From the IMG/VR virus record IMGVR_UViG_3300032092_000043, positions 1 to 53,844 of that record: a DNA stretch of 53,844 bases; one strand, written 5' to 3'. Origin of the DNA: a virus. Taxonomy: Duplodnaviria; Caudoviricetes. The position numbers were made by a program, and so were the translations under genes. This document shows, one piece after another, positions 1 to 53,844 of this stretch. Positions within the stretch are counted from its first letter, which is position 1. Every line of letters begins with the position of its first letter. Under the pieces are notes generated by a model. It did no database searches. It was given only the letters and a program-made list of their open reading frames with translations, and was not told the origin of the DNA.

Positions 1-127
1 GATCTTCGGATTATCGGTCTTTCTAACGGCGTTGATAACGCTTGGGGCGATGCTTTCACAGTAGTGCAAGTACAAGTCTCTCGCAGTCAATTCGTTGCAA
101 CCATTAACGCCATCTAAGGAGTCCAAT
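1..127. repeat. Terminal direct repeat, copy 1 (circular assembly overlap)
   Basis: Bases 1-127 are identical to 53718-53844; the ORF 53262-53834 ends within the repeat and leads into the capsid gene. Confidence 0.97.
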
Positions 128-128
128 C

Positions 129-1043
129 ATGGCAGCACCAATGCGCAGTACGGACTTTAGAAGCATCGTTGAACCAATAATGAACGAATGCTTCGATGGA
201 GTCTATGATCAACGTACCGACGAATGGTCACGGGTTTTCCGTGAGCAGGACGGTATTCCCCGCAACTACCACGAAGAACCAGTCCTTTATGGATTTGGAG
301 CCGCACCTCAACTGCCTGACGGAACTCCTGTTTCGTATCAGCAGGGTGGTGTTCTCTTCTTGCAACGCTATGTCTATAACGTGTTTGGCTTGGCCTTCGC
401 GTTGACCAAAGTGTTGGTTGAAGACGGCGACCACATCCGCATCGGTCAGGTCTACGCTCGCCACTTGGCTCAGTCTCTCATCGAGACAAAAGAGACCTTG
501 TGCGCAAACGTCTTGAATCGCGCCTTCAACAGCGCGTTTCCCGGCGGCGACGGCGTATCCCTGATCAACACGGCTCACCCCATCGTAAACGGTACTTTCA
601 GCAACCAGTTGACCACTGCGGCCAACCTGTCCCAGACTTCTCTGGAGCAGATGCTGATTCAAATCCGTCAAGCTGTGGACAACAACGGCAAGAAGATCCG
701 CCTTGTGCCCCGCCAATTGGTGGTGGCCCCCGGCAACGTCTTCCAAGCCGAAGTTCTGCTCAAGAGCGTCCTGCGCTCTGGTACAGCAAACAACGACCTG
801 AACCCTGTCAAGTCTATCGGCTTGCTGGACGAAGGCGCTGCTGTTATCAGCCGCTTGACCAGCCCAACGGCGTTCTTTGTTCAGACCGACGCCCCAGAAG
901 GCATGAAGCTCATGATGCGTCGCAAGCTCGAGAAAACCATGGAAGGTGATTTCGAGACTGACTCTATGCGCTACAAGGCCACCGAGCGTTACATCCCCGG
1001 GTTCACCGACCCGCGTGCAATGTACGGCACACCCGGCATGTAA
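129..1043 (+). CDS. Major capsid protein (HK97 fold, Mu gpT-like)
   Basis: 304 aa, AAGGAG RBS, follows scaffold/cement genes, followed by strong terminator; motifs GGDGVSL..TAHP and MEGDFETDSMRYKATERY typical of this MCP family. Confidence 0.88.
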   Translation: MAAPMRSTDFRSIVEPIMNECFDGVYDQRTDEWSRVFREQDGIPRNYHEEPVLYGFGAAPQLPDGTPVSYQQGGVLFLQRYVYNVFGLAFALTKVLVEDGDHIRIGQVYARHLAQSLIETKETLCANVLNRAFNSAFPGGDGVSLINTAHPIVNGTFSNQLTTAANLSQTSLEQMLIQIRQAVDNNGKKIRLVPRQLVVAPGNVFQAEVLLKSVLRSGTANNDLNPVKSIGLLDEGAAVISRLTSPTAFFVQTDAPEGMKLMMRRKLEKTMEGDFETDSMRYKATERYIPGFTDPRAMYGTPGM

Positions 1044-1051
1044 AGCCAAGT

Positions 1052-1083
1052 GGGGCGGGAGTAAAAAACCCGCCCCTTTTTTT
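1052..1083 (+). terminator. Rho-independent terminator after MCP
   Basis: GGGGCGGG-loop-CCCGCCCC followed by T7. Confidence 0.9.
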
Positions 1084-1115
1084 AATGTTTGGTCAAACTT
1101 TTCAAGGAGCAGACC

Positions 1116-2093
1116 ATGCCTCAATTTTCAGATGATCTCTTTCTGGGTTCCGCCCTTACCGTTCAAGGTATGGACGCCTACCCTGCTGTTTCAACTTTTA
1201 CTGGCTCAATTGCTACCACCACACTGACAGTCACCGCGATGCTTTCAGGTGACCCAATTTTTGTTGGTATGTTTATTGACAGCTCAACGTCTCTTACCAA
1301 TGGAACTTTTATTTCCGCTTTTGGTACAGGCACAGGTGGTGTAGGAACTTACACAGTAAACAACTCACAAACTGTAGCAAGCGCAACCATCATTGGTTCG
1401 GGTAATGCTTTGTTGTCAAACCCATCCCCAATGAGCGTAGGTGTTGGCCCTCTGGGTCGCATTTATGTTTGGGACGCTGTGCCGCAAGCCAAGCTGACGA
1501 ACAACATTGTTGCCGCTGTTATCACAACTGCCACCACGCTCACGCTGGCCGCAGGTGCTGGTGTTACATCCGCCACAATTCAAGGCGGCGCAACAGGCTT
1601 GCAACTTGACTGCCCTCGTGCGGTTTCTACAACCACAGGTGCTGGTACTCCGACTTCTGTCAACATTACTGTTTCTGGCTACGACTACTACGGTCAAGCC
1701 ATGAGCGAAGTAATTGCAACAGGAACAGTGGCATCAACAACTGTCAGCGGTAAAAAAGCCTTCTACCAAATTGCCAGCGTTGTCTCTTCTGGCGCAAGTG
1801 TGGTGACTGTTGCGGTGGGTACGACCGACATCTTGGGTGCGCCATTGCGCATCACTGATGCTGGGTACGTTACTCGCGCAGGCTGGAACAACACCTTAGC
1901 CGAAGATGCGGGCACTTTTGTTGCCGCTGCTACGCTGACGGCTACCACCACAACTGGCGATGTAAGGGGTACTTATCTGCCCTCATCGGCGGCGGATGGT
2001 ATCAAACGTCTCGTGATGGGAATCGCCCTGCCAGCAATTGCGGTAGGCCCAAATGCAACCCGTGTTGGCGCTCTCGGCGTCACACAAGCATAA
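1116..2093 (+). CDS. Virion structural/decoration protein (T/A/G-rich, beta-rich)
   Basis: AAGGAG RBS before ATG 1116; position right after MCP; composition. Confidence 0.6.
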   Translation: MPQFSDDLFLGSALTVQGMDAYPAVSTFTGSIATTTLTVTAMLSGDPIFVGMFIDSSTSLTNGTFISAFGTGTGGVGTYTVNNSQTVASATIIGSGNALLSNPSPMSVGVGPLGRIYVWDAVPQAKLTNNIVAAVITTATTLTLAAGAGVTSATIQGGATGLQLDCPRAVSTTTGAGTPTSVNITVSGYDYYGQAMSEVIATGTVASTTVSGKKAFYQIASVVSSGASVVTVAVGTTDILGAPLRITDAGYVTRAGWNNTLAEDAGTFVAAATLTATTTTGDVRGTYLPSSAADGIKRLVMGIALPAIAVGPNATRVGALGVTQA

Positions 2094-2103
2094 GGAGAAC
2101 GAC

Positions 2104-3417
2104 ATGGGTCAATTTAAACCAATGGTCAAAATGGAGACCACTGAGCCTTCAGTTGAACTGAAGCTCAAAAAAGGCGGCAAAGTGGCCAAAATGGTCAAAA
2201 AGGCTGACGGTGGCATGATGGGTTCGCCCATGAGCGCTGCTGGCGCTATGCCCCCTGCAATGCCTGCCCGTGGCGGCATGCCAATGGCTGGCTCACCAAT
2301 GAAGCCTTCGCTGGCCATGCGTCGTCGCGCCATGAAGGGCATGCCCGCTGGTGCTGGCCCTGCTGGTCCAATTGGCGGTGCAGCTTCAATGCAGACCTCA
2401 ATGCCTATGGCCCCTCCCACCATGAAAAAAGGCGGCAAGGCCGACATGGGCCAAGACAAGGCCATGATCAAAAAGGCCTTCAAGCAGCACGATATGCAAG
2501 AGCACAAGGGCGGCAAAGGCACTTCGCTCAAGCTCAAGCACGGTGGCAAGATGGCCGCTGGCGGTGGGATGCACATGATGCCTGACGGCAAAATGATGAA
2601 GAACTCTGCCATGAAGAGCGGCGGCAAGATGACCAAGGGCGGCATGGCTTGCGCAACTGGCGGCGTAGTCAACGGCCAAGGCGGCTTTGCTACTGGCGGT
2701 GTCGTTAAGGGCCAAGGCGGCTACGCCACTGGTGGCGTTACCAAGTCAAACGGTGGCGGCTACAAAGAAGGCGGCATGACCATGGTCGAAAAGGGCGGGA
2801 AGATGGTTCCTGACTTTGCGGCTGATGGCAAGGGCAAAATGAAAAAAGGCGGCAAGATCAAAGGCATGATGGGCGGCGGAATGATGGACGAAGGCATGAT
2901 GGGTGACGCCATGTACAAAAAAGGCGGTTCCACAAAAAAAGCCTACGCGGCGGGCGGGACTGTTAATTCAGGCCGTCCCGTCGCGATGCCCCAAGGCGCT
3001 AAAAAGCCATCACAGCCCGTAAGAACCAACCTTGTTGTTGGCACTTTCAAAAAGGGTGGCAAGGTCACCCCTGCTGAAGGTAATTTGATGAAGGCATTTG
3101 GGTCTGAGAACAAGACTGCTATGAAGCAGGCAAAGGCTCAATCCAACGATGTCTACAGCAAGTACCAGAAGATGAAAGATGGTGGTTCTCCAACTCCAGA
3201 TGAGCGTTTCTTTGACAAAAACAAAGAAGACCCAAAATCTGCAAGCGACAAAGCAAGTCGTGAGTTGGAAGATGCGATGAACCCCTTGAGTATGGTGAAG
3301 GAACTGGCTGGAAAGGCCAAGAAATACTTCATGCCCAAGGCTGACAGTGTGACCAAGACTAAGGAGTCTGTAACGGTTACACCAGCGGGTAAAAAGCGCG
3401 GCGGAATGGCTTGTTAA
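2104..3417 (+). CDS. Low-complexity K/M/G-rich protein with many xxKGG/xAxGG repeats; probable capsid-internal protein
   Basis: AAGGAG RBS before ATG 2104; repeated MKKGG, YATGG, FATGG, YKEGG; ends KRGGMAC. Confidence 0.75.
   Translation: MGQFKPMVKMETTEPSVELKLKKGGKVAKMVKKADGGMMGSPMSAAGAMPPAMPARGGMPMAGSPMKPSLAMRRRAMKGMPAGAGPAGPIGGAASMQTSMPMAPPTMKKGGKADMGQDKAMIKKAFKQHDMQEHKGGKGTSLKLKHGGKMAAGGGMHMMPDGKMMKNSAMKSGGKMTKGGMACATGGVVNGQGGFATGGVVKGQGGYATGGVTKSNGGGYKEGGMTMVEKGGKMVPDFAADGKGKMKKGGKIKGMMGGGMMDEGMMGDAMYKKGGSTKKAYAAGGTVNSGRPVAMPQGAKKPSQPVRTNLVVGTFKKGGKVTPAEGNLMKAFGSENKTAMKQAKAQSNDVYSKYQKMKDGGSPTPDERFFDKNKEDPKSASDKASRELEDAMNPLSMVKELAGKAKKYFMPKADSVTKTKESVTVTPAGKKRGGMAC
2921..2985 (+). other. 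Putative programmed -1 ribosomal frameshift signal
   Basis: In-frame A_AAA_AAA (2934-2940), 5-nt spacer, GC-rich stem 2946-2957/2973-2985; -1 frame reads SLRGGRDC-TAA. Confidence 0.7.
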
Positions 3418-3422
3418 AAACG

Positions 3423-3448
3423 AGTGGGGGCTTCGGCCCCTGCTTTTT
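3423..3448 (+). terminator. Rho-independent terminator
   Basis: GGGGC-TTCG-GCCCC hairpin with T-tract. Confidence 0.88.
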
Positions 3449-3462
3449 ATTAAGGGAACAAA

Positions 3463-3873
3463 ATGGCTAACACAGTAGCAACGCAAACTATCTTTGATGG
3501 GGAGCGCACAGCAATTCAAAAATTTGATTTTTTGTGCGATGGCTCTGGCAATGAATCTGCGGTATTAAAAGTAGATGTGTCTACTCTTTCGTCAAGCAAT
3601 TCTGGCAAGGCGTGTGATGGCGTCACAATTCTAAAAATTTACGCATCAACGCATGGTTTGCAAGTAGAAATTTTGTGGGATGCAACAACTGATTTATTTT
3701 GTATTGGTGTTCCACAAAACACATTTTACAACATGGATTTTTCATTGTTTGGTGGACTTCCAAATAACGCGGGGGCTGGTAAAACTGGCGATATAAGATT
3801 TACAACAACGGACGCCGCCGCAGGAGATTTTTATTCAATCACACTTGACATGATTAAATCCTATGCCGACTAA
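3463..3873 (+). CDS. Hypothetical virion-associated protein
   Basis: 136 aa ORF with RBS in structural operon. Confidence 0.65.
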   Translation: MANTVATQTIFDGERTAIQKFDFLCDGSGNESAVLKVDVSTLSSSNSGKACDGVTILKIYASTHGLQVEILWDATTDLFCIGVPQNTFYNMDFSLFGGLPNNAGAGKTGDIRFTTTDAAAGDFYSITLDMIKSYAD

Positions 3874-4315
3874 ATCTTCTTCCCAGCATCGTTTAATGGC
3901 GGCAGTTGCGCATAACCCTGACTTTGCCAAAAAGACGGGCATACCTTCTAAGGTTGGCAAGGAATTTGTCAAGGAAGATGCAAAGATGGCGGGTGGTGGT
4001 TTGTATGCAAACATTGCCGCGAAGAAGCAACGTATAGCCTCTGGCTCTGGCGAGAAAATGCGTAGTGCTGGTAGCAAGGGCGCTCCCAAATCTAGCGATT
4101 TTGCCAATGCGGCTAAGACTGCCTCTTACAAAGAGGGCGGCAAGTCAACGGTCAACGCCGCAGGCAACTACACCAAGCCAGAGTTGCGCAAACGTATTTT
4201 CAATGATGTGAAGTCTGAGGCTACTGCTGGAACGGGTGCTGGACAGTGGTCAGCCCGCAAAGCACAGGTTGTGGCAAAGCGTTATAAAGACGCAGGTGGT
4301 GGTTATCGTGATTAA
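3863..4315 (+). CDS. Small basic protein with internal GG motifs
   Basis: K/R/A/G-rich; MAGGG and YKEGG separate short modules. Confidence 0.65.
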   Translation: MPTKSSSQHRLMAAVAHNPDFAKKTGIPSKVGKEFVKEDAKMAGGGLYANIAAKKQRIASGSGEKMRSAGSKGAPKSSDFANAAKTASYKEGGKSTVNAAGNYTKPELRKRIFNDVKSEATAGTGAGQWSARKAQVVAKRYKDAGGGYRD

Positions 4316-4547
4316 AAAGCCCCAGCAATCATTGAAGGCTTGGGGCGACCAAAAATGGAGAACGAAAAGTGGTAAAAAATCTTCTGAAACTGGTGAAAGA
4401 TATCTTCCAGAGTCTGCAATTAAGAGCCTTAGCCCTGCTGAGTATGCTGCGACGACCAAAGCAAAAAGAGCAGGCAAAGCCGCAGGAAAACAATTTGTAG
4501 CGCAACCCAAAAAGATTGCGCAAAAAACAGCTAAACACAGGTTTTAA
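4308..4547 (+). CDS. Small basic protein
   Basis: Likely GTG start at 4308 (MIKKPQQSLKAW...), overlapping the previous gene; highly basic. Confidence 0.6.
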   Translation: MIKKPQQSLKAWGDQKWRTKSGKKSSETGERYLPESAIKSLSPAEYAATTKAKRAGKAAGKQFVAQPKKIAQKTAKHRF

Positions 4548-4549
4548 TT

Positions 4550-4804
4550 ATGGCAAAAAAGACTCCCTCTCTTGCTATTGGTCGTGGTGAAAAGTTGCCT
4601 GCTTCTAAGGGGGCAGGGTTGACGGCTAAAGGTCGAGCCAAATATAACGCGGCAACAGGTAGCAATTTGAAAGCACCTCAGCCTCAAGGTGGCGCACGCA
4701 AGGATTCTTTTTGCGCTCGTATGAGCGGTGTGCCGGGGCCGATGAAAGACGAAAAAGGCAAGCCAACCCGTAAGGCGGCGGCGCTTGCGCGTTGGAAGTG
4801 CTGA
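4550..4804 (+). CDS. Small basic protein ending in WKC
   Basis: 84 aa; SFCARM...ARWKC pattern common in phage head-region genes. Confidence 0.65.
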   Translation: MAKKTPSLAIGRGEKLPASKGAGLTAKGRAKYNAATGSNLKAPQPQGGARKDSFCARMSGVPGPMKDEKGKPTRKAAALARWKC

Positions 4805-4805
4805 C

Positions 4806-5867
4806 ATGTCATATTCTGGTACTACAGGCACAACCGTTGTAACGGTCCAAACGCTGATTGATCACGGTGCTCGTCGCTGCGGTAAGTTGGCAGAAGAGCT
4901 GACCTCGGAGCAGGTCCTGAGTGCCCGCGAGTCGTTGTTTTTCCTCCTGTCCAACCTGATCAACATTGGCATTCAGTATTGGGCTATCAGCAAGAAGGTC
5001 TACGGCTTCACGGCAGACAAAGCAACGTACCTGCTGCCCCTTGGCGGCAACGACGTGCTCAATGCGTTGTACCGTTATATGAACCGCCCTGACGGCAGCT
5101 ACACATCATCCGCAGGCGGCACAGTGGCCAATCTGTACGATGGTGATGTAGACACGGTATGCACTCAAACCTCTGCAAATGGAAATTTTGCTATCAACTT
5201 TGGCCCGTCCAACCCCATTTTTATTGGCTCAATTGGGTTCCTGCCTGCCTCCAGCGGCACTAAATCATTCATCCTCGAATACTCGCTTGACAACGTGACT
5301 TGGGCAACCTTGGTTGATCTTGGGTCCATCGCCGTGGTCGATAACGAGTGGGTTTGGACCGACATTGCCAACGGCCAGACCGTGCCGTACTACCGCATCC
5401 GCGCCTATAGTGGGACCACCCTGAGCTTGCGAGAATTGTATTTTGGCAACAACAGCACAGAGATCACCATGTCGCGCCTAAACCGCGATGACTACACCAA
5501 CCTACCCAACAAGAACTTCACAGCCAATCAGCCGTTCCAGTTTTGGTTCAATCGCACGATTCCCCAGAGCGAGATCGTGCTTTGGCCAACGCCGCAAGAC
5601 GCCTTTTATCAAATGACCATTTGGTACTCACGCCAGATCATGGACGTGGGTGACCTGTATGGCGAGCTAGAGGTCCCTCAGCGCTGGTACGAGGCTGTGG
5701 TGATGATGTTGTCTCATAGGATGAGCCTTGAGCTGCCCGGGGTGGACGTTACGCGCACCCAGTACCTTGAAGGTCAAGCTGACAAATACCTTGCCATGGC
5801 CGAAGAGGAAGAGCGCGACAAGTCGCCCATCTACTTTGCTCCAAACATCTCCGTTTACACGAGGTGA
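4806..5867 (+). CDS. Head-tail connector/adaptor-like protein with inserted beta-sandwich
   Basis: Helical N- and C-terminal segments (ARESLFFLL, VPQRWYEAVV) flank an FILEYSLDNVTW...YYRIR module resembling F5/8-type domains. Confidence 0.55.
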   Translation: MSYSGTTGTTVVTVQTLIDHGARRCGKLAEELTSEQVLSARESLFFLLSNLINIGIQYWAISKKVYGFTADKATYLLPLGGNDVLNALYRYMNRPDGSYTSSAGGTVANLYDGDVDTVCTQTSANGNFAINFGPSNPIFIGSIGFLPASSGTKSFILEYSLDNVTWATLVDLGSIAVVDNEWVWTDIANGQTVPYYRIRAYSGTTLSLRELYFGNNSTEITMSRLNRDDYTNLPNKNFTANQPFQFWFNRTIPQSEIVLWPTPQDAFYQMTIWYSRQIMDVGDLYGELEVPQRWYEAVVMMLSHRMSLELPGVDVTRTQYLEGQADKYLAMAEEEERDKSPIYFAPNISVYTR

Positions 5868-5870
5868 TTG

Positions 5871-6233
5871 ATGGCCATTTTTCTGGACACCCTTGGATAC
5901 TCTGACATTGCAATTGCGATATGCGACCGCTGCAAGATGAAGCGCCCGCACGCCGTGATGCGCAATGATCCGAACTTCCCCGGTCTCCGCGTCTGCAACG
6001 AAGGCTGTGCAGATGAGCTTGACCCCTACCGTTTACCTGCTCGCAAAACCGAAAGGATAACGATTCGGTTTCCACGTCCTGACCTCCCCCTGAACGCAGG
6101 CGACAACTATTTGGTCAGTGGCGGCATCACTACCGTTGTACAAATTTCGACACAAGGCAACACCCAGACGCCAACCTCAAACGGAAACTTGGACACTATT
6201 GCCCCGAACCCACCAAACAACACGAGCACCTAA
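5871..6233 (+). CDS. Hypothetical protein with CxxC...CxxxC motif
   Basis: ICDRC and VCNEGC. Confidence 0.6.
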   Translation: MAIFLDTLGYSDIAIAICDRCKMKRPHAVMRNDPNFPGLRVCNEGCADELDPYRLPARKTERITIRFPRPDLPLNAGDNYLVSGGITTVVQISTQGNTQTPTSNGNLDTIAPNPPNNTST

Positions 6234-8437
6234 TGTCAGCACAAGTAACCATACTCCAACTGCCAGCCGCAGGTGCTATCACAGGCACTGAGGCGGTTCC
6301 TATTGTTCAAAATGGCGTCACGGTGCAGACGACCACGGCGGCGATCTCCGCATCTCCGTCGCAACCCTACACCTACCTGACCGTCACCCAAACACCTCAG
6401 TTAGCCAACAGCCGCTACGTTGGCGCGACCAACGGCTTGACGATCACTGACGGTGGTGCTCAGGGCGTGTTCAATATAACGACCACAGGCGCTCTTTTGT
6501 CGTTAGTGAACTCTGGTACTGGGTTTCAGGTAAAAACGTCTTCTACGGCCATTACAGGCCGCTCTATTGCCGTTTCTGGCGTTGGGTTGTCAATTTCCAA
6601 TGGAAGCGGCGTTTCTGGCGACCCTACAATCACTTTAGCTGGCCAAGTCCTGAATCTGGCTAACCTGAGCGCCAACGGCCTGATGGTGATCACCTCGGCT
6701 GGTGCGTTGTCGGCCACGTCAATCCTGAACGTGGTTGACCAGACCGCTGTGTTCAATGCGGACGGCACGACTGGCAACCCGACCATTGGTTTGGCGTCAA
6801 ACCCCATCATCCCCGGCACTGGGTCAATCTTTATCCCCGTGGGAACCACTGGTCAGAGGTCTTCTGGTGTAAACGGGCAGATTCGTTACAACAGCACCGA
6901 CGGAGCCTACGAGGGCTATTCTGCGGGCGCATGGCGTCAATTCTCGCTGTCTGGTGGCGTCACCTTGGTCAACACTGGAACGGGCCTCACAGGCGGTCCT
7001 ATTACGGGCGCGGGCACGATTTCCATTGACGTCACCGCCGTGACCGCTGGCTCTTATGGGTCTTCAACTCAGGTAGGAACTTTCACTGTCAACGCCCAAG
7101 GTCAACTGACTGCGGCTGCCAACGTGACAATCACCCCTGCCGCCATTGGCGCAGTGTCGTCTGTATCTGGAACCGCAAACGAAATAACCGCAACGGGAAC
7201 CACCACAGTCGTTATTTCGCTGCCTGCTGCTTTGACCTTTACTGGCAAGACGGTGACGGGTGGCACGTTCTTACTGCCAATCATTTCCTCGATATCAAAT
7301 AGCGGCACGATCACCATTCCGTCAGGAACCGACACGCTGGTTGCCCGCAACACTACCGACACGTTGACCAACAAGTCAATCAGTGGCACAGGCAACACGC
7401 TAACCAACATTGGCAATGCTTCGCTGACCAACAGCACGATCTCTGGCGTTTCGCTTGGGTCAAACCTGTTCAGCTTGACGATTGGTACTGGCCTTACTGG
7501 CACGAGCTACAACGGCTCTGCTGCGGTCACTGTGGCAATTGATTCAACCGTGGTGACCTTGACAGGCACGCAGACGCTGACAAACAAAACCATCAGCGGC
7601 GCAAGCAACACGCTTTCCAATATTGGTAACGCCTCGCTGACAAACAGCTCTGTGACCGTTGGAACGACTGCAATTTCGCTTGGCAGCAGCTCGCTGACGC
7701 TTGGTGGCCTGACTTCGGTTGCGGTCACTCAGGACCCAACGACGGCCCTTCAGCTTGCCACCAAGCAGTATGTGGACACCACCGTTGCGGTCGGTTTGAC
7801 TTTTCACCAGCCTGTGCAGGCGGCAACAACCACGACGCTTGCTACGACGACAGGTGGCACGGTCACTTACAACAACGGCACGGCTGGCGTCGGGGCAACC
7901 CTCACATTCTCCGTGGCGCTGACTGTCCTTGACGGTTACACGCTGGCCAACACAAACCGCGTTCTGATCAAGGACGAGGCCAACCAAGCTCACAACGGCG
8001 TCTATACATGGGCCACTGGTGGCACGGTATTGACCCGCGCAACGGATGCTGACACTTACGGCAGCGGAACCAACCAATTTAGCCAGAACGACTACTTCTT
8101 TGTCCAGAACGGAACTGTCAACAAAGGCACTTCTTATGTGGTGACAACTGCTGGAGTTATCACGTTTGGCACAACGGCAATCACGTTTGCTGAATTTAGC
8201 TCGTCTCAGGTTTACACAGGTACATCGCCAATCGTTATTACTGGCACGGTCATCTCTTTGACCACCGTTCCTGTTAACCTTGGTGGTACAAATCTGACTA
8301 GCTACACCATTGGCGATACGCTTTATGCAAGTGGCGCAACAACATTGTCTAAACTACCACTTGGTACGCAGGGTTTTGTGCTGACAGCGGGCGCAACTGG
8401 GCCTGTGTGGTCTGGCATCTCGGGCGGGACTTTCTAA
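6233..8437 (+). CDS. Tail fibre-like protein (proximal)
   Basis: T/G/S-rich; TLTNKTI and NIGNASLTNS repeats; ATKQYVD motif; ends GGTF. Confidence 0.75.
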   Translation: MSAQVTILQLPAAGAITGTEAVPIVQNGVTVQTTTAAISASPSQPYTYLTVTQTPQLANSRYVGATNGLTITDGGAQGVFNITTTGALLSLVNSGTGFQVKTSSTAITGRSIAVSGVGLSISNGSGVSGDPTITLAGQVLNLANLSANGLMVITSAGALSATSILNVVDQTAVFNADGTTGNPTIGLASNPIIPGTGSIFIPVGTTGQRSSGVNGQIRYNSTDGAYEGYSAGAWRQFSLSGGVTLVNTGTGLTGGPITGAGTISIDVTAVTAGSYGSSTQVGTFTVNAQGQLTAAANVTITPAAIGAVSSVSGTANEITATGTTTVVISLPAALTFTGKTVTGGTFLLPIISSISNSGTITIPSGTDTLVARNTTDTLTNKSISGTGNTLTNIGNASLTNSTISGVSLGSNLFSLTIGTGLTGTSYNGSAAVTVAIDSTVVTLTGTQTLTNKTISGASNTLSNIGNASLTNSSVTVGTTAISLGSSSLTLGGLTSVAVTQDPTTALQLATKQYVDTTVAVGLTFHQPVQAATTTTLATTTGGTVTYNNGTAGVGATLTFSVALTVLDGYTLANTNRVLIKDEANQAHNGVYTWATGGTVLTRATDADTYGSGTNQFSQNDYFFVQNGTVNKGTSYVVTTAGVITFGTTAITFAEFSSSQVYTGTSPIVITGTVISLTTVPVNLGGTNLTSYTIGDTLYASGATTLSKLPLGTQGFVLTAGATGPVWSGISGGTF

Positions 8438-8446
8438 GGAAAAATT

Positions 8447-11245
8447 ATGGCTGCAACAAACTTTACACCGATTCAACTTTACTTCTCAACGACTGCATCT
8501 GCCGTACCTCTGGCGGCAAATCTTGCGCAAGGTGAATTGGCAATCAACATCACCGACGGAAAGCTGTATTACGAGGACAACGGCGGCGTTGTGCAGGTAA
8601 TTGCAACCAAAGGTGCTGGCACGATTGGTGGATCAACAACGCAGATTCAGTACAACAACGCAGGCGCGTTGGCTGGTAATGCTGCAATGGTGTTCAACAA
8701 CTCAACGAACGTCACCACGCTGACCACGCTGAACCTCACCAATGCCCTTGGAGCCATCTACGGCGGCACTGCGCAGTCCACTTATACCCAAGGTGACATC
8801 CTCTACTCCTCGGCCACGAACACGCTGGCCAAGCTTGGTATTGGCGTGGTCAACTACATCCTGACGTCAACTGGAACGGTCCCTCAGTGGGTTGCACCTT
8901 CAAGCATCACCGTCAACACAGCGACCAACCTTGCTGGTGGCCTTGCTGGATCTGTTCCTTACCAGTCGGCTCTCGACACGACGACGTTCTTAGCTATTGG
9001 AGCTGCCAATCGGGTCATGACCTCTACTGGTACTGCCCCGCAGTGGGTGACGTCCCTGACGGGCCTCACAGGCGTTTCCAGCTCTAGCATTACCAATACC
9101 AGCCTGACCTCTGGCCGCGTCGTTGTGAGCACCACCGCTGGCCTTCAGGCTGACGATGCTGACCTGACCTTTGACGGCACAACTTTGTCGGCTGGCGGCT
9201 TCTCAACGGTCGGCCTGAGCACTTTGGTCAAAACCGTCAAGATTGGTGACAGCAACTTTAACGGCGTGGCCGTGTTTGCTGCTGCTACGCCTGCCAAGCT
9301 GTATATGGGTACGGGTACTGTGACCGACGTCACCTCGGCAATCAGCGCAACCAACGCAATTGGTGCAATCGCCTCCTTGGGCATTACCCCAATCGCTGCG
9401 ACCAACACCAGCGTCACCTACACCGACGCAGCCACTTTGTACATTGCAGGCGCTCCAAGCGCTGGCACGAACGTCACTTTGACCAACCCATACGCTTTGT
9501 ATGTGGCTTCTGGTAACGCCTACTTTGGCGGCACAGTGACTGCTGGAACCGTCAACCTGACCACGCTTGACCTGACCAACCTTGAAGTGACCAACATCAA
9601 AGCCAAGGACGGTACGGCTTCGATCACTCTGGCCGACACCACTGGTATTGCCACATTCAGCGGTGCTACCGTATTTACGGCTGGCACAGCGTTATTGCCC
9701 GCCATCACCACAACTGGCGATACAAACACTGGTATTTGGTTTCCTGCGGCTGACACTATTGCCTTTACAGAAGGTGGTGTGGAGTCTATGCGCATAGATT
9801 CGTCAGGCAATCTAGGCTTGGGTGTTACTCCTAGTGCTTGGAGTAGCGCAAGCAGACCCGCATTGCAATTAACAAATGGTGCGGCTTTGTTTACTCGAAC
9901 TGGAAGCACGTTCTTAAGTCAAAACTTTTTTTACAATGCTGGTGACACAGGCTCGTATATTGCCAATGGTTTTGCAACGGTTTATGTTCAAACCAGCGGT
10001 CAACACCAATGGTACAACGCCCCATCAGGCACGGCAAATAACACAGCGGCTTTAACGCAAGCAATGACGCTTGATGCCAGCGGTCGGCTACTTGTTGGCA
10101 CTACCTCTGGTTCTGGCGCAACAATGTTTACTGTCAATCAACCGACTGCAAGCACTGATGCAAAAACGATTGTCTCTGTTACTACTGGAACAAATGCGGC
10201 ATTTACAGCCTTTGTCAACACTACAGTAACCACAGTAGGAACTGAAAACAGTTCTGGTGGAAGCCTTGTTTCTGGTTCATCTGCTTACTCAACTGTTATT
10301 GCAAACAATGGTGCATACCCAATTTCGTTTGGCACAAACAACACAGAACGTGCCCGTATCGACTCCAGCGGCAATGTGGGGATTGGTACAAATAATCCTG
10401 CGGAAAAACTAAGTGTTGCAGGCGCTATACGAGTACATACAGCTTCTAGTGCAGGATTTACTTTAGATGCAAAAGGTGGGTTGTTTGATTTTGTTCCATC
10501 AAGCAATACTGTCCGAGTTGGGTATGTCCCGGGAACATCTGGTGTAAACACAGGTATTTTAACTTTTTTAGTTGGCAGTGGCAGTACAGCGGCTACTATT
10601 GACTCAAGCGGTAACTTTATTGTTGGTACTGGCAATGAAAACGGTCAATTTACTGTTAGAAATGCGTCTGCAAACAAGGCCACCGCTGCAATTATTGCAT
10701 CAAATACGTCTGGGCCAAACTATGCAATTGACGCCGTTAGTCATGCCACTGCCGCCAACACACCATCTTTAATTCGTGGATATTCTGGTAGCGCATCACC
10801 AACACAAGTTTTTAACTTAAGCGGTTTTGGAAACATCACCCAGTTTGGTGGACAGATTTTTTTCCCCGCAACTCAATCAGCATCAACTGATGCAAACTGT
10901 TTGGATGACTATGAGGAGGGGACTTGGACACCTGTATTTTCGGCTGGTGGCATAACGGGAACAAGTATCACATACAGCGGGACATACACAAAAATTGGTA
11001 GAGTTGTGTCTGTAAGTTTTCGTGCAGAGTCAGCATCAGGCAATATAAACGTAAGTTCTTATGCAACATTTTCTGGACTGCCATTTACTGTTGGGGTTAA
11101 GGGATGTGGCTCCGCTACCACAGAAGATATTGATGTTTTTGCTAGTCTTGGATTTGCCGAAACATCAGGCACATCTTTGGGATTGTCTAAATGCGGAAAC
11201 GGAACAACTGCCGATTTGAATGCAATGGTCACATTTTTTGTCTAA
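8447..11245 (+). CDS. Tail fibre / receptor-binding protein (distal)
   Basis: N-terminal GELAINITDGKLY; repeated RIDSSGNxGIGT modules; C-terminal LDDYEEGTWTP domain. Confidence 0.8.
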   Translation: MAATNFTPIQLYFSTTASAVPLAANLAQGELAINITDGKLYYEDNGGVVQVIATKGAGTIGGSTTQIQYNNAGALAGNAAMVFNNSTNVTTLTTLNLTNALGAIYGGTAQSTYTQGDILYSSATNTLAKLGIGVVNYILTSTGTVPQWVAPSSITVNTATNLAGGLAGSVPYQSALDTTTFLAIGAANRVMTSTGTAPQWVTSLTGLTGVSSSSITNTSLTSGRVVVSTTAGLQADDADLTFDGTTLSAGGFSTVGLSTLVKTVKIGDSNFNGVAVFAAATPAKLYMGTGTVTDVTSAISATNAIGAIASLGITPIAATNTSVTYTDAATLYIAGAPSAGTNVTLTNPYALYVASGNAYFGGTVTAGTVNLTTLDLTNLEVTNIKAKDGTASITLADTTGIATFSGATVFTAGTALLPAITTTGDTNTGIWFPAADTIAFTEGGVESMRIDSSGNLGLGVTPSAWSSASRPALQLTNGAALFTRTGSTFLSQNFFYNAGDTGSYIANGFATVYVQTSGQHQWYNAPSGTANNTAALTQAMTLDASGRLLVGTTSGSGATMFTVNQPTASTDAKTIVSVTTGTNAAFTAFVNTTVTTVGTENSSGGSLVSGSSAYSTVIANNGAYPISFGTNNTERARIDSSGNVGIGTNNPAEKLSVAGAIRVHTASSAGFTLDAKGGLFDFVPSSNTVRVGYVPGTSGVNTGILTFLVGSGSTAATIDSSGNFIVGTGNENGQFTVRNASANKATAAIIASNTSGPNYAIDAVSHATAANTPSLIRGYSGSASPTQVFNLSGFGNITQFGGQIFFPATQSASTDANCLDDYEEGTWTPVFSAGGITGTSITYSGTYTKIGRVVSVSFRAESASGNINVSSYATFSGLPFTVGVKGCGSATTEDIDVFASLGFAETSGTSLGLSKCGNGTTADLNAMVTFFV

Positions 11246-11314
11246 TTAAAGAGTTCATTAGCCTGACTGGATTGGTCAGGCTGGACACAACGCCAACCTT
11301 AAGGAGAAACCCAA

Positions 11315-11584
11315 ATGGCAATCACCAAAGAAAAAGTAATCGACCAAATCACCGTGACCGAGAACGGCATCGTTCTCTATCGTGAGGCAACTCGCATCAT
11401 GGAAGACGGTGAGCAACTCAGCCAAACCTACCACCGCACAAGCCTGACACCCGCACAAGACCTCACGGGTCACCCTGCCAATGTCGTGGCTCACTGCAAT
11501 GTGGCTTGGACACCTGAAGTCGTTGCGGCTTATCAGGCTCAAGTGGCGGCTCAGGCGGCTGAACGTCAAAACCAAGGAACATGA
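11315..11584 (+). CDS. Small tail-fibre-associated protein
   Basis: AAGGAG RBS; directly follows fibre gene. Confidence 0.7.
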   Translation: MAITKEKVIDQITVTENGIVLYREATRIMEDGEQLSQTYHRTSLTPAQDLTGHPANVVAHCNVAWTPEVVAAYQAQVAAQAAERQNQGT

Positions 11585-11916
11585 GCATGAGCGCGACATT
11601 TACTTGGGCTATTGAGTGGATGAACTGCAAACCCACAGAGGGTTCATACACTGACGTTGTGGTCAATGCTGGCTGGCGCTGTGATGGTGTGCAAGGCGTT
11701 TACAGCGGTGCTTCGTACAGTTCAGCAACATTTCCAATGCCTGAAGGCACGTTCACCCCCTACGACCAACTCACACAAGCACAAGTCTTGGGTTGGTGCT
11801 GGGCAAATGGCGTGGACAAGATTGCAACTGAGGCGGCGGTTCAAGGGCAGATTGACAACCAAATCAACCCACCAATCGTGCAACAACCTTTGCCTTGGGC
11901 AACGCCTGCGGCATAA
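11581..11916 (+). CDS. Small tail-fibre-associated protein
   Basis: FTPYDQLTQAQVLGW...PLPW pattern typical of fibre-adjacent genes. Confidence 0.7.
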   Translation: MSMSATFTWAIEWMNCKPTEGSYTDVVVNAGWRCDGVQGVYSGASYSSATFPMPEGTFTPYDQLTQAQVLGWCWANGVDKIATEAAVQGQIDNQINPPIVQQPLPWATPAA

Positions 11917-11971
11917 TTGAAGATGGGCAAACCGCTGGCCCTAACAGCGGCAATTACACGGAGAGTATTTC

Positions 11972-12133
11972 ATGCAAAAAATTGCACTTTCAACTGAGTT
12001 GGTCAACGCAATCCTGCAATATTTGGGCAATCAGCCCTTTGTTCAGGTTCAGCAATTGATCAACGGCATCCAGCAAGAGGCGCAAGCCCAAGTTGCACCC
12101 CCAGCCCCTGCTGACGTGACAGTCGTAGAGTAA
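11972..12133 (+). CDS. 53-aa hypothetical protein (not in ORF track)
   Basis: GGAG RBS; MQKIALSTELVNAILQYLGNQPFVQVQQLINGIQQEAQ... Confidence 0.7.
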   Translation: MQKIALSTELVNAILQYLGNQPFVQVQQLINGIQQEAQAQVAPPAPADVTVVE

Positions 12134-12148
12134 AGCGGTAATTGCTTC

Positions 12149-12364
12149 ATGGAACAAATTCAGGAACTTGCCACTGAAACCGACAAGCGCCTGAGCGTTC
12201 ATGAGGCAATTTGCGCTCAACGATATGAGGGCATTCAAGCCCGCTTTGATGATGGTTCCAAGCGCATGAACAGGATTGAGTACCTCTTGTATGTAGTCAT
12301 TCTTGCCGTGTTGCTTGGCCCCGGTGTAGCCGCCGACTTTGTCAAAAAAATTATAGGGGTGTGA
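12149..12364 (+). CDS. Small coiled-coil plus C-terminal TM protein (holin/XhlA-like)
   Basis: HEAICAQRY motif, hydrophobic C-terminal helix, upstream of endolysin. Confidence 0.55.
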   Translation: MEQIQELATETDKRLSVHEAICAQRYEGIQARFDDGSKRMNRIEYLLYVVILAVLLGPGVAADFVKKIIGV

Positions 12365-12365
12365 T

Positions 12366-12635
12366 ATGAATTGGGCAGATGTTTTAAAAGCAGTCATACC
12401 CATCATTGTTGCGTCCCTTGCTTGGCTCTTAGGTCAAGTGAATGATTTTTCTACGCGCCTGACACGAATTGAGGGCGCTATGCCTGCATTGATTACCAAA
12501 GAGGGCGTCCCAACAGACAGTCCAATCTCTGCGGAGCGTCGAGCCATGATGAAAGAAAACTTGATGTTGCACATCAACGAATTGCAAGTCAAAGTCAGAT
12601 TGCTTGAAGAACGCGAAAAGATGGTGAAAAAATGA
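12366..12635 (+). CDS. Small membrane protein in lysis cassette
   Basis: N-terminal TM segment then coiled coil. Confidence 0.55.
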   Translation: MNWADVLKAVIPIIVASLAWLLGQVNDFSTRLTRIEGAMPALITKEGVPTDSPISAERRAMMKENLMLHINELQVKVRLLEEREKMVKK

Positions 12636-13150
12636 TTCCAATCGTTGCATCCCTACTAGGTACATTGGCTCAGAATGGTCTGGGCCTTTTGTCTTCTGCG
12701 ATTCAAGCAAAGGGCAAGCAAGTTGTTGAAGAAGCCCTTGGTGTGAAGATTTCTGACAACCCATCTGATGCTGAAGTTGCCAAGTTGCGCCAGCTTCAGT
12801 TTGACCACGAAGAGCGTTTGCTTGAGTTGGGCATTGAGAAGGCTCGTATTGAGCAAGAAGAATTGCAGGCGTTGCTCAAGGCACAAGCAAATCAAGAGGA
12901 CAACGTGTCTAAACGCTGGCAGGCTGATATGTCTTCAGACTCGTGGCTGTCAAAGAATGTGCGCCCCGGCACGCTTGTGTACCTCCTAACAGCGTATTTA
13001 ATCTTTGCTCTGCTTGATGGCTACGGGTACAAGATAAGCGAGTCCTACGTCAACCTGCTAGGTCAGTGGGGGATGCTCGTGATGACCGCCTACTTTGGCG
13101 GTCGCACCGTTGAGAAGGTCATGGAGATGCGCAGAAAGGACAAAGAATGA
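12632..13150 (+). CDS. Holin-like protein (GTA 3TM holin type)
   Basis: SDSWLSKNVRP, two TM helices, YFGGRT motif; ATGA overlap with endolysin. Confidence 0.7.
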   Translation: MIPIVASLLGTLAQNGLGLLSSAIQAKGKQVVEEALGVKISDNPSDAEVAKLRQLQFDHEERLLELGIEKARIEQEELQALLKAQANQEDNVSKRWQADMSSDSWLSKNVRPGTLVYLLTAYLIFALLDGYGYKISESYVNLLGQWGMLVMTAYFGGRTVEKVMEMRRKDKE

Positions 13151-13488
13151 GCCTGAGTCAAGAACAAGCCGCATTCCTGTTGGATACCTGCAAACTCATT
13201 CAATACGCCACTGAGCAGGGTTTTATGGTCACTGGTGGGGAGTTGTCCCGAACACCTGAACAGCAGGCTCTGCACGTCAAGGCGGGCCGCTCCAAGACCA
13301 TGAATTCAATACACCTCAAGCGCTGCGCTATCGACTTGAACTTCTTCAAGGATGGGCAGATAATATGGGACAAGGGAATTCTTGCACCTTTAGGTACGTT
13401 TTGGGAGTCTTTGCACCCCAAAAATCGCTGGGGTGGCAATTTTAAATCTCTGGTCGATTGCCCGCATTTTGAGCGCAACGTCGGATAA
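13147..13488 (+). CDS. Endolysin, peptidase M15 family
   Basis: SRTPEQQ, SIHxxRCAIDL, WGGNF..D.PHFE zinc-ligand motifs. Confidence 0.88.
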   Translation: MSLSQEQAAFLLDTCKLIQYATEQGFMVTGGELSRTPEQQALHVKAGRSKTMNSIHLKRCAIDLNFFKDGQIIWDKGILAPLGTFWESLHPKNRWGGNFKSLVDCPHFERNVG

Positions 13489-13499
13489 CGGAGAACAAA

Positions 13500-14135
13500 A
13501 TGACAGTCGCAGCCGTAATGACGTATGACTCGCTGGTCGACGACATCCAGACCTATCTGGAGCGTACCGACCAGCAGACATTGGACAAGATTCCGCAGTT
13601 CATTATGCTGGCGGAGCAGATCATTGCGGCTGAGATCAAATTCCTTGGCAACCTGACTGTGGTCACAAGCACCATGGTGGCATCTGCCAATGTCATTCCA
13701 AAACCCGCACGCTGGCGCAAGACGGTGTCAATGAACGTAACCGTGGCGGGTCAACGTCAGCCTGTGCTGCTGCGCACTTACGAGTACATCCGCGAGTATT
13801 GGCCAAACCCAACCTCGACCGATGTGCCGCTGTACTTTTGCGATTACGACTACACGCATTGGCTGGTAGGCCCTACGCCTGCTTTGGGTTATTCCTACGA
13901 GGTACTTTACTACGAGCGCGTGCAGCCTTTAGATTCCTCGAACCAATCAAACTGGTTCACCCAGTACGCCCCACAGGCGATGCTGTATGGCACTTTGCTA
14001 CAAGCGATGCCGTTCCTCAAAAATGACGAGCGCATGCCTATGTGGCAAAGCAATTTTGACAGAATCATTGAAGTCCTGAAGACGGAGAACGTCACTCGTG
14101 CCGCTGATCGTCAGGCGATTGTGAGGGATTCATGA
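13500..14135 (+). CDS. Tail adaptor protein (podovirus tubular protein A-like)
   Basis: TYDSLVDDIQTYLER, GPTP, LYGTLLQAMPFLKNDERM motifs. Confidence 0.7.
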   Translation: MTVAAVMTYDSLVDDIQTYLERTDQQTLDKIPQFIMLAEQIIAAEIKFLGNLTVVTSTMVASANVIPKPARWRKTVSMNVTVAGQRQPVLLRTYEYIREYWPNPTSTDVPLYFCDYDYTHWLVGPTPALGYSYEVLYYERVQPLDSSNQSNWFTQYAPQAMLYGTLLQAMPFLKNDERMPMWQSNFDRIIEVLKTENVTRAADRQAIVRDS

Positions 14136-15628
14136 GCTTTACCAGTCCATTTACAGGTCAGGTCATTCAACCGACCGACGTCTCTTATCGCGATATAACG
14201 CTGTCAGCCGACACAACCCTTTCTTGGCCAATCAACGGCAGCGATACCGACAACGCAGCCGCACGGGTTATGGACGTCACGTCGCTTTCAAGCGGCTTGG
14301 TGCTTTCTGGCGTTACCGTCACAGGTACGGCAGGCCAGTGCTCTTGCACCGCCACCCCAAGCTTGTTTGTTGGCCAAGCAGTTGTTGTCACTGGAGTTTC
14401 CACGGGCACTTCAGGCGGCATCACGACTGGCAACACCTACTACATCATTGTCACCAACGGCACGACGACCTTCACACTGTCGGCCACCTCGGGCGGCGCT
14501 GCGGTGGCCACAACGGCGGGCACGACGACTGGCCTGACGTTCACGCTGGATGCGTTTACCTTGGACATGCCGCCTGCAAATCAGGCCTCTGTTGGCATTG
14601 ATGCGCTGTTCCGCAACGTAGGCTCCTACACCTTCACCGTCAGAACTTACGCTGGTGGCACGATCGTCACGATTGCTCCGGGCGAGGCCAAGTACATCTA
14701 CCTCACCACCAACGCCACCACGGCGGGCACATGGGGCCTCATAGCCTTTGGCGTTGGCACATCCAACGTAGATGCAGCCACCCTTGCTGGTTTTGGCCTC
14801 AAGGCTATTTCCAACACGTTAAACTCAGCAAACGAGGTCAACACCTTTGCGTCCAGTTACACCGCACTTGACACTGACCGCGCATCCACCTACGTTTGGA
14901 CGGGCGGATCTGGCACGCTGACGCTCACCTCTGCTGTGACGCTGGGCAACGACTGGTACATGATGGTCCGCAACGGCGGAACGGGGACGTTGACCATTGC
15001 TCCTGCTGGCGGCATTCTGATCAACGGCGCATCGACAATTTCGTTGCAGCCTGCTGACTCCTGCGTGATCTGCTGCTCTGGCTCTGCATTCTTCACGGTA
15101 GGCTTGGGCCGCAGCACTGAGTTCAACTTTACCCAGCTCACCAAGGCTGTGGTGAGTGGCAGCTACACCCTGACCGCATCAGAGGCGGCCAACACAATTC
15201 AAAAGTACACAGGGACCCTGACTGGCAACGTCACCATAGTGCTGCCACAAACAATTCAGGTGTACTACATCACCAACCAAACCAACGGTGGTGGACCCGG
15301 CTACCAGATCACCTTCACCACGAGCGGAGGCGGGGCTACGGCTACCGTCCCAGCAAGCCAGCAGGTGATCTTGCTGTGCGACTCGGTCAACTTGCTGAAC
15401 GCCTCAACGATTGCCGCTGGTGCGGTGAACGTGTCTCTGGTGGATGGCACGGTGGGCGCTCCATCGCTTAACTTTGCGACCGAGACGTCAACGGGCATCT
15501 ACCGCCCCAGCTCGGGCGAGTTTGGTATTGCAATCTTGGGCGTCAAGCTGTTTGGGCTGACCGCGACAGGGCTAAACATCCCGGGTACGGGGAACTTTAC
15601 TGGGGGTGTTCAGGGCGGGACCTTCTAA
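14132..15628 (+). CDS. Tail structural/fibre-anchoring protein
   Basis: T/G-rich beta protein between adaptor and nozzle; ends GGTF. Confidence 0.65.
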   Translation: MSFTSPFTGQVIQPTDVSYRDITLSADTTLSWPINGSDTDNAAARVMDVTSLSSGLVLSGVTVTGTAGQCSCTATPSLFVGQAVVVTGVSTGTSGGITTGNTYYIIVTNGTTTFTLSATSGGAAVATTAGTTTGLTFTLDAFTLDMPPANQASVGIDALFRNVGSYTFTVRTYAGGTIVTIAPGEAKYIYLTTNATTAGTWGLIAFGVGTSNVDAATLAGFGLKAISNTLNSANEVNTFASSYTALDTDRASTYVWTGGSGTLTLTSAVTLGNDWYMMVRNGGTGTLTIAPAGGILINGASTISLQPADSCVICCSGSAFFTVGLGRSTEFNFTQLTKAVVSGSYTLTASEAANTIQKYTGTLTGNVTIVLPQTIQVYYITNQTNGGGPGYQITFTTSGGGATATVPASQQVILLCDSVNLLNASTIAAGAVNVSLVDGTVGAPSLNFATETSTGIYRPSSGEFGIAILGVKLFGLTATGLNIPGTGNFTGGVQGGTF

Positions 15629-17841
15629 TGGCCGCCAAGGTTTTCTCCCTCGACACGCAGCCGGGTATTCAGCGCGACGGCACGGTCTTCGACAAAATGT
15701 TCTACAACGACGGCGAGTGGGTCCGCTTTCAGCGTGGCCGTCCTCGCAAGATCGGCGGTTATCGTGTCATTTCTGACCAGCTCACAGGCCCTTCACGCGG
15801 GATCTGGGTCAACGCTCAGAACGCCTTCACGTCAATCTTCAGCGGCTACAACAACGGCCTTCAGGTCCTAACCATTGACAACAATGGCGTGGGCGCAGGG
15901 GTGGGTAACTTTACCCTGTCCAATTTCACGCAGTCCAACTTGAACTTGTGGCAGTTTGACGGCTTCTATGACGTGGCGGGCACAGGCTTGCAGTCGCTGG
16001 TCGCGCACCCGGGGCAGAACCTTGCCTCCATCGGAAACGACAACGACACCCCAGTCCTGATTGGCGACATCACCGCCTTGACCATGAGTCAAGTTGGCGT
16101 GTTTACTGCCTCTGGCACAACAACAAATTTAAGCGCCACGGTGACCTTGGCAGCGTCCAACACCTTGATCGGCGCTGGCCAAACGGTGACTGGCACGGGC
16201 ATACCCGCCAACACCACGGTGGTGTCCATCTCCACGACCACGCTGGTGATCTCTAACCCTGCCACGGCCTCTGGCACTGTGACATTAACCTTTAACAACA
16301 ACATCTCAGTGTCTGGTGGCGTGGTGTCGCTGCACCCCTACCTGTTTGTTTACGGCAACAACGGCCTGATCCAGAACTCCTCGGCTGGCAACACCAACGA
16401 TTGGGTCTCTGCGGACGCCAACGCGGTCAATGTGGCCTCTGGAAAGATCGTCCAAGGGCTACCCGTCAGGGGCGGCTCAAACGCGCCCTCTGGCCTGTTT
16501 TGGAGCCTTGACAGCCTGATCCGCGTGTCGTTCATCGGCGGCACGGGAACGCCTCCTCAATACTGGCGCTACGACATCGTCAGCAGCCAGTCCTCAATTT
16601 TGTCTTCGCAGTCGGCCATTGAGTACGACGGGGTCTATTACTGGTGCGGTGTTGATCGATTCCTGTTGTACAACGGTGTGGTCAAAGAGATCCCCAACAC
16701 CATGAACCAGAATTACTTCTTTGACAACCTGAACTATGACCAACGTCAAAAAGTTTGGGCAACAAAGGTTCCGCGTTTTGGTGAGATTTGGTGGTTTTAC
16801 CCCCGAGGCGATGCAACCGAATGCACCGACGCCATCATCTATAACGTGCGCGAACAGACTTGGTACGACGCGGGCGAGGCCAGTGGTGCGCAGCGATCGG
16901 CTGGGTACTTCTCCCAAGTGTTCGCTTTTCCTGTGGCCGCAGACTGGCACGCTAGCACCGCTGAGACCGTGTTCACGGGTACTTTTAACGAGGTGTCTGG
17001 CAGCGTTTTTCTGTTCAGCGACACCTACAACACTCAAGTTGCTTTGAATCAGGTCATCACTGGCTCCAACATCCCTACAAGCACGACTGTGGTGGCCATC
17101 ACTTCTAGCAACATCAAGACGCTTGGAGCTATCACAGGAGGCTCTGGCTACGTCAACGGCTCCTACTCCAACGTAACCCTCACAGGAGGCGCAGGATTGG
17201 GCGCTAAGGCCACAATTGGCGTTTCTGGTACTGCCGTGACCACCGTGACCATCACGGCCCGTGGAGCTGGCTATTTGGTTGGCGACGTCCTAAGCGCCAC
17301 GGCGGCCAGTTTGGGTGGCACGGGAGCGGGGTTCTCAATTCCTGTGTCGGCAATTTATGCTCAAGCAATCCAAATGTCGGCGGCTGCCACGGGAACGGGC
17401 GCAGTGTCATTGACCTTTTCAATCCCCCCTGACCTTATTGAGATGTACCAGCACGAGATCGGAACTGATCAGATAAATGGTCAAAATGTACAAGCAATCC
17501 TTAGCTCTTTTGAGACCAACGACCTGAGCTGGCTTGGCGGTGGCCCTTCTCAGCCTCAACCCGAAGGCCTCAACCGCTGGATTCGCGTGGAGCGCATCGA
17601 GCCTGACTTTTTGCAAGAAGGCGAGATGAGTGTGGTCGTGACTGGCCGACCGTTTGCTCAAGGCGAAGACAAAGAGTCCGACCCTTACATTTTTGGACCC
17701 AACACAGGCAAGATTGACATGCGTGAGCAGCGCCGCGAATTGCGATTGAGGTTTACCTCTGATGTGGCTGGTGGAAACTACCAGCTTGGCAAATTGGTTC
17801 TCAACGCCGAGATCGGCGACGTGAGGCCATATGGCCCTTAA
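15628..17841 (+). CDS. Tail nozzle / P22 gp10-like DNA stabilisation protein with inserted domains
   Basis: WVRFQRGRPRKIGG, EIWWFYP, YNVREQTWY motifs typical of podovirus beta-propeller nozzle proteins. Confidence 0.7.
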   Translation: MAAKVFSLDTQPGIQRDGTVFDKMFYNDGEWVRFQRGRPRKIGGYRVISDQLTGPSRGIWVNAQNAFTSIFSGYNNGLQVLTIDNNGVGAGVGNFTLSNFTQSNLNLWQFDGFYDVAGTGLQSLVAHPGQNLASIGNDNDTPVLIGDITALTMSQVGVFTASGTTTNLSATVTLAASNTLIGAGQTVTGTGIPANTTVVSISTTTLVISNPATASGTVTLTFNNNISVSGGVVSLHPYLFVYGNNGLIQNSSAGNTNDWVSADANAVNVASGKIVQGLPVRGGSNAPSGLFWSLDSLIRVSFIGGTGTPPQYWRYDIVSSQSSILSSQSAIEYDGVYYWCGVDRFLLYNGVVKEIPNTMNQNYFFDNLNYDQRQKVWATKVPRFGEIWWFYPRGDATECTDAIIYNVREQTWYDAGEASGAQRSAGYFSQVFAFPVAADWHASTAETVFTGTFNEVSGSVFLFSDTYNTQVALNQVITGSNIPTSTTVVAITSSNIKTLGAITGGSGYVNGSYSNVTLTGGAGLGAKATIGVSGTAVTTVTITARGAGYLVGDVLSATAASLGGTGAGFSIPVSAIYAQAIQMSAAATGTGAVSLTFSIPPDLIEMYQHEIGTDQINGQNVQAILSSFETNDLSWLGGGPSQPQPEGLNRWIRVERIEPDFLQEGEMSVVVTGRPFAQGEDKESDPYIFGPNTGKIDMREQRRELRLRFTSDVAGGNYQLGKLVLNAEIGDVRPYGP

Positions 17842-18091
17842 CCCTGCACAGATTTATGACCCACGCTATCACACGTTTGAGTCGTGGGCGTGCCTTATGT
17901 GCGAGCTTTATGGTGCGCAGAATTTGCAAATCCCAAATGCTCAAACAAATTGGAAAGATTGGGGCAACGGACTTAACGCGATTGACGTCTTCTCAAATGA
18001 GGCAACGCCCCGCACGGACCAATTCAATAATTGGTATGAGTGGGCCGAGGCCATGGTGGCGGCAGTTAATCCAGCGACGCAAACAACATGA
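17831..18091 (+). CDS. Hypothetical protein
   Basis: 86 aa W-rich ORF overlapping both neighbours. Confidence 0.65.
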   Translation: MALNPAQIYDPRYHTFESWACLMCELYGAQNLQIPNAQTNWKDWGNGLNAIDVFSNEATPRTDQFNNWYEWAEAMVAAVNPATQTT

Positions 18092-18771
18092 ACTGGTGCG
18101 ACAACTCCAAACTCTTTACTCGGCACTGCGATGCGGTCAGCGTCCTATTCCCAGCGTGGGAGCGTGCGTTTGTTGCTGTGGCCAAGCACCACCTAGCCAA
18201 AGTATCCGACGAGGCCCTCAAGGCTCGCATGGAAGAGTTCATTTGCGAAGAGCTGGCCCACGCAAGTGCCCACGACGCCTACAACGCTCGAGCTGGTATC
18301 ACTGAGGTGGCCAACGCCGAATACAGTAAAACCCGAATTATTCACCGCCGACCCGGCAGTAAGGTATGGCTTGGCACGATGGTGTCAATTGAGCACTTTG
18401 CGGCCTGCATGGGCAGGATGTACCTTGATTGGTTCAAGGGGCGCGAGGGCCGTGAGCACAAATTGTTTGCTTGGCACTCCCGCGAGGAGATTGGCCACAA
18501 GGACCTAGCCATTGACCTTTGGCGCAGTTTAGGCTACTCAGATGCTGACTTGCGGGCAATTGCAAGGCAAAATCAGGTATACGTCATCAAATTTATCGTG
18601 GGTTATACCTTGCAGGGCGTCAGTTTTAGGCGTTTGAAAGACTGGACTGACTTTGCGCAATGGGCGTGGCACATGACAACCAAGGTATTTGTGCCCATGC
18701 TCAAGATCTATTTGCCCAATTTTCACCCAAGCAAGGTGGATGATTGCCGCTATCTGGAGGTTCTAGCATGA
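18088..18771 (+). CDS. Ferritin-like diiron protein (predicted metal-dependent hydrolase family)
   Basis: FPAWE, EExxH, IEHF, WHSREEIGHK metal-ligand pattern. Confidence 0.7.
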   Translation: MNWCDNSKLFTRHCDAVSVLFPAWERAFVAVAKHHLAKVSDEALKARMEEFICEELAHASAHDAYNARAGITEVANAEYSKTRIIHRRPGSKVWLGTMVSIEHFAACMGRMYLDWFKGREGREHKLFAWHSREEIGHKDLAIDLWRSLGYSDADLRAIARQNQVYVIKFIVGYTLQGVSFRRLKDWTDFAQWAWHMTTKVFVPMLKIYLPNFHPSKVDDCRYLEVLA

Positions 18772-19253
18772 GCGGCTTAGGCATTCACCCAGTCAGCTCA
18801 AAAGAGCACATGCTTGAACCCACCGACATCTTTGCGGTGGCCGCGTATGAGGACAAGCGCAGCCAGCAAATTGTTGCCGCTGCCGCAAAGAAGGCAAGCG
18901 TCTCTGTTGAGCGAATGCTTTACTCAATGATGATTCAAGAGTACAGCGACAAGGGCTTGATCCGCATTCGAGCAGGAAACACGTTGTTTACCATTGCCGC
19001 CTTTGAAGGTCGCGTGGGCTGGGTACGCAGCTACAACGGCGACACAGCAGACAACTTGGTCAACAACATGATTGAATTTATGCAAGCGTCCCGCAAGATT
19101 GGTTTTGATGCTCTTTTTGCAATGACGCACACGCCTGAAATTGTCAGGGTTTTAAAGTTGGCAGCAAGAAAAATGAACGACCCAGCCGTCAAAACAAAAT
19201 TTGATAGTGCTAATGGTGTTTTTGCCGTTTCCACTGGTGAAAAGAGGGCCTGA
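18768..19253 (+). CDS. Hypothetical protein preceding internal virion proteins
   Basis: GGAGG RBS, ATGA overlap at 18768; possible GNAT-like fold is a guess from position. Confidence 0.55.
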   Translation: MSGLGIHPVSSKEHMLEPTDIFAVAAYEDKRSQQIVAAAAKKASVSVERMLYSMMIQEYSDKGLIRIRAGNTLFTIAAFEGRVGWVRSYNGDTADNLVNNMIEFMQASRKIGFDALFAMTHTPEIVRVLKLAARKMNDPAVKTKFDSANGVFAVSTGEKRA

Positions 19254-19255
19254 GT

Positions 19256-22200
19256 ATGGGTTTTGTTTCTGACGTTGTTAGCGGGATTGGCAATGCCGTC
19301 GTTGGCGTAGTCACTGGTGTTGTTGACCTTGCTGGTGACGTTATCAAAGGCGTAGGCGATGCTGTTACTGGCGTTTTAAAAATAGTTGAAAATACTGTCA
19401 CGGGCATTCTTAAAGACCCGCTTCCAACCCTCTTGCAAATTGGCGGCGCAATGGTGGGCATTCCGCCATATGTGACGGCTGCTGTGATTACAGCGTCAAA
19501 AGGTGGAAAGCTTGAAGACATTGCCAAATCTGCTGCTGTTTCTTACATAGCTTCTGAGGCCCTTGCCAGCACCAACATTGGCAAAGAAATTGGCAAATTT
19601 ACCAAGACTTCTGGAAGCGATTTCACCAACTACATGATGGAGAATTACAGCCTTCCAGCAGACGTTGCTGTGTCCGTTGCAAAGGCTGCGACTGCAAGTT
19701 TGAACTCTTCAATTATTGGTGGCTTGAATGCAGCAATCAGCGGCAAGTCAATTACCAGCGGTATGGCAACAGGCTTTACGTCTGGTCTTATTTACTCGTC
19801 AACAAACAGCTATTTTGACTCTTTAAACAAGGACCCAAATTGGGGCTTTAGCAACAAAGCTCTAGACCTAATGAAGGGTTCTGCAAGCACCGTTTTAAAC
19901 ACAATTGTTTCAGGCAAAGGTGACCCCTCACAAGCACTCGGGAACTACATTGCCTACGCCACAATTAACTTGGCTGGAACAACGCTTGCGCAGACTGCAA
20001 AGGATGCCTACAAGGTCTTTACGACTGACACCGAGGCGGCAAAGCTTGCTCAGGACAAGTACGTCACGGCCAAGGCCGAGTACGACACAAAAATCACTGC
20101 TGGAGAAAAGCTGCGCAATGAAATAAACGATGAGGCTAAAGCTTTTGAGACTAAAGTTGCCGATGAATTTACACCGTTCAAAACAAGCTACGACGCAATA
20201 ATTGCAGCAAACGAAGCGGCGGTTAATTCATTCAATTGGGAAAAGTCGCGCTTTGACGAAAACAAGTGGGCTTACGAAAATTACCAAACCAAAATGGCGC
20301 AGGACGGCTATCAAATTTACGACGAGGACGTGGGTAATTATTACAGAATGGTTCCAGTCACGGATAAAGATGGTCAAGTTGAATACCATTTACAGTTTGC
20401 GCCAACCAAGCAGTCATATGCCGACAACGCAAACGCCGCAGCCGTAGTGGCAAATGCCGCTGCGGAAAAAGCGGATTTAACTTCCAAAGAAGCTCAAGCG
20501 CTGTACGACGCCAACAAGGACATGCTTGATACGTTGGGAACAACCAAAACTGCAATTGACGAAAAAATTGCCAAGCTCAATGTCATCAAAAGCGATGTTG
20601 AGGACCCAACCGTTGAAGGCTCTACGGCAGCAGCGTTAAAGGCCGCCTCCACCGCCTATCAAACAAAATACGACGCTTGGTCCAAAACCAAAGACGCCGC
20701 TGACCGCTCTGCTGAGAACTACACCAAGGCCTTGGCTGAAGTGGCCACACGCGACGCAACCATTGACGCATTGAACACTGGGGCAATTACCGTTTCCAGC
20801 AAAGACACAAGCGGCAATTGGCTGTTGTCTAACGGCATGACGCTGACGTCGCAAGGTAAGTTCATGCAGGACGGCGCTCAGGTGTTTACAGCCGCCGCTG
20901 GCATTCCTCAAAAGGTCATGGATTTCAAAGCCTCTGACGGCTCCAATGTTGACTTCAATGAAAACTCTGGCCGTCTGCTCTCAGAGACTGACGTAGAAAA
21001 TATTTGCAGACGTGACTATGGCTTCACGCCAACGGCAGCAGAGATTGAGGCAATTGCTGGCGGAACGTACAACGCGCTTGGCAACGACGACATGACCAAT
21101 TTGGCCAACAAAAAGGCCAGAGAGACCTACTTTGCTGTTGTTGGAAAAGATCCGACCGCGTCTGAGCTTGAGACAATTCGCAAGACGGGCAAGGTAATTG
21201 ATGGTGCGGCTGACGCCGCCATCAACGGTCTAGACTTGCCTGCGGACTATGTCTTCCCTGACATGTCAACGCCAGAAAAAATCTCTCGTGGCCAAGCCTA
21301 CGCCGCAGCAAGGGCAAAGTACGGACCAAAAGCAATTTTTGAGTGGACTGACCCTGACACTTTGGTGACAAAAAAATACACCACAGAAAACAGGGAAGAA
21401 AAAGCTGCACGACTTGCAAAGGCCGCGCAAGATGCGCAGAACCGTATCAACCTCATGCCATCTAACGACGTTGCTGGCGCAGGTCGCGGCTTCTTGGGCG
21501 GCAAGCCCGCTGGAGCTGAAAACATCTACCTTGGCAAGAAAGACAACAATGTCTACGTTGATACTCGCGAATACGACGCATTAGGTAACGTGACTAGCGG
21601 CTCTTTAGGCCTTGCTGACGACAAGACCGCAACCAACGTCCGCGCAACAAGCATTGTTGGGCAGATGATTGCTACGGGCGCACAGGGTTTTGGTGAGCTG
21701 ATGCAAAGCTACGCAAGCGGCGCAGCCCTTGCTTCAGGCGGCGACATGAGCAACGCAACCTACAACTTAGGCAAGGCGCTTGAGACTTGGGGCAAAGACC
21801 GCGACGGCGCGGACGTTGTCAGTCAATCCAAAAACATGGAAAGCGCAATTGAGCGGGCAGGTAAAGAGGGCAACATTTTTACGCAGATTGGCATACTGAC
21901 CAAGGCCGCAAAAGACAACCCTTTGGGCATGATTTCAGCCATGGGCAAAGAAGTCGTGCAAGAAGGCCCGGGGTGGGCCGTCGGTGCTGTAGCTGCCGCA
22001 GGCCTTTTGGCCGTCGGTGGTGGGGTTGCTGCGGCTGCCTTGACCGCTGCTGGCGTGGCCGCCGCCATGGACGGCATTGAGTCGTTTGGTGCAGGTGGTC
22101 GCGAGGCCTACGACGCCTTGAAAAAGGCTAATGTGCCCGAGGACCTCGCTCGCGAAAAAGCAATTGTTAACGGCGCAATTCACGCCGCCGTTACCGCGCC

Positions 22201-25200
22201 AGCCGAATTCCTTGCGGACAAGACTTTGTTCAAAGCCTACCTCAACAGCGTCAGTGGTGGCGTTAAAGAGTATGCAGCTAAGTACGGCTCAACAATTGCC
22301 ACAAACGCGGCGAGTGAGTTTATTGAGGCCGTGCCTCAGAACCTGTCAACTCAACAAATTACCACTGGCAAGATGGACCTCAAGACGGCCACTGCTGGCG
22401 CTTTTTACGAGAGCATGATTGGTGGCGGAACAGCCACCTTGGTGCTTGGCCCAGCAGCCATCAACGACGCAGTAATAGTTGCAAAAGATTACGCTGGTAA
22501 CAACGTAACCCTTAAAGAGTTCATGGACGGCACTCGTGACGTCAATCTAAACACCTTGGATTCCTCTGCAACCATTGGAACCTCAAACAACGGCGGCACA
22601 GTGACGCTTGGCGCATTGACTGCTGTCGGCACGGACATTGGTCTTTCTAACACCGAGCTAAAGACCTTCCTGCCAGCCAGCGTAACCGATTACAGCTCTG
22701 TGGTTTACAAATCGGCTGACGGCACTGCGGTGACCCTTGGCAACATCGACTCCATTGTCAAGAAAAACCCAACGCTGGACTTTACGACCGTGCTGGACAC
22801 CGTCTACACCACCAGCGCGGCAGACTTTAAGGTCGTCTTTAGCCCAACCGTTTTGAACGGCACAGCAGACCTCAAGCCTGCAACCGATTACGAAACAACG
22901 GCCAAGGCCGCAGGCTTTCCAAGCTACGCCGTTTACCAGCAGTACGGTGGCGACATATCGGCCTACAACAACGCTCAGAACACTAACTTGGCTACTGCGG
23001 CTGGCTTCCCTGATTACGCTGCGTACACTAAATTCAATGGCGATTTGGCTGCTTACACGGCGTCAAAGACAACACCACCCGTCGTAACCCCTCCCGTTGT
23101 TACACCCCCAGTTGTCACGCCTCCTGTCGTTACTCCGCCTGTTGTGACCCCTCCAGTGGTTACACCCCCCGTAGTGACGCCGCCTGTAGTTACGCCGCCC
23201 GTGGTCACGCCCCCTGTGGTAACGCCTCCAGTTGTAACTCCACCCGTTGTAACGCCGCCTGCAACCGACGTGACAATGGACGCCGTTACCAAGGCCATCA
23301 ATGACGCAATTGCTGGCATTCAGTTGCCCGCAGGCGTCAGCATGGACTCTGTGGTCACGGCCATCAAGAATTTTGCCGCTCAGAACCCAACGCTCAATGC
23401 TGCTGACGTAACGACGGCAATTGCTGCATACATGAAGAGCAACCCGCCAGTCAGCATGGCTGACGTGAGTACGGCGATGGCCACGGCCACAAAAGGCTTG
23501 GCCACAAAGGCTGACATTGCCACAGCAATTGCGGGCATCAAGTTGCCAGCAGGTATCACTACCGCTGACGTCACGTCTGCCATTGAAACTTACATGTCCA
23601 AGAACGCTGGTCTTAGCGCCAAGGACGTGACGGCTGCTGTCAAGACCTACATGGACAACAACCCCGGCCTTGCGGCTGCGGACATCAAGGCCACAGTTGA
23701 AGCGGCAACCAAAGACTTTGCAACTAAGAAAGACATTGAAACCGCGATTGCTGGTATCAAGTTTCCTACAGGAATTACGGCGGCTGACGTCTCTGCTCAA
23801 ATCACGGCAGCTCTTAAAGCAAATCCCAACTTGACTGCGGCGGACGTCACCAAGGCGATCACGACGTACATGCAGAACAACCCCGGCGTGTCGGCTGCGG
23901 ATGTTTCAACTGCAATTAACGCAGCAACTAAAGATTTGGTCACCAACGCATCAATGACAACGGCATTGGCTGGCGTTACTGCTGACGTTAAAACCAAGTT
24001 TGATGGCCTTACTCAAGGTCAAAAAGATATTGTTGCTGCTCAGGTAAAAATGGGCACGGACCTTAACACGGCCATCACCAACGCAGCCGCGCAAACTGCA
24101 ACTCAAATTGCAGGCGTCAAAACCGACATCAGTAATTTGTCCGCTGACGTCAAGATTAAATTTGATGGTCTCACTCAGGGCCAGAAAGACATCGTTGATG
24201 CACAAGTCAAGATGGGTGTCGACATCAACAAAGCAATTGATAACGCGACCAAGCAGACGAGTGAGCAGATCACCAACGTCAGGACCGACCTGACAAGAGA
24301 CATCAAAGACGTTCAAACGCAGTTCAACACTCGCGTAGACGAGCTGGTGCTGCAAGGTAAAACGTACCAAGAAGCCACGCAAGAGGCTTTGAAAGAGCTT
24401 GGCACTGGCGTAAGTGGTTTGCAGACCAGCGTTACTGATATACAAGAAAAAGCAAAACAAGCCGCAAAAGTCGAAGCTGCAAAAACCAAACAGGCCAACG
24501 TTAACAGTGGACTGAGCAGGGCCATGTCGTTGATTGCGCCAACCCTTGGGGCTGGCTTAGTGGACACCTCAAGCCCCGGCTTTGCAGATATTGGTTTAAA
24601 AACCACAGGCGAAGCAAAATTTGAAGGGCCGCTTGAGCAATACCTCAAGATGGTCAAAGAAGGCGATTACACGCCAAACCCAACCCAGCCAGAAACTCAA
24701 CAACAGAACCAGCAGGTGGCCCAAGTGCAAGACGAACTTTCAACCCCACAGCCTCAACCCCAGCAAGGGTCTGATTATTTCAACTACGGGCAGCAGACCG
24801 ACATCAATGACTTTCTGGGTGGCGGTCAAACTCCGACGCTTCCGTTTAAAGCTGGTGGCCTTGCGACGCCTTTGTTTGCGGGTGGCGGCACAACCCGCTA
24901 TGGCCACTACGCTGGGGGTGGCTTGAATGTGGTTCACCACTCTGGCAAGCCACGGCTGGACTTCCGCACAGGCAACGCTGTCACGGGACCCGGGGACGGG
25001 CAGTCCGATGACATCCCCGCCATGTTGGCCGATGGGGAGTTTGTTTTCCCTGCTGACGTGGTGGCCGCGCTTGGAAATGGCTCAACCAAGGCTGGAAGCG
25101 ATAAACTCTACGACATGATGCACTCTATTCGGGCGTATCACAGGTCGGCAAAACCAAAAGATTTACCGCCACCCGCAAAAAAATCACCTTTGGATTACCT

Positions 25201-25231
25201 GACAAAAACTGCACGCAAGGCTAGGAGATAA
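19256..25231 (+). CDS. Large internal virion (ejection) protein
   Basis: 1991 aa, Ala-rich helical, hydrophobic stretches, tandem repeats, C-terminal GPGDGQSDDIPAMLADGEFV domain. Confidence 0.7.
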   Translation: MGFVSDVVSGIGNAVVGVVTGVVDLAGDVIKGVGDAVTGVLKIVENTVTGILKDPLPTLLQIGGAMVGIPPYVTAAVITASKGGKLEDIAKSAAVSYIASEALASTNIGKEIGKFTKTSGSDFTNYMMENYSLPADVAVSVAKAATASLNSSIIGGLNAAISGKSITSGMATGFTSGLIYSSTNSYFDSLNKDPNWGFSNKALDLMKGSASTVLNTIVSGKGDPSQALGNYIAYATINLAGTTLAQTAKDAYKVFTTDTEAAKLAQDKYVTAKAEYDTKITAGEKLRNEINDEAKAFETKVADEFTPFKTSYDAIIAANEAAVNSFNWEKSRFDENKWAYENYQTKMAQDGYQIYDEDVGNYYRMVPVTDKDGQVEYHLQFAPTKQSYADNANAAAVVANAAAEKADLTSKEAQALYDANKDMLDTLGTTKTAIDEKIAKLNVIKSDVEDPTVEGSTAAALKAASTAYQTKYDAWSKTKDAADRSAENYTKALAEVATRDATIDALNTGAITVSSKDTSGNWLLSNGMTLTSQGKFMQDGAQVFTAAAGIPQKVMDFKASDGSNVDFNENSGRLLSETDVENICRRDYGFTPTAAEIEAIAGGTYNALGNDDMTNLANKKARETYFAVVGKDPTASELETIRKTGKVIDGAADAAINGLDLPADYVFPDMSTPEKISRGQAYAAARAKYGPKAIFEWTDPDTLVTKKYTTENREEKAARLAKAAQDAQNRINLMPSNDVAGAGRGFLGGKPAGAENIYLGKKDNNVYVDTREYDALGNVTSGSLGLADDKTATNVRATSIVGQMIATGAQGFGELMQSYASGAALASGGDMSNATYNLGKALETWGKDRDGADVVSQSKNMESAIERAGKEGNIFTQIGILTKAAKDNPLGMISAMGKEVVQEGPGWAVGAVAAAGLLAVGGGVAAAALTAAGVAAAMDGIESFGAGGREAYDALKKANVPEDLAREKAIVNGAIHAAVTAPAEFLADKTLFKAYLNSVSGGVKEYAAKYGSTIATNAASEFIEAVPQNLSTQQITTGKMDLKTATAGAFYESMIGGGTATLVLGPAAINDAVIVAKDYAGNNVTLKEFMDGTRDVNLNTLDSSATIGTSNNGGTVTLGALTAVGTDIGLSNTELKTFLPASVTDYSSVVYKSADGTAVTLGNIDSIVKKNPTLDFTTVLDTVYTTSAADFKVVFSPTVLNGTADLKPATDYETTAKAAGFPSYAVYQQYGGDISAYNNAQNTNLATAAGFPDYAAYTKFNGDLAAYTASKTTPPVVTPPVVTPPVVTPPVVTPPVVTPPVVTPPVVTPPVVTPPVVTPPVVTPPVVTPPVVTPPATDVTMDAVTKAINDAIAGIQLPAGVSMDSVVTAIKNFAAQNPTLNAADVTTAIAAYMKSNPPVSMADVSTAMATATKGLATKADIATAIAGIKLPAGITTADVTSAIETYMSKNAGLSAKDVTAAVKTYMDNNPGLAAADIKATVEAATKDFATKKDIETAIAGIKFPTGITAADVSAQITAALKANPNLTAADVTKAITTYMQNNPGVSAADVSTAINAATKDLVTNASMTTALAGVTADVKTKFDGLTQGQKDIVAAQVKMGTDLNTAITNAAAQTATQIAGVKTDISNLSADVKIKFDGLTQGQKDIVDAQVKMGVDINKAIDNATKQTSEQITNVRTDLTRDIKDVQTQFNTRVDELVLQGKTYQEATQEALKELGTGVSGLQTSVTDIQEKAKQAAKVEAAKTKQANVNSGLSRAMSLIAPTLGAGLVDTSSPGFADIGLKTTGEAKFEGPLEQYLKMVKEGDYTPNPTQPETQQQNQQVAQVQDELSTPQPQPQQGSDYFNYGQQTDINDFLGGGQTPTLPFKAGGLATPLFAGGGTTRYGHYAGGGLNVVHHSGKPRLDFRTGNAVTGPGDGQSDDIPAMLADGEFVFPADVVAALGNGSTKAGSDKLYDMMHSIRAYHRSAKPKDLPPPAKKSPLDYLTKTARKARR
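23072..23260 (+). repeat. 12 x TPPVV coding tandem repeat (15-bp unit)
   Basis: Counted directly; identical peptide units with differing codons. Confidence 0.95.
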
Positions 25232-25233
25232 AC

Positions 25234-26265
25234 ATGTCAATTACTCAAGGCTCACCGTTACCGGATATTAAAACAACCGAGACGCGTACCGATACCGCGC
25301 CGTCTTACTACACTGACTATTTGTCTGGGCTTTCAAAAGCTGGGGAAACAGCTTTAGGAAAATCTCCAACTCAGGCCGTTGCTGGCTACGACCCATTGCA
25401 AGTTATGGGGTACAGCAATTTGCCCGGTGCTACCACCTCGTACCAACCCACCTTGCAGGCCGCTCAAAACACCGCTGCTCAGGCCGCAAAAGGCATCAGC
25501 CCTGAGCGCATTCAAGCCTTGATGAACCCGTACACCAGCAACGTGGTGGACGAGATGGCTAGACTGTCTCAGCAGAACGTGCAGCGCAATTTGCTGCCTA
25601 CCATGAAGGCTGGCTTTGTTGGCACGGGCGGCCTTGGCAGCCAACGCTACGCAGGCGCTCTTGGACAGTCCATGGCAGACATTCAGGCGGGCTTGACAGG
25701 CCAACAGTACGGCGCACTGTCAAAAGGCTACAGCGAGGCTCTAAAGGGCGCGTTGGACGAAGCCCAGTTGCAGAACTTGACCGCTGGTACTCAAGGCAAG
25801 TTGGCCCAGCAAGAGCTGGACACAGGGCTGACTGCTGCTGGCGCTTTGACCAAGGCTGGTGCGGAGCGTCAAGCATATCAGCAGAGCTTGTTGGACCAGC
25901 CCCTCAAGACCGCAACGACCGCATCTGGCCTTATGCGTGGCTACGAAGTTCCGCAAAGTCAAACCTCGACGTTTGTTGGGCCAAAGGCTGGCTCTTACCA
26001 AACCTCGGATTTGGCCAACATTACTGGCGTGCTTTCGCTTCTTGGCAGCGCTGCTGGCGGAAAAGGAATTGAAAAGGTAGGCACTGCGGGCGCGGACCTG
26101 TTCAATTTTCTTAAAAGGCAATTCGGCGATAGTATTTCAAACGTTAATTTTGATGCAAACGCCCTTCCAAACAGCATGTCAGTTGACGACTATAACGCTG
26201 CAATTAACGGCTGGGTAAAGCAAGACGACGGATCATATGTTGACTCCGAAGGCGAACCTGTTTAA
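25234..26265 (+). CDS. Internal virion / DNA pilot protein
   Basis: Q/A/G-rich; MNPYTSNVV, GGLGSQR, GAERQAYQQ motifs typical of ejection proteins. Confidence 0.65.
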   Translation: MSITQGSPLPDIKTTETRTDTAPSYYTDYLSGLSKAGETALGKSPTQAVAGYDPLQVMGYSNLPGATTSYQPTLQAAQNTAAQAAKGISPERIQALMNPYTSNVVDEMARLSQQNVQRNLLPTMKAGFVGTGGLGSQRYAGALGQSMADIQAGLTGQQYGALSKGYSEALKGALDEAQLQNLTAGTQGKLAQQELDTGLTAAGALTKAGAERQAYQQSLLDQPLKTATTASGLMRGYEVPQSQTSTFVGPKAGSYQTSDLANITGVLSLLGSAAGGKGIEKVGTAGADLFNFLKRQFGDSISNVNFDANALPNSMSVDDYNAAINGWVKQDDGSYVDSEGEPV

Positions 26266-26273
26266 GGTAAAAA

Positions 26274-28130
26274 ATGGCTGAAACTAAAACCCCATCGGCT
26301 GCATATTTATCTGGAGAAGATCCAGAAATTGTTGCGGCAAATAAACGCTATCAAGACGCGGTAGCTCGACTTTCGGACTCTTTAAGCAATCGCAAAATGT
26401 TGTTTGACCCGACCCTTTTGGCTATGGCCGAAGGGTTCTTAACGCCTACTCAAACTGGTAGCTTTGGTGAGTCGTTGGGTAAGGCTGCTGGCAAGGTCGG
26501 AGCAGCTCAAGAAGTGGAAGACAAGCGACAAATGGGCCTTCGTGAGCGTGAGGTTGCCGTTGCTGGACAAGGTATTGAGCTTCAGCGCATGAAGGCCCGC
26601 GACGCGGAGCTGCTCAAGTATTTAAACGATCCACAACCCCAGTCAGGCCCATTAACTGGTCCACAAGCAGGCGCTATTGCTGGGCCGAAGGCTGGCCCGT
26701 TGTCTGGAGGCACTCCCGCAGCCGCAGAAGCCCCAGCCGAAGGCGCTCCCGCCGCTGGTGCTTTGTCGCAGGCGGCAGCGCTACCCGCAGAACCCAAAGT
26801 TGTTGGATCACCTCAAGGTGCGCTGGATTCAATAAAAACCAACAAGCCGTCCGGGTTTGAGGGCGTTGAGGGCATTCAAGTGATGCCAGCAAACCCTGAC
26901 TTTATGACAGCACGCGATTACATTCGGTTGAATCGTATGGATAAGAGCAAGTCTGCTGGTGACCTCATCAAAGAGGCGCAGGAGATCAATCAAAAGCGTT
27001 ACCGAGACAAAGACATTGGCGTGGTGGACTTGGCGAGTGGCAAGCTGTACGAATTCCCAACAGGCAAACAGGAAACGGTCACAATTACTGGTTATCCCGG
27101 AACGCACACTATTGACGCCCGTGCCGCTGCCAGACTTAGTTTTCTTGCCATGAACAACGATCCCGCTTATCATGATTTGGCCAAACGAATTATGGAGGGA
27201 CCGCGCAAACGTGATGAGCCAAGCGCAGTTCAAAACAAGCCCTCCGAGGCAGGAAGCAAGCCCTCCGAGGTGGTGGGCACACCAAATGTATCAAGCGGTA
27301 CACCAAGCGTGTCAAGCGGTGGCCGCAAATCTGTGCAGGAGTTGGCTCTTGACGCAAAGAAAGCTGAAAATGAATTGGCCATCCCGCAAGAAGAGGCTGT
27401 AACACGCGCTAGAAAACTTGGTGAAGCTGGCGCTGCAAAAGAAGCGACGCTTGAAGAGACGGACGCCACAGCACGCCGTGTTTATGGCAACGTGACTCGC
27501 GTTCAAGATTACCTCAAGCAAAGCGGAAACTACTTTGGTATTTTTGCCCGCCCCGGCGTTACCGCCGCAATAAGCACCTTGATCAAAGAGGGTATCCAAA
27601 CCCCTAGTGGCACGTTGAGCCTTGCTGGGTTTGAGGACAGCATGCGCCAGATGATGCCGGGAGTAAAGCAAAAGGATCTGGACAACGTCACCAAGGCGGC
27701 AGCAGAGCTTGCCGAGGTTGAGCTTGCTTTCACCCGTTTGTACTTAGCCAAGCAGGGTGCAGTGACTGAGGGCGAGCGCAAGATTGTTCGCGCCATCCCC
27801 GGGACTGTCAGCAGCAGCCCCGAGGTGCTCCGTTCTCGGATGGAGCTGCTCAAGTCACGTTCGCAGTTTGACATCGATACCGCTGACGCATTTCGCCAAT
27901 GGCAAGACAAGAACCCCGGTCGCTCATACCTCGAGTTTGAGCGCAAGTCGGACCTGTACAAGGACATCAAAAAGGCCTTTGAGGCCGAGACCGAGAAGAT
28001 TTTTGGTGGCATCAAGGCCGTACCCACAAGTCAGCGCAAGCAAGAAGCTGCCGCTGCGGGCAACCCAAGCGCTGGCTTTATTCGAGACCCCAAAACTGGC
28101 GTGATCCGACGCAAGAAAGAAGGTGAGTGA
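26274..28130 (+). CDS. Internal virion (ejection) protein
   Basis: Helical, position, QGAVTEGER motif. Confidence 0.6.
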   Translation: MAETKTPSAAYLSGEDPEIVAANKRYQDAVARLSDSLSNRKMLFDPTLLAMAEGFLTPTQTGSFGESLGKAAGKVGAAQEVEDKRQMGLREREVAVAGQGIELQRMKARDAELLKYLNDPQPQSGPLTGPQAGAIAGPKAGPLSGGTPAAAEAPAEGAPAAGALSQAAALPAEPKVVGSPQGALDSIKTNKPSGFEGVEGIQVMPANPDFMTARDYIRLNRMDKSKSAGDLIKEAQEINQKRYRDKDIGVVDLASGKLYEFPTGKQETVTITGYPGTHTIDARAAARLSFLAMNNDPAYHDLAKRIMEGPRKRDEPSAVQNKPSEAGSKPSEVVGTPNVSSGTPSVSSGGRKSVQELALDAKKAENELAIPQEEAVTRARKLGEAGAAKEATLEETDATARRVYGNVTRVQDYLKQSGNYFGIFARPGVTAAISTLIKEGIQTPSGTLSLAGFEDSMRQMMPGVKQKDLDNVTKAAAELAEVELAFTRLYLAKQGAVTEGERKIVRAIPGTVSSSPEVLRSRMELLKSRSQFDIDTADAFRQWQDKNPGRSYLEFERKSDLYKDIKKAFEAETEKIFGGIKAVPTSQRKQEAAAAGNPSAGFIRDPKTGVIRRKKEGE

Positions 28131-28131
28131 G

Positions 28132-29676
28132 ATGGCCAACAAAAACATTGAGCAGTTCGTCACCACCTACGGCCCAGTTGCGCAGCAGGTCAGCAAAGAG
28201 ATCAACGTCGATCCCAATGTGCTGCTGAGTCAATGGGGCCTCGAGAGCCGATGGGGTCAAACCGAGATGGCCAAGAAGCATCACAATTTGGGCGGCATCA
28301 AAGACTTCACTGGCAACGGTTTTGAAGCAAGGGACAACAAGACTGGGTCCAAAGACAAGTACGTCCAGTTCGAGGACCCCGAGGTCTTTGGCATGTACTA
28401 CGTTGACCAGATTAAGCGCAACTTCCCTTTAGCGGTCAACACAGGCCCTGACTTAGGCGCGTTTACTCGCGGCTTGGCCTCTGGCAAAAACGGCTCTTAC
28501 TTTGGTGTGCCCGTTCAAGAATATGAAAGCTCACTGGCCAGCGCTCAGGCATCGATACCTGAAAGCAGAATGCTGCCCTTTGAAGCAAGCGAGGGCACGA
28601 CCGCCGCCGCGCCAGCGGAAGAGACCGATGAGCAGCGCGATGCCCGCATGCAGGCCGACATGGACGCCCAAGAAAAGCGTCAGGCTCAAATGATTGGTGC
28701 TGGCACTGGTGCTGGCGTTTCCGCAACCCGCGCAGTAGGGTCTGGCGCAGGGGCCGTGTTAGAAGCGGGCGCAAACCGCGTAGGACAAGGTTTTAGGGCT
28801 GGGATGCAGGGTAAGACGCCACCAACCCCTCCAGCGCCTTCTACGGTCATTCCTAGCGCCTCTGGCACGCCACCGCAAAGCGTTGTCCGCCTACCAATCC
28901 AATCAGGTGGTCCAGACGGTGGTCGATTGGCCCCGGGCCAGACTGGCACGATGCCCTACAACTACGCCAAGTCAGCGGGCTTGACTGATATTGAGGCTGG
29001 CCGTGCCTTGGACATGACCAAGCAAGCGGGCGGCGTGCATGACTTGACGTCACAGAGGCGCGAGGGTTTGGGCAAGATCCAAAGCCTTTTTCCCTCTGAG
29101 ACCTACGTTGAGAACCCACGCTACGGCGGCATCATGACGCCTGACCAAGGTGCTGGTGGCGGGCCAAGACAGTCCTTCTCCATGAAGGCCCCTGTTGCGC
29201 CTACGCCAGACATGCCACAAGGCCAAGCAGGCGGGTTGTCGCAGCTACCCCCTCGCCAACCTATTTCAACGGCTCCAATCCCGCCAAAGCCGCCCTCTGG
29301 CCTTGACACTGTGACCGACATGTTCAAAGGCATGATGAAGCCCGTGACGGCGGCTGTGTCTACCGTTGGGAAGTACGTTTTTCCGCCTTTGGCTTTGGCC
29401 AGCGCTGCGGGCGAAGGCGTCAACATTGCGCAACAGTACCGCAAACCAGAGGGTCAGCGTGACGCTACAAGCATGCTGCTGAGTGGTGGAAATATTCTGG
29501 GGTCTGGTTTGTCAATGTTCCCAGCCACTGCGCCCGTTGGCGTGCCCTTAGCTCTTGGCACTGCCGCCGCGCAAGCGTACCGAGACAGCCCAGACGCTCA
29601 GGCTTACATCAAGAAAAAAATGCAGGGGTTGGCTAATATGCCATTGCTTGACGACATGACAGGACCCCTACCCTAA
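28132..29676 (+). CDS. Virion-associated peptidoglycan hydrolase (GH73/FlgJ-like N-terminal domain)
   Basis: QWGLESRWG and HNLGGIK motifs; long P/G-rich tail. Confidence 0.75.
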   Translation: MANKNIEQFVTTYGPVAQQVSKEINVDPNVLLSQWGLESRWGQTEMAKKHHNLGGIKDFTGNGFEARDNKTGSKDKYVQFEDPEVFGMYYVDQIKRNFPLAVNTGPDLGAFTRGLASGKNGSYFGVPVQEYESSLASAQASIPESRMLPFEASEGTTAAAPAEETDEQRDARMQADMDAQEKRQAQMIGAGTGAGVSATRAVGSGAGAVLEAGANRVGQGFRAGMQGKTPPTPPAPSTVIPSASGTPPQSVVRLPIQSGGPDGGRLAPGQTGTMPYNYAKSAGLTDIEAGRALDMTKQAGGVHDLTSQRREGLGKIQSLFPSETYVENPRYGGIMTPDQGAGGGPRQSFSMKAPVAPTPDMPQGQAGGLSQLPPRQPISTAPIPPKPPSGLDTVTDMFKGMMKPVTAAVSTVGKYVFPPLALASAAGEGVNIAQQYRKPEGQRDATSMLLSGGNILGSGLSMFPATAPVGVPLALGTAAAQAYRDSPDAQAYIKKKMQGLANMPLLDDMTGPLP

Positions 29677-29737
29677 TTCAAGCGGCTCTCCCCGCTTGAG
29701 TTGCCGTGGCTTTGCCAGTTGCCTGCGGCATTTTTAT

Positions 29738-29769
29738 GCCCCCATCCTTCGCGGGACGGGGGCCTTTTT
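29738..29769. terminator. Terminator between convergent late and leftward operons
   Basis: GCCCCC..GGGGGC stem followed by T6 on the + strand. Confidence 0.8.
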
Positions 29770-29996
29770 TAAGGACGTTGATTTGCTAAAGCGCTGGCCA
29801 CTTCGCGGTTCATGCTGGCCACAATGCTGACGCAGCGCTTGTGCTCTTCAGCCGCAATCAAGGGGCGAAGCACAGCCTCCAGCTTCTCGGCAAATTGCAA
29901 GATGTCTACTTCATCAGCAATTAGCGGATCTGGCCGCTTATCATCGCTGAAAAAAAACACTTTTTTGACTAGATCTTCATTTAACAAGGATTTCAT
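29769..29996 (-). CDS. Hypothetical protein
   Basis: Last gene of leftward operon, overlapping chain. Confidence 0.55.
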   Translation of the reverse strand: MKSLLNEDLVKKVFFFSDDKRPDPLIADEVDILQFAEKLEAVLRPLIAAEEHKRCVSIVASMNREVASALANQRP

Positions 29997-30198
29997 TTTT
30001 GGACTTCCATAGTTCCCAGTTGACGACAGTGTTTCGGGCCATCGAGCGATGCGCGTGACCCGTGTAGGGGTTAAGGTCGCTGCTCAAGAATTCATCAACG
30101 ACGTTTTCTTTTGACAGCATCATCTCGTGCTTTTCGGCGGACTCTTTTGTTGAGAACAGCGTGCCGTCCGAGGCTTGAAAGGCAGTGATGGGCTTCAT
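29977..30198 (-). CDS. Hypothetical protein
   Basis: MKPITAFQASDGTLF; ATGA overlap with exonuclease stop. Confidence 0.6.
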   Translation of the reverse strand: MKPITAFQASDGTLFSTKESAEKHEMMLSKENVVDEFLSSDLNPYTGHAHRSMARNTVVNWELWKSKNEILVK

Positions 30199-30965
30199 GA
30201 GTGTTGGTTCTTGAGTTGCCAAAATTTAAGCAGTGAGCAAAACATTTCCCAGCCGCGTTGGAGGTCCTCTTTGGACCATTCCTTCACGACCACGAGGCCC
30301 GGCACACTGCGCGAGACAAACACGTTGGCGCATCGAGCCTTGGGAATGCCAAGGCCCACACGATACGCGGCCAACTGCATAAGGTGATCATCATACGCAT
30401 CGACCTTGTTGCCGTCCGTAAATTCCTTGGTCTTCACGTCGGCCACAATGCCGTCACCAACAACGCTGTGCAGGTCACACTTGCCGCCAAAGCCGTGGCT
30501 ATGACCAAAGGCCCGCTCGGCAACCCAAGGCTGTTGGCCGAAGATGGTGTCCAAAGCGGCCACAGTGCCCTTAACGTGCTCCTCGTGACGCCTTACCACC
30601 TCACCCTCATAAAAGCCTTGGATCGACGCGTGGATGTCCGTGCCAGCGTCTGCTGCGGCGCGGCCCTGCTCCTTGCTGTCAACCATGATGCGATCGATGT
30701 AATCTTCTTCTGGCTCGCCTTCGATGCGGGGCAGCGTGAGCGCAGCCAACAGCACTTGCTTTTGCAGCCACTGAATGAGCGCAGGCTTGGCCATCACGTT
30801 CAGGACCGTGGTCACGCTGGGCACGAGGTTCTCGGTGCGGGCGTCGCGCAGCGTTGTGTTGCGCTCCTTGCCGTTCTTGCCGATCACTGTGTAGCGCGGC
30901 ACGCCGTCGCGGGTGTACCAGTGATTGCTCTCGCTGGCGCGTGGCTCTTTTGCTGTGATGCTCAT
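30195..30965 (-). CDS. PD-(D/E)XK exonuclease (Cas4/RecB-like phage exonuclease)
   Basis: PSVTTVL, GTDIH, GKCDL...DVKT, QLAAY motifs. Confidence 0.85.
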   Translation of the reverse strand: MSITAKEPRASESNHWYTRDGVPRYTVIGKNGKERNTTLRDARTENLVPSVTTVLNVMAKPALIQWLQKQVLLAALTLPRIEGEPEEDYIDRIMVDSKEQGRAAADAGTDIHASIQGFYEGEVVRRHEEHVKGTVAALDTIFGQQPWVAERAFGHSHGFGGKCDLHSVVGDGIVADVKTKEFTDGNKVDAYDDHLMQLAAYRVGLGIPKARCANVFVSRSVPGLVVVKEWSKEDLQRGWEMFCSLLKFWQLKNQHS

Positions 30966-31354
30966 TTGTTGCCCCGTAATTTGCGCAGCTCGTTGGCCGC
31001 GTGCAGGTAATAGTTATGGTTGCCGTCGGTAGCCGCGTGCATGCCTTCCAGAAGGTCGCAGCAAGCCTTCAGCTCCTTAGTCCTCTCTTCTTGCAAGCGG
31101 CCATCAAAAGCGCGTGATGCCCAATCAATAAACACCTTGGCAGACTCGGCAGCGTTACCTTCAAAAACAAGCTCAGGGCCGTTGAAGTCAAAGCCGCCAA
31201 CCTTTTGGCCAAGGCCGCTGGTGTCGTGATTGTTGTGAAAGCTAATGTTGTAGTTGGGTTTGAAGTTGGCAATTTGCAACTGGCCTTCAGGCACAGTAAT
31301 CTTGGTCTCATGCCACCCGGCCATCTTAGGGAGTTCGTCAAAGTCTTCCATCAA
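30962..31354 (-). CDS. Hypothetical protein
   Basis: 130 aa ORF in operon. Confidence 0.55.
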   Translation of the reverse strand: MMEDFDELPKMAGWHETKITVPEGQLQIANFKPNYNISFHNNHDTSGLGQKVGGFDFNGPELVFEGNAAESAKVFIDWASRAFDGRLQEERTKELKACCDLLEGMHAATDGNHNYYLHAANELRKLRGNK

Positions 31355-31361
31355 TTGTCCT

Positions 31362-31817
31362 TTAAAAATTATCAGTGTGTGGCTTTGCGTCGCCAGAATA
31401 ATCTGGTTTTTTTCGCATGTAGGCCTCGTGCAATTCCAAAAAGAAAACAGCGTTGCCTTCTTGGTTTACCGCTTTCCCTCGGTAGGACCAAACATTTTTT
31501 TGTATGCTTGTTCCCTTTTCAACAAAATCAGTGCCAGTTTTGGTCAACTTCCAAACGCCACCAATGTTTGTTTTGTCTTCCCTTTCTGCTTTTTGAACAA
31601 GCCCCCAATACTTTAATTTTTGGAAGTTTGTCCATTGAATTGCAGTTAGTCCAATCTTGCTGATGTTCGTGGCTCCATGCTGTAAATACAGCTTGTAAAG
31701 CGAATTTGCAAGGCTCTGATTAAATGAGTGTTTGTACTCAACAATCTTTGCCCCACAGCAATCGCAAATGCTTGGAGCCTTGCGGTCATCATCAGAGAAA
31801 AGTGCAGCCTGTTGCAT
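31362..31817 (-). CDS. Hypothetical protein, possible Zn-knuckle plus winged helix
   Basis: CDCCG; FQKLKYWGLV...WKLTKTG; AT-richer than neighbours. Confidence 0.55.
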   Translation of the reverse strand: MQQAALFSDDDRKAPSICDCCGAKIVEYKHSFNQSLANSLYKLYLQHGATNISKIGLTAIQWTNFQKLKYWGLVQKAEREDKTNIGGVWKLTKTGTDFVEKGTSIQKNVWSYRGKAVNQEGNAVFFLELHEAYMRKKPDYSGDAKPHTDNF

Positions 31818-31819
31818 GA

Positions 31820-32476
31820 TCAGAAGGGGATGTCGTCATCCATGTCATCAAAGCCTGAACCTGTGTTGGTGGGCTTTCTGACGGGTTGCTCTTGGCCGCC
31901 TTCACGGGCACGCCACTCAGGCGAGCCTTGGATCTTTTCCTTGAGGCCGTTACCAAACGTCTCAAACAATTCCATGTCGGGGTTTTCAATCACAAACATG
32001 GCCACCTTGTTGAAGCCTTCAGGCAAGCCAGCCTTCTTGATAGCCACGGGAACAGGGTTGATCGAGATCACGTTGGTGTACTCTTTGCCGTTGTTGCCAA
32101 CCGACTTGGCTGCCGTAATCATGGCCCATGCACCGAGCACGTTTTTCAGCTCAAAGCCGCGCAGCTCGTCGGTCGTGAAGTCACGGCCACGCCAAGCTTG
32201 CAGGTCCTTGCGGAGGGTCGCCTTCTCGGCCAACGACAGTGTGAAGTTCTTGCTGATTGACATTGGCTCGCCTTTGGCTGTCACCAGCGCGTTGCCGTTG
32301 TCGTCTTCGCCGTGGACCTCAAACTGGATCATTACCTTTTGAAGGTGCTTGACCTGTCCTTGGTACTCGGATTTTTGTGTGCCCAGATCCACGATGCGGT
32401 AGCACCGTGCAAGGTGCATCCCGGGGGCCACTGGTGTAAAGCTGCCGCCGCCGCTGTCTTTCGCTGTCAAACTCAT
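31820..32476 (-). CDS. SSB-like / recombination-associated protein
   Basis: ARCYRIVDLGTQ N-terminal domain; acidic DDMDDDIPF C-terminal tail. Confidence 0.7.
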   Translation of the reverse strand: MSLTAKDSGGGSFTPVAPGMHLARCYRIVDLGTQKSEYQGQVKHLQKVMIQFEVHGEDDNGNALVTAKGEPMSISKNFTLSLAEKATLRKDLQAWRGRDFTTDELRGFELKNVLGAWAMITAAKSVGNNGKEYTNVISINPVPVAIKKAGLPEGFNKVAMFVIENPDMELFETFGNGLKEKIQGSPEWRAREGGQEQPVRKPTNTGSGFDDMDDDIPF

Positions 32477-32646
32477 TTTTCGCTCCTATCAGGTTTAAAA
32501 ATAGACGCCGTGGGCACGCCGCACTCTACGCAGATCGTCTCCCAGTCGTCTTGGGTAGCAATGCCTGCGATGGCCCTGCGAAGGGCCTCCTCAAGCATTT
32601 GCATTCGTTCCAGCATGAGCTGGTGAAATTCAGACTCGTCGCCCAT
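32473..32646 (-). CDS. Small hypothetical protein
   Basis: MGDESEFHQLMLERMQ..., overlaps SSB start. Confidence 0.5.
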   Translation of the reverse strand: MGDESEFHQLMLERMQMLEEALRRAIAGIATQDDWETICVECGVPTASIFKPDRSEK

Positions 32647-32647
32647 G

Positions 32648-32752
32648 TCAGTCAACGGCCAAGTAGTAAGCCAGTCCAACCAACACAAACAGCGCGATGC
32701 CGCTGCCGGGGCCAAGAAAAAAACGCACAACTGCTAAGAAAAAGTCCCGCAT
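32648..32752 (-). CDS. 34-aa hydrophobic peptide (not in ORF track)
   Basis: MRDFFLAVVRFFLGPGSGIALFVLVGLAYYLAVD; first ATG after leftward promoter. Confidence 0.45.
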   Translation of the reverse strand: MRDFFLAVVRFFLGPGSGIALFVLVGLAYYLAVD

Positions 32753-32770
32753 AATTCGCTTTCGAGTTAA

Positions 32771-32841
32771 ATTTGCGCAACTCTACCAAATTTAATTTAA
32801 AGATACAACCCCCTTGCGCAAATATTTTTCAAGTGTATGAT
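32771..32841. promoter_or_regulatory. Divergent early promoters with paired TTGCGCAA palindromes
   Basis: Rightward TTGCGC-16-TATGAT; leftward TTGTAT-17-TAGAGT; TTGCGCAA at 32773 and 32814. Confidence 0.6.
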
Positions 32842-32871
32842 GCTCTTAAACCAACCACAAAGGAAGACTGA

Positions 32872-33081
32872 ATGACACTGAAGGAATTTTTTGAAACAAA
32901 GCCGCGAGGAGCGAAGTTGGCTATGGCCACCAAGCTTGGCGTGAGCAAGACGTGGATGAGCCTCGTCATCTCAGGTAGGGAGCTTGCCAGTCCCGAGCTG
33001 AGTGGGGCCATCGAGAGGTACACCAAAGGGCAAGTGAAGCGCACGACTTTGCGGCCCGACATCTTTGGAGACCTAAAGTGA
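32872..33081 (+). CDS. Cro/YdaS-like HTH regulator
   Basis: MATKLGVSKTWMS HTH; C-terminal LRPDIF. Confidence 0.8.
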   Translation: MTLKEFFETKPRGAKLAMATKLGVSKTWMSLVISGRELASPELSGAIERYTKGQVKRTTLRPDIFGDLK

Positions 33082-33728
33082 TTTGGTACAAATTCCACCT
33101 TGGTGATTACATCACCCACACCACGCATCTTAGCGATGCAGAGGACTTGGCTTACCGCCGCCTGTTGGATTTGTACTATATGAGCGAGAAGCCAATCCCA
33201 CTCAATACCGAATCGGTTTCGAGAAAAATTCGCATTGATTTAGACATAACCGAATCGGTTTTGGGGGAGTTTTTTGACAAGACCGAAAATGGTTACTTTA
33301 ACTATCGTTGTGATGTTGAAATTGCTAAATATCAAGCGCAAGTCGCAAACAATCAACGACTCGGAAAGCTAGGCGGCAGGCCGAGGAAAACCGAATCGGT
33401 AACCGAATCGAAACCGAAGGTTAACCCTAAGAAGATACAGATAAAGAATATAAATACCATATCGTCGCAAGCGACAACATCACGATTTGACGAGTTTTGG
33501 TCATCATGGCCAACGTCAAAGCGCAAGGTGGCCAAGTCAACCTGCGAGACCAAGTGGTTAAAGTTGAAGCTCGATAACGTCGCGGACCAGATCCTTTCCC
33601 ACGTCAACTCGATCAAGGGCAGCGAGCAGTGGACCACGGGCTTTGAACCTGCTCCCCTGACGTACATCAACCAACGACGTTGGGAAGACGGCGTGGCCGA
33701 ACAGTCGTTTGCGCGGAGGGTGATATGA
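33078..33728 (+). CDS. Replication initiator, DUF1376/YdaU family
   Basis: WYKFHLGDY..T.HLS.AEDLAYRRLLDLYY; GKLGGRP; FDEFWSSWP; internal DNA repeats. Confidence 0.8.
   Translation: MIWYKFHLGDYITHTTHLSDAEDLAYRRLLDLYYMSEKPIPLNTESVSRKIRIDLDITESVLGEFFDKTENGYFNYRCDVEIAKYQAQVANNQRLGKLGGRPRKTESVTESKPKVNPKKIQIKNINTISSQATTSRFDEFWSSWPTSKRKVAKSTCETKWLKLKLDNVADQILSHVNSIKGSEQWTTGFEPAPLTYINQRRWEDGVAEQSFARRVI
33207..33426. repeat. Iteron-like ACCGAATCGGT palindromes (putative origin)
   Basis: Copies at 33207, 33249, 33390 plus partial copies at 33282, 33402, 33413 inside the initiator gene. Confidence 0.65.
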
Positions 33729-34159
33729 CCCCTGTTGAAAATCTGATCTCGCGTTTAGACAAGGTCAAGGGCCGCAACGGTTCATGGACCGCCCGCTGCC
33801 CAGCTCACGAAGACAAAGGGCCTTCGTTGGCCGTGCGCGAGAACGAGGATGGCCGCATCTTGCTGCATTGCTTTGCTGGCTGCGAGACGGCCAACGTACT
33901 TGGTGCAATTGGCATGGACATGACCGACCTGTTCCCGCCCGATGAGAAGCGCCGAGAGTACGCAGTGACTGGCAAGCCCAGCATGAAGCCCGCATTCTTT
34001 GCGAGCGACCTGATGCGCATCATTCATTTTGAAGCGCTAGTGGTGCAGATCGTGGCTTTTGACATTGCCAACAACAAAATGCCAAACGCAGAAACCCGCG
34101 AGCGCATGCTCACGGCTTATGAACGAATCGATGAAGCTGTGAGGTACGCAAATGTCTAG
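33725..34159 (+). CDS. CHC2-type zinc-finger (primase zinc-binding domain) protein
   Basis: CPAHED..PSL...LHCFAGC. Confidence 0.8.
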   Translation: MTPVENLISRLDKVKGRNGSWTARCPAHEDKGPSLAVRENEDGRILLHCFAGCETANVLGAIGMDMTDLFPPDEKRREYAVTGKPSMKPAFFASDLMRIIHFEALVVQIVAFDIANNKMPNAETRERMLTAYERIDEAVRYANV

Positions 34160-35162
34160 CGTGGCTGCAATTGAACAACGAGCACGCGCACTTGACGAGG
34201 CCCGCAAGGTGCGTTTGGTGAAGTCGCAGGAGATCGACACAGAGAAATACCTCAAAGCTCACGACGTTACCCATAAGGTCCACGACGCATCAGTGTGGCT
34301 TGAGGAGCTGCAACAGGACCTGATCAACCCGCCTGAGAAGGACTCAAGCACCACAATGCCGTGGGCGAAGACACACTCGACGTTTAGGTATCGGCCCGGC
34401 GAGGTCACCCTGTACGCAGGCAGCAACGGTGGTGGGAAGTCCTTGGTGACTGGCCAAGTGGCCATGGGTCTGATCAAGCAAAAGCAGCGCGTGTGCATTG
34501 CCTCGTTTGAAATGAAGCCCAAGCGCACGCTGTACCGCATGCTGCGCCAATTCGCTGGTGAGAACATTGACTTCCCGCGCTACACCGACAAGGCAACCTA
34601 CATTGGTCGCATGCTTGGGCGCTTCATAGATTTTTCAGAGAGCGGTCTGTGGCTGTACGACCAGCAGGGAACCACGTCGAGCCAGCAAGTGATTGCTATG
34701 GCGCGGTATTGCGCAGTCGAGCTGGGTGTGCAACATGTGTTCATTGACAGCCTGATGAAGTGCGTGACGGGCGAGGACGACTACAACGCGCAGAAATCTT
34801 TTGTTGACGAGCTGACAGCGTTGGCGCGTGACCACAACATTCACATTCATTTGGTCCACCACATCCGCAAGCTGGGCAGCGAAGAGGTGCAGCCAAGCAA
34901 GACAGACATCAAAGGCTCTGGCGCGATTGCCGACCAAGTTGACAACGTGCTGCTCATGTGGCGCAACAAAAAGAAAGAGCACGACGTTCAGAACGGCCAG
35001 ATCCCTGACCACAAAAAGCCAGACGCCTTGCTCATGTGCGAGAAGCAGCGCAACGGTGAGGCCGAAGAGTGGTACAGCTTATGGTTCAACCGCGACAGCC
35101 AGCAGTTTGTGGACGAGAGCGGAGGTGTGCCAATGTCGTTTGATGACCGAGGTGCATTTTGA
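34152..35162 (+). CDS. SF4 (DnaB/T7 gp4-like) replicative helicase
   Basis: Walker A GSNGGGKS, SFEM, FIDSL, LVHH.RK, KGSG.I.D..D, EKQRNG. Confidence 0.9.
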   Translation: MSSVAAIEQRARALDEARKVRLVKSQEIDTEKYLKAHDVTHKVHDASVWLEELQQDLINPPEKDSSTTMPWAKTHSTFRYRPGEVTLYAGSNGGGKSLVTGQVAMGLIKQKQRVCIASFEMKPKRTLYRMLRQFAGENIDFPRYTDKATYIGRMLGRFIDFSESGLWLYDQQGTTSSQQVIAMARYCAVELGVQHVFIDSLMKCVTGEDDYNAQKSFVDELTALARDHNIHIHLVHHIRKLGSEEVQPSKTDIKGSGAIADQVDNVLLMWRNKKKEHDVQNGQIPDHKKPDALLMCEKQRNGEAEEWYSLWFNRDSQQFVDESGGVPMSFDDRGAF

Positions 35163-35395
35163 ATGGCGAAGGTCAAGGACAAGACGAGCATCGTCACCGT
35201 TGTCTCGTTCGGTGGGTCATCCAGCGACGCATACAGGATCGCAATGCAGCGCACCGATGGCTCAACGGTCACACTGACCACACTGGCCGTCGTTACAAGG
35301 GCTGGAATGACTTACATGCAGGCTCTCGACTTGAACAAGATGTTCGCGATCAATGGGTCAAAGGTAACCGAGGTAACTATGGAGAATGGAAATGA
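35159..35395 (+). CDS. Hypothetical protein
   Basis: HRCLVRWV...DVRDQWVKGNRG; overlaps helicase stop. Confidence 0.55.
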   Translation: MNGEGQGQDEHRHRCLVRWVIQRRIQDRNAAHRWLNGHTDHTGRRYKGWNDLHAGSRLEQDVRDQWVKGNRGNYGEWK

Positions 35396-35652
35396 ACTTT
35401 GAGAAAAACATATTTTCACAGGGTCAAACCCTGTTTACGCAGGACGAGTTCAACAAGGCACTGAGCGAGGCGAAAGCTGAAATCATGGCTGTTGCAATTC
35501 AGACGACCAAGCAGGCAATGTTCCTTGAGCGTAGGGCCTGCGCCCAGATGCTGCTGGACATGGCCGACATGGAGGACGAGGGCACTGTCTGCACAGCCTT
35601 GCGCAATGCAGCCGATCACATGTTTAACCGCACGCCCTCGCAAAACCAATGA
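35386..35652 (+). CDS. Hypothetical protein
   Basis: ERRACA motif; operon position. Confidence 0.55.
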   Translation: MEMNFEKNIFSQGQTLFTQDEFNKALSEAKAEIMAVAIQTTKQAMFLERRACAQMLLDMADMEDEGTVCTALRNAADHMFNRTPSQNQ

Positions 35653-36050
35653 CCTTGGAAGAATTGCAAAAGCAGCTCAAGGACGTGATCAGCAAAAACG
35701 AAAATGCGATCACCCTCACACTGCCGTGGCCGCCAAGCGTAAACAAATACTGGCGCACGTTTCAAGGCCGCATGATCATCAGCGCAGACGGTCGCGCATA
35801 CCGCAGGGCTGTGGCTGACCAAGTTCTGATTCAACGCGGGGCGAAGGATTACGCGGGCAAGCTGTGCGTGGTGATTGAGGCATTTAGGCCAGATAACAGA
35901 AGGCGCGACCTTGACAACCTGTTTAAGGCGGTCCTCGACGGCTGCACCCATGCGGGCGTTTGGGAAGACGATTGCAATATCGTTGACTTAAGAATTTATT
36001 GGGCCGACTCAGTCGGTGGAATGTTAAAAGTGAAAGTGAGCGAAGTATGA
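35649..36050 (+). CDS. rusA: Holliday junction resolvase RusA
   Basis: LPWPPSVNKYWR; RRDLDNLFKAVLDG; WEDD. Confidence 0.92.
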   Translation: MTLEELQKQLKDVISKNENAITLTLPWPPSVNKYWRTFQGRMIISADGRAYRRAVADQVLIQRGAKDYAGKLCVVIEAFRPDNRRRDLDNLFKAVLDGCTHAGVWEDDCNIVDLRIYWADSVGGMLKVKVSEV

Positions 36051-36256
36051 ACAACGAAGCATTAAAAGTGAAATGGTTTAACGGGGCCAAGGGCACGGTG
36101 GGCATCGCCAAGGTCAAGACTCACGAGGGAGAGATTGAGTACCGCATTAGCCCAGTTGATGGGTTTTTGGAGCACATGGACGTGCAGCAGATCGTTGCGT
36201 GGGGCGGTCACTTTCCGATGGCCGCTGGTGAAGCATTGTTTGGGAGCGAGGCATGA
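36047..36256 (+). CDS. Hypothetical protein
   Basis: ATGA-coupled ORF starting MNNEALKV. Confidence 0.55.
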   Translation: MNNEALKVKWFNGAKGTVGIAKVKTHEGEIEYRISPVDGFLEHMDVQQIVAWGGHFPMAAGEALFGSEA

Positions 36257-36426
36257 AAGAAGAACCAGAATTGATTGACATCTTTGCAATGTTTATCGTG
36301 CAGGGCTTGCTGACCGCCGAAGAGGTTGGCGAATACAGCAATGAGCATGTGTCTGAGATCTCGTACCGAGTGGCCAATGCAATGATGATTGAACGCAAAA
36401 ACTGGATTGGAAAAAACTATGACTGA
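36253..36426 (+). CDS. 57-aa hypothetical protein (not in ORF track)
   Basis: ATGA-coupled; MKEEPELIDIFAMF...AMMIERK. Confidence 0.5.
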   Translation: MKEEPELIDIFAMFIVQGLLTAEEVGEYSNEHVSEISYRVANAMMIERKNWIGKNYD

Positions 36427-36763
36427 AAAATTGATTGACCCGCAAGCCGCAGTCGACTTCATGATTGCAAAGTCCAAGGCGTATGCAATTGCCGAGGGCA
36501 ACAAAACCTACATGGAAGAGTTGCGCAAGACCATCAAGGCCGAGCAGATGATTTACGCCGAAGAGTTAGGCCACAAGACAGCGGCCATGCAAGAGCGCGA
36601 GGCGTATGCGTCGGAGCGGTATCGCGAGCACTTGGTTGCCCTGCGTCAGGCCGTGGAGGCTCGCGAGGAGCTGCGCTGGATGCTCATCGCGGCACAGGCC
36701 CGCATCGAGGTGTGGCGCTCACAAGAGGCTAGCAGCAGAGCAGAAGGAAAGGCGACGATATGA
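36419..36763 (+). CDS. Hypothetical coiled-coil protein
   Basis: QEREAYAS...IEVWRSQEAS. Confidence 0.6.
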   Translation: MTEKLIDPQAAVDFMIAKSKAYAIAEGNKTYMEELRKTIKAEQMIYAEELGHKTAAMQEREAYASERYREHLVALRQAVEAREELRWMLIAAQARIEVWRSQEASSRAEGKATI

Positions 36764-37050
36764 AAACCGAAGAGGACGAAGAGTTTGAGCGCATTGAGCG
36801 ACAGCAGGCCCGAGCCAATGGTTGGCGCAAGCGCCAGATTGAAGATGAAAAAGAACAGCGCTGCCCCACATGCAACAAACCAATTACCGAAGAGGACCCT
36901 GAAGATGATTGACAGCACCAGCAAGACGTGCCAAGTGTGTCGCCTACGGCCAGCCGAGGTGAAGGGCAAGAACAGCAGCGGCATGCCTCAGTGGCGATGC
37001 CAGACGTGTCACGATTTAAAGAATCGACTCGGTTTCACAAAGGGCAAACA

Positions 37051-37683
37051 ATGAGTTTTATCGTAGCGTCGTTACCACCCCTGAAGTGTTTTGTCAGGCG
37101 CGAGTTTTTATACAACTTCACCAAAGGGCACGGCGAGTTTGAGCCTGCAATTTGGGTAAGCATCAAGGCCCTGCGCGGTCAGGTCTTCCGCATTGAATCC
37201 CTGCTGCCCAATTACGGAGCCTTGTACGACAAGTTGCCTATTCACGCCTATGTGTGGAAAGAAGACCACGGCAACTTGCCCTTCGACACCTTACAACTGT
37301 GGGACTGCATGGGCTACCGCTTTACGGTTTGCGAGAAGATTGGCCTGCGCAACTTGGGCGTGAAGTTTTTGGGCAAAGACAAGCAGTGGCATCACGGTCG
37401 CTACTTGTTCACCGTTGACTTTTGCGCCGAGGGTATGGACGCTGACACGGGCTTTACCGAGCAGGCCGAGGAACACAAGTCGTTCAATTTCATACGACTG
37501 GAGAACGGTCAGTTTGCTACGCAGCCCAACAACCGCTGCCTGTGGTACGACCAGAGCTTGATCCCCGCCGAGGTGAAGTTCCCCGACTTCCAAGCAGCCA
37601 AAGAGTTCTACACAGTTGACGGCACACGCAAGTGGTCGGCTGGTGATGATTGGTTTTACAACATTGCCCAAAAGGACGCATGA
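37051..37683 (+). CDS. Hypothetical phage protein
   Basis: ATG 37051 overlapping previous stop; globular aromatic-rich 210 aa. Confidence 0.65.
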   Translation: MSFIVASLPPLKCFVRREFLYNFTKGHGEFEPAIWVSIKALRGQVFRIESLLPNYGALYDKLPIHAYVWKEDHGNLPFDTLQLWDCMGYRFTVCEKIGLRNLGVKFLGKDKQWHHGRYLFTVDFCAEGMDADTGFTEQAEEHKSFNFIRLENGQFATQPNNRCLWYDQSLIPAEVKFPDFQAAKEFYTVDGTRKWSAGDDWFYNIAQKDA

Positions 37684-37976
37684 CCACCAAAGCAGAAAAA
37701 CAACACATGAACCGCGTGGCCGAGCTGGGCTGCGCGGTATGCAGGCGCATGGGGTACGAAGGAACCCCCGCCGAATTGCACCATCCAAGGGCCTTGGCGG
37801 GGGGCTGGGGGCGTTCAAGCCACATGGACGTCATCCCACTATGTCCAGAGCACCACAGGGGCGCTACGGGCCTCCACGGCCTTGGCACGAGGGGTTTTCC
37901 TAAGCACTACGGCTACGACGAGGCTGACCTGCTGGAGGATGTTAGAACCCTATTAGGGTTTGTCCCTACAAAATAA
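37680..37976 (+). CDS. Ref-like / DUF968-like HNH nuclease
   Basis: GCAVC, ELHH, IPLCPEHH. Confidence 0.75.
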   Translation: MTTKAEKQHMNRVAELGCAVCRRMGYEGTPAELHHPRALAGGWGRSSHMDVIPLCPEHHRGATGLHGLGTRGFPKHYGYDEADLLEDVRTLLGFVPTK

Positions 37977-38069
37977 TTTAAAAAAGATGTTGCATTGTTT
38001 AATTCTGAGTTACACTACATCCACTGACACAGCAAAACCGCACAGTCAGCACCACAGAAAGACAGCGAA
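37954..38069 (+). promoter_or_regulatory. Early promoter cassette 1
   Basis: TAGGG-N5-CCCTA, AT-rich UP element, TTGCAT-15-TACACT, CACTG leader hairpin. Confidence 0.65.
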
Positions 38070-38369
38070 ATGACCACTACCATCATCACCCCAGCAGCCC
38101 ACGACGTTGACGCCCTCGGCGCACTCTTGGCCCAGATTGCAGCTTTGACCAAAGAAGCTGACGCCATCAAAGACGCCATCAAGAACGACGCAAGCCTGAC
38201 AGGCGACAAGTCCTTTGAGGGCGAACTCTTCAAAGCCACTTACATCGAGAGCAACCGTTCGGTTGTCGACAGCAAAGCTCTGTTCGCAGAGCTGGGCGCA
38301 ACACCTGAGCAGATCGCTCGCCACACCAAAGTGACTGCTGTGTTCAGCGTCAAAGTAACTTCACGTTAA
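38070..38369 (+). CDS. Hypothetical protein
   Basis: 99 aa ORF behind cassette 1. Confidence 0.65.
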   Translation: MTTTIITPAAHDVDALGALLAQIAALTKEADAIKDAIKNDASLTGDKSFEGELFKATYIESNRSVVDSKALFAELGATPEQIARHTKVTAVFSVKVTSR

Positions 38370-38381
38370 TCGGAGCGCACC

Positions 38382-38576
38382 ATGATCAAAGTTGAATACA
38401 TTGAAGAGTTGCAAATGTGGCACGCGGGCTATCAAGACGAGCTTGGCAAGCTTGGCGACGGCTTCACCGCCGAGAAGCGCGACGACGCCATCTTTGCACT
38501 GGGCTTGTCCATGGGACGCAACCCAGAGCGCCACAGCCGCCCACTGGGTGACTACCTCGACCAACCAACGAAATAA
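38382..38576 (+). CDS. Hypothetical protein
   Basis: GGAG RBS. Confidence 0.55.
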   Translation: MIKVEYIEELQMWHAGYQDELGKLGDGFTAEKRDDAIFALGLSMGRNPERHSRPLGDYLDQPTK

Positions 38577-38622
38577 ACCAACAGGGGGCTTTGGCCCCCA
38601 TCAAAAGCGAAAGGAAAGCGAA

Positions 38623-38808
38623 ATGGATAATTACACAGCAACAGGTTTGGCAGAGGGCTTCATCGAGGCCGAGAGCGAAGAGCAGGTGTTGGCTGCATGG
38701 CAGCACCTTGTTGACACGGGCCTTGCGTGGCAACTGCAAGGGTTTTTTGGCCGCACCGCCGCCTCGCTCATTGAGCAGGGTTACATCAACGCACCACAGA
38801 AAGCGTAA
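38623..38808 (+). CDS. Hypothetical protein
   Basis: MDNYTATG...WQHLVDTGLAWQLQGFFGRTA; AAGGA RBS. Confidence 0.65.
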   Translation: MDNYTATGLAEGFIEAESEEQVLAAWQHLVDTGLAWQLQGFFGRTAASLIEQGYINAPQKA

Positions 38809-38810
38809 TC

Positions 38811-39092
38811 ATGAAAATTAAACTCACGGCACACATCCACTACAGAAAACATTCTTGGGAAAAAGAAGGCAGTTACCAAATTTTGTATATCGCACTGCCT
38901 GATGACGAAAGCCTCACCTACATTTGCGCTCAAGAAGTTGAGGTAGAAGTGCCAGACAACTACGACCCACGCGCACAGCAGATTGCCGCGCTGGAGCGTA
39001 AGAGGCAAAAAGTTATGGCTGACTACCAAGCAATGGTCACTGAGATCAACGAGCGCATCAGCAAATTGCAAGCATTGGAGTACACAGCATGA
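38811..39092 (+). CDS. Hypothetical protein
   Basis: 93 aa ORF. Confidence 0.6.
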   Translation: MKIKLTAHIHYRKHSWEKEGSYQILYIALPDDESLTYICAQEVEVEVPDNYDPRAQQIAALERKRQKVMADYQAMVTEINERISKLQALEYTA

Positions 39093-39274
39093 AGCACGCA
39101 CAAGCAGATTACATCAACGCGGGGTACAAGTACGAGAAGGCGACCAACGCCGACAAGGCTCGTGCAGTTGCAGAGAGCATCCGCAAGATGCTTCAGGAAG
39201 AACACATTGACGAGCAATCAGACGCACGCTACTTTGTAGAGCGTGGTCGCAAAGAAGCAAGGGAGACAGCATGA
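39089..39274 (+). CDS. Hypothetical protein
   Basis: ATGA-coupled. Confidence 0.55.
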   Translation: MKHAQADYINAGYKYEKATNADKARAVAESIRKMLQEEHIDEQSDARYFVERGRKEARETA

Positions 39275-39474
39275 ACTGGCAACGCGACACTCAAACTAAC
39301 GAACACTATTTGCCCGTCAATGGGGGCTTGTCATGGAAGGTCTACAAGACCGTTGCAAAAGACTATGCCCTGACCTTGCATCACGAGGACATAGGCCACG
39401 GCGAAGATGTCGAGTTCTTTGAAACACTTGCGCAGGCAAAACGCGAAGCAGAACGTAGAAGGGAGACAGCATGA
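39271..39474 (+). CDS. Hypothetical protein flanked by 18-bp direct repeats
   Basis: ATGA-coupled, GGGAG RBS. Confidence 0.6.
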   Translation: MNWQRDTQTNEHYLPVNGGLSWKVYKTVAKDYALTLHHEDIGHGEDVEFFETLAQAKREAERRRETA

Positions 39475-39788
39475 ACACCGACCACATCGTTCACAACAGC
39501 AACACCCAACGCATGGAGTGCCAGCACTGCAACTTTACTCAGGCCGTCAAGATGCCTGCGCCTATCGACTCCATCTTGAGTACGTTTGATGCCTTCATGG
39601 AGGCCCACAAGGACTGTAAGCGCCCTCCCAGCGAGGCGGTGATGTCTGAGTACATCAAAGGCTTTGACGCTGGCTACAGCTACGTCCTCACCGAGATCGA
39701 GCGCTGGCAGGACGAGGTGGGCGTGGACCTGCATGTGCTGCTGTCGCACCTTCGCATGGAAACAACAAAGGGTAGGGAAAATACCTAG
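39471..39788 (+). CDS. Hypothetical protein with CxxC...HxxC
   Basis: CQHC, HKDC. Confidence 0.6.
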   Translation: MNTDHIVHNSNTQRMECQHCNFTQAVKMPAPIDSILSTFDAFMEAHKDCKRPPSEAVMSEYIKGFDAGYSYVLTEIERWQDEVGVDLHVLLSHLRMETTKGRENT

Positions 39789-39880
39789 AAAATAATTTAA
39801 TAAAGTTGTTGACTTCGTTTAACTTTGAGTTATACTAACTTCACTGCAATAAGCAGGTAACAGCGAATTAGGAGCGAATC
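39773..39880 (+). promoter_or_regulatory. Early promoter cassette 2
   Basis: TAGGG-N5-ACCTA, UP element, TTGACT-16-TATACT, CACTG leader. Confidence 0.8.
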
Positions 39881-40762
39881 ATGAATACAGCATCAAACCC
39901 CTTCGGTGACATGGCAGACGACTTGGGTGCAATTTACGCATCTACACCCGTTGCCCGCGCCACCAACGAAGTGACTTATTTTGAGCAAGATTGCCCCAAG
40001 TGCAGCGGCACTGGAACCTACATGGGTTACAGCCGCTACGGCATGCATTGCTTTACATGTAAAGGCAAAGGAAAGCTGTCCTTTAAAACTTCCCCCGCCA
40101 CCCGTGCTAAGGCAAAAGCCAGTGCACAACGTCGTGCAGCCGCTAAGGTTGACGCGCAAGCCGCTAAGGTTGCAGAGTGGAAAGCTGCTAATCCAGCCGA
40201 GGCTGCATGGGTGGACTCAAGCGCAGAGCGTTTTGAGTTTGCCCGCGCCATGCTCGAGGCCCTCAACAAGTATGGCCACCTCACAGAAAAGCAGATGGCC
40301 ACAGTGCAGCGCCTGACGGCCCAAGATGCAGAGCGTAAGGCCGCCCGCGTTGTCGCGCAAGCAGCACGAGCTGAGTCAGCCCCTGTGGTGTCCGTCGAGG
40401 CCATCGAGGTTGCATTCAACAACGCCAAAGAGTCTGGCGTGAAGTTCCCTAAGCTGCGCCTTGACACCTTTGTCTTCAGCCCTGCTGGTGAGAACAGTAA
40501 AAATGTTGGCGCGATTTATATCAAGTCCAAGGGCGATGGCGTGTATTTGGGCAAGGTCATGGGTGGCCGCCTTTTCACCTCACGCGACTGCACCACAGAG
40601 GCCGCAGCGCGCATTACAGCCGTAGCAAGCGATCCTAAGCAAGCCGCAGTAGCTTACGGTATGAAATTTGGTGCTTGCTCGGTCTGTGGTCGCCAGTTGA
40701 CCGATAGCGATAGCGTCGCTCGTGGTATTGGACCCATCTGCGCAGAGAACTACGGCTTCTAA
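39881..40762 (+). CDS. Zinc-binding protein with C-terminal DUF6011-like domain
   Basis: CPKCSGTG/CFTCKGKG and CSVCGRQLTD..S..RGIGPIC. Confidence 0.75.
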   Translation: MNTASNPFGDMADDLGAIYASTPVARATNEVTYFEQDCPKCSGTGTYMGYSRYGMHCFTCKGKGKLSFKTSPATRAKAKASAQRRAAAKVDAQAAKVAEWKAANPAEAAWVDSSAERFEFARAMLEALNKYGHLTEKQMATVQRLTAQDAERKAARVVAQAARAESAPVVSVEAIEVAFNNAKESGVKFPKLRLDTFVFSPAGENSKNVGAIYIKSKGDGVYLGKVMGGRLFTSRDCTTEAAARITAVASDPKQAAVAYGMKFGACSVCGRQLTDSDSVARGIGPICAENYGF

Positions 40763-40879
40763 GGGTAAGTCCTTAGAAAATATTTTTGCAAAGGGGGTTG
40801 ACCTTCCCTTTGTTTAAGTTACAATTACACCACTGACACAGCAAATCCGCATAGTCAGGTAACAGCGAAGGAAAGCGAA
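40760..40879 (+). promoter_or_regulatory. Early promoter cassette 3
   Basis: TAAGG..CCTTA, UP element, TTGACC-16-TACAAT, CACTG leader hairpin. Confidence 0.75.
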
Positions 40880-41350
40880 ATGAAATATCAATACAACGAT
40901 GGAGGCCGAGAGGCCGCAGGCTACAAAGGCACAGCAGGTGACTGCGTGGCTCGTGCAATTGCAATCGCCTCTGGCTTGCCATACGCAGAGGTGTACGCAA
41001 CCCTTGCCAGTGGGACTGGAAGTCAGCCAGCAGGCAAGCGCGGTAAGCGCTCTGCATCCGCCCGCAGTGGCATCAGCGTCAAGCGCAAATGGTTCAAGGA
41101 CTACATGGCCTCCATTGGCTTCGTATGGACTCCCACAATGGGCATTGGCACTGGGTGCAAAGTCCACCTTCATGATGGCGAACTGCCTATGGGCAACTTG
41201 GTGGTGTCGGTCAGCAAGCACTACACCTCTGTGATTGATGGCGTAATTCACGACACTTGGGATCCACAGCGCGAAACGTATTGGGCAAGTTCCGATGGTA
41301 TAGGGCACGTTTCTCGCAGATGTGTTTACGGGTACTGGGCCAAGGCATAA
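40880..41350 (+). CDS. Hypothetical protein, possible papain-like (Cys-His-Asp) fold
   Basis: GDCVARAIAIA ... KHYTSVIDG.IHDTWDP. Confidence 0.6.
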   Translation: MKYQYNDGGREAAGYKGTAGDCVARAIAIASGLPYAEVYATLASGTGSQPAGKRGKRSASARSGISVKRKWFKDYMASIGFVWTPTMGIGTGCKVHLHDGELPMGNLVVSVSKHYTSVIDGVIHDTWDPQRETYWASSDGIGHVSRRCVYGYWAKA

Positions 41351-41405
41351 AGTGAAGGGGGCTACGGCCCCCATTAAAAGCGAATCAAAACCGAAAGGAA
41401 ATAAA

Positions 41406-41654
41406 ATGTCATACATAGCAGAAATTGAAACCCGCGTGGCAGGCATACCCTGCATCATTGGCGTGATCGAGTACGAGAGCACCGCAGGGTCCTACGACTA
41501 CAACGCCCCCAGCGATTGGGACTACCACGGCTACAGCGAGAGCGAGTGGGAGGTCTGTGACCGTCGTGGCCGCCCCGCCCCATGGTTGGCCAAGAAGCTC
41601 ACCGACGAGGACGAGGCGAAGATCGAAAAAAAAATTGAGAAATATTTTAAATAA
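41406..41654 (+). CDS. Hypothetical protein
   Basis: AAGGA RBS; DRRGRPAPWL. Confidence 0.65.
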   Translation: MSYIAEIETRVAGIPCIIGVIEYESTAGSYDYNAPSDWDYHGYSESEWEVCDRRGRPAPWLAKKLTDEDEAKIEKKIEKYFK

Positions 41655-41728
41655 GTCTTTACAGCCCTCAAATTTAACTTATAATTAAACCACTGCATCC
41701 CGCAGGCAACACAGAAAAGGACAGCGAC
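41638..41728 (+). promoter_or_regulatory. Early promoter cassette 4
   Basis: AT-rich UP element, TTTACA-16-TATAAT, CACTG leader hairpin. Confidence 0.75.
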
Positions 41729-41857
41729 ATGACACAGCAAGAATTCAACCGATTGGTCACGCTGGACATCCAGCGTTTGGTGGCCAAGGCCCAAGCAGAG
41801 TACGAGGCCGAAGTGGCCGAGGAGGAGACAACAGAGGACAGCGAGTCCGCAGAATGA
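41729..41857 (+). CDS. 42-aa acidic peptide (not in ORF track)
   Basis: AAGGA RBS; MTQQEFNRLVTLDIQ...EEETTEDSESAE. Confidence 0.5.
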   Translation: MTQQEFNRLVTLDIQRLVAKAQAEYEAEVAEEETTEDSESAE

Positions 41858-42069
41858 GCGATCTGCCCACCTTCAGCGTGCATGAGCATATGGTCACCTA
41901 CGAAAACCCGAAGGTGATTATTGACGGCCTTGTGTTGTATCGCGAGGCCACCATTGAGATCGATAGCAGCCACATGGGGCAAGAATTCTTGCTTCGCTTG
42001 ATGTACCACATGGGCGAGGGCCATATCCGCGTGAAGGTGGCCAAACTCAAGGAAAAAACAAATGATTGA
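41854..42069 (+). CDS. Hypothetical protein
   Basis: ATGA-coupled. Confidence 0.55.
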   Translation: MSDLPTFSVHEHMVTYENPKVIIDGLVLYREATIEIDSSHMGQEFLLRLMYHMGEGHIRVKVAKLKEKTND

Positions 42070-42289
42070 CAAAATCATTGTCAGCGTGGTGTTGGGCGCG
42101 GTGGGGTTCAGCGGGCTATTCCCTGACCTGCCTCAGCCCCTTACGCCAAGACAGTTGCAGCAGAAGGCAAAAGAGGCGTCAAAGGGCGCGGTTTGCGAGA
42201 AGAAGAAGCAAAGCGAAAAGGTGAAACGGTTATGCAAGCGATGGGGGTATGAGCCAAATGAAGTCAGATTTACCAAACAAAAAACCTGA
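42062..42289 (+). CDS. Hypothetical protein with N-terminal hydrophobic segment
   Basis: AAGGA RBS; MIDKIIVSVVLGAVGF. Confidence 0.5.
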   Translation: MIDKIIVSVVLGAVGFSGLFPDLPQPLTPRQLQQKAKEASKGAVCEKKKQSEKVKRLCKRWGYEPNEVRFTKQKT

Positions 42290-42512
42290 AGAGTCGTTGT
42301 CAGATAAGCTGCTTATTGGTACAATGTTTATTGTGTTTTTGATCGTGATGTGTATGCTGCCAGACATCATGCATTAAGCGAATCAAAACCGAATTGGTTA
42401 CCAGTGAAAGCTGGGTCCAAAATCAACATATAGCGATCCGAAAGCGAAGAGAAACCGAATCGGTTTCGACCAGCACATGCGGCTGGGATCACAAAACAAA
42501 ACGGAGAGCCAT

Positions 42513-42740
42513 ATGGCAAAACGCATTTATATCGTCTACGGCAGCCAAGAAGGCACGCGCCTCGTTAAGGCTAGTTTGCGTCAGCAAGCCCTGAACCACG
42601 TTGCAAGCACTGAGTTTAATATTCGCGTCGCAACGCAGGATGACTTGGTTGAGCAGATCACGGCAGGCACAAAGATTGAGCAGTACCGCGCCCCTGAGCA
42701 GCAAGAGCTGATCGAGGACAGCGAGTCACCCGCAAATTAA
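42513..42740 (+). CDS. Hypothetical protein
   Basis: GGAG RBS; RLVKAS..QALNHVA..RVATQDDLV. Confidence 0.7.
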   Translation: MAKRIYIVYGSQEGTRLVKASLRQQALNHVASTEFNIRVATQDDLVEQITAGTKIEQYRAPEQQELIEDSESPAN

Positions 42741-42789
42741 GCGAATCGGTTACCATTGCCTCATCGACATACGGACGAGGACTAAGGTC

Positions 42790-43392
42790 ATGCCAGAAAC
42801 CGCCGCAAAGCCATCAAAACGAGCTACAGCAGCCCCAAAGCCCAAAGCTAAGGCCAAGGGAGCTGCCACGCCGCGCAAAGCCCTAGAAGCCCCAAAGAAG
42901 ACAAGCAAGTCAACCTACACCAAGCAGATAGCTGACATCATCTGTATACGGCTATCAGAGGGTGAGAGCTTGAAGGAGATCGTAAGGTCAGAGGGGATGC
43001 CAGATAGGGCGACGGTTTATCGTTGGTTGTTGGAGCAGCCTGTTTTCTGCGACATGTACACACGCGCACGAGAAGAGCAGGCCGACACGCTGGCCGACGA
43101 AATCATTGCAATTGCTGATGAGTCCCCTGCGATCAACGAGTTCCGCGACAAGCACGGCGACGTGATAGACATCAAGATCGACTCTGGATATGTGGCCTAC
43201 CAAAAGCAGCGCATTGAGGCCCGCAAGTGGACGGCCATGAAGCTTAAGCCTAGGAAGTACGGCGACAAGCTCGAGCTGGCTGGCGACCCCAACAACCCCA
43301 TGAAAGTCGAGATCCAGTCCGAGGCTGACACCTACCTTGCGGCCCTCTTAAAGAACATAGAGCTAAATAAGCAGGTCGCCGCGAATGAGTGA
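42790..43392 (+). CDS. terS: Terminase small subunit (Sf6/P22-like)
   Basis: ICIRLSEGESL..I...MP...TVYRW, RAREEQAD, RIEARKW..KL.PRKYG. Confidence 0.88.
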   Translation: MPETAAKPSKRATAAPKPKAKAKGAATPRKALEAPKKTSKSTYTKQIADIICIRLSEGESLKEIVRSEGMPDRATVYRWLLEQPVFCDMYTRAREEQADTLADEIIAIADESPAINEFRDKHGDVIDIKIDSGYVAYQKQRIEARKWTAMKLKPRKYGDKLELAGDPNNPMKVEIQSEADTYLAALLKNIELNKQVAANE

Positions 43393-44803
43393 CATAGCCG
43401 AGATCGTGGCTGACCCAGAGACGCAGAGGCATCTAGCGCTGGCCAGCCCCGAGTATCGGTTAGCGTGGGCATGGCGTATGAGCTGGTTCAAGACCCAGCA
43501 CGTCCATCAGACCCTGCCCCCCGGCGAGTGGTGGTCCATCTGGCTGATGCTGGCTGGCCGTGGCGCTGGCAAGACCCGTACAGCAGCCGAGCAGATCGCG
43601 TGGTGGGCCTATGAGAACCCTAGCACGCGCTGGCTGGTGGCCGCCCCAACGAGCGCTGACGTTAGGGCCACATGCTTTGAGGGCGACAGCGGCCTGATCA
43701 CCGTCATCCCCAAGTCGCTGGTGGCCGACTACAACAAGACCGCGCACGAGCTGCGCCTGACAAATGGCAGCCTGATCAAGGGCATCCCCGCATCGGAGCC
43801 TGAGCGCTTCAGGGGGCCGCAGTTCCACGGTGGCTGGTGCGACGAGCTGGCCGCGTGGGATTACATCCAAGAGGCGTGGGACCAAATTCAATTCGGCATG
43901 CGCCTTGGTAAGCGCACCCGCATGATTTGCACGACCACCCCGCGACCGAAAGACCTGATCATTGAGTTGATGGGCCGCGAGGGCGACGACGTGGTGATGA
44001 CCACCGCCTCGACCTATGCCAACCTTGGCAACCTGTCCGAAAACTTTAGGAAGCAGATCCTTGCCTATGAGGGGACCAAGCTCGGGAGGCAGGAAATCTA
44101 CGCAGAGATCATCGACCCCGAGGAGGGCGGCATCGTCAAGCGCGACATGTTCAAGCTCTGGTCAGCAGGCCAGCCCTTCCCCAAGTTCGAGTACATCTTG
44201 CAAAGTTACGACGTGGCTACCTCAGAGAAGGCCCAGAACGACCCGACGGCCTGCATCACGTTCGGCGTGTTCAAGCCGCAGGACGGCCCCATGTCGGCCA
44301 TGATCATCGACTGTTGGCAGGAGCGCATGATGTACCCTGACCTGCGCCCCAAGGTGATCGAGGAGTACGAGACCGTCTTTGGTGAGGGCAAGGACCGCAA
44401 GCGCGTCGACCTGCTGCTGATCGAGGACAAGAGCGCGGGCATCAGCCTGATACAAGACCTGCAACGCGCCCACCTGCCTGTGAGGGCCTACAACCCCGGG
44501 AGAGCCGACAAGCTCCAACGCCTCAACATTGTGTCCAACATCATCGCCCGTGGCCGTGTGTGGATACCCGAAAGCGACAACCGCAAGGGCTACGTCAAGG
44601 ACTGGGCCGAGGGGTTCGTCAGCCAGATCTGCTCCTTTCCCGAGACCACGCACGACGACCTCGTGGACGCCTGCACGCAGGCCCTGCGCTACCTGCGTGA
44701 CGCTGGGTGGCTTGACATCGACCCGCCGCCTGACGACACATGGGACGAGGACGATTACGCCGACACTGGCCGCACAAGAAAGGTGAACCCCTATGCAGTC
44801 TGA
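43385..44803 (+). CDS. terL: Terminase large subunit
   Basis: Walker A AGRGAGKT, Walker B WCDE, TTTPRP, nuclease SYD, IEDKSAG, HDDLVDA. Confidence 0.95.
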   Translation: MSDIAEIVADPETQRHLALASPEYRLAWAWRMSWFKTQHVHQTLPPGEWWSIWLMLAGRGAGKTRTAAEQIAWWAYENPSTRWLVAAPTSADVRATCFEGDSGLITVIPKSLVADYNKTAHELRLTNGSLIKGIPASEPERFRGPQFHGGWCDELAAWDYIQEAWDQIQFGMRLGKRTRMICTTTPRPKDLIIELMGREGDDVVMTTASTYANLGNLSENFRKQILAYEGTKLGRQEIYAEIIDPEEGGIVKRDMFKLWSAGQPFPKFEYILQSYDVATSEKAQNDPTACITFGVFKPQDGPMSAMIIDCWQERMMYPDLRPKVIEEYETVFGEGKDRKRVDLLLIEDKSAGISLIQDLQRAHLPVRAYNPGRADKLQRLNIVSNIIARGRVWIPESDNRKGYVKDWAEGFVSQICSFPETTHDDLVDACTQALRYLRDAGWLDIDPPPDDTWDEDDYADTGRTRKVNPYAV

Positions 44804-44975
44804 CCAACCCGCCAAGATAGAGATGTGCGCCAACCGCTTTGAGTTGATAAGCTCATGGGGTGAGCCTGTCGACAAGGCGTGGGCGCGTGACATGTTCGAG
44901 CGCTGGCTAAATCAACGGGTGGACTTGACAGATGCCAGCGTTTATGATGACTTAATTCCAGCAAAAGGTAAATAA
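44793..44975 (+). CDS. Small hypothetical protein
   Basis: 60 aa ORF filling gap between terL and next gene. Confidence 0.4.
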   Translation: MQSDQPAKIEMCANRFELISSWGEPVDKAWARDMFERWLNQRVDLTDASVYDDLIPAKGK

Positions 44976-44977
44976 GC

Positions 44978-47900
44978 ATGCCCAGCTACATAAATTCCAT
45001 CAAGCCGATTAAGCAAATTGATTTACCAAAGCTAAAGCTAATTGAAACCGATTCGGTTCCAAAGAAGAGCCAGTCCCTCCGAGAGTGGGCCATGGCTGGT
45101 GGTGGCGTCCCTGAATCGCACAAGGACCGGGCCGACGTCTGGCACAAGAAGGCGCACAACTACGCCAAGGGCGGCGCGGTCAATATGCAAAAGGGCGGCA
45201 AGATGGGTGTGGGCATGAAGATTGCCGACGTTGTAGCCGACGCCAGCAAGCAGGCTGACGAGATCCTTGCAGCCAAGAAGGCTGGCAAGCTGGACGATGC
45301 CATGAAGTCCAAGCAAGCGCCCATGACGACGCCCCAAGGCACTGGCCTGCCGTTGATGCCCCGCACCCAAGGCATGTACACCCAAGGCGTCAAGCAAGAG
45401 GACCTGCCCCGCATGACCAAGGTGGATAAGGCCCGCGCCGAGGGTAAGTCGCCTGCATACACCGAGCGCATGCAGGACCTGCTCGACAGCCCCACCGCCC
45501 GCAAGAAGATCGACAAGCTGATCAACAAGGGCAAAGACCTGAACATGACCGAGTGGTACGGCACTGAGCCTTTGCGTCAGGTGGCCATGGACTTGGGCCT
45601 GTCGCCCGAGAAATACAAAGAATTCCTTGCGCAGATGGCCAGTGCCAGTCAGCGCAACCCGGTGGACCAGCAAAACAAGATGGGCAGCTACCTGTGGTAC
45701 TTGAGCCAGACGGACCAGTTGCCCGATGATGCGTTTCTGCTGACCAACAAGATCAAGAAGGACCCGTCGCTCAGGCCCGAGGGCACGGCCATTGAACTGC
45801 CAGAAGGCTACGGCTCGCTGGCGCAGGGTGACATCTTTAAACGTGGCAAGCAGATCGCATCGGGTGACATCATGGGCGCACTGCCCCCAGACAAGAAGCT
45901 GGGCACGTTCTACCGCAACTACCTCGGCAACCTCAAGCCCGTCACGGTGGACGTCAACGCAGTGCGTGGCCCCATCATCGAGCGCGGCGATCCCCGCTGG
46001 CTGTCGTCTAAGCTGGTCGAGAAGGACGACGAGGGCAACGTGATTGCCACCCACTTCCCCCGCAAGGACGTGGCCGAGGGCCGCATGTCGCTGAAGGAGG
46101 CCAAAGAGCGCCCCGGCTTCTGGGAGGCTGCGCCGTCTGGGTCCGAGTACGCAGGCTTTGAGGACCTGTGGCAACGCGGGGCCAAGCGCCACGGCGTTGA
46201 GCCAGCAGAGGCCCAAGCGCTGGGCTGGTATGGCTCTGCTGACGTCACCGCGCTCAAGACCAAGCCTGAGCTGTACATCGACAACCTCGAGCGCATGATC
46301 AAGCGCACCGCCGAGGAGACGGGCCAAAGCCCGCTCAAGGTGATGGAGGAGGTCATCAGGGGCAAGGGCTACCTGTACAAAGAGGGTGGAGCGGTCCAGC
46401 ACTTTGATGGTGGCGGTATGGCAGCCGCAGACTTCGTTGGGGCAGAAGACGACGGCGGCAGCCTTGACAAGGCCAAGCTGATGACCAAGATCCTTGCGGA
46501 CATGGCCAAGAAGCAGGGAAGCCAAGAGGTGGACAGCTTAAAAAAGCCCCGCGCACTCACGGACCTGCTTAACCGTGGAGTGCTGGCAAACAACCCAATA
46601 AGCGCAGGCGTGGATCTTTTTAACATGGGCCTTGGTGCATTTGGCATGGGCAGCGATAAGCCGTTTCTTGGGTCCGAGCACCTCAAGGGCTTGATGGACA
46701 AATACAACATTACGTCTGGCGAAGAACGCCCAATGATGGAGACCGCGTTGAGCTTTGCAAGCCCCGCAGGTATGGTCAAAGGTGCGGTGAAAGCAACAGA
46801 CGCCGCTAAGAAAGCTCCTGAGTTGGTCAAAAAAGCCTCGGATGCTTTAACTTCAAGTAAGATAATTCCTCTGGCCACAGAGGCGAAGACTGCGCAAGCA
46901 GGGAAACCAACAGGAGCTGCATATGCAACAAGACAAGAAGGGCCGTTCTTCCGAGTCAGCCCAACAACACTTAACGTCAGTACGGCAAAGAGTCGCGGAA
47001 TTAGAGAAGCGGATGAACTTCAAGGCCAAGCCCCTGTCGGAGGAACAACAGGACAGGTTGGAGGCGAACTTCCGACGCGCATCGCAGATGAAGAGGTGGC
47101 CCGAATAATCGCTGACCCAGTCGCGAACGAGCCACTAAACATTGCAAAAAGATATACTCAAGAAACGCAAGGCACTGACTTTGTCTTGCCTGAAATCCCC
47201 GAGAGTTCCTTAGTTAAGCAGTCGGCCATTGGCCGCACGCACCAAATCGCCGTCGAGGGTGCGCCTGAATACAAGACAGCGGTCTTCGATGCTTACGTTA
47301 AGCAGATGCCCGAAGTGCTTGAGCAGGCAGGAGCTAAGAACTACGACGACCTTATGGAGAAGGCTTACCGCCAACTTGCAAAGGAAACCGACGCGCAGTT
47401 CCAAGCACTGCCCTACAACTTCTCGTATCACCGCGCTGGTGAGGGCAACTACAACTCCAGCAAGGAGATGGCCGCCGACGTGCATGGCAACAAGCACCTG
47501 TACGTCTTTCAAGGCGGCGACCCCCACGACTTCCTGAACCGCGTTGACCCAAACACTGGCTTAAACGAGAACGAAAAGTTTCGCGCCGTTCACGATTTGC
47601 TTGGCCACGCCATCTACGGTAACCAATTTGGACCAAAGGGCGAAGAGACCGCGTGGGCCATCCACAGCCAGATGTACAGCCCGCTTGCTCGTTTGGCCAT
47701 GACGGCTGAGACTCGCGGCCAAAACTCAATGGTCAACTACAGCCCACTAAACGCAAACCTCAAGGCTGAGATTGCCAAGTACGACAGTATGGCCGACGAG
47801 GCACGCAGAAGGGGCGACAAGGCCCTTTTAGGCGAGATTAACGCAGCCAAGCGCCAAGCGTACTCAGGGTTCCAATATGCGCCCCAGAAGGCTGTATTGT

Positions 47901-48454
47901 TGCCCCCCGAGTTCTTGAGTCCCCAATACGCTGGCGGCATGCCCTCGTACCTTGCGGCAGCAAACCGACCCACAAAGGGAACCGAAACCCAATCGGTTTT
48001 AACGCACTTTAGCAACGACCCCAATTTGCAGTTCACTGATCCACGCAGGTATGGCAGCGGCATCAAGGGGGCGGAGGGTGAGCGCCTGCGCGAGTACCCC
48101 GGCGCAGTACGCGACCGCTCGTACTTCTACCTCGGGGAGCCGAGTATGGTCACGCCCGAACCCGGCCTCGGTGCAAATCGTTACCGTGGCGAGTCGTCCA
48201 GCCTGTACGACATCACGCAAGACCCCTTGAACTTTCGCGCCCTTGCGCGAGAGTCTAATCGCGTACCGTACACCGCCAAGTACAACCAAGGCGTGACCTA
48301 CCCATTGCAAGAAGCCAACGACATGGAGCGTTTGGTCAAAGAGTATGGCTATGAAGGGATGGCCAATCCAAAGGCTTCCAAACCAATGGCCATCATGTTC
48401 AAAGAGACACCAGTCCAACGCCAAAAGCGCGGCGGACTTTCATCGATAAAGTGA
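44978..48454 (+). CDS. Multidomain (polyvalent-like) protein with GG-motif linkers
   Basis: Three globular regions (VTVDVNAVR..QALGW; FRAVHDLLGH..ETRGQNS; THFS..YFY..GYEG) with xxxGG motifs at the N-terminus, after domain 1 and at the C-terminus. Confidence 0.7.
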   Translation: MPSYINSIKPIKQIDLPKLKLIETDSVPKKSQSLREWAMAGGGVPESHKDRADVWHKKAHNYAKGGAVNMQKGGKMGVGMKIADVVADASKQADEILAAKKAGKLDDAMKSKQAPMTTPQGTGLPLMPRTQGMYTQGVKQEDLPRMTKVDKARAEGKSPAYTERMQDLLDSPTARKKIDKLINKGKDLNMTEWYGTEPLRQVAMDLGLSPEKYKEFLAQMASASQRNPVDQQNKMGSYLWYLSQTDQLPDDAFLLTNKIKKDPSLRPEGTAIELPEGYGSLAQGDIFKRGKQIASGDIMGALPPDKKLGTFYRNYLGNLKPVTVDVNAVRGPIIERGDPRWLSSKLVEKDDEGNVIATHFPRKDVAEGRMSLKEAKERPGFWEAAPSGSEYAGFEDLWQRGAKRHGVEPAEAQALGWYGSADVTALKTKPELYIDNLERMIKRTAEETGQSPLKVMEEVIRGKGYLYKEGGAVQHFDGGGMAAADFVGAEDDGGSLDKAKLMTKILADMAKKQGSQEVDSLKKPRALTDLLNRGVLANNPISAGVDLFNMGLGAFGMGSDKPFLGSEHLKGLMDKYNITSGEERPMMETALSFASPAGMVKGAVKATDAAKKAPELVKKASDALTSSKIIPLATEAKTAQAGKPTGAAYATRQEGPFFRVSPTTLNVSTAKSRGIREADELQGQAPVGGTTGQVGGELPTRIADEEVARIIADPVANEPLNIAKRYTQETQGTDFVLPEIPESSLVKQSAIGRTHQIAVEGAPEYKTAVFDAYVKQMPEVLEQAGAKNYDDLMEKAYRQLAKETDAQFQALPYNFSYHRAGEGNYNSSKEMAADVHGNKHLYVFQGGDPHDFLNRVDPNTGLNENEKFRAVHDLLGHAIYGNQFGPKGEETAWAIHSQMYSPLARLAMTAETRGQNSMVNYSPLNANLKAEIAKYDSMADEARRRGDKALLGEINAAKRQAYSGFQYAPQKAVLLPPEFLSPQYAGGMPSYLAAANRPTKGTETQSVLTHFSNDPNLQFTDPRRYGSGIKGAEGERLREYPGAVRDRSYFYLGEPSMVTPEPGLGANRYRGESSSLYDITQDPLNFRALARESNRVPYTAKYNQGVTYPLQEANDMERLVKEYGYEGMANPKASKPMAIMFKETPVQRQKRGGLSSIK

Positions 48455-48461
48455 GCACCCC

Positions 48462-51014
48462 ATGGCAACCCAATTCCCAATAGACCCAGAATTCAACCGC
48501 TTTGTTGGCGGCAACCCTGACCAAGACACTGAAGCTGGGGGCGAAGAGGAGGCGCAGGTTGTTGACATGCCTGACCTAGTCAACTCCGAGCTGGAAGAGC
48601 TGCCCGACGGCAGCGTGGTTGTCACCATGGACACCAAGGGGCCGATGGAGGACGAGGACTTCTACCAAAACTTGGCTGACAGCGACCTGATTCAGGACTA
48701 CGACCTGAGCGCCATGGCCCTGCGCTACATCGAGCTGGTCGAGAAGGATAAGGACGCACGCAAGCAGCGCGACAAACAGTACGAAGAGGGCATCAAGCGC
48801 ACGGGCATGGGCAATGACGCCCCCGGGGGTGCGAACTTCAACGGCGCATCCAAGGTCGTTCACCCCGTAATGGCTGAGACTTGCATCGACTTTGCAGCCC
48901 GCGCCATCAAAGAGATGTTCCCACCCGACGGCCCGACCAAAACCAAGATCTTGGGCGACGTCACGCAGGACAAAACCGACATTGCCGAGCGCAAGCGCGA
49001 TTACATGAACTGGCAGTTGACCGAGCAGATTGAGGAATTCCGCGACGAGCAAGAGCAAATGCTGACCCAGCTCCCACTTGGTGGCTCACAGTACATGAAG
49101 CTCTGGTACGACGAGAAGAAGCGCCGCCCCTGCGCACAGTTTCTACCCATCGACAACGTGCTTTTGCCCTACGCGGCAGGCAACTTCTACACCGCCGAGC
49201 GTTTCACCGAGGTTGACGATATCTCTGACTGGGATTACAAGCGCCGCGTGAACTCTGGCATGTACCGCGACACCGTAATGTCCCGCGCCACCATGGACCC
49301 AGAGATGACTGGGGCGCAGAAGGCCACAAACAAGGTCGAGGGCAAGTCCCAAAACGACAACGAAGACGCCGTGCGCCGCGTCTACCACATCTACACATGG
49401 CTCGAGCTGGAAGACGACCCCGTCACTAAGGGTGAAATGGCCCCGTACATCCTGATGATCGACGATCTGTCAAGCGAAGTGATTGGCCTGTACCGAAATT
49501 GGGAAGAGGGCGACAACACAATGACCAAATTGGACTGGGTCATCGAGTTCAAGTTCATCCCATGGCGTGGCGCATACGCAGTTGGTCTGCCGCAGCTCAT
49601 TGGAGGCCTCTCAGCGGCCCTCACAGGCTCTTTGCGTGCCTTGCTGGACTCTGCGCACATCAACAACGCTGCAACGCTCCTGAAGCTCAAGGGCGGCAAG
49701 ATCTCTGGCCAGTCCCAAGAGATCGAAGTCACGCAGGTTGTGGAGATTGAAGGCGCTCCCGGCGTGGATGATGTGCGCAAGATCGCCATGCCCATGCCTT
49801 TCAACGGCCCGTCGCCCGTTCTTTTCCAGCTTTTGGGCTGGCTGACCACCGCCGCCAAGGGCGTGGTGACCACCGCAGAGGAAAAGATTGCCGACGTCAA
49901 CAGCAACACCCCAGTTGGCACGACTCAGGCGCTGATCGAGCAGGGTGCAGCGGTTTTCAGCTCTATCCACGCTCGTTTGCACGAGTCTCAGGGCCGCGTG
50001 CTCAAGGTTTTGAGCCGAATTAACCGCTGGTACTTGGATGACATGCAGCGCGGTGAGGTTGTCGAGGATTTGGAGGTCACTCGAGAGGATTTTGCCCGTG
50101 TGACCGACGTGATTCCTGTGTCGGACCCGCACATCTTCTCTGAGACCCAGCGGATGGCGCAGACCCAAGCGGTTATGGCCATCATGAAGGACAACCCAGA
50201 CCTGTTTAACAAGAAAGTGGTGATACAGCGCTTTTTGAAACAGATCAAAGTCCCCGGCATCAACGAAATCATGGTCGACGTGCCCGCTCCAGTGAAGATG
50301 GACGCCGCCAACGAGAACGTAGCCATGGCCATCGGTCAGGCCGCCTACGCTTACCCCGAGCAGGACCACCTTGGCCACATTCAAGCGCACTTGGACTTTG
50401 CAAAGAGTCCGATTTTTGGTGGTAACCCCATCATTGCGCCAGCCTACTTGCCCAAGTCGGTCGAGCACATCAAGCAGCACATCGTTTTGTGGTACTTAAA
50501 CCGCATGACTGGCTACGTCCAAAAGGCCATGGGCGAGAAGCTCGAGGACTACGAGTTGCAAAAGGACCCCAAGGCCGTCGACAAGCTGTTTGCGCTGGCA
50601 TCGCAGCACGTCGAGCTGGACGCGGACCAAACGCTCAAGGGCATCTTGCCTGTGATCGAGCAACTGATGCAGGGCCTGCAAAAGTTCAAGCCGCAGCCAC
50701 AGATGACGCCAGACACCAAGGTGCTGCTGGACACCAGCATGGCCGAGACCCAGCGCCGCGCCAAGCGCGACGAGGCAGAGATGGGTCTCAAGGACAAAGC
50801 ACTGGCCGCCAAGATCCAAATGGACATGGCCAAGCTGCAACAGGACCAGCAGGAGGCAATGGAAGAGCTGGAAATGCGCTTGGCCATTGCAACCAGCGAC
50901 CAAGAGATGAAAGAACGCATCGAGACAGCCCGCTTAACACGCGATGCGGCAAAGCTCAATTTCGAGCAAACCAAGGCTGTACCAACCCAAGGAGACCGTT
51001 ATGGCAACCAGTGA
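48462..51014 (+). CDS. Portal protein (P22-like podovirus)
   Basis: 850 aa downstream of terL; VVHPVMAE, PVGTTQALIE, IPVSDP; coiled-coil C-terminus. Confidence 0.88.
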   Translation: MATQFPIDPEFNRFVGGNPDQDTEAGGEEEAQVVDMPDLVNSELEELPDGSVVVTMDTKGPMEDEDFYQNLADSDLIQDYDLSAMALRYIELVEKDKDARKQRDKQYEEGIKRTGMGNDAPGGANFNGASKVVHPVMAETCIDFAARAIKEMFPPDGPTKTKILGDVTQDKTDIAERKRDYMNWQLTEQIEEFRDEQEQMLTQLPLGGSQYMKLWYDEKKRRPCAQFLPIDNVLLPYAAGNFYTAERFTEVDDISDWDYKRRVNSGMYRDTVMSRATMDPEMTGAQKATNKVEGKSQNDNEDAVRRVYHIYTWLELEDDPVTKGEMAPYILMIDDLSSEVIGLYRNWEEGDNTMTKLDWVIEFKFIPWRGAYAVGLPQLIGGLSAALTGSLRALLDSAHINNAATLLKLKGGKISGQSQEIEVTQVVEIEGAPGVDDVRKIAMPMPFNGPSPVLFQLLGWLTTAAKGVVTTAEEKIADVNSNTPVGTTQALIEQGAAVFSSIHARLHESQGRVLKVLSRINRWYLDDMQRGEVVEDLEVTREDFARVTDVIPVSDPHIFSETQRMAQTQAVMAIMKDNPDLFNKKVVIQRFLKQIKVPGINEIMVDVPAPVKMDAANENVAMAIGQAAYAYPEQDHLGHIQAHLDFAKSPIFGGNPIIAPAYLPKSVEHIKQHIVLWYLNRMTGYVQKAMGEKLEDYELQKDPKAVDKLFALASQHVELDADQTLKGILPVIEQLMQGLQKFKPQPQMTPDTKVLLDTSMAETQRRAKRDEAEMGLKDKALAAKIQMDMAKLQQDQQEAMEELEMRLAIATSDQEMKERIETARLTRDAAKLNFEQTKAVPTQGDRYGNQ

Positions 51015-51153
51015 TCAAGAGCAAAAGAGCATCAATGTGCCCCAGCACAAGCGCATGGCAATGGGCGAAAAGCTCGATGGCCAGAGCATGAAGGGTGGCA
51101 GTCCCGCTCCAACCAAACAGTCAGGAGGCTTGTCACAAGCTAAGAAAAAATGA
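51001..51153 (+). CDS. 50-aa basic peptide with GG motifs
   Basis: AAGGAG RBS; VPQHKRMAMG, MKGG, SGGLSQAKKK. Confidence 0.6.
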   Translation: MATSDQEQKSINVPQHKRMAMGEKLDGQSMKGGSPAPTKQSGGLSQAKKK

Positions 51154-51332
51154 GAACCCTTTCCGATTTGATTGGTGGAATCAAGGCTAGGCAGGCTGAA
51201 ATAGCCGCGTCCCTCGTTGCTGGTAATGCGACGAACTGGGAGTCTTACGTTCGACTGGTTGGTCACAACGGGGGTCTGCAAGAGGCCCTCGAAATCCTAA
51301 ATAACCTGATGAAGGAAGATGAAGATGAGTAA
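51150..51332 (+). CDS. Small hypothetical head-region protein
   Basis: ATGA-coupled; typical position between portal and GroES. Confidence 0.65.
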   Translation: MRTLSDLIGGIKARQAEIAASLVAGNATNWESYVRLVGHNGGLQEALEILNNLMKEDEDE

Positions 51333-51756
51333 CAACCCGGTAGCTTCTCACGAAGCTGAGATGGCTTGGGCATTTCCGAGCGTAGATCCCGGTGCAAAAC
51401 CTCTTGGTGGACGACTGTTAGTTCAGCTCCGCCGCTCAAAAAAGACGACAACTGCATCTGGAATTATCTTGGTCGAAGAAACCAAGGAAACTGAAAAGTG
51501 GCAAAACATGGTCGCCAAAGTAATCGAGGTTGGACCGCTGGCATTTAAGCATCGTGACACGATGTTGGGCTGGCCCGAAGGATCTTGGTGCGAGGCTGGC
51601 GAATTTATTCGTGTGCCCAAGTGGGGTGGCGATCGTTGGGAGGTCTCGGTTCCCGGCGAGGCCAACGAAGAACGCGCCTTGTTTATGGTCCTGAACGATC
51701 ACGAGGTGATCGCTAAGTTGACTGGTGATCCACTTGCTATGAGGGCATTCCTATGA
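51325..51756 (+). CDS. groES: GroES-like co-chaperonin
   Basis: KPLGGRLLVQ, TASGIIL, AKVIEVGP, LNDHEVIA. Confidence 0.85.
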   Translation: MSNNPVASHEAEMAWAFPSVDPGAKPLGGRLLVQLRRSKKTTTASGIILVEETKETEKWQNMVAKVIEVGPLAFKHRDTMLGWPEGSWCEAGEFIRVPKWGGDRWEVSVPGEANEERALFMVLNDHEVIAKLTGDPLAMRAFL

Positions 51757-52691
51757 GCACCGAAGCCAAAGAAAAGATTGAAGATCTCAACGTCGTTGAG
51801 GAAAAAGACGGTTCCGTCACGGTGGACTTGCCAGATCACATGGCTGACCACTCCAGTGACGAGCCTGAAACTCATCAGGACAACGACGGTGATGTCGACC
51901 ACCCTGACGACACTGATGCGGTCCGAGAGGCAAGGCGCAACCGCCGCCGCGCAAAGAAGGACTACATCAAGCGCACCAACGAGGAGAAGGACCAAAACCT
52001 GATCTTGTTGCGTCGTCAGAATCAGGAAATGCAAGATCGACTTGCCGTCTTGGAGCGCAAGACGCAAGGCGCTGACATGGCCCGTTACGACAAAGCCATG
52101 GAAGACGAGGAGTACCGTCTGCGGTACGCCCAACAGAAAATGCAAGAGGCGACGGACAACTCTGACGGCTCGGCGTTCACCAAGGCCCAAGAGCTTTGGT
52201 ACGACAGTCGACGCAAGCTGGAGGCCATGCACAGCTACAAGGAACAGGTCTCCCGAGCCAGCTCTCAAGAATCAGCGCCAGCTAACCCCAAGCTAGTGCG
52301 TTTGGCCAACAGTTGGATGGAGCGCAATTCTTGGTATGACCCAGAGGCTGGAGATGAGGATACTCAGATCGCCAAGGTCATTGACAACCGTTTGGTTGCC
52401 GAGGGTTGGGACCCGTCATCTCAAGATTATTGGGATGAGCTTGACAACCGCTTGCAAAAACGCCTACCACACCGTTATACTAGAAACACTGACGAGCCTT
52501 CCAGAAGGAGTCCTCGAAGTGTGGTTACAGGATCGAGTCGTGAATCCTCTAGTAGCGTTAATGGCAACCAGTTTGTTTTGGCCCCTGAACAGGTCAGAGC
52601 AATGAAGGATGCAGGTTTTTGGGATGACCAAGAAAAGCGCAACAAGATGATCAAACGATACGCTATTGAAGCACGCAATAAAAGGAACTAA
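51753..52691 (+). CDS. Capsid scaffolding protein (putative)
   Basis: Acidic N-terminus, coiled coil, WMERNSWY, position upstream of MCP. Confidence 0.65.
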   Translation: MSTEAKEKIEDLNVVEEKDGSVTVDLPDHMADHSSDEPETHQDNDGDVDHPDDTDAVREARRNRRRAKKDYIKRTNEEKDQNLILLRRQNQEMQDRLAVLERKTQGADMARYDKAMEDEEYRLRYAQQKMQEATDNSDGSAFTKAQELWYDSRRKLEAMHSYKEQVSRASSQESAPANPKLVRLANSWMERNSWYDPEAGDEDTQIAKVIDNRLVAEGWDPSSQDYWDELDNRLQKRLPHRYTRNTDEPSRRSPRSVVTGSSRESSSSVNGNQFVLAPEQVRAMKDAGFWDDQEKRNKMIKRYAIEARNKRN

Positions 52692-52696
52692 ACATT

Positions 52697-53239
52697 ATGG
52701 ATTCTCGTCTTAAAAAAACCCTTAACGCAGGTGGCCGTGAAAGCCGATCTTCACAAGATTTATCACGAGCTGCCCCCGAAGAGGCGTTCATTTCAAAGCA
52801 GGAACGTCGCAAGATGTGGAGCGATGAATGGACACAAAGTGCGCTGCCGAAGGTCCCAGATATCCCGGGATGGCATCTTTGCTGGTTATCAACCACCAAC
52901 GGCTACGACAGTATTGATAAGCGGATGCGATTGGGTTATGTTCCCGTGAGAGCGGATGAGTTACCCGGATTCGACAATTACCGCGTAAAGGCTGGCGAAG
53001 ACATTGGTTTTATTGCGTGCAATGAGATGCGCTTGTACAAGCTTCCAATGGAAGTTTATCAAGAGGTCATGACTCAAATGCACCATGATGCGCCTAACGA
53101 GGAATCGGACAAAGTCCAAGTCCAAGTTGAGCAGCTTCAAGGAAACCGCGATAGCTCAGGCAAAAGTCTGGGAAGCGTTGAAGGTGAAGGCTTTGGCAAT
53201 TTGAACCGAAATATCCAAACTCCCGTATTCCACGGGTGA
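52697..53239 (+). CDS. Hypothetical head-region protein
   Basis: AAGGA RBS; PGWHLCWL, RLGYVPV. Confidence 0.7.
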   Translation: MDSRLKKTLNAGGRESRSSQDLSRAAPEEAFISKQERRKMWSDEWTQSALPKVPDIPGWHLCWLSTTNGYDSIDKRMRLGYVPVRADELPGFDNYRVKAGEDIGFIACNEMRLYKLPMEVYQEVMTQMHHDAPNEESDKVQVQVEQLQGNRDSSGKSLGSVEGEGFGNLNRNIQTPVFHG

Positions 53240-53261
53240 GGATTTAACAAAGGAGTTATTT

Positions 53262-53834
53262 ATGAGTGCAACCTCTACTCCGTTCGGCCTGCGTCCTTCG
53301 TTCCACCCATCGGGTCTGGATCGCGCTGTGGCGCTCGCAAGCGGTATCGCATCTGGTTACAACACTGGCATTCTTAAAGGCCAGCCTGTAGCCCTTGACA
53401 CGTCTGGAAACATCATTGCAGCCACTGCTGGCAGCGCCTTCCAAGGTGCTTTTGCTGGTCATGAGTTCACTGATACTACGGGCCGTCGTCTGGTCAGCAA
53501 TCAGTGGGTGGCCAATACCGCCTACCAAGCTGGTTCTGAAGTGACCTATTACTACTCTGACCCGAATATTGTGTACGACATTCAGGCCAACGGTAGCTTG
53601 GCTCAAACCTCGATTGGTGATCAAGCCAACTTCGCAAGCATCACTGCTGGTTCCACGACCACAGGCTTGTCTCAGTGCATGATTTCCACCTCTTTGGTGG
53701 GTTCGGGCAACGTCGGTGATCTTCGGATTATCGGTCTTTCTAACGGCGTTGATAACGCTTGGGGCGATGCTTTCACAGTAGTGCAAGTACAAGTCTCTCG
53801 CAGTCAATTCGTTGCAACCATTAACGCCATCTAA
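53262..53834 (+). CDS. Capsid cement/decoration protein (putative)
   Basis: AAGGAG RBS; PFGLRP N-terminus, DPNIVYDIQ; immediately upstream of MCP on the circle. Confidence 0.7.
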   Translation: MSATSTPFGLRPSFHPSGLDRAVALASGIASGYNTGILKGQPVALDTSGNIIAATAGSAFQGAFAGHEFTDTTGRRLVSNQWVANTAYQAGSEVTYYYSDPNIVYDIQANGSLAQTSIGDQANFASITAGSTTTGLSQCMISTSLVGSGNVGDLRIIGLSNGVDNAWGDAFTVVQVQVSRSQFVATINAI

Positions 53835-53844
53835 GGAGTCCAAT
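53718..53844. repeat. Terminal direct repeat, copy 2
   Basis: Identical to 1-127. Confidence 0.97.

Follow-up and report, generated by a model that had tools for sequence, protein, structure and literature searches.

A conserved, predicted dnaX-type -1 frameshift site in a head-module gene of uncultured freshwater phages

We analysed a stretch of 53,844 nucleotides (hereafter, the window) from an uncultured freshwater phage. The gene that hosts the site described here (the host gene) belongs to the head module, where it lies two genes past the major capsid gene, between the latter and a gene like that of SU10-type adaptors. Its true start is the ATG at 2104. A Shine-Dalgarno sequence, TAAGGAG, stands ahead of it and shares bases with the stop codon (TAA) of the preceding 334-aa gene, and relatives show an unvarying N-terminus, MGQFKPM; the ATG at 2053 is not the start. 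In the 0 frame the protein ends in ...KKRGGMAC, with TGT TAA closing the gene at 3415-3417, and a terminator-like hairpin follows directly, as a similar one does after the homologue in MW202545.1. The features are collected in Table 1.

Table 1. Features of the predicted frameshift locus (positions in the window).
Feature	Position	Strand	Remarks
Shine-Dalgarno TAAGGAG of host gene	2091..2097	+	6 nt from ATG 2104
Host gene, 0 frame	2104..3417	+	437-aa Lys/Gly/Met-rich basic protein, 45.0 kDa, pI 10.1; predicted long isoform
SD-like AGGCGG (Gly-Gly codons GGC GGT)	2922..2927	+	6 nt ahead of heptamer; doubtful stimulator
Slippery heptamer A_AAA_AAA	2934..2940	+	X_XXY_YYZ register; 0-frame codons ACA AAA AAA GCC
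-1 extension, then TAA	2940..2966	+	AGC CTA CGC GGC GGG CGG GAC TGT (SLRGGRDC); predicted
Spacer GCCTA, 5 nt	2941..2945	+	between heptamer and hairpin
GC-rich hairpin	2946..2985	+	putative stimulator; RNAfold and covariation
Terminator-like hairpin with T-tract	3422..3452	+	directly 3' of host gene

The host protein is rich in [hydrophobic]-x-x-G-G modules and is predicted to be largely disordered (AF2 mean pLDDT 44.4 with a 14-row alignment), its long helices in the model being limited to residues 323-352 and 382-409. Searches of Pfam and PHROG with the protein returned no family, an ESM Atlas features search returned only unnamed viral clusters (scores of at most 0.89), and no capsid-targeting sequence was found in it. 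Composition and position, the only leads, point to a probable role as an abundant protein of the head interior, or as cargo, packed together with the DNA. It resembles the polycationic disordered internal head proteins in its place near the capsid gene, its pI of 10.1, its disorder and its [hydrophobic]-x-x-G-G modules, a likeness of composition and position rather than a demonstrated homology.

The first-pass annotation had described, in this gene, a heptamer with an SD-like element upstream, a 5-nt spacer and a stem with one bulge extendable by CTG/CAG, and had read SLRGGRDC-TAA in the -1 frame and KKRGGMAC at the 0-frame end, both closing in TGT TAA; all of these sequence statements are accurate. 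RNAfold of 2934-3000 places the arms of the hairpin at 2946-2957 (5') and 2973-2985 (3', with U2976 bulged) and adds an apical CUG/CAG helix (2960-2962/2969-2971) around a loop at 2963-2968, into which the -1 stop at 2964-2966 falls. The fold energy of this segment is -30.5 kcal/mol, compared to a shuffle mean of -23.1 (sd 3.0; z -2.44), a value that 3/200 shuffles reach; the hairpin alone (2941-2990) has -27.4 kcal/mol (z -2.93) and is likewise matched by 3/200 shuffles. The predicted short isoform would count 279 + 8 = 287 aa. Because A-rich Lys-Lys and GC-rich Gly codons are frequent in the host gene, the signal is only moderately unusual within the window alone; it is the comparison with relatives that lifts this putative slip site far above chance.

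We assembled 236 sources (235 related loci and the window), from which 167 distinct site regions were derived. A_AAA_AAA or A_AAA_AAG stands in register at the homologous site in 233/236 sources. Among the other three, locus L202 has G_GGA_AAA in register instead and retains both the stem and the -1 stop, the distant homologue L227 has no cassette at all, and the contig of L228 stops ahead of the site. In the distinct set the heptamer is in place in 167/167 (A_AAA_AAA in 85, A_AAA_AAG in 82). The codon before it varies widely (GCA 71, ACA 43, TCA 31, CCA 10, TTA 8, GTA 3, CTA 1) and must have been replaced 36 times or more on a tree of 145 proteins, yet its third base is A in 167/167; T/A/P codons elsewhere have a third-base A in 1105/6278 cases (68 distinct genes). 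Raw counts overstate independence here since the relatives share kinship, and the counts on the tree are the fairer measure. An independent collection of bacterial MAG assemblies contained the full cassette in 8/11 loci, at 30-57% identity. The remaining three MAG loci are uninformative: no site was located in L245, L246 has broken frames with the peptide context of the site, and the contig of L247 ends right past an A AAA ATG variant.

Controls within the same genes behave differently. Other x-K-K sites form an in-register heptamer in 15/543 cases (68 distinct genes), and look-alike KK-x-x-GG sites, mostly the N-terminal KKADGGMM, are slippery in 0/54 distinct cases. The site itself lies within a conserved protein segment, KKAYAAGGTV..RPVAMPQG, so its nucleotide conservation is partly protein-level and the argument for frameshifting rests on the synonymous positions. 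Synonymous diversity is 0.23 across the site, compared to a gene mean of 0.43, and only the initial ~25 codons of the frame counted from stop to stop, a stretch that begins upstream of the start and reaches into the first codons of the gene, have a lower value.

The hairpin covaries. Over 56 distinct sequences the proportion of paired cells is 83%, whereas slid partners give 40-52%, and 0/500 shuffles attain any of five pairing measures. As an example, the third bases of an Ala GCN and a Val GTN codon, both synonymous, are combined as G:C in 54 sequences, C:G in 40, T:A in 23 and G:T in 2: unpaired combinations occur in 0/119 sequences, and the tree shows at least 20 switches. Other clades have alternative stems (GACGG/CCGTC or GAGGG/CCCTC), and in the clade of MW202545-like sequences the same arms enclose an insert of ~60 nt, the arm pairs being GCCACGGG/CCCGTGGC, GCTACGGG/CCCGTAGC or GCCACAGG/CCTGTGGC. 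A perfect complement of at least 8 nt was present in 29/32 of the latter; in 27 of these the arms flank the ~60-nt insert, and in two the stem closes ~40 nt downstream. The 60 nt past the site have a mean MFE of -23.9 kcal/mol, compared to -15.1 in other windows of the same genes (median percentile 0.033), and the first paired base comes 3-6 nt past the heptamer in 162/167 relatives; signals of the dnaX/IS type have a stable RNA structure some 5-9 nt past it.

The upstream element is less convincing. The first-pass annotation was right that an SD-like AGGCGG is present, and it is a weak one: a Gly-Gly codon pair in which C replaces the A of GGAGG, so that poor pairing with the anti-SD is expected. 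Among relatives GGAGG is enriched at this position (23% of the 167 site regions, compared to 2% of 3152 other Gly-Gly pairs; the window has GGCGG), although the Gly-Gly pair is itself conserved there and the sequences share kinship; such an element is not obligatory for dnaX/IS-type signals.

Register, covariation and the nearby -1 stop give strong support to the first-pass proposal of a dnaX/IS-type -1 signal yielding a short and a long isoform. We consider it very likely, from sequence comparison, that the host gene carries a dnaX-type -1 programmed ribosomal frameshift giving 437-aa and 287-aa forms. Ribosomes with tRNA-Lys on AAA 2935-2937 and AAA 2938-2940 would meet the hairpin 5 nt downstream, and a fraction of them would slip back by one base on A_AAA_AAA. 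These would read the eight -1 codons and halt at the UAA in the hairpin loop, and the 287-aa product would lack the C-terminal 158 residues. Translation without a slip would give the 437-aa protein; its additional portion would carry the only predicted helices and ends in a conserved ...SVTKTKESVTVTP..KKRGGxxC. What we observed is the anatomy of the site and its conservation, register and covariation across hundreds of relatives; actual slippage, a use for each of the two products and an importance of their ratio are what we infer. A search of the phage sequence for tRNA genes able to modulate Lys decoding found 0.

Other explanations fit the data less well. It seems improbable that the A-run and hairpin are kept for some other RNA-level purpose (a ribosomal pause that serves co-translational assembly, the stability or processing of the mRNA, or a local translational control), with frameshifting as an unused side effect. 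Such a purpose would agree with the hairpin being the best-supported element, and with a -1 peptide that is short, mostly dictated by the stem and part of a frameshift product that is predicted only. However, a pausing hairpin needs no slippery heptamer that stays in exact register while the codon before it changes at least 36 times, and the swap in L202 to another X_XXY_YYZ heptamer, G_GGA_AAA, would be left unexplained. Moreover, selection would act against an unused shifty site in a gene that is presumably highly expressed, and the T of the -1 Cys codon is retained in 99/101 sequences, even at the cost of better pairing in the inner helix.

Less probable still is transcriptional slippage, in which RNA polymerase would add or drop an A in the run and the short protein would come from an edited mRNA. 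Homopolymeric A runs can provoke polymerase slippage and the window has seven A's; as a rule, though, nine or more identical bases are needed, and we rejected assignment to this class on the A7 of the window and the A6G found in 82/167 distinct sites. The G GGA AAA of L202 and a hairpin 5-6 nt downstream, which is the ribosomal layout, also speak against it. A weak point, given no weight here, is that no indel is listed at 2934-2940 for the bridging contigs from three RNA libraries (X19 record 4, X20 record 13 and X24 record 28), rare variants being lost in contigs. Sequence of relatives is present in contigs of four RNA libraries; such libraries can contain DNA, and we do not count this presence as a sign of expression. 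We give hardly any credence to chance, or to a purely protein-level and compositional constraint whereby K/G-rich codons mimic a frameshift cassette: many AAAAAA runs, GC-rich Gly codons and a hairpin z of only -2.4 to -2.9 in the window alone would suit it, yet the same-gene controls (15/543 and 0/54) stand against 167/167 at the site, covariation sits at synonymous third positions and synonymous diversity is minimal at the site.

The product of the predicted frameshift has a recurrent ending. The -1 extension is 1, 2, 6, 8 or 9 codons long, with a near stop in 167/167 distinct sites, and its last residue is Cys in 126/167, in the contexts TGT TAA, TGT TGA, TGC TGA, TGC TAG and TGC TAA. One whole clade lacks the terminal Cys in the -1 frame and ends in ALRHGR, SLRHGG or SLCHGG. 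The T that makes the -1 TGT codon is found in 99/101 sequences, across six 0-frame codons, against a background of 35%, and persists in cases where a C would improve the pairing of the inner helix; a count of GTT in 101/101 is circular because the class with eight-codon extensions was defined by its stop. The RGG region reads R-G/D/H/Y-G-G in step with the covarying stem bases, and in three sub-clades only VC. The -1 RGG thus tracks the 5' arm of the stem exactly and is a by-product of the RNA. Hence, of the proposal that both isoforms carry the same RGGxxC end, the frequent terminal Cys stands, while it is absent from one clade and the RGG is due to the stem.

We also compared the two terminal cysteines. 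A raw 2x2 table of -1 Cys versus 0-frame terminal Cys (115/24/10/12; Fisher p = 0.0004) shows an association that independent contrasts erase: of 9 pairs, 0.5 had the -1 Cys changing in the same direction, 1.0 in the opposite direction and 7.5 not at all. We therefore rejected linked evolution of the two terminal Cys as evidence. It is possible, and in our opinion rather doubtful, that both isoforms need a C-terminal Cys as a working end and that the cassette evolved to rebuild a Cys-stop in the -1 frame. If so, the Cys might form a disulfide, bind metal or anchor the protein covalently inside the capsid; the phage would set the ratio of a tethered 'filler' form to a form with a helical C-terminal domain, and the RNA stem encoded in the protein motifs A-[TA]-G-G and [RKQ]-P-V-A would have given these motifs their form. 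The suggestion that LRGG is a ubiquitin-like end, open to cleavage or conjugation, found no support: such an end closes a beta-grasp domain with an exposed Gly-Gly, while the protein has no folded domain (pLDDT 44) and no Pfam match, RDC follows the motif, and relatives have LRDGG, LRHGG, LRYGG or just VC in its place.

Among known systems, the closest to the predicted frameshift is E. coli dnaX (tau/gamma), with which it shares the A_AAA_AAR heptamer class, a simple GC-rich hairpin 5-6 nt downstream and a near-immediate -1 stop leading to a truncated form without the distal domain(s). In dnaX the SD-like element lies ~10 nt upstream and the gamma transframe tail is one residue long. In contrast, the phage gene family is an unrelated one, encoding a disordered basic head-module protein; the window heptamer ends in A rather than G, its SD-like element is weak and 6 nt away, and the transframe tail has 8 residues, with Cys usual at its end. 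T7 gene 10 has a -1 frameshift that yields 10A and 10B; a terminator follows that gene, as one also follows the host gene. Both T7 gene 10 and the major head protein gene of Lactobacillus phage A2 parallel the case predicted here, as highly expressed head-module genes of tailed phages with a -1 shift and two related virion-module products from one mRNA. Their shifts, however, lie close to the 3' end and lengthen the protein, whereas the one predicted here comes two-thirds along and truncates a non-capsid protein. The lambda-type tail chaperone G/GT offers another conserved -1 slip in a morphogenesis gene with a ratio of two products; its slippery heptamer is G_GGA_AAG, and the G_GGA_AAA of L202 is close to it. 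Yet the lambda site lies between the tail tube and tape-measure genes while ours lies past the capsid gene, the host-gene product would be truncated and not extended, and the proteins have no homology. The capsid and adaptor-like neighbours, and a -1 frame that closes after 8 codons, do not fit a tail assembly chaperone.

The A_AAA_AAA of the window is by far the less shifty type in E. coli, which counts against frameshifting, and the host of this phage may differ from E. coli. According to the review of Atkins et al. (2016, PMC5009743), shifting in E. coli is much more likely on A_AAA_AAG, the dnaX heptamer, than on A_AAA_AAA, and on that account the presence of A_AAA_AAG at 82/167 sites counts in favour of frameshifting. 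SEA-PHAGES records (PMC10885494) give 2397/2476 annotated phage frameshifts as tail chaperones, which makes the host-gene locus atypical; the initial view that it is unlike the usual tail-chaperone or capsid sites was borne out by its place in a head-module gene past the capsid gene. A full-text search of the literature found, in the text it covered, no frameshift reported for this family, and the supplementary category tables of PRFect might list one.

The family is large: of 8000 scored database proteins, 4599 match at E <= 0.001, a number that the low-complexity composition may inflate. Some contigs of relatives were binned with Burkholderiales MAGs. A tblastn search of GenBank phages with the whole host protein gave no match, the low-complexity filter being the probable cause, and a search with the 30-residue N-terminus had MW202545.1 as its sole match. 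In this record, the only phage record examined that has the gene, the product is annotated as a single 'hypothetical protein', so that a probable second product has been missed. By capsid protein, the closest cultured phages are Caulobacter phages RW, RLK, KcrB and GB2A (76.6% identity); in phage RW, the position after the capsid gene holds unrelated genes.

The mechanism of frameshifting is itself a textbook one. If the predicted frameshift is true, it would bring a well-conserved case of recoding from another phage module than the usual one, within a large uncharacterised family. The relatives would provide a natural data set for the evolution of frameshift signals, with A_AAA_AAA, A_AAA_AAG and G_GGA_AAA variants, at least 20 compensatory switches, and hairpins that close loops of 15 nt to 60 nt on the same arms. 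Since the two predicted forms differ by one helical domain, they would also offer a handle on the function of polycationic head proteins.

Within the second gene 3' of the major capsid gene, the window carries a putative -1 frameshift cassette. We re-read and folded the sequence and found that what the first-pass annotation had read off this cassette was correct throughout. The 0-frame codons ACA AAA AAA GCC place the run of seven A's in the X_XXY_YYZ register as A_AAA_AAA. After a 5-nt spacer comes a stem with U2976 bulged and an apical CUG/CAG helix on top, and the -1 frame reads SLRGGRDC before meeting a TAA within the apical loop; like the -1 frame, the 0 frame ends in TGT TAA. The fold of 2934-3000 reaches -30.5 kcal/mol (z -2.44; 3 of 200 shuffles as good) and that of the hairpin alone (2941-2990) -27.4 kcal/mol (z -2.93). 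Judged from the window alone the cassette is suggestive but not compelling, since the host gene has many AAAAAA runs at Lys-Lys and many GC-rich Gly codons.

Features of the window around the frameshift site
Feature	Position	Remark
terS, terL, portal gene, GroES-like gene, tail fibre genes		
Major capsid gene	129-1043	
Longest ORF at the host gene	2053-3417	
TAAGGAG	2091-2097	Overlaps the upstream gene's stop
ATG, start of the host gene	2104	
Slippery heptamer (A7)	2934-2940	
Hairpin stem	2946-2957 / 2973-2985	
TAA of the -1 frame	2964-2966	
In-frame ATG	2986-2988	Directly 3' of the hairpin 3' arm
Terminator-like hairpin with T-tract	3422-3452	Strong; directly 3' of the host gene
Small basic head-module ORF	4550-4804 (+)	
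SU10-type adaptor-like gene	4785-5867	

By gene content the window is a tailed-phage genome of ~54 kb, in which no tRNA genes were found. We place the true start of the host gene at ATG 2104, rather than 2053, because TAAGGAG lies upstream and the relatives all begin MGQFKPMVKM. The product (437 residues, 45.0 kDa, pI 10.1; 78 Gly, 77 Lys+Arg, 50 Met) matched no Pfam or PHROG family, and AlphaFold, run on a 14-row alignment, returned a mean pLDDT of 44.4, with helices predicted at 323-352 and 382-409 and almost no secondary structure before residue 320. The ATG just past the hairpin encodes the Met of an invariant MPQG motif and might serve as an internal start from which the C-terminal part is translated. 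A terminator-like hairpin also follows the homologue in the GenBank phage record MW202545.1. The capsid gene, a 334-aa gene and the host gene may form one highly expressed unit. Among cultured phages, those closest in capsid protein are Caulobacter phages (76.6% identity); in Caulobacter phage RW the gene next after the capsid gene is a Cys-rich 501-aa gene (7088-8593) unrelated to the window's, and the matching position in the window holds the 334-aa gene and then the K/G-rich host gene.

The family is large, with 4599 database proteins at E <= 0.001 among 8000 candidates scored, a count possibly inflated by low-complexity composition. It is unannotated except in one uncultured phage record in GenBank: MW202545.1, the sole GenBank phage record with the host gene, annotates one hypothetical protein. 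None of the 120 matches listed for the family has a Pfam domain, and among the papers listed by full-text search none dealt with the gene. DNA for comparison came from 80 + 154 IMG/VR loci obtained with three different queries (none of the peptide patterns that retrieved the first set covered the frameshift site), from MW202545.1, and from 11 separate loci of bacterial genome and MAG assemblies, at 30-62% identity. Removing duplicates left 167 distinct 121-nt site regions, and a FastTree was built from 145 proteins. Record titles of 7 of the 11 assembly loci name Burkholderiaceae, Burkholderiales or Betaproteobacteria MAGs, a weak hint at the host, as phage contigs are often mis-binned. At two loci, L054 and L246, the reading frames are broken within GGCATGATG-type repeats upstream of the site, probably through assembly or sequencing errors in repetitive DNA.

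Conservation of the heptamer is nearly complete: A_AAA_AAA or A_AAA_AAG stands in register at the homologous Lys-Lys in 233 of 236 sources (235 loci and the window). The exceptions are L228, whose contig stops short of it; L227, a distant homologue rich in His, with GCC AAG AAG and no cassette; and L202, where Gly-Lys replaces Lys-Lys and CTG GGA AAA provides another canonical heptamer, G_GGA_AAA, in register. No A6 run occurs anywhere in the L202 locus; its -1 frame still closes after 6 codons, and the stem, retained as well, begins 6 nt downstream and folds at -59.8 kcal/mol over 130 nt. The assembly loci form an independent set. In the eight with an intact region (L237-L244) the heptamer is always present, the -1 frame is short and the stem begins 5-6 nt downstream; L245, L246 and L247 proved uninformative or variant.

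The 167 distinct regions comprise 85 A7 and 82 A6G sites. The residue preceding Lys-Lys varies among them and its codon is always NNA (GCA 71, ACA 43, TCA 31, CCA 10, TTA 8, GTA 3, CTA 1), with at least 36 changes of this codon and at least 18 of heptamer type on the tree. Elsewhere in the same genes, only 1105 of 6278 Thr/Ala/Pro codons have A as third base and only 15 of 543 other x-Lys-Lys sites hold an in-register heptamer. A paralogous site with a similar peptide, in most cases the N-terminal KGGKVAKKADGGMM (2164-2190 in the window, with its counterpart in relatives), provided an internal negative control: it has ordinary Lys codons, mostly AAG AAG, and was slippery in 0 of 54 distinct sequences, C AAG AAG being commonest. 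Synonymous diversity over the site is 0.23 vs a gene mean of 0.43, the gene's minimum if one excepts the first ~25 codons of the stop-to-stop frame, which span the upstream overlap and the ribosome-binding region into the gene's first codons. A second in-register A_AAA_AAG lies further downstream in L165, L170, L173, L174, L178, L183, L191 and L198, within a repeated ...GG-x-x-x-KK-F-D/S/E-G-G... module; there the -1 frame closes 1-2 codons on ('V', 'VF', 'VC'), and the cassette may have been duplicated.

Covariation points to the hairpin as well. In 56 distinct sequences from the first set, standard pairs fill 83% of cells, vs 40-52% once the partners are shifted by 1-3 columns. The observed value is matched in 0 of 500 column shuffles on any of five measures, and RNAalifold recovered the stem core independently. 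Most telling is a pair between two synonymous positions, the third base of an Ala GCN in the 5' arm and that of a Val GTN in the 3' arm. A pattern that left both positions open recognised the two arms in 119 sequences; in these the bases pair as G:C in 54, C:G in 40, T:A in 23 and G:T in 2, with no other combination, and pair type changes at least 20 times on the tree. The remaining 26 of 145 sequences have other arms. Some clades carry GACGG/CCGTC or GAGGG/CCCTC at the same distance. In the clade of MW202545.1 the stem looked weak in a 60-nt window; the same arms (5' in ...A-T-G-G, 3' in ...R-P-V-A) are kept around an extra ~60 nt that form an inner helix, and a perfect complement of at least 8 nt (GCCACGGG/CCCGTGGC, GCTACGGG/CCCGTAGC or GCCACAGG/CCTGTGGC) occurs in 29 of 32 distinct sequences, lying ~72 nt downstream in 27 of these and closing ~40 nt downstream in two. 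Over all 167 sites, the 60 nt 3' of the site fold at a mean of -23.9 kcal/mol, vs -15.1 for other windows of the same genes (median percentile 0.033; 56% at or below the 5th), and the first paired base falls 3-6 nt past the heptamer in 162.

A -1 stop follows within 9 codons at all 167 sites, after 1 (4 sites), 2 (29), 6 (29), 8 (101) or 9 (4) codons; the two-codon 'VC' version occurs in clades with KK-F/Y-A-D/E/R in the 0 frame. The regenerated RGGxxC terminus proposed in the first-pass annotation holds up only in part. Its terminal Cys is common, the last -1 residue being Cys in 126 sites (as TGT TAA, TGT TGA, TGC TGA, TGC TAA or TGC TAG), Gly in 17, Arg in 17, Val in 4 and Ser in 3, and not universal: in the MW202545.1 clade the peptide ends ALRHGR, ALRHRG, SLRHGG or SLCHGG. 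The 'RGG' is R-[G/D/H/Y]-G-G, whose second residue tracks the covarying stem bases, and is thus an RNA by-product, not a protein motif. In the 8-codon class TGT is completed by the third position of a 0-frame codon that itself varies (ACT 48, AGT 28, CTT 11, GTT 6, GCT 5, TCT 1); this base is T in 99 of 101 sequences, vs 35% at comparable positions elsewhere. Citing Val GTT in 101 of 101 would be circular, as the class is defined by its stop. Of 161 complete genes, 139 have a 0-frame terminal Cys. In the raw counts the two termini are associated (115/24/10/12, Fisher p = 0.0004), but the association vanishes with phylogenetically independent pairs: among 9 of these the -1 Cys moved with the 0-frame Cys in 0.5, against it in 1.0 and not at all in 7.5. 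Each terminal cysteine is common, and a functional link between them is without support. The small head-module ORF is also Cys-terminal (...ALARWKC), and several PHROG families of unknown function match it at their C-terminal ends; Cys-terminal frames make up only 3 of 178 + strand stop-to-stop frames of at least 60 aa, 2 of the 3 in the head module.

The Shine-Dalgarno-like AGGCGG noted upstream is present in the window, 6 nt before the heptamer, yet its role as a stimulator there is doubtful: it is one of ~20 Gly-Gly codon pairs in the host gene, and its pairing with the anti-SD would be poor, C replacing the A of GGAGG. Among relatives GGAGG occurs at 23% of the 167 sites vs 2% of 3152 other Gly-Gly pairs, with 6 nt (121 sites) or 9 nt (46) between pair and heptamer, and an SD-like stimulator may be used in some lineages.

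Taken on sequence evidence, a functional -1 frameshift very probably operates at this site. Tandem tRNA-Lys slippage as in dnaX is indicated by the layout, by the register and by A_AAA_AAG as the alternative heptamer; according to statements in PMC5009743, A_AAA_AAG is much shiftier than A_AAA_AAA in E. coli and one tRNA decodes both Lys codons in about half of bacteria. An A run could also produce the shift through transcriptional slippage, which is unlikely given that half of the sites have only six A's.

Ribosomal slippage would yield a truncated protein of 279 shared residues plus 8, lacking the 158 residues in which all predicted helices and the conserved C-terminal segment lie. Such truncation parallels the dnaX tau/gamma architecture, in contrast to T7 10A/10B and lambda G/GT, where the phage frameshift extends the protein. 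The comparative data support the putative frameshift very well, and we regard the cassette as clearly real, at an atypical locus and with a textbook mechanism. From its position and composition, the host protein is most likely a head-internal or cargo protein present in abundance. Its long form could bring in a domain for anchoring or assembly, and its short form could act as filler.

Follow-up and report, generated by a model that had tools for sequence, protein, structure and literature searches.

A conserved double-glycine peptide recurs in a set of probable internal and ejected proteins of an uncultured phage

The DNA analyzed here, referred to below as the window, is a stretch of 53,844 nt that makes up the complete genome (53.8 kb) of an uncultured phage. 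Five of its proteins carry a recurrent double-glycine motif and form the tagged set: a polyvalent cargo protein, a Lys/Gly/Met-rich protein, a fusion of three small modules, a tape-measure-like ejection protein, and a 50-residue peptide. Their positions, together with those of the portal gene and a related stand-alone module, are collected in Table 1. The cargo protein is laid out as a leader, a junction, module C, a second junction, a linker segment, module B, and a tail. Searches of the genome with PHROG and Pfam gave no match to a tail tube or tail-assembly chaperone family, and matches to SU10-type adaptors suggest a short tail. Based on gene position and homology, the tagged proteins are probably internal or ejected proteins.

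Table 1. Tagged proteins, their motifs, and neighboring features in the window.
Feature	Position (nt)	Strand	Remarks
Lys/Gly/Met-rich disordered protein, 437 aa	2104..3417	+	15 [FYMLKR][AK]xGG copies; end KRGGMAC
Fusion of three small basic modules, 150 aa	3863..4315	+	three PHROG families
Joint MAGGG, residues 42-46 of the fusion	3986-4000		
Joint YKEGG, residues 89-93 of the fusion	4127-4141		
Stand-alone DUF6321 small module, 84 aa	4550..4804	+	Pfam DUF6321, E=2.3e-22
Ejection protein, 1991 aa, tape-measure-like C-terminal module	19256..25231	+	homology of C-terminus
Motif cluster LPFKAGGLATPLFAGGGTTRYGHYAGGGLN, residues 1862-1891	24839..24928	+	just before last domain; alignment of 41 relatives
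Conserved last domain, GPGDGQSDDIPAMLADGEFVFPADVVAALGNGSTKAGS...	24986..25228	+	nearly invariant in alignment A8
Polyvalent cargo protein, 1158 aa	44978..48454	+	between large terminase and portal
Leader core EWAMAGGGVP, residues 36-45 (MAGGG 39-43)	45083..45112	+	alignment; leader regex in relatives
Double-GG junction 1, YAKGGAVNMQKGG, residues 62-74 (YAKGG..MQKGG)	45161..45199	+	unit consensus from 60 distinct units
Double-GG junction 2, YKEGGAVQHFDGGG, residues 467-480 (YKEGG..FDGGG)	46376..46417	+	divides module C from remainder
C-terminal tail KRGGLSSIK	48425..48451	+	GG near C-terminus common in relatives
Portal protein, 850 aa	48462..51014	+	PHROG portal family
50-aa basic peptide, MKGG and end SGGLSQAKKK	51001..51153	+	directly after portal gene

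The original prediction held that the motif [MFYL]xxGG recurs across the genome in otherwise unrelated late proteins. Every peptide quoted in its support lies where it was placed, and the C-terminal variants KRGGMAC, KRGGLSSIK, and SGGLSQAKKK are all present and similar to one another. Chance was assessed by shuffling residues inside each protein, which keeps composition. With 2000 shuffles per protein, [MFYL]xxGG occurs 15 times against 2.2 expected in the Lys/Gly/Met-rich reading frame (taken as 2053-3417), 2 against 0.21 in the three-module fusion, 10 against 1.97 in the ejection protein, and 5 against 1.78 in the cargo protein. Other glycine-rich structural proteins are not enriched (6233-8437, 1 against 1.7; 14132-15628, 0 against 1.4; 15628-17841, 0 against 1.6). 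By group, with 1000 shuffles, the five tagged proteins hold 32 matches against 6.5 expected, 31 other late proteins 11 against 13.8, and 31 early proteins 1 against 3.3. A refined motif, [FYMLKR][AK]xGG, sharpens the contrast: 25 against 2.9 in the tagged set, 1 against 2.7 in the other late proteins, and 0 against 0.9 in the early ones (1000 shuffles); the five proteins were chosen after the data had been seen, so that p-values for them are inflated, and the group contrast is nevertheless large. The motif exceeds what glycine content predicts, but "genome-wide" was an overstatement, because the motif is limited to five proteins. What stands is a single shared, selected peptide that tags a specific set of late proteins. 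The [MFYL]xxGG matches are the core of this one conserved peptide, which has a short form, [Y/F/M/K]-[A/K]-x-G-G-x-[V/I], and a full form, [Y/F/K]-A-x-G-G-E-V-H-M-x-x-G-G. No published description of the motif was found in a literature search.

Among the smaller tagged proteins, the Lys/Gly/Met-rich family (37 distinct members) has a conserved N-terminus, MGQFKPMVKM..LKLKKGGKV, and a conserved C-terminus, SVTKTKESVTVTPAKKRGGxVxC, with 9-15 motifs per member. On the basis of this N-terminus, the window protein is taken to start at 2104 rather than 2053. In the three-module fusion, residues 1-43, 43-88, and 89-149 match three distinct PHROG families, and every module occurs as its own ORF in other phages. 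Fusions of this kind in relatives draw on six modules in many combinations, always with [KMF][KAM]xGG at the joint, and free ORFs occur as well. The DUF6321 module is likewise found both free and fused behind a GG junction; in closely related phages the free form begins MSKKxVSLA where fused forms have KMKEGGPSLA. The 50-residue peptide is present at 66 of 80 loci, and most copies keep the ending GG(A)LSQ(A/T/V)KKK.

The C-terminus of the ejection protein matches tape measure proteins of Sasha-like, Arthrobacter, Nitrincola, and other phages; in tblastn searches with this module, annotated tape measure proteins were matched in 40 phage records. It also matches solved phage structures (8zdo, 8rk3), the PDB sequences being Douge gp16 (E=5.6e-5) and the 8rk3 tape measure protein. 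FKAGG, FAGGG, and YAGGG lie at residues 1864-1889, and the first GG of the cluster is invariant in 41 relatives (KxGGLATPLMAxGG). At E<=0.001, a profile of the last domain retrieves 16,752 representative proteins; of the best 150 listed, nearly all carry the match at their C-terminal end. Together with a five-way alignment, the tblastn and PDB matches support homology of the window protein to the tape measure C-terminal modules of lambda gpH, T5 pb2, Sasha, and Douge gp16 over the region A-x-G-G ... G-E-F-V.

Relatives of the cargo protein occur at 44 of the 80 portal-anchored loci. They are 470-2266 aa long and 28-94% identical, compared with 88-100% for the capsid protein at such loci. In the leader (alignment A6), Q32, W37, A40, G41-43, V44, P45, and W55 are at least 90% conserved, and a leader regex matches 26 of 43 distinct cargo proteins. 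A GG lies within the last 22 residues in 34 of the 43, irrespective of which module comes last. The only family matches of the window protein itself are to DUF7178 (28 bits, cut-off 27) and phrog_3170. Its leader and modules B and C tie it to relatives that bear ART-PolyVal (L047; 53.6 bits, cut-off 31.2), LPD23 (L011 and L017; ~40 bits), and PcfJ (L047 and L017). From the position of its gene between the large terminase and the portal, we infer that the cargo protein is packaged in the virion and delivered to the host.

The full unit, whose consensus derives from 60 distinct units, separates modules that have been reshuffled between phages. When the 43 cargo proteins are split at their units, 120 segments result, which fall into 17 recurring families in permuted orders: the window phage has C~B, for example, L066 has B~C, and L067 has E~A~D~B. 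Of 2396 internal BLAST alignment ends, 19.2% lie no more than 10 residues from a unit, compared with 2.8% for random points. The location of the motif at module boundaries, as originally proposed, is therefore borne out by alignment ends, permuted segments, and the borders of PHROG modules. Within the unit, V, H, and M each carry ~3 bits, and the flanks 0.4-1.1 bits. The codons vary synonymously, glycine codons mixing GGC and GGT, and each of the 81 matches to the DNA pattern of GG-E-V-H-M-xx-GG at the 80 IMG/VR loci falls in the reading frame of an ORF of at least 250 aa. On all these counts, selection acts on the peptide rather than on the DNA.

The original prediction compared the motif to T4 capsid targeting sequences and suggested that it is a shared protease site or capsid-targeting signal. 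The T4 sequence is a short peptide that steers unrelated proteins into the head; it is N-terminal, and the dedicated phage prohead protease gp21 removes it at Leu/Ile-x-Glu. A short peptide common to unrelated proteins is indeed found here. However, its copies stand within proteins or at their C-termini, and PHROG and Pfam revealed no prohead protease family among the 67 ORFs, so that the T4 analogy fits poorly while the reported lack of a recognizable prohead protease holds. The capsid protein matches just the capsid half of fused protease-capsid PHROG families. GG-directed peptidase systems, such as the C39 double-glycine leader peptidases, the adenain/ASFV-type clan CE enzymes, and JAB deubiquitinase-like enzymes, encode the cognate peptidase with its substrates. 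None of these families was found in the 67 ORFs (Pfam, PHROG), where remote homologues could escape, and the only protease family matched there is an M15 endolysin-type peptidase. Profile searches of two unassigned head-module proteins against PDB sequences, in which remote homologues could likewise escape, gave no matches. The window cargo protein and 19 representative modules of its relatives likewise show no match to a peptidase family.

Better experimental parallels than T4 are offered by tail and ejection proteins of T5, lambda, and T7. The T5 tape measure pb2 is cut after R1127 into pb2* and pb2C, and the released piece remains in the particle (Linares et al. 2023, PMC10038345). In the pb2 sequence, R1127 directly precedes AEGGMMYPG, that is, the edge of an A-x-G-G, and G-E-x-x-x-E-V-V after the cut resembles the G-E-F-V core of the window protein. 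In contrast to the window phage, T5 has a long tail, its pb2 is a length ruler with one motif copy rather than many, and the residue before the cut is Arg, where the unit family mostly has Y, F, K, or M. Lambda gpH carries FATGG (733-737), YATGG (778-782), and RDGGLF (843-848), and ends in RDGGLFSGGGR. It is processed to gpH* and gpHC by a cut in its motif-bearing glycine-rich region, for which neither exact site nor catalyst is given, and it binds the hub protein gpI through C-terminal residues 818-849 (Ur-lambda paper, PMC12617516). The parallel is limited by the siphovirus tail context and by a cut that, in this account, is placed in the glycine-rich region and not mapped to a motif.

T7 provides an example of docking. 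T7 gp7.3 reads ..KKARAGG(83)KKSLSV.. and gp6.7 ends in SAFGGKK. Residues 84-98 of gp7.3 form an ordered loop anchored between nozzle subunits in the tail channel; K84 and K85 contact the DNA end, and the basic residues 1-83 are unresolved around the DNA, with density beside the loop assigned to them and no cleavage reported in the available excerpt of that account (PMC11784390). Both T7 proteins are small, basic, largely disordered, and ejected, and their GG segments are comparable to KRGG-LSSIK and SGG-LSQAKKK of the window, though they are not modular and the likeness, spotted after the hypothesis had been formed, is a resemblance over only a few residues. Given the cuts in T5 and lambda and the docking loop in T7, both roles are kept as options: the motif here may be a cutting site or a loading or anchoring signal. 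The motif region is not resolved in the T5, lambda, and Douge structures, and two AlphaFold2 models are too low in confidence to be informative (pLDDT 43 and 51).

Polyvalent proteins are predicted to be packaged and injected, and processing by zincin-like metallopeptidase domains, treated as a frequent rather than an obligatory feature, has been proposed for them (Iyer, Burroughs, Anand, de Souza, Aravind 2017, PMC5512222). The window cargo protein and its relatives resemble them in being large, fast-evolving, and multi-module, encoded beside packaging genes, with variable architectures (17 module families in 43 relatives) and with ART-PolyVal, LPD23, and PcfJ domains among the relatives. They differ in that no zincin-like metallopeptidase was found in the window protein or the 19 modules, and in having one conserved junction peptide that is common to tape-measure-like and small head proteins; the words "glycine" and "linker" are absent from the main text of Iyer et al. 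(PMC5512222). In Caulobacter phage RW, whose head-gene order is the same and whose portal is 45% identical, the terminase and portal genes have no cargo gene between them, and the 14 head-module proteins contain only 1 motif. The tags are therefore dispensable for building such a head.

We tentatively favor, at somewhat less than even confidence, a model in which the peptide is a hinge-strand-hinge connector on proteins that are stored in the particle and exit via the portal and tail channel. The glycine pairs would supply flexibility, and the residues between or after them would form a short docking strand that ties the loose chain to the core or channel, helps cargo loading, and keeps the chain threadable. 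The edge immediately before A-x-G-G could be a place of cutting during assembly. In the cargo protein the connector would link swappable enzyme modules (leader, modules, and GG-LSSIK tail), and it would also serve in the small basic head proteins, the Lys/Gly/Met-rich protein, and the C-terminal module of the ejection protein. The restriction of the motif to five proteins, its conservation, its place at junctions, and its match to T5, lambda, and T7 are observed, whereas the virion location, docking, and cutting of the tagged proteins in the window phage are inferred; the portal is a candidate docking partner. The cutter, if any, is not recognizably phage-encoded and might be a host enzyme or self-cleavage. 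For T5, the title of an older paper cited by Linares et al. mentions host involvement.

A somewhat unlikely alternative is pure polyprotein processing, in which one GG-directed protease cuts all junctions, and cargo, fusions, and ejection protein are freed into modules during or after assembly. The T5 cut immediately before AEGG and the lambda cut in the FATGG-holding region are consistent with it, as are the free permutation of module order and the alternation of fused and separate genes, DUF6321 among them, exactly at the junction in close relatives. However, the protease searches described above yielded no candidate beyond the endolysin type. Many motifs lie 3-20 residues from a natural C-terminus, where a cut would free a mere stub, and the Lys/Gly/Met-rich protein would yield at least 15 tiny peptides. 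T7 gp7.3, as far as described, also speaks against cutting.

It is unlikely that the connector is instead a passive joint, a flexible linker with neither binding partner nor cutter, whose similarity is kept as a recombination crossover point. The clustering of alignment ends, the swapping of modules as cassettes, and phage-encoded recombination functions (an exonuclease family match and RusA) would all fit such a joint. A linker has no need of conserved V-H-M, however, and the glycine codons differ among copies, which weakens DNA homology as the force preserving the peptide. Furthermore, the motif also marks C-termini, with nothing to join there, turns up again in phages of unrelated groups (lambda, T5, Sasha, Douge, and RW), and is missing from the linkers of other large multidomain late proteins in the genome. 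An artefact of glycine content (8.5-18% in the tagged proteins) or of translated ribosome-binding sites left from gene fusions, G-G-x-V-x-M being able in principle to encode GGAGG, spacer, and ATG, is very improbable, since the enrichment survives composition-preserving shuffles and GGA-GGN makes up 3% of 71 first and 6% of 70 second junction GG pairs compared with 8% of 611 other GG pairs.

A broader version of the connector model, which we consider doubtful, is that bulky residue-Ala-x-Gly-Gly-x-Val is a near-universal mark of proteins pushed out through the tail, including tape measures, podovirus ejection proteins, and polyvalent cargo. It would be read in a single conserved way, through a host protease or through self-cleavage coupled to docking in the portal and tail channel; this mechanism would be the agent that cuts lambda gpH and T5 pb2 and would govern the loading and release of variable enzyme cargo. 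If the peptide is a handle for loading, threading, or cutting, enzyme modules, such as the ADP-ribosyltransferase-type modules borne by cargo relatives, could be added to virion cargo without redesign of the particle. For the cutting of lambda gpH and T5 pb2, the peptide supplies a concrete candidate for both place and manner. It may also provide a simple sequence mark by which ejected proteins in uncultured phages can be predicted, and in breadth the tape-measure-type end module alone extends to the 16,752 representative proteins.

The original prediction held that [MFYL]xxGG is a genome-wide tag of late proteins, and every peptide quoted for it was found where it had been placed. Against within-protein residue shuffles, the motif is enriched in four proteins (15 copies observed vs 2.2 expected, 2 vs 0.21, 10 vs 1.97, and 5 vs 1.78), and the same shuffles give no enrichment in the other glycine-rich structural proteins of the window. 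A refined expression, [FYMLKR][AK]xGG, sharpens the contrast: 25 copies are observed in the five tagged proteins (2.9 expected), against 1 in the 31 other late proteins (2.7 expected) and 0 in the 31 early proteins (0.9 expected); formal p-values for these counts are inflated because the five proteins were selected after looking at the data. The motif is real, but it belongs to a particular set of proteins and not to late proteins generally.

Cargo proteins mostly carry the motif doubled, as a unit whose consensus over 60 distinct copies reads, in percent, [Y35 K18 F17]-[A67 K22]-x-G-G-[E50]-[V78]-[H57]-[M72]-x-x-G-G. The four glycines were set by the search expression and are hence fixed; V, H, and M carry about 3 bits each and the flanks 0.4–1.1 bits. 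Splitting 43 distinct cargo proteins at these units yields 120 segments (40 aa or longer), which fall into 17 recurring families and 19 singletons. The module families vary in order and number (C~B here, B~C in locus L066, E~B~A~C in L077, E~A~D~B in L067). Where a pairwise BLAST alignment stops inside a protein, the end is no more than 10 residues from a unit in 19.2% of 2396 cases vs 2.8% for random points, and in 11.5% vs 2.8% after repeats are collapsed; the low-complexity filter was on and could favour ends beside glycine runs. An IMG/VR scan for DNA encoding GG-E-V-H-M-xx-GG returned 109 stretches, and in the 80 loci fetched from it each of the 81 matches is read in frame as part of an ORF of 250 aa or more.

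We class the 1158-aa protein as a probable polyvalent cargo protein. Homologues occur in 44 of the 80 related loci kept from a portal-anchored IMG/VR scan, with lengths of 470–2266 aa and identities of 28–94%, vs 88–100% for the capsid protein of the same loci. Representative modules of these relatives match Pfam ART-PolyVal, LPD23, and PcfJ, and 12 of the 19 have no Pfam match. The architecture consists of a conserved leader, the modules, and a short tail. The leader, QSLxEWAMAGGGVPxxxKxRxxVWHxK in alignment A6, is recovered as a regular expression in 26 of the 43 distinct proteins and has no tblastn match among named phages. In 34 of the 43, a GG lies within 22 residues of the C-terminus regardless of which module is last. 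Alignment A5 of the cargo proteins, which is visibly misaligned over module C, had no hit when used as a profile against PDB sequences. Module B contains a conserved ..FRAVHDxxGHAxxGNxFGPKGEE.. stretch, which we take to resemble the H-D signature of HD-domain phosphohydrolases; there is no PDB sequence hit, and the sole Pfam match of the cargo protein, a weak one to DUF7178, lies outside this stretch. Six of the 43 proteins end in C-x-C-[HD]-[DN], e.g. LCGCHD (loci L046-L049, L007, and L018).

In the 150-aa protein, three small basic modules are fused, and each of them has its own PHROG family match. Pelagiphages, roseophages, cyanopodoviruses, or a Stenotrophomonas phage encode these modules as free ORFs of about 50–60 aa, in many cases within the head gene cluster. 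Of the 209 phage records with a match, none spans 80% of the fused query. Close relatives use six small modules in many combinations, every join being at [KMF][KAM]xGG(G); the same module starts MSKKxVSLA when free and KMKEGGPSLA when fused. In the family of the Lys/Gly/Met-rich protein, all 37 distinct members have invariant ends and 9–15 motif copies, with 14–21% Gly, 11–16% Lys, and 6–12% Met. Almost all members carry a terminal Cys (..KKRGGxVxC), and DUF6321 modules, free or fused, end in ..RWNCPGW or ..RWKC. These Cys-containing ends of the Lys/Gly/Met-rich, cargo, and DUF6321 proteins could serve in metal binding or disulfide anchoring.

The record is that of a complete virus (53,844 bases, terminal repeats of 127 bases), and its head-gene order runs on across the record ends into the major capsid protein. 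By portal protein, the nearest named record is an uncultured Manatee Spring phage (61% identity), followed by Caulobacter phages RW, KcrB, RLK, and GB2A (45%); Roseobacter CRP-901/902 and Pelagibacter HTVC023P/027P are also near. A DNA-level search of 42790-51153 for near-identity to named phages gave no match. Fibre and lysis genes separate the two SU10 adaptor matches. Amid the structural genes, directly upstream of the ejection protein, lies a predicted metal-dependent hydrolase; other genes occupy this position in the nearest named relative.

Features of the window, with coordinates in nucleotides
Feature	Coordinates	Details
Major capsid protein	129-1043	
Lys/Gly/Met-rich protein	2104-3417	437 aa; tagged; terminal Cys motif at 3391-3417
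150-aa protein	3863-4315	tagged
Tail genes, lysis cassette, SU10-type adaptor matches		between 150-aa protein and ejection protein
SU10 adaptor family matches	4785-5867 and 13500-14135	one strong (E=8e-24), one weak (E=1.4e-4, below cut-off)
Predicted metal-dependent hydrolase	18088-18771	Pfam PF10118, E=5e-36
Ejection protein	19256-25231	1991 aa; tagged; TPPVV repeat at 23072-23251
Replication and recombination genes	~29.7-42.7 kb	
Small terminase	42790	
Large terminase	43385	
Cargo protein	44978-48454	1158 aa; tagged; next to terminases; module B stretch at 47588-47608
Portal	48462-51014	after cargo gene
Genes downstream of portal		in order: 50-aa peptide, 60-aa protein, GroES-like protein, scaffold-like 312-aa protein, two unassigned proteins
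50-aa peptide	51001-51153	tagged
GroES-like (Cpn10) protein	51319-51756	145 aa; between portal and scaffold-like genes
Head-module protein	52697-53239	180 aa
Head-module protein	53262-53834	

Over its last 150 residues, the ejection protein shares homology with the C-terminal part of siphovirus tape measures. Used as a profile, this end module matches 16,752 representative proteins (E<=0.001); among the best 150 of these, nearly every protein has the match at its C-terminal end. The AlphaFold2 model of the module is unusable (mean pLDDT 51). When the motif regions of the T5, lambda, Sasha, and window proteins are compared with Pfam, the A-x-G-G..G-E-F-V stretch falls in no family; Tape_meas_lam_C matches upstream of the stretch, and TMP_C is confined to the last 36 residues of the T5 protein. 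Residues 1273-1332 of the ejection protein are a perfect tandem of 12 TPPVV copies, with only a sub-threshold Extensin-like match in Pfam.

Several studied phages allow a comparison. T5 pb2 has been mapped as cut after R1127 (PMC10038345); because AEGGMMYPGVSYQMGEHGTEVV comes after R1127 in the T5 record, the cut falls directly before A-x-G-G, and in our alignment lambda and Sasha have F|ATGG at this site. Lambda gpH carries ATGG after both F733 and Y778 and ends in RDGGLFSGGGR; it is cut in its glycine-rich region, and its paper describes residues 818-849 as bound to the hub protein gpI and neither cut site nor catalyst as known (PMC12617516). T7 gp6.7 ends in SAFGGKK, and T7 gp7.3 reads ..KKARAGG(83)KKSLSVARSSGGGINI. 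In a 2024 cryo-EM study, gp7.3 residues 84-98, which begin immediately after the GG, are modelled as a loop that two nozzle subunits anchor within the tail channel; K84 and K85 lie on the end of the DNA, around which the basic residues 1-83 are unresolved (PMC11784390). Douge gp16 (PDB 8zdo chain S), a mycobacteriophage tape measure of 1699 aa, has two internal end-module copies (964-1004 and 1412-1449; Y-A-x-G-G-F-L-S-G-x-G-T-G-R-S-D-S..G-E-F-I) that bracket ~400 residues like a cassette; of the protein, only the last 42 residues are resolved.

Caulobacter phage RW, a cultured phage of C. vibrioides CB15, has the head-gene order of the window, no cargo gene, and one motif among 14 head-module proteins, which counts against an essential role of the motif in head building. 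The RW ejection protein, gp066, still carries the motif as NMARGGYAVKGPGTGRSDSI..GEYV and ends in RYMDGGRV. In the annotation of RW, a SAM-dependent methyltransferase gene separates two parts of the large terminase (L281 2445-5247); a mobile element may have inserted there, or the gene may be split.

Polyvalent proteins are already known. The 2017 paper defining them proposed zincin peptidases for processing, and glycine or linkers are absent from its main text (PMC5512222). A narrow literature search on glycine motifs of tape measures gave no phage paper among the matches listed, and no paper describing the junction peptide was found; a TP901-1 tape measure study mentions neither glycine nor cleavage.

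We tentatively propose a role for the peptide as a hinge-strand-hinge connector in proteins that are kept inside the particle and leave via the tail. The glycines would act as hinges, a short strand between or after them would dock in the core or channel in the manner of the T7 loop, and the edge before A-x-G-G may be cuttable, as in T5. For the window phage, we infer that the tagged proteins would lie in the virion, dock, and be cut.

It is rather unlikely that the junctions are purely protease cutting sites. No recognisable protease emerges from PHROG, Pfam, PDB sequence, and Atlas searches (across 67 ORFs, the M15 endolysin type was the sole peptidase matched by PHROG and Pfam), and it would be pointless to cut off tails of only 3–20 residues. 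Profiles of the two unassigned head-module proteins have no match among PDB sequences. The 180-aa one, with His60, Cys62, Cys108, and His129 invariant in 21 relatives, is a candidate for an unrecognised enzyme; family, PDB, and Atlas searches give it no name, the Atlas returning only unnamed viral clusters, and its AlphaFold2 model is unusable (mean pLDDT 43). The GroES-like protein, kept in 64 of 80 related loci, rests on weak matches (Pfam E=3.8e-6; PDB profile Cpn10 E=0.012).

A passive linker that only joins modules would explain their shuffling but not why side chains of the peptide are conserved, why copies stand at C-termini, or why it is spread among unrelated phages, and is improbable. 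A composition artefact is ruled out by the within-protein shuffles, and a translated Shine-Dalgarno relic by the junction glycine codons, a GGC/GGT mixture with GGA-GGN at only 3–6%, which also indicates that the peptide and not the DNA is conserved.

The connector proposal explains why the motif is confined to five proteins, why some copies stand at natural C-termini, and why V-H-M is conserved. It likewise explains how readily these phages fuse, split, and reorder modules.

Follow-up and report, generated by a model that had tools for sequence, protein, structure and literature searches.

Gene content of the TerL-portal interval

The window (the whole stretch of DNA that was analysed, 53,844 nt) is a complete 53.8-kb contig of an uncultured freshwater phage and carries direct terminal repeats. 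As shown in Table 1, a single ORF coding for a protein of 1158 aa (hereafter the cargo protein) and a short ORF of 60 aa lie between the genes of the terminase large subunit (TerL) and the portal protein. This placement, proposed in a preliminary description made from the sequence alone, was confirmed by Pfam and PHROG matches of the genes located upstream (TerL) and downstream (portal). The portal protein has 588 relatives in viral contigs, and three other runs (X2, X4 and X7) have contigs containing pieces of the cargo gene with 0 differing letters. An antisense ORF of 495 aa (45038-46525) was judged to be an artefact: it is read in the reverse frame whose codons align with those of the gene (GC3 of 0.70), and this frame is open in one related locus (L049, 471 codons) but not in two others (L007, 141; L012, 259).

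Table 1. Features of the cargo gene and of related genes in the window (aa numbering refers to the cargo protein)
Feature	Coordinates	Strand	Basis
Major capsid protein, putative docking partner	129..1043	+	Pfam Phage_capsid_4, 5e-10
GG-repeat protein, 454 aa, 13 GGx[VILM], tail KKRGGMAC	2053..3417	+	shares GG motif
TerL, left flank of the slot	43385..44803	+	Pfam Terminase_6N 2e-27, Terminase_6C 2e-10
60-aa ORF between TerL and cargo gene	44793-44975		ORF list
Whole cargo gene, polyvalent protein P0001	44978..48454	+	ORF list, translation
N-terminal leader, aa 1-76, terminating in YAKGGAVNMQKGG	44978..45205	+	common to 19/53 related loci
N-module, aa ~123-469, mostly helical, DUF7178-like	45344..46384	+	Pfam, AlphaFold
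GG linker cluster after N-module (YKEGGAV, FDGGGMA, DDGGSL)	46376..46465	+	conserved GG
Middle segment, aa 486-645	46433..46912	+	read from sequence
C-module, aa 646-1153, one rigid unit	46913..48436	+	AlphaFold2 mean pLDDT 91.8, pTM 0.90
Predicted metal-site domain core, aa 814-962 (FRAVHDxxGH, GEE, H896, ETRGQNS)	47417..47863	+	phrog_3170
Predicted ART-fold domain, aa 1003-1149	47984..48424	+	Foldseek
C-terminal tail KRGGLSSIK	48425..48451	+	[KR]GG tail enrichment in cargo ORFs
Portal protein, right flank of the slot	48462..51014	+	phrog_1216 2.7e-13

Modular architecture of the cargo protein

The cargo protein is composed of a leader of ~76 aa, an N-module, a middle segment and a C-module, the last comprising a predicted metal-site domain and a predicted ART-fold domain. 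AlphaFold models revealed an N core (aa ~123-469), a helical region with the metal-site domain (aa 704-962) and a beta-rich region (aa 1003-1149), in agreement with the three domain ranges originally delimited. All of the motifs quoted for these domains are present: WY (193-194), VTVDVNAVR (322-330) and AQALGW (412-417) in domain 1, FRAVHDLLGH (868-877), GEE (888-890) and H896 in domain 2, and THFS (1009-1012), YFY (1049-1051) and GYEG (1124-1127) in domain 3.

Each of the three separately folded parts has its own set of homologues. The protein has 5014 relatives (E<=1e-3). Among the best 150 of them, either module (N-module, aa ~62-485; C-module, aa ~646-1153) was found without the other and at various positions, and both orders were seen; hundreds of other proteins carry the modules separately, in one order or the other. 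A Pfam scan of 25 long relatives detected ART-PolyVal (9 proteins), PcfJ (6), LPD23 (5), Phage_lysozyme2 (3), NUDIX (1) and Amidase_2 (1). In three related loci (L049, L060, L061) the N- and C-modules are encoded by two adjacent genes, and every C-module gene there has a terminal RGGL... tail, which fits the idea that two cargo genes had fused. The description of the product as a modular polyvalent protein in a virion-gene context is supported by this domain shuffling and by the TerL and portal flanks.

No module matched a characterised enzyme family by sequence, the only matches being a marginal and partial one to DUF7178 and one to a PHROG of unknown function. NCBIfam and PADLOC searches with the cargo protein, blastn against phages and a PDB sequence search with the whole protein gave nothing useful.

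Within the leader, modelled with low to moderate confidence, G41, G42, P45, W55, A63, G65 and G66 are invariant in an 18-row alignment; a predicted complex of aa 1-85 with the portal scored 0.00, which gives no verdict. The middle segment, which the two structure models cover only at aa 486-500 and 640-645, contains a hydrophobic Gly-rich stretch (aa 541-558), and aa 499-623 were found again in other cargo proteins (L051, L052) at 38-46% identity.

The N-module

The N-module block (aa ~121-470) was modelled with a pLDDT of mostly 73-96 and a single dip to 54. The match to Pfam DUF7178 (PF23802; 28.0 bits, cut-off 27) covers only aa 284-330, i.e. profile positions 93-140 of 193, and was obtained for 4 of the 26 sequences scanned, the cargo protein included; we found no literature dealing with this family. 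The N-module occurs on its own in many architectures, and its BFVD neighbours are parts of polyvalent proteins of uncultured phages. Matches of the N-module profile to ankyrin repeats in the PDB, confined to one short stretch, were taken as repeat-boosted chance.

The likeness of domain 1 to HhH-GPD glycosylases, suggested earlier, was not borne out. The HhH-GPD HMM (PF00730) gave 0 matches, and the hhalign probability against Nth remained below 1%, its best stretch pairing VTVDVNAVR with the Asp loop of Nth (probability 0.08%, E 0.65); the power of this test was low, as the sequences behind the Nth profile differed little (87-100% identity). Foldseek returned only weak matches to MjOgg and PUGT (probability 0.21-0.23; 3fhf, 0.21). 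The N-module is DUF7178-like and probably enzymatic.

The C-module and its two domains

The C-module moves as a whole between proteins whose lengths range from 375 to 2560 aa. Its metal-site domain matches phrog_3170, of unknown function (5.2e-14 over aa 824-927), and has 172 short relatives of 111-356 aa. In 64 aligned sequences, F868, R869, H872, D873, H877, G888, E889, E911, T912, G914 and Q915 are invariant. Neither Pfam nor the PDB yielded a sequence match to this domain, including a search of the PDB with the domain-2 profile. The best Foldseek matches, at the top of the list for the C-module, were aromatic amino-acid hydroxylases (E ~1e-2, probability <=0.25), with which domain 2 has the word H-[ED]-L-L-G-H in common; a fold relationship was not accepted, given an rmsd of 17-19 A and a TM-score of ~0.1. 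Judging from the model, the domain has no convincing structural neighbour.

Domain 2 had been regarded as zincin-like and as a protease candidate, and neither proposal was supported. Its motif HDLLGH, with a spacing of five, reads H-D-x-x-x-H as against the HExxH of zincins, the MPTase-PolyVal HMM (PF18818) gave 0 matches, and there was no peptidase among the 49 Foldseek matches listed. The model points instead to a new His/Asp/Glu metal-site domain packed against the ART-fold domain.

For domain 3, the best Foldseek neighbour in the PDB was 6kyf (probability 1.00, TM 0.49 on the target), i.e. AcrIF11, described as an ADP-ribosyltransferase (bioRxiv 10.1101/2024.08.26.609590). Further neighbours were MbcT (0.54), NatT (0.38) and the tankyrase TNKS1 (0.25), with additional matches to 6fkg, 8qnl and 4k4e, every E-value being >1e-3. 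The nearest named Atlas clusters carry ART-PolyVal. Among 137 relatives, H1010 is conserved in 136, S1012 in 132, Y1051 in 136, E1061 in 135 and D1082 in all 137. ART-PolyVal is characterised by a triad of H (strand 1), Y (strand 2) and D (strand 5). In GY-E-G, the position corresponding to the catalytic Asp of GYDG is, however, variable (E in 60, S in 30, Q in 16 and K in 9 of 137), whereas E1061 and D1082 are near-invariant acidic residues. The ART-PolyVal HMM (PF18760) matched nothing in the genome at E<=10, and the Pfam scans at the same threshold did not report it either. An hhalign comparison with an ART-like set picked by the word YHG[TS] aligned only 22 columns (probability 22%). The proposal that this domain resembles ADP-ribosyltransferases is therefore partly supported: the predicted fold and the Atlas clusters speak for the superfamily, while the family HMM and the acidic position do not. 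Domain 3 is nearly always fused to the metal-site domain; a search for short proteins gave 23 hits, all on contigs of up to ~5 kb, none with a Pfam domain and all likely fragments.

The GG motif

The observation that GG motifs lie at the N-terminus, after domain 1 and at the C-terminus was confirmed by the positions of the sites: 41, 65 and 73; 470, 478 and 493; and 1152. They mark the module ends and are conserved in homologues. Other sites are located in a loop (688, 695) and inside folded domains (846, 986). The total is not unusual (13 overlapping occurrences, 9.9 expected). Seven of the 11 sites, assigned by reading the models, fall in segments with pLDDT <50 (~14% of modelled residues; binomial 2e-4), among them the linker cluster at aa 470-500. 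Glycine is commoner in disordered segments anyway. Conservation of the GG is stronger evidence than its placement there.

GG was present within the 30 aa that follow the N-module in 40/44 homologues and within those that follow the C-module in 84/105, as compared with 22.7% of random 30-aa windows from the same 150 proteins; for GGx[VILMA] the respective values were 38/44, 65/105 and 8.4%. Of 79 cargo ORFs, 39 have [KR]GG among their 25 C-terminal residues (4.4% of random windows; ~11-fold enrichment). The flanking residues are also specific: position -3 holds M or K, and V and H are enriched at +3 (3.9-fold) and +4 (5.9-fold), respectively. Among the tails listed, the same GG tail is carried by unrelated last modules. 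This tail also closes the GG-repeat protein, encoded by a conserved gene beside the capsid gene, which has homologues in 40 related loci (15-42 GG each); 38 of the 40 tails listed are GG tails closing with Cys, mostly KKRGGxVxC. A peptide of approximately [KR]-x-G-G-x-[VIL] joins and terminates modules and is part of the grammar of this system. Most likely, it does not simply space the modules but acts as a signal, for loading or docking or else for processing.

If it acts in processing, a protease of the phage or of the host would cleave a polyprotein at [KR]xGG|xV, either ahead of packaging or afterwards, and release the enzymes separately. The GG at module borders in most homologues agrees with such cleavage, and Iyer et al. 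(2017; PMC5512222) proposed that polyvalent proteins are processed by built-in peptidases. Nevertheless, we consider this rather unlikely. No protease was found: the whole genome had 0 matches at E<=10 to Peptidase_S78, S49, C39 and MPTase-PolyVal, and Pfam detected no peptidase family in 34 cargo ORFs. Furthermore, enrichment of the motif peaks just a few residues before the C-terminal end, and cleavage there would free no more than 5-15 residues; a separate protein has 13 copies of the motif. Domain 2 itself was ruled out as a cis-acting GG protease because GG tails and linkers are equally common in the 61 of 79 cargo ORFs that lack this domain.

That the GG sites are only flexible spacers and recombination joints left by module shuffling, with no signal function, is an unlikely explanation. 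It is consistent with the frequent occurrence of Gly-rich disordered linkers, with the near-expected GG total and with a modest enrichment of blast breakpoints within 10 aa of GGx[VILM] (18% of 953 clusters, which are not independent, versus 8% at random). Moreover, the [KR]GGxV pattern was absent from the GG sites listed for cultured phages with the same domains (CRP-212, MJing1 and E3). Against a mere spacer stand the specific flanking residues, the enrichment of [KR]GG at the C-terminus, and the presence of one tail on unrelated last modules as well as on the GG-repeat protein.

Variability of the slot in related phages

The slot was surveyed in 53 related loci holding both TerL and portal genes, which are separated by 1765-6329 nt. 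The leader was present in 19 of these loci, the N-module in 7 and the C-module in 11, and 24 loci contained none of the three. Where the portal is at least 90% identical (11 loci), all carry the leader, but the N-module and the C-module were each found in only 2. Pfam detected ART-PolyVal in 13, PcfJ in 12 and LPD23 in 3 of 34 cargo ORFs from the slot. That the locus holds different domains in related phages is supported, with ART-PolyVal, PcfJ or LPD23 found in other cargoes. Judged by portal, the closest cultured relatives are the Caulobacter phages RW and KcrB (44.6% identity), in which a tRNA is all that lies between TerL and portal; the slot is therefore dispensable.

It is improbable that the protein chiefly serves structure or assembly, as a minor head protein of the MuF/gp7 type attached to the portal, rather than being an injected effector. 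In favour of this view, homologues of the N-module are encoded beside the portal in roseophage CRP-212 (gp38) and in Microcystis phage MJing1, and a protein of Rhodococcus phage E3 with the metal-site domain is annotated as a "structural protein". Against it, the slot content is replaced wholesale between phages whose portals are at least 90% identical, the slot is empty in KcrB, the Phage_Mu_F HMM found no match, and each of the three folded parts has many invariant polar residues, a pattern suggestive of enzymes.

Proposed role of the cargo cassette

We propose, with a probability of about 0.65, that the gene is one allele of a swappable TerL-portal cargo cassette encoding a loaded and injected polyvalent protein with GG-joined modules. 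In favour of this reading are the gene context, the modularity, the variable slot, the predicted folds, and the GG motif with its conservation and the enrichment of blast breakpoints near it. Points against it are that no module matches a characterised enzyme family by sequence, that the ART-fold domain fails the ART-PolyVal HMM and varies at the acidic position, that the metal-site domain has no convincing structural neighbour, that RW and KcrB lack a cargo gene in the interval, and that the [KR]GGxV pattern was absent from the GG sites listed for cultured phages with the same domains. A group of uncultured freshwater phages would maintain this cassette in the TerL-portal interval. The product, one of the polyvalent proteins as defined by Iyer et al. 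(2017), would be loaded into the head during assembly and would leave it together with the DNA; both steps are suggested by the gene position and by the description of the class (PMC5512222). The modules might then act on host targets, the ART-fold domain by NAD+-dependent modification and its metal-site partner by metal-dependent hydrolysis.

A further, doubtful possibility is that [KR]-G-G-x-hydrophobic represents an encapsulin-kind capsid-loading tag in a tailed phage. Any enzyme module tagged at its end or within its linkers would dock on the inner side of the HK97-fold capsid protein and be packaged, the slot would be a plug-in site for tagged cargo, and the GG-repeat protein might serve as a multivalent partner.

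The locus constitutes a clean natural experiment: the packaging genes are near-identical, the cargo is interchangeable, and whether the short common leader and tail act in loading or cutting is directly testable. The locus also brings to light two predicted, uncharacterised enzyme domains frequent in phage metagenomes, the metal-site domain and the divergent ART-fold domain tied to it, and either may provide new counter-defence or host-takeover chemistry. Polyvalent proteins are considered to reach the host ahead of other phage proteins. To our knowledge, the route by which varied cargo enters the head is known for very few phages.

Comparison with known systems

With the capsid targeting sequences of T4 and with MuF-fused effectors, varied cargo is brought into a phage head by means of a short signal or an anchor domain. 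The proposed loading of the cargo protein is similar in this respect, but the protein has no MuF domain and its leader sequence is different.

With AcrIF11, ART-PolyVal and Tox-ART-HYD2, domain 3 has in common the predicted ART-like fold, a His (strand 1) and a Tyr (strand 2) that are both conserved, and a GY-E-G that aligns with GYDG. It differs from ART-PolyVal in the absence of an HMM match, in the variable acidic position and in the nearly constant fusion to the metal-site domain. A literature search found no work pairing ART-PolyVal with phage.

The targeting peptides of encapsulins (T. maritima NTGGDLGIRK; consensus DGSLGIGSLKG; PMC7925596) resemble the GG tail in being C-terminal and Gly-containing and in carrying two hydrophobic residues and a basic one at the end, a likeness of short motifs known here from sequence only. 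In both cases the shell partner would be an HK97-fold protein and the tag-bearing cargo interchangeable. Unlike the peptides given in that source, the GG motif is also internal and present in many copies, and its hydrophobic residues are spaced as L-S-S-I rather than L-G-I. No literature joining encapsulin-type targeting with phage capsid targeting, ejection or polyvalent proteins was found.

Another close system is that of the polyvalent proteins of phages and conjugative elements described by Iyer, Burroughs, Anand, de Souza and Aravind (2017; PMC5512222). The zincin peptidase, given there as the commonest hub domain of the class, is missing from the cargo protein, whose own modules match no Pfam family derived from that work, and the main text of the source makes no mention of the leader, GG linkers or GG tail ("glycine" and "linker", 0 occurrences each). 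In other respects the two are alike: the cargo protein is a large protein of several unrelated domains, its gene lies in the portal-terminase neighbourhood, and its relatives display many recombined architectures, in which shuffled domains include ART-PolyVal, LPD23, lysozyme and NUDIX.

Gene context and architecture of the cargo protein

The contig is a complete viral genome, 53,844 bases long and carrying terminal repeats. The preliminary description had placed a multidomain protein between terminase and portal, and a single ORF, the cargo gene, is indeed flanked there by the large terminase gene (TerL) upstream and the portal gene downstream. All the motifs quoted in that description were found at their places in the ORF, and its three domain ranges correspond to folded regions of the structure models.

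Features of the phage genome (nucleotides) and of the cargo protein (aa)
Feature	Position	Strand	Remarks
Major capsid protein	129-1043		Phage_capsid_4
GG-repeat protein	2053-3417	+	454 aa; Gly/Met/Lys-rich; two genes past capsid protein
Largest gene of the phage	19256-25231	+	1991-codon ORF
Small terminase	42790-43392		Sf6_terminase; upstream of cargo gene
TerL	43385-44803		Terminase_6N + Terminase_6C; upstream of cargo gene
60-codon ORF	44793-44975	+	Between TerL and cargo gene; overlaps TerL end
Cargo gene	44978-48454	+	Single ORF, 1158 codons
Antisense ORF	45038-46525	-	495 codons; over N-module
Hydrophobic Gly-rich stretch	46598-46651 (aa 541-558)	+	Middle segment, outside models
Portal gene	48462-51014		phrog_1216; starts 8 bases past cargo-ORF stop
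GroES/Cpn10-like gene	51319-51756	+	Among head genes; Pfam Cpn10 (3.8e-6), phrog_3188
C-module beta hairpin	aa 649-662
C-module disordered loop	aa 684-695
C-module helical region	aa 704-809
Domain 2	aa 814-962		In C-module
Domain 3	aa 1003-1149		In C-module

The antisense ORF occupies the codon-aligned reverse frame of a gene whose GC3 is 0.70; the related locus L049 keeps it open, L007 and L012 do not, and it is probably an artefact. A Cpn10-like gene is annotated at the same relative place in Caulobacter phage KcrB.

When 1.84 billion representative proteins were searched, 5014 relatives of the cargo protein emerged at E<=1e-3, the best 150 of which were placed on the query. Within this set, two independent modules were recognized, the N-module (~aa 62-485) and the C-module (~aa 646-1153), each of which was found without the other. 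Their host proteins span 279-2560 residues and carry them at the start, in the middle or at the end, in both orders (the C-module comes first in the relatives P0008 and P0067). Lysozyme, NUDIX and amidase domains were among those present in 25 long relatives examined with Pfam.

Structure models, covering the protein up to aa 500 and from aa 640 on, were built with 38 sequences for the C-module and 23 for the N-half. The C-module was predicted as one compact body (mean pLDDT 91.8, pTM 0.90), while the modelled N-half has a mostly helical core (block pLDDT mostly 73-96 over ~aa 121-470) with disordered flanks (aa 1-32, 64-122 and 470-500). An ADFIPFVG-like word, similar to the hydrophobic Gly-rich stretch of the middle segment, recurs in alternative N-termini of other cargo proteins.

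Identity of the domains

The ADP-ribosyltransferase (ART)-like nature proposed for domain 3 was partly upheld. Its best Foldseek match was 6kyf (probability 1.00, TM on target 0.49), i.e. AcrIF11, a phage ADP-ribosyltransferase whose catalytic residue is an Asp (bioRxiv 10.1101/2024.08.26.609590), followed by MbcT (6fkg; 0.54, 0.33), NatT (8qnl; 0.38, 0.25) and tankyrase (4k4e; 0.25, 0.23). On the other side, the ART-PolyVal HMM had no match in the genome, and the acidic position of the GY-x-G word is variable (of 137 relatives, 60 have E here, 30 S, 16 Q and nine K). An hhalign comparison with an ART-like set paired GY-E-G with GYDG over 22 columns only, at 22% probability. Conserved residues in the 137 relatives are H1010 (136), S1012 (132), Y1051 (136), E1061 (135) and D1082 (137). 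Judged from the model, the fold of domain 3 is ART-like, with several candidates for the catalytic acid residue. In the protein Atlas, 22-24% of the members of 21 of the 30 nearest named clusters have ART-PolyVal (score 0.90, 153 shared features), which we treat as a lead only. Domain 3 rarely occurs without domain 2 (23 short matches only, all on contigs of up to ~5 kb).

Domain 2 matches phrog_3170 (5e-14), a PHROG of unknown function, and has 172 short relatives (search restricted to 111-356 residues). By tblastn it aligned with parts of the 'large polyvalent protein' of Planktothrix phage Pag-Yong1, of cyanophage proteins annotated 'lysin' and of gp205 of Rhodococcus phage E3, annotated 'structural protein', as well as with hypothetical proteins of ~150-kb Mycobacterium phages (e.g. 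Alice, LRRHood, LinStu). N865, F868, R869, H872, D873, H877, G888, E889, E911, T912, G914 and Q915 are invariant in 64 aligned sequences and H896 nearly so, a pattern that points to a metal site. A zincin-like protease, as originally proposed, was not supported: the word is H-D-x-x-x-H as against the HExxH of zincins, the MPTase-PolyVal HMM gave no match, and no peptidase appeared among the 49 Foldseek matches listed for the C-module. Pfam scans of the 64 members gave no consistent match, and the domain 2 profile had none among PDB sequences at E<=10. Aromatic amino-acid hydroxylases were the top Foldseek matches (E ~1e-2, probability <=0.25); kinship of fold was rejected (rmsd 17-19 Å).

Domain 1, which roughly equals the N-module, had been likened to HhH-GPD glycosylases. 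The HhH-GPD HMM had no match at E<=10 in this genome, as against matches in 14 of 14 control genomes. When a 48-sequence N-module alignment was compared with endonuclease III (Nth) by hhalign, VTVDVNAVR was paired with the catalytic Asp loop at a probability of 0.08% (E 0.65, 26 columns), a weak test because the template is low in diversity. The Foldseek list held no match at E<=1e-3; among its low-ranking entries were PUGT, a phage glycinyltransferase (probability 0.23), and MjOgg (0.21). The likeness was not substantiated and is a lead, not a finding. The sole Pfam match of the module was DUF7178 (score 28 bits, cut-off 27; aa 284-330 only). In roseophage CRP-212 (as gp38, 1203 aa) and in Microcystis phage MJing1, homologues adjoin the portal gene, and the structural relatives in BFVD are parts of uncultured-phage polyvalent proteins, none with an assigned function. 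The many invariant polar residues suggest that the N-module is an enzyme. Overall, the preliminary description stood in its observations and in part in its interpretation.

A variable slot between TerL and portal

At least 588 portal relatives are present in IMG/VR; from the top 80 of them, with 71-97% identity, the 53 loci holding both TerL and portal served to compare the slot. The interval measures 1765-6329 nt and contains at least one ORF, the cargo ORFs being of 569-2035 aa. The leader (aa 1-76) is shared by the cargo protein with 19 of these loci, the N-module with seven and the C-module with 11 (both modules with five), and 24 loci have none of the three. Where the portal is at least 90% identical, the leader was found in 11 of 11 loci and each module in two. 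Pfam domains of 34 slot cargo ORFs included ART-PolyVal (13), PcfJ (12) and LPD23 (3), so that, as anticipated, different domains occupy the same locus in related phages. The C- and N-modules form two neighbouring genes in L049, L060 and L061, which fits the proposed fusion of two cargo genes. In the nearest cultured phages by portal (44.6% identical), Caulobacter phages RW and KcrB, the slot holds a tRNA only.

The TerL ORF is 2.2-3.2 kb long in L006, L013, L015, L040, L057, L067 and L078, compared with 1.4 kb, and the TerL annotation of KcrB is split around a methyltransferase gene; both observations suggest inserted elements in TerL.

Distribution and possible role of the GG motif

The GG motifs noted at module ends proved to be strongly enriched there. 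Within 30 residues past the module end, GG was present in 40/44 cases for the N-module and 84/105 for the C-module, and GGx[VILMA] in 38/44 and 65/105; in random 30-aa windows of the same 150 proteins the values were 22.7% and 8.4%. The leader alignment is invariant at G41, G42, P45, W55, A63, G65 and G66, and the sequences part ways directly past GGxVxMxxGG. The context is specific (907 sites in cargo ORFs), with M or K at -3, V enriched 3.9-fold at +3 and H 5.9-fold at +4. Moreover, [KR]GG occurs within the final 25 residues of 39/79 cargo ORFs (31/63 distinct tails), as against 4.4% of random windows and 48/580 other ORFs, and among the tails listed the same one was found behind unrelated last modules.

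The motif is independent of domain 2: of the 61 cargo ORFs that lack this domain, 29 have the tail and 49 at least three internal motifs. The [KR]GGxV pattern is absent from the listed GG sites of CRP-212 gp38, the MJing1 protein and E3 gp205, which ties it to this phage group, not to the domains.

The GG-repeat protein, without a match in Pfam, PHROG or PADLOC, carries the motif GGx[VILM] 13 times, its tail being KKRGGMAC. It has homologues in 40 related loci, with between 15 and 42 GG apiece, and 38 of the 40 listed tails close in Cys after the GG tail, mostly as KKRGGxVxC. Several cargo proteins (L004, L009, L010, L011, L016, L021) likewise have a Cys-x-Cys tail past the GG motif (e.g. ...KLCGCHD, ...KSCACDD).

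Encapsulin targeting peptides, which bind an HK97-fold shell, combine Gly with a pair of hydrophobic residues and a basic residue at the terminus (PMC7925596). Since the cargo tail is similar in all these features, the likeness being that of a short motif, a docking tag would be an attractive reading of the GG peptide by analogy; a limited literature search gave no link of encapsulin tags to phage cargo. The peptide could possibly be a cutting signal instead, but the genome gave no match at E<=10 to Peptidase_S78, S49, C39 or MPTase-PolyVal, the 34 cargo ORFs scanned with Pfam gave none to a peptidase family, and the enrichment peaks at the extreme C-terminus, where cleavage gains little. A plain spacer leaves the specific flanking residues and the shared tail unaccounted for. 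The slot system turns the loading or cutting of tagged cargo into a testable question.

Comparison with known systems

A limited literature search returned nothing on DUF7178, nor on ART-PolyVal in connection with phage, and the main text of the work defining the polyvalent proteins (Iyer et al. 2017, PMC5512222) makes no mention of glycine or linkers. The class described there has a zincin hub domain, whereas the cargo protein is without zincin; its own modules match none of the Pfam families of that work and may be among LPD1-LPD40, the comparison being with the main text. By its context, its modularity and the company of its relatives, the cargo protein belongs to this class.
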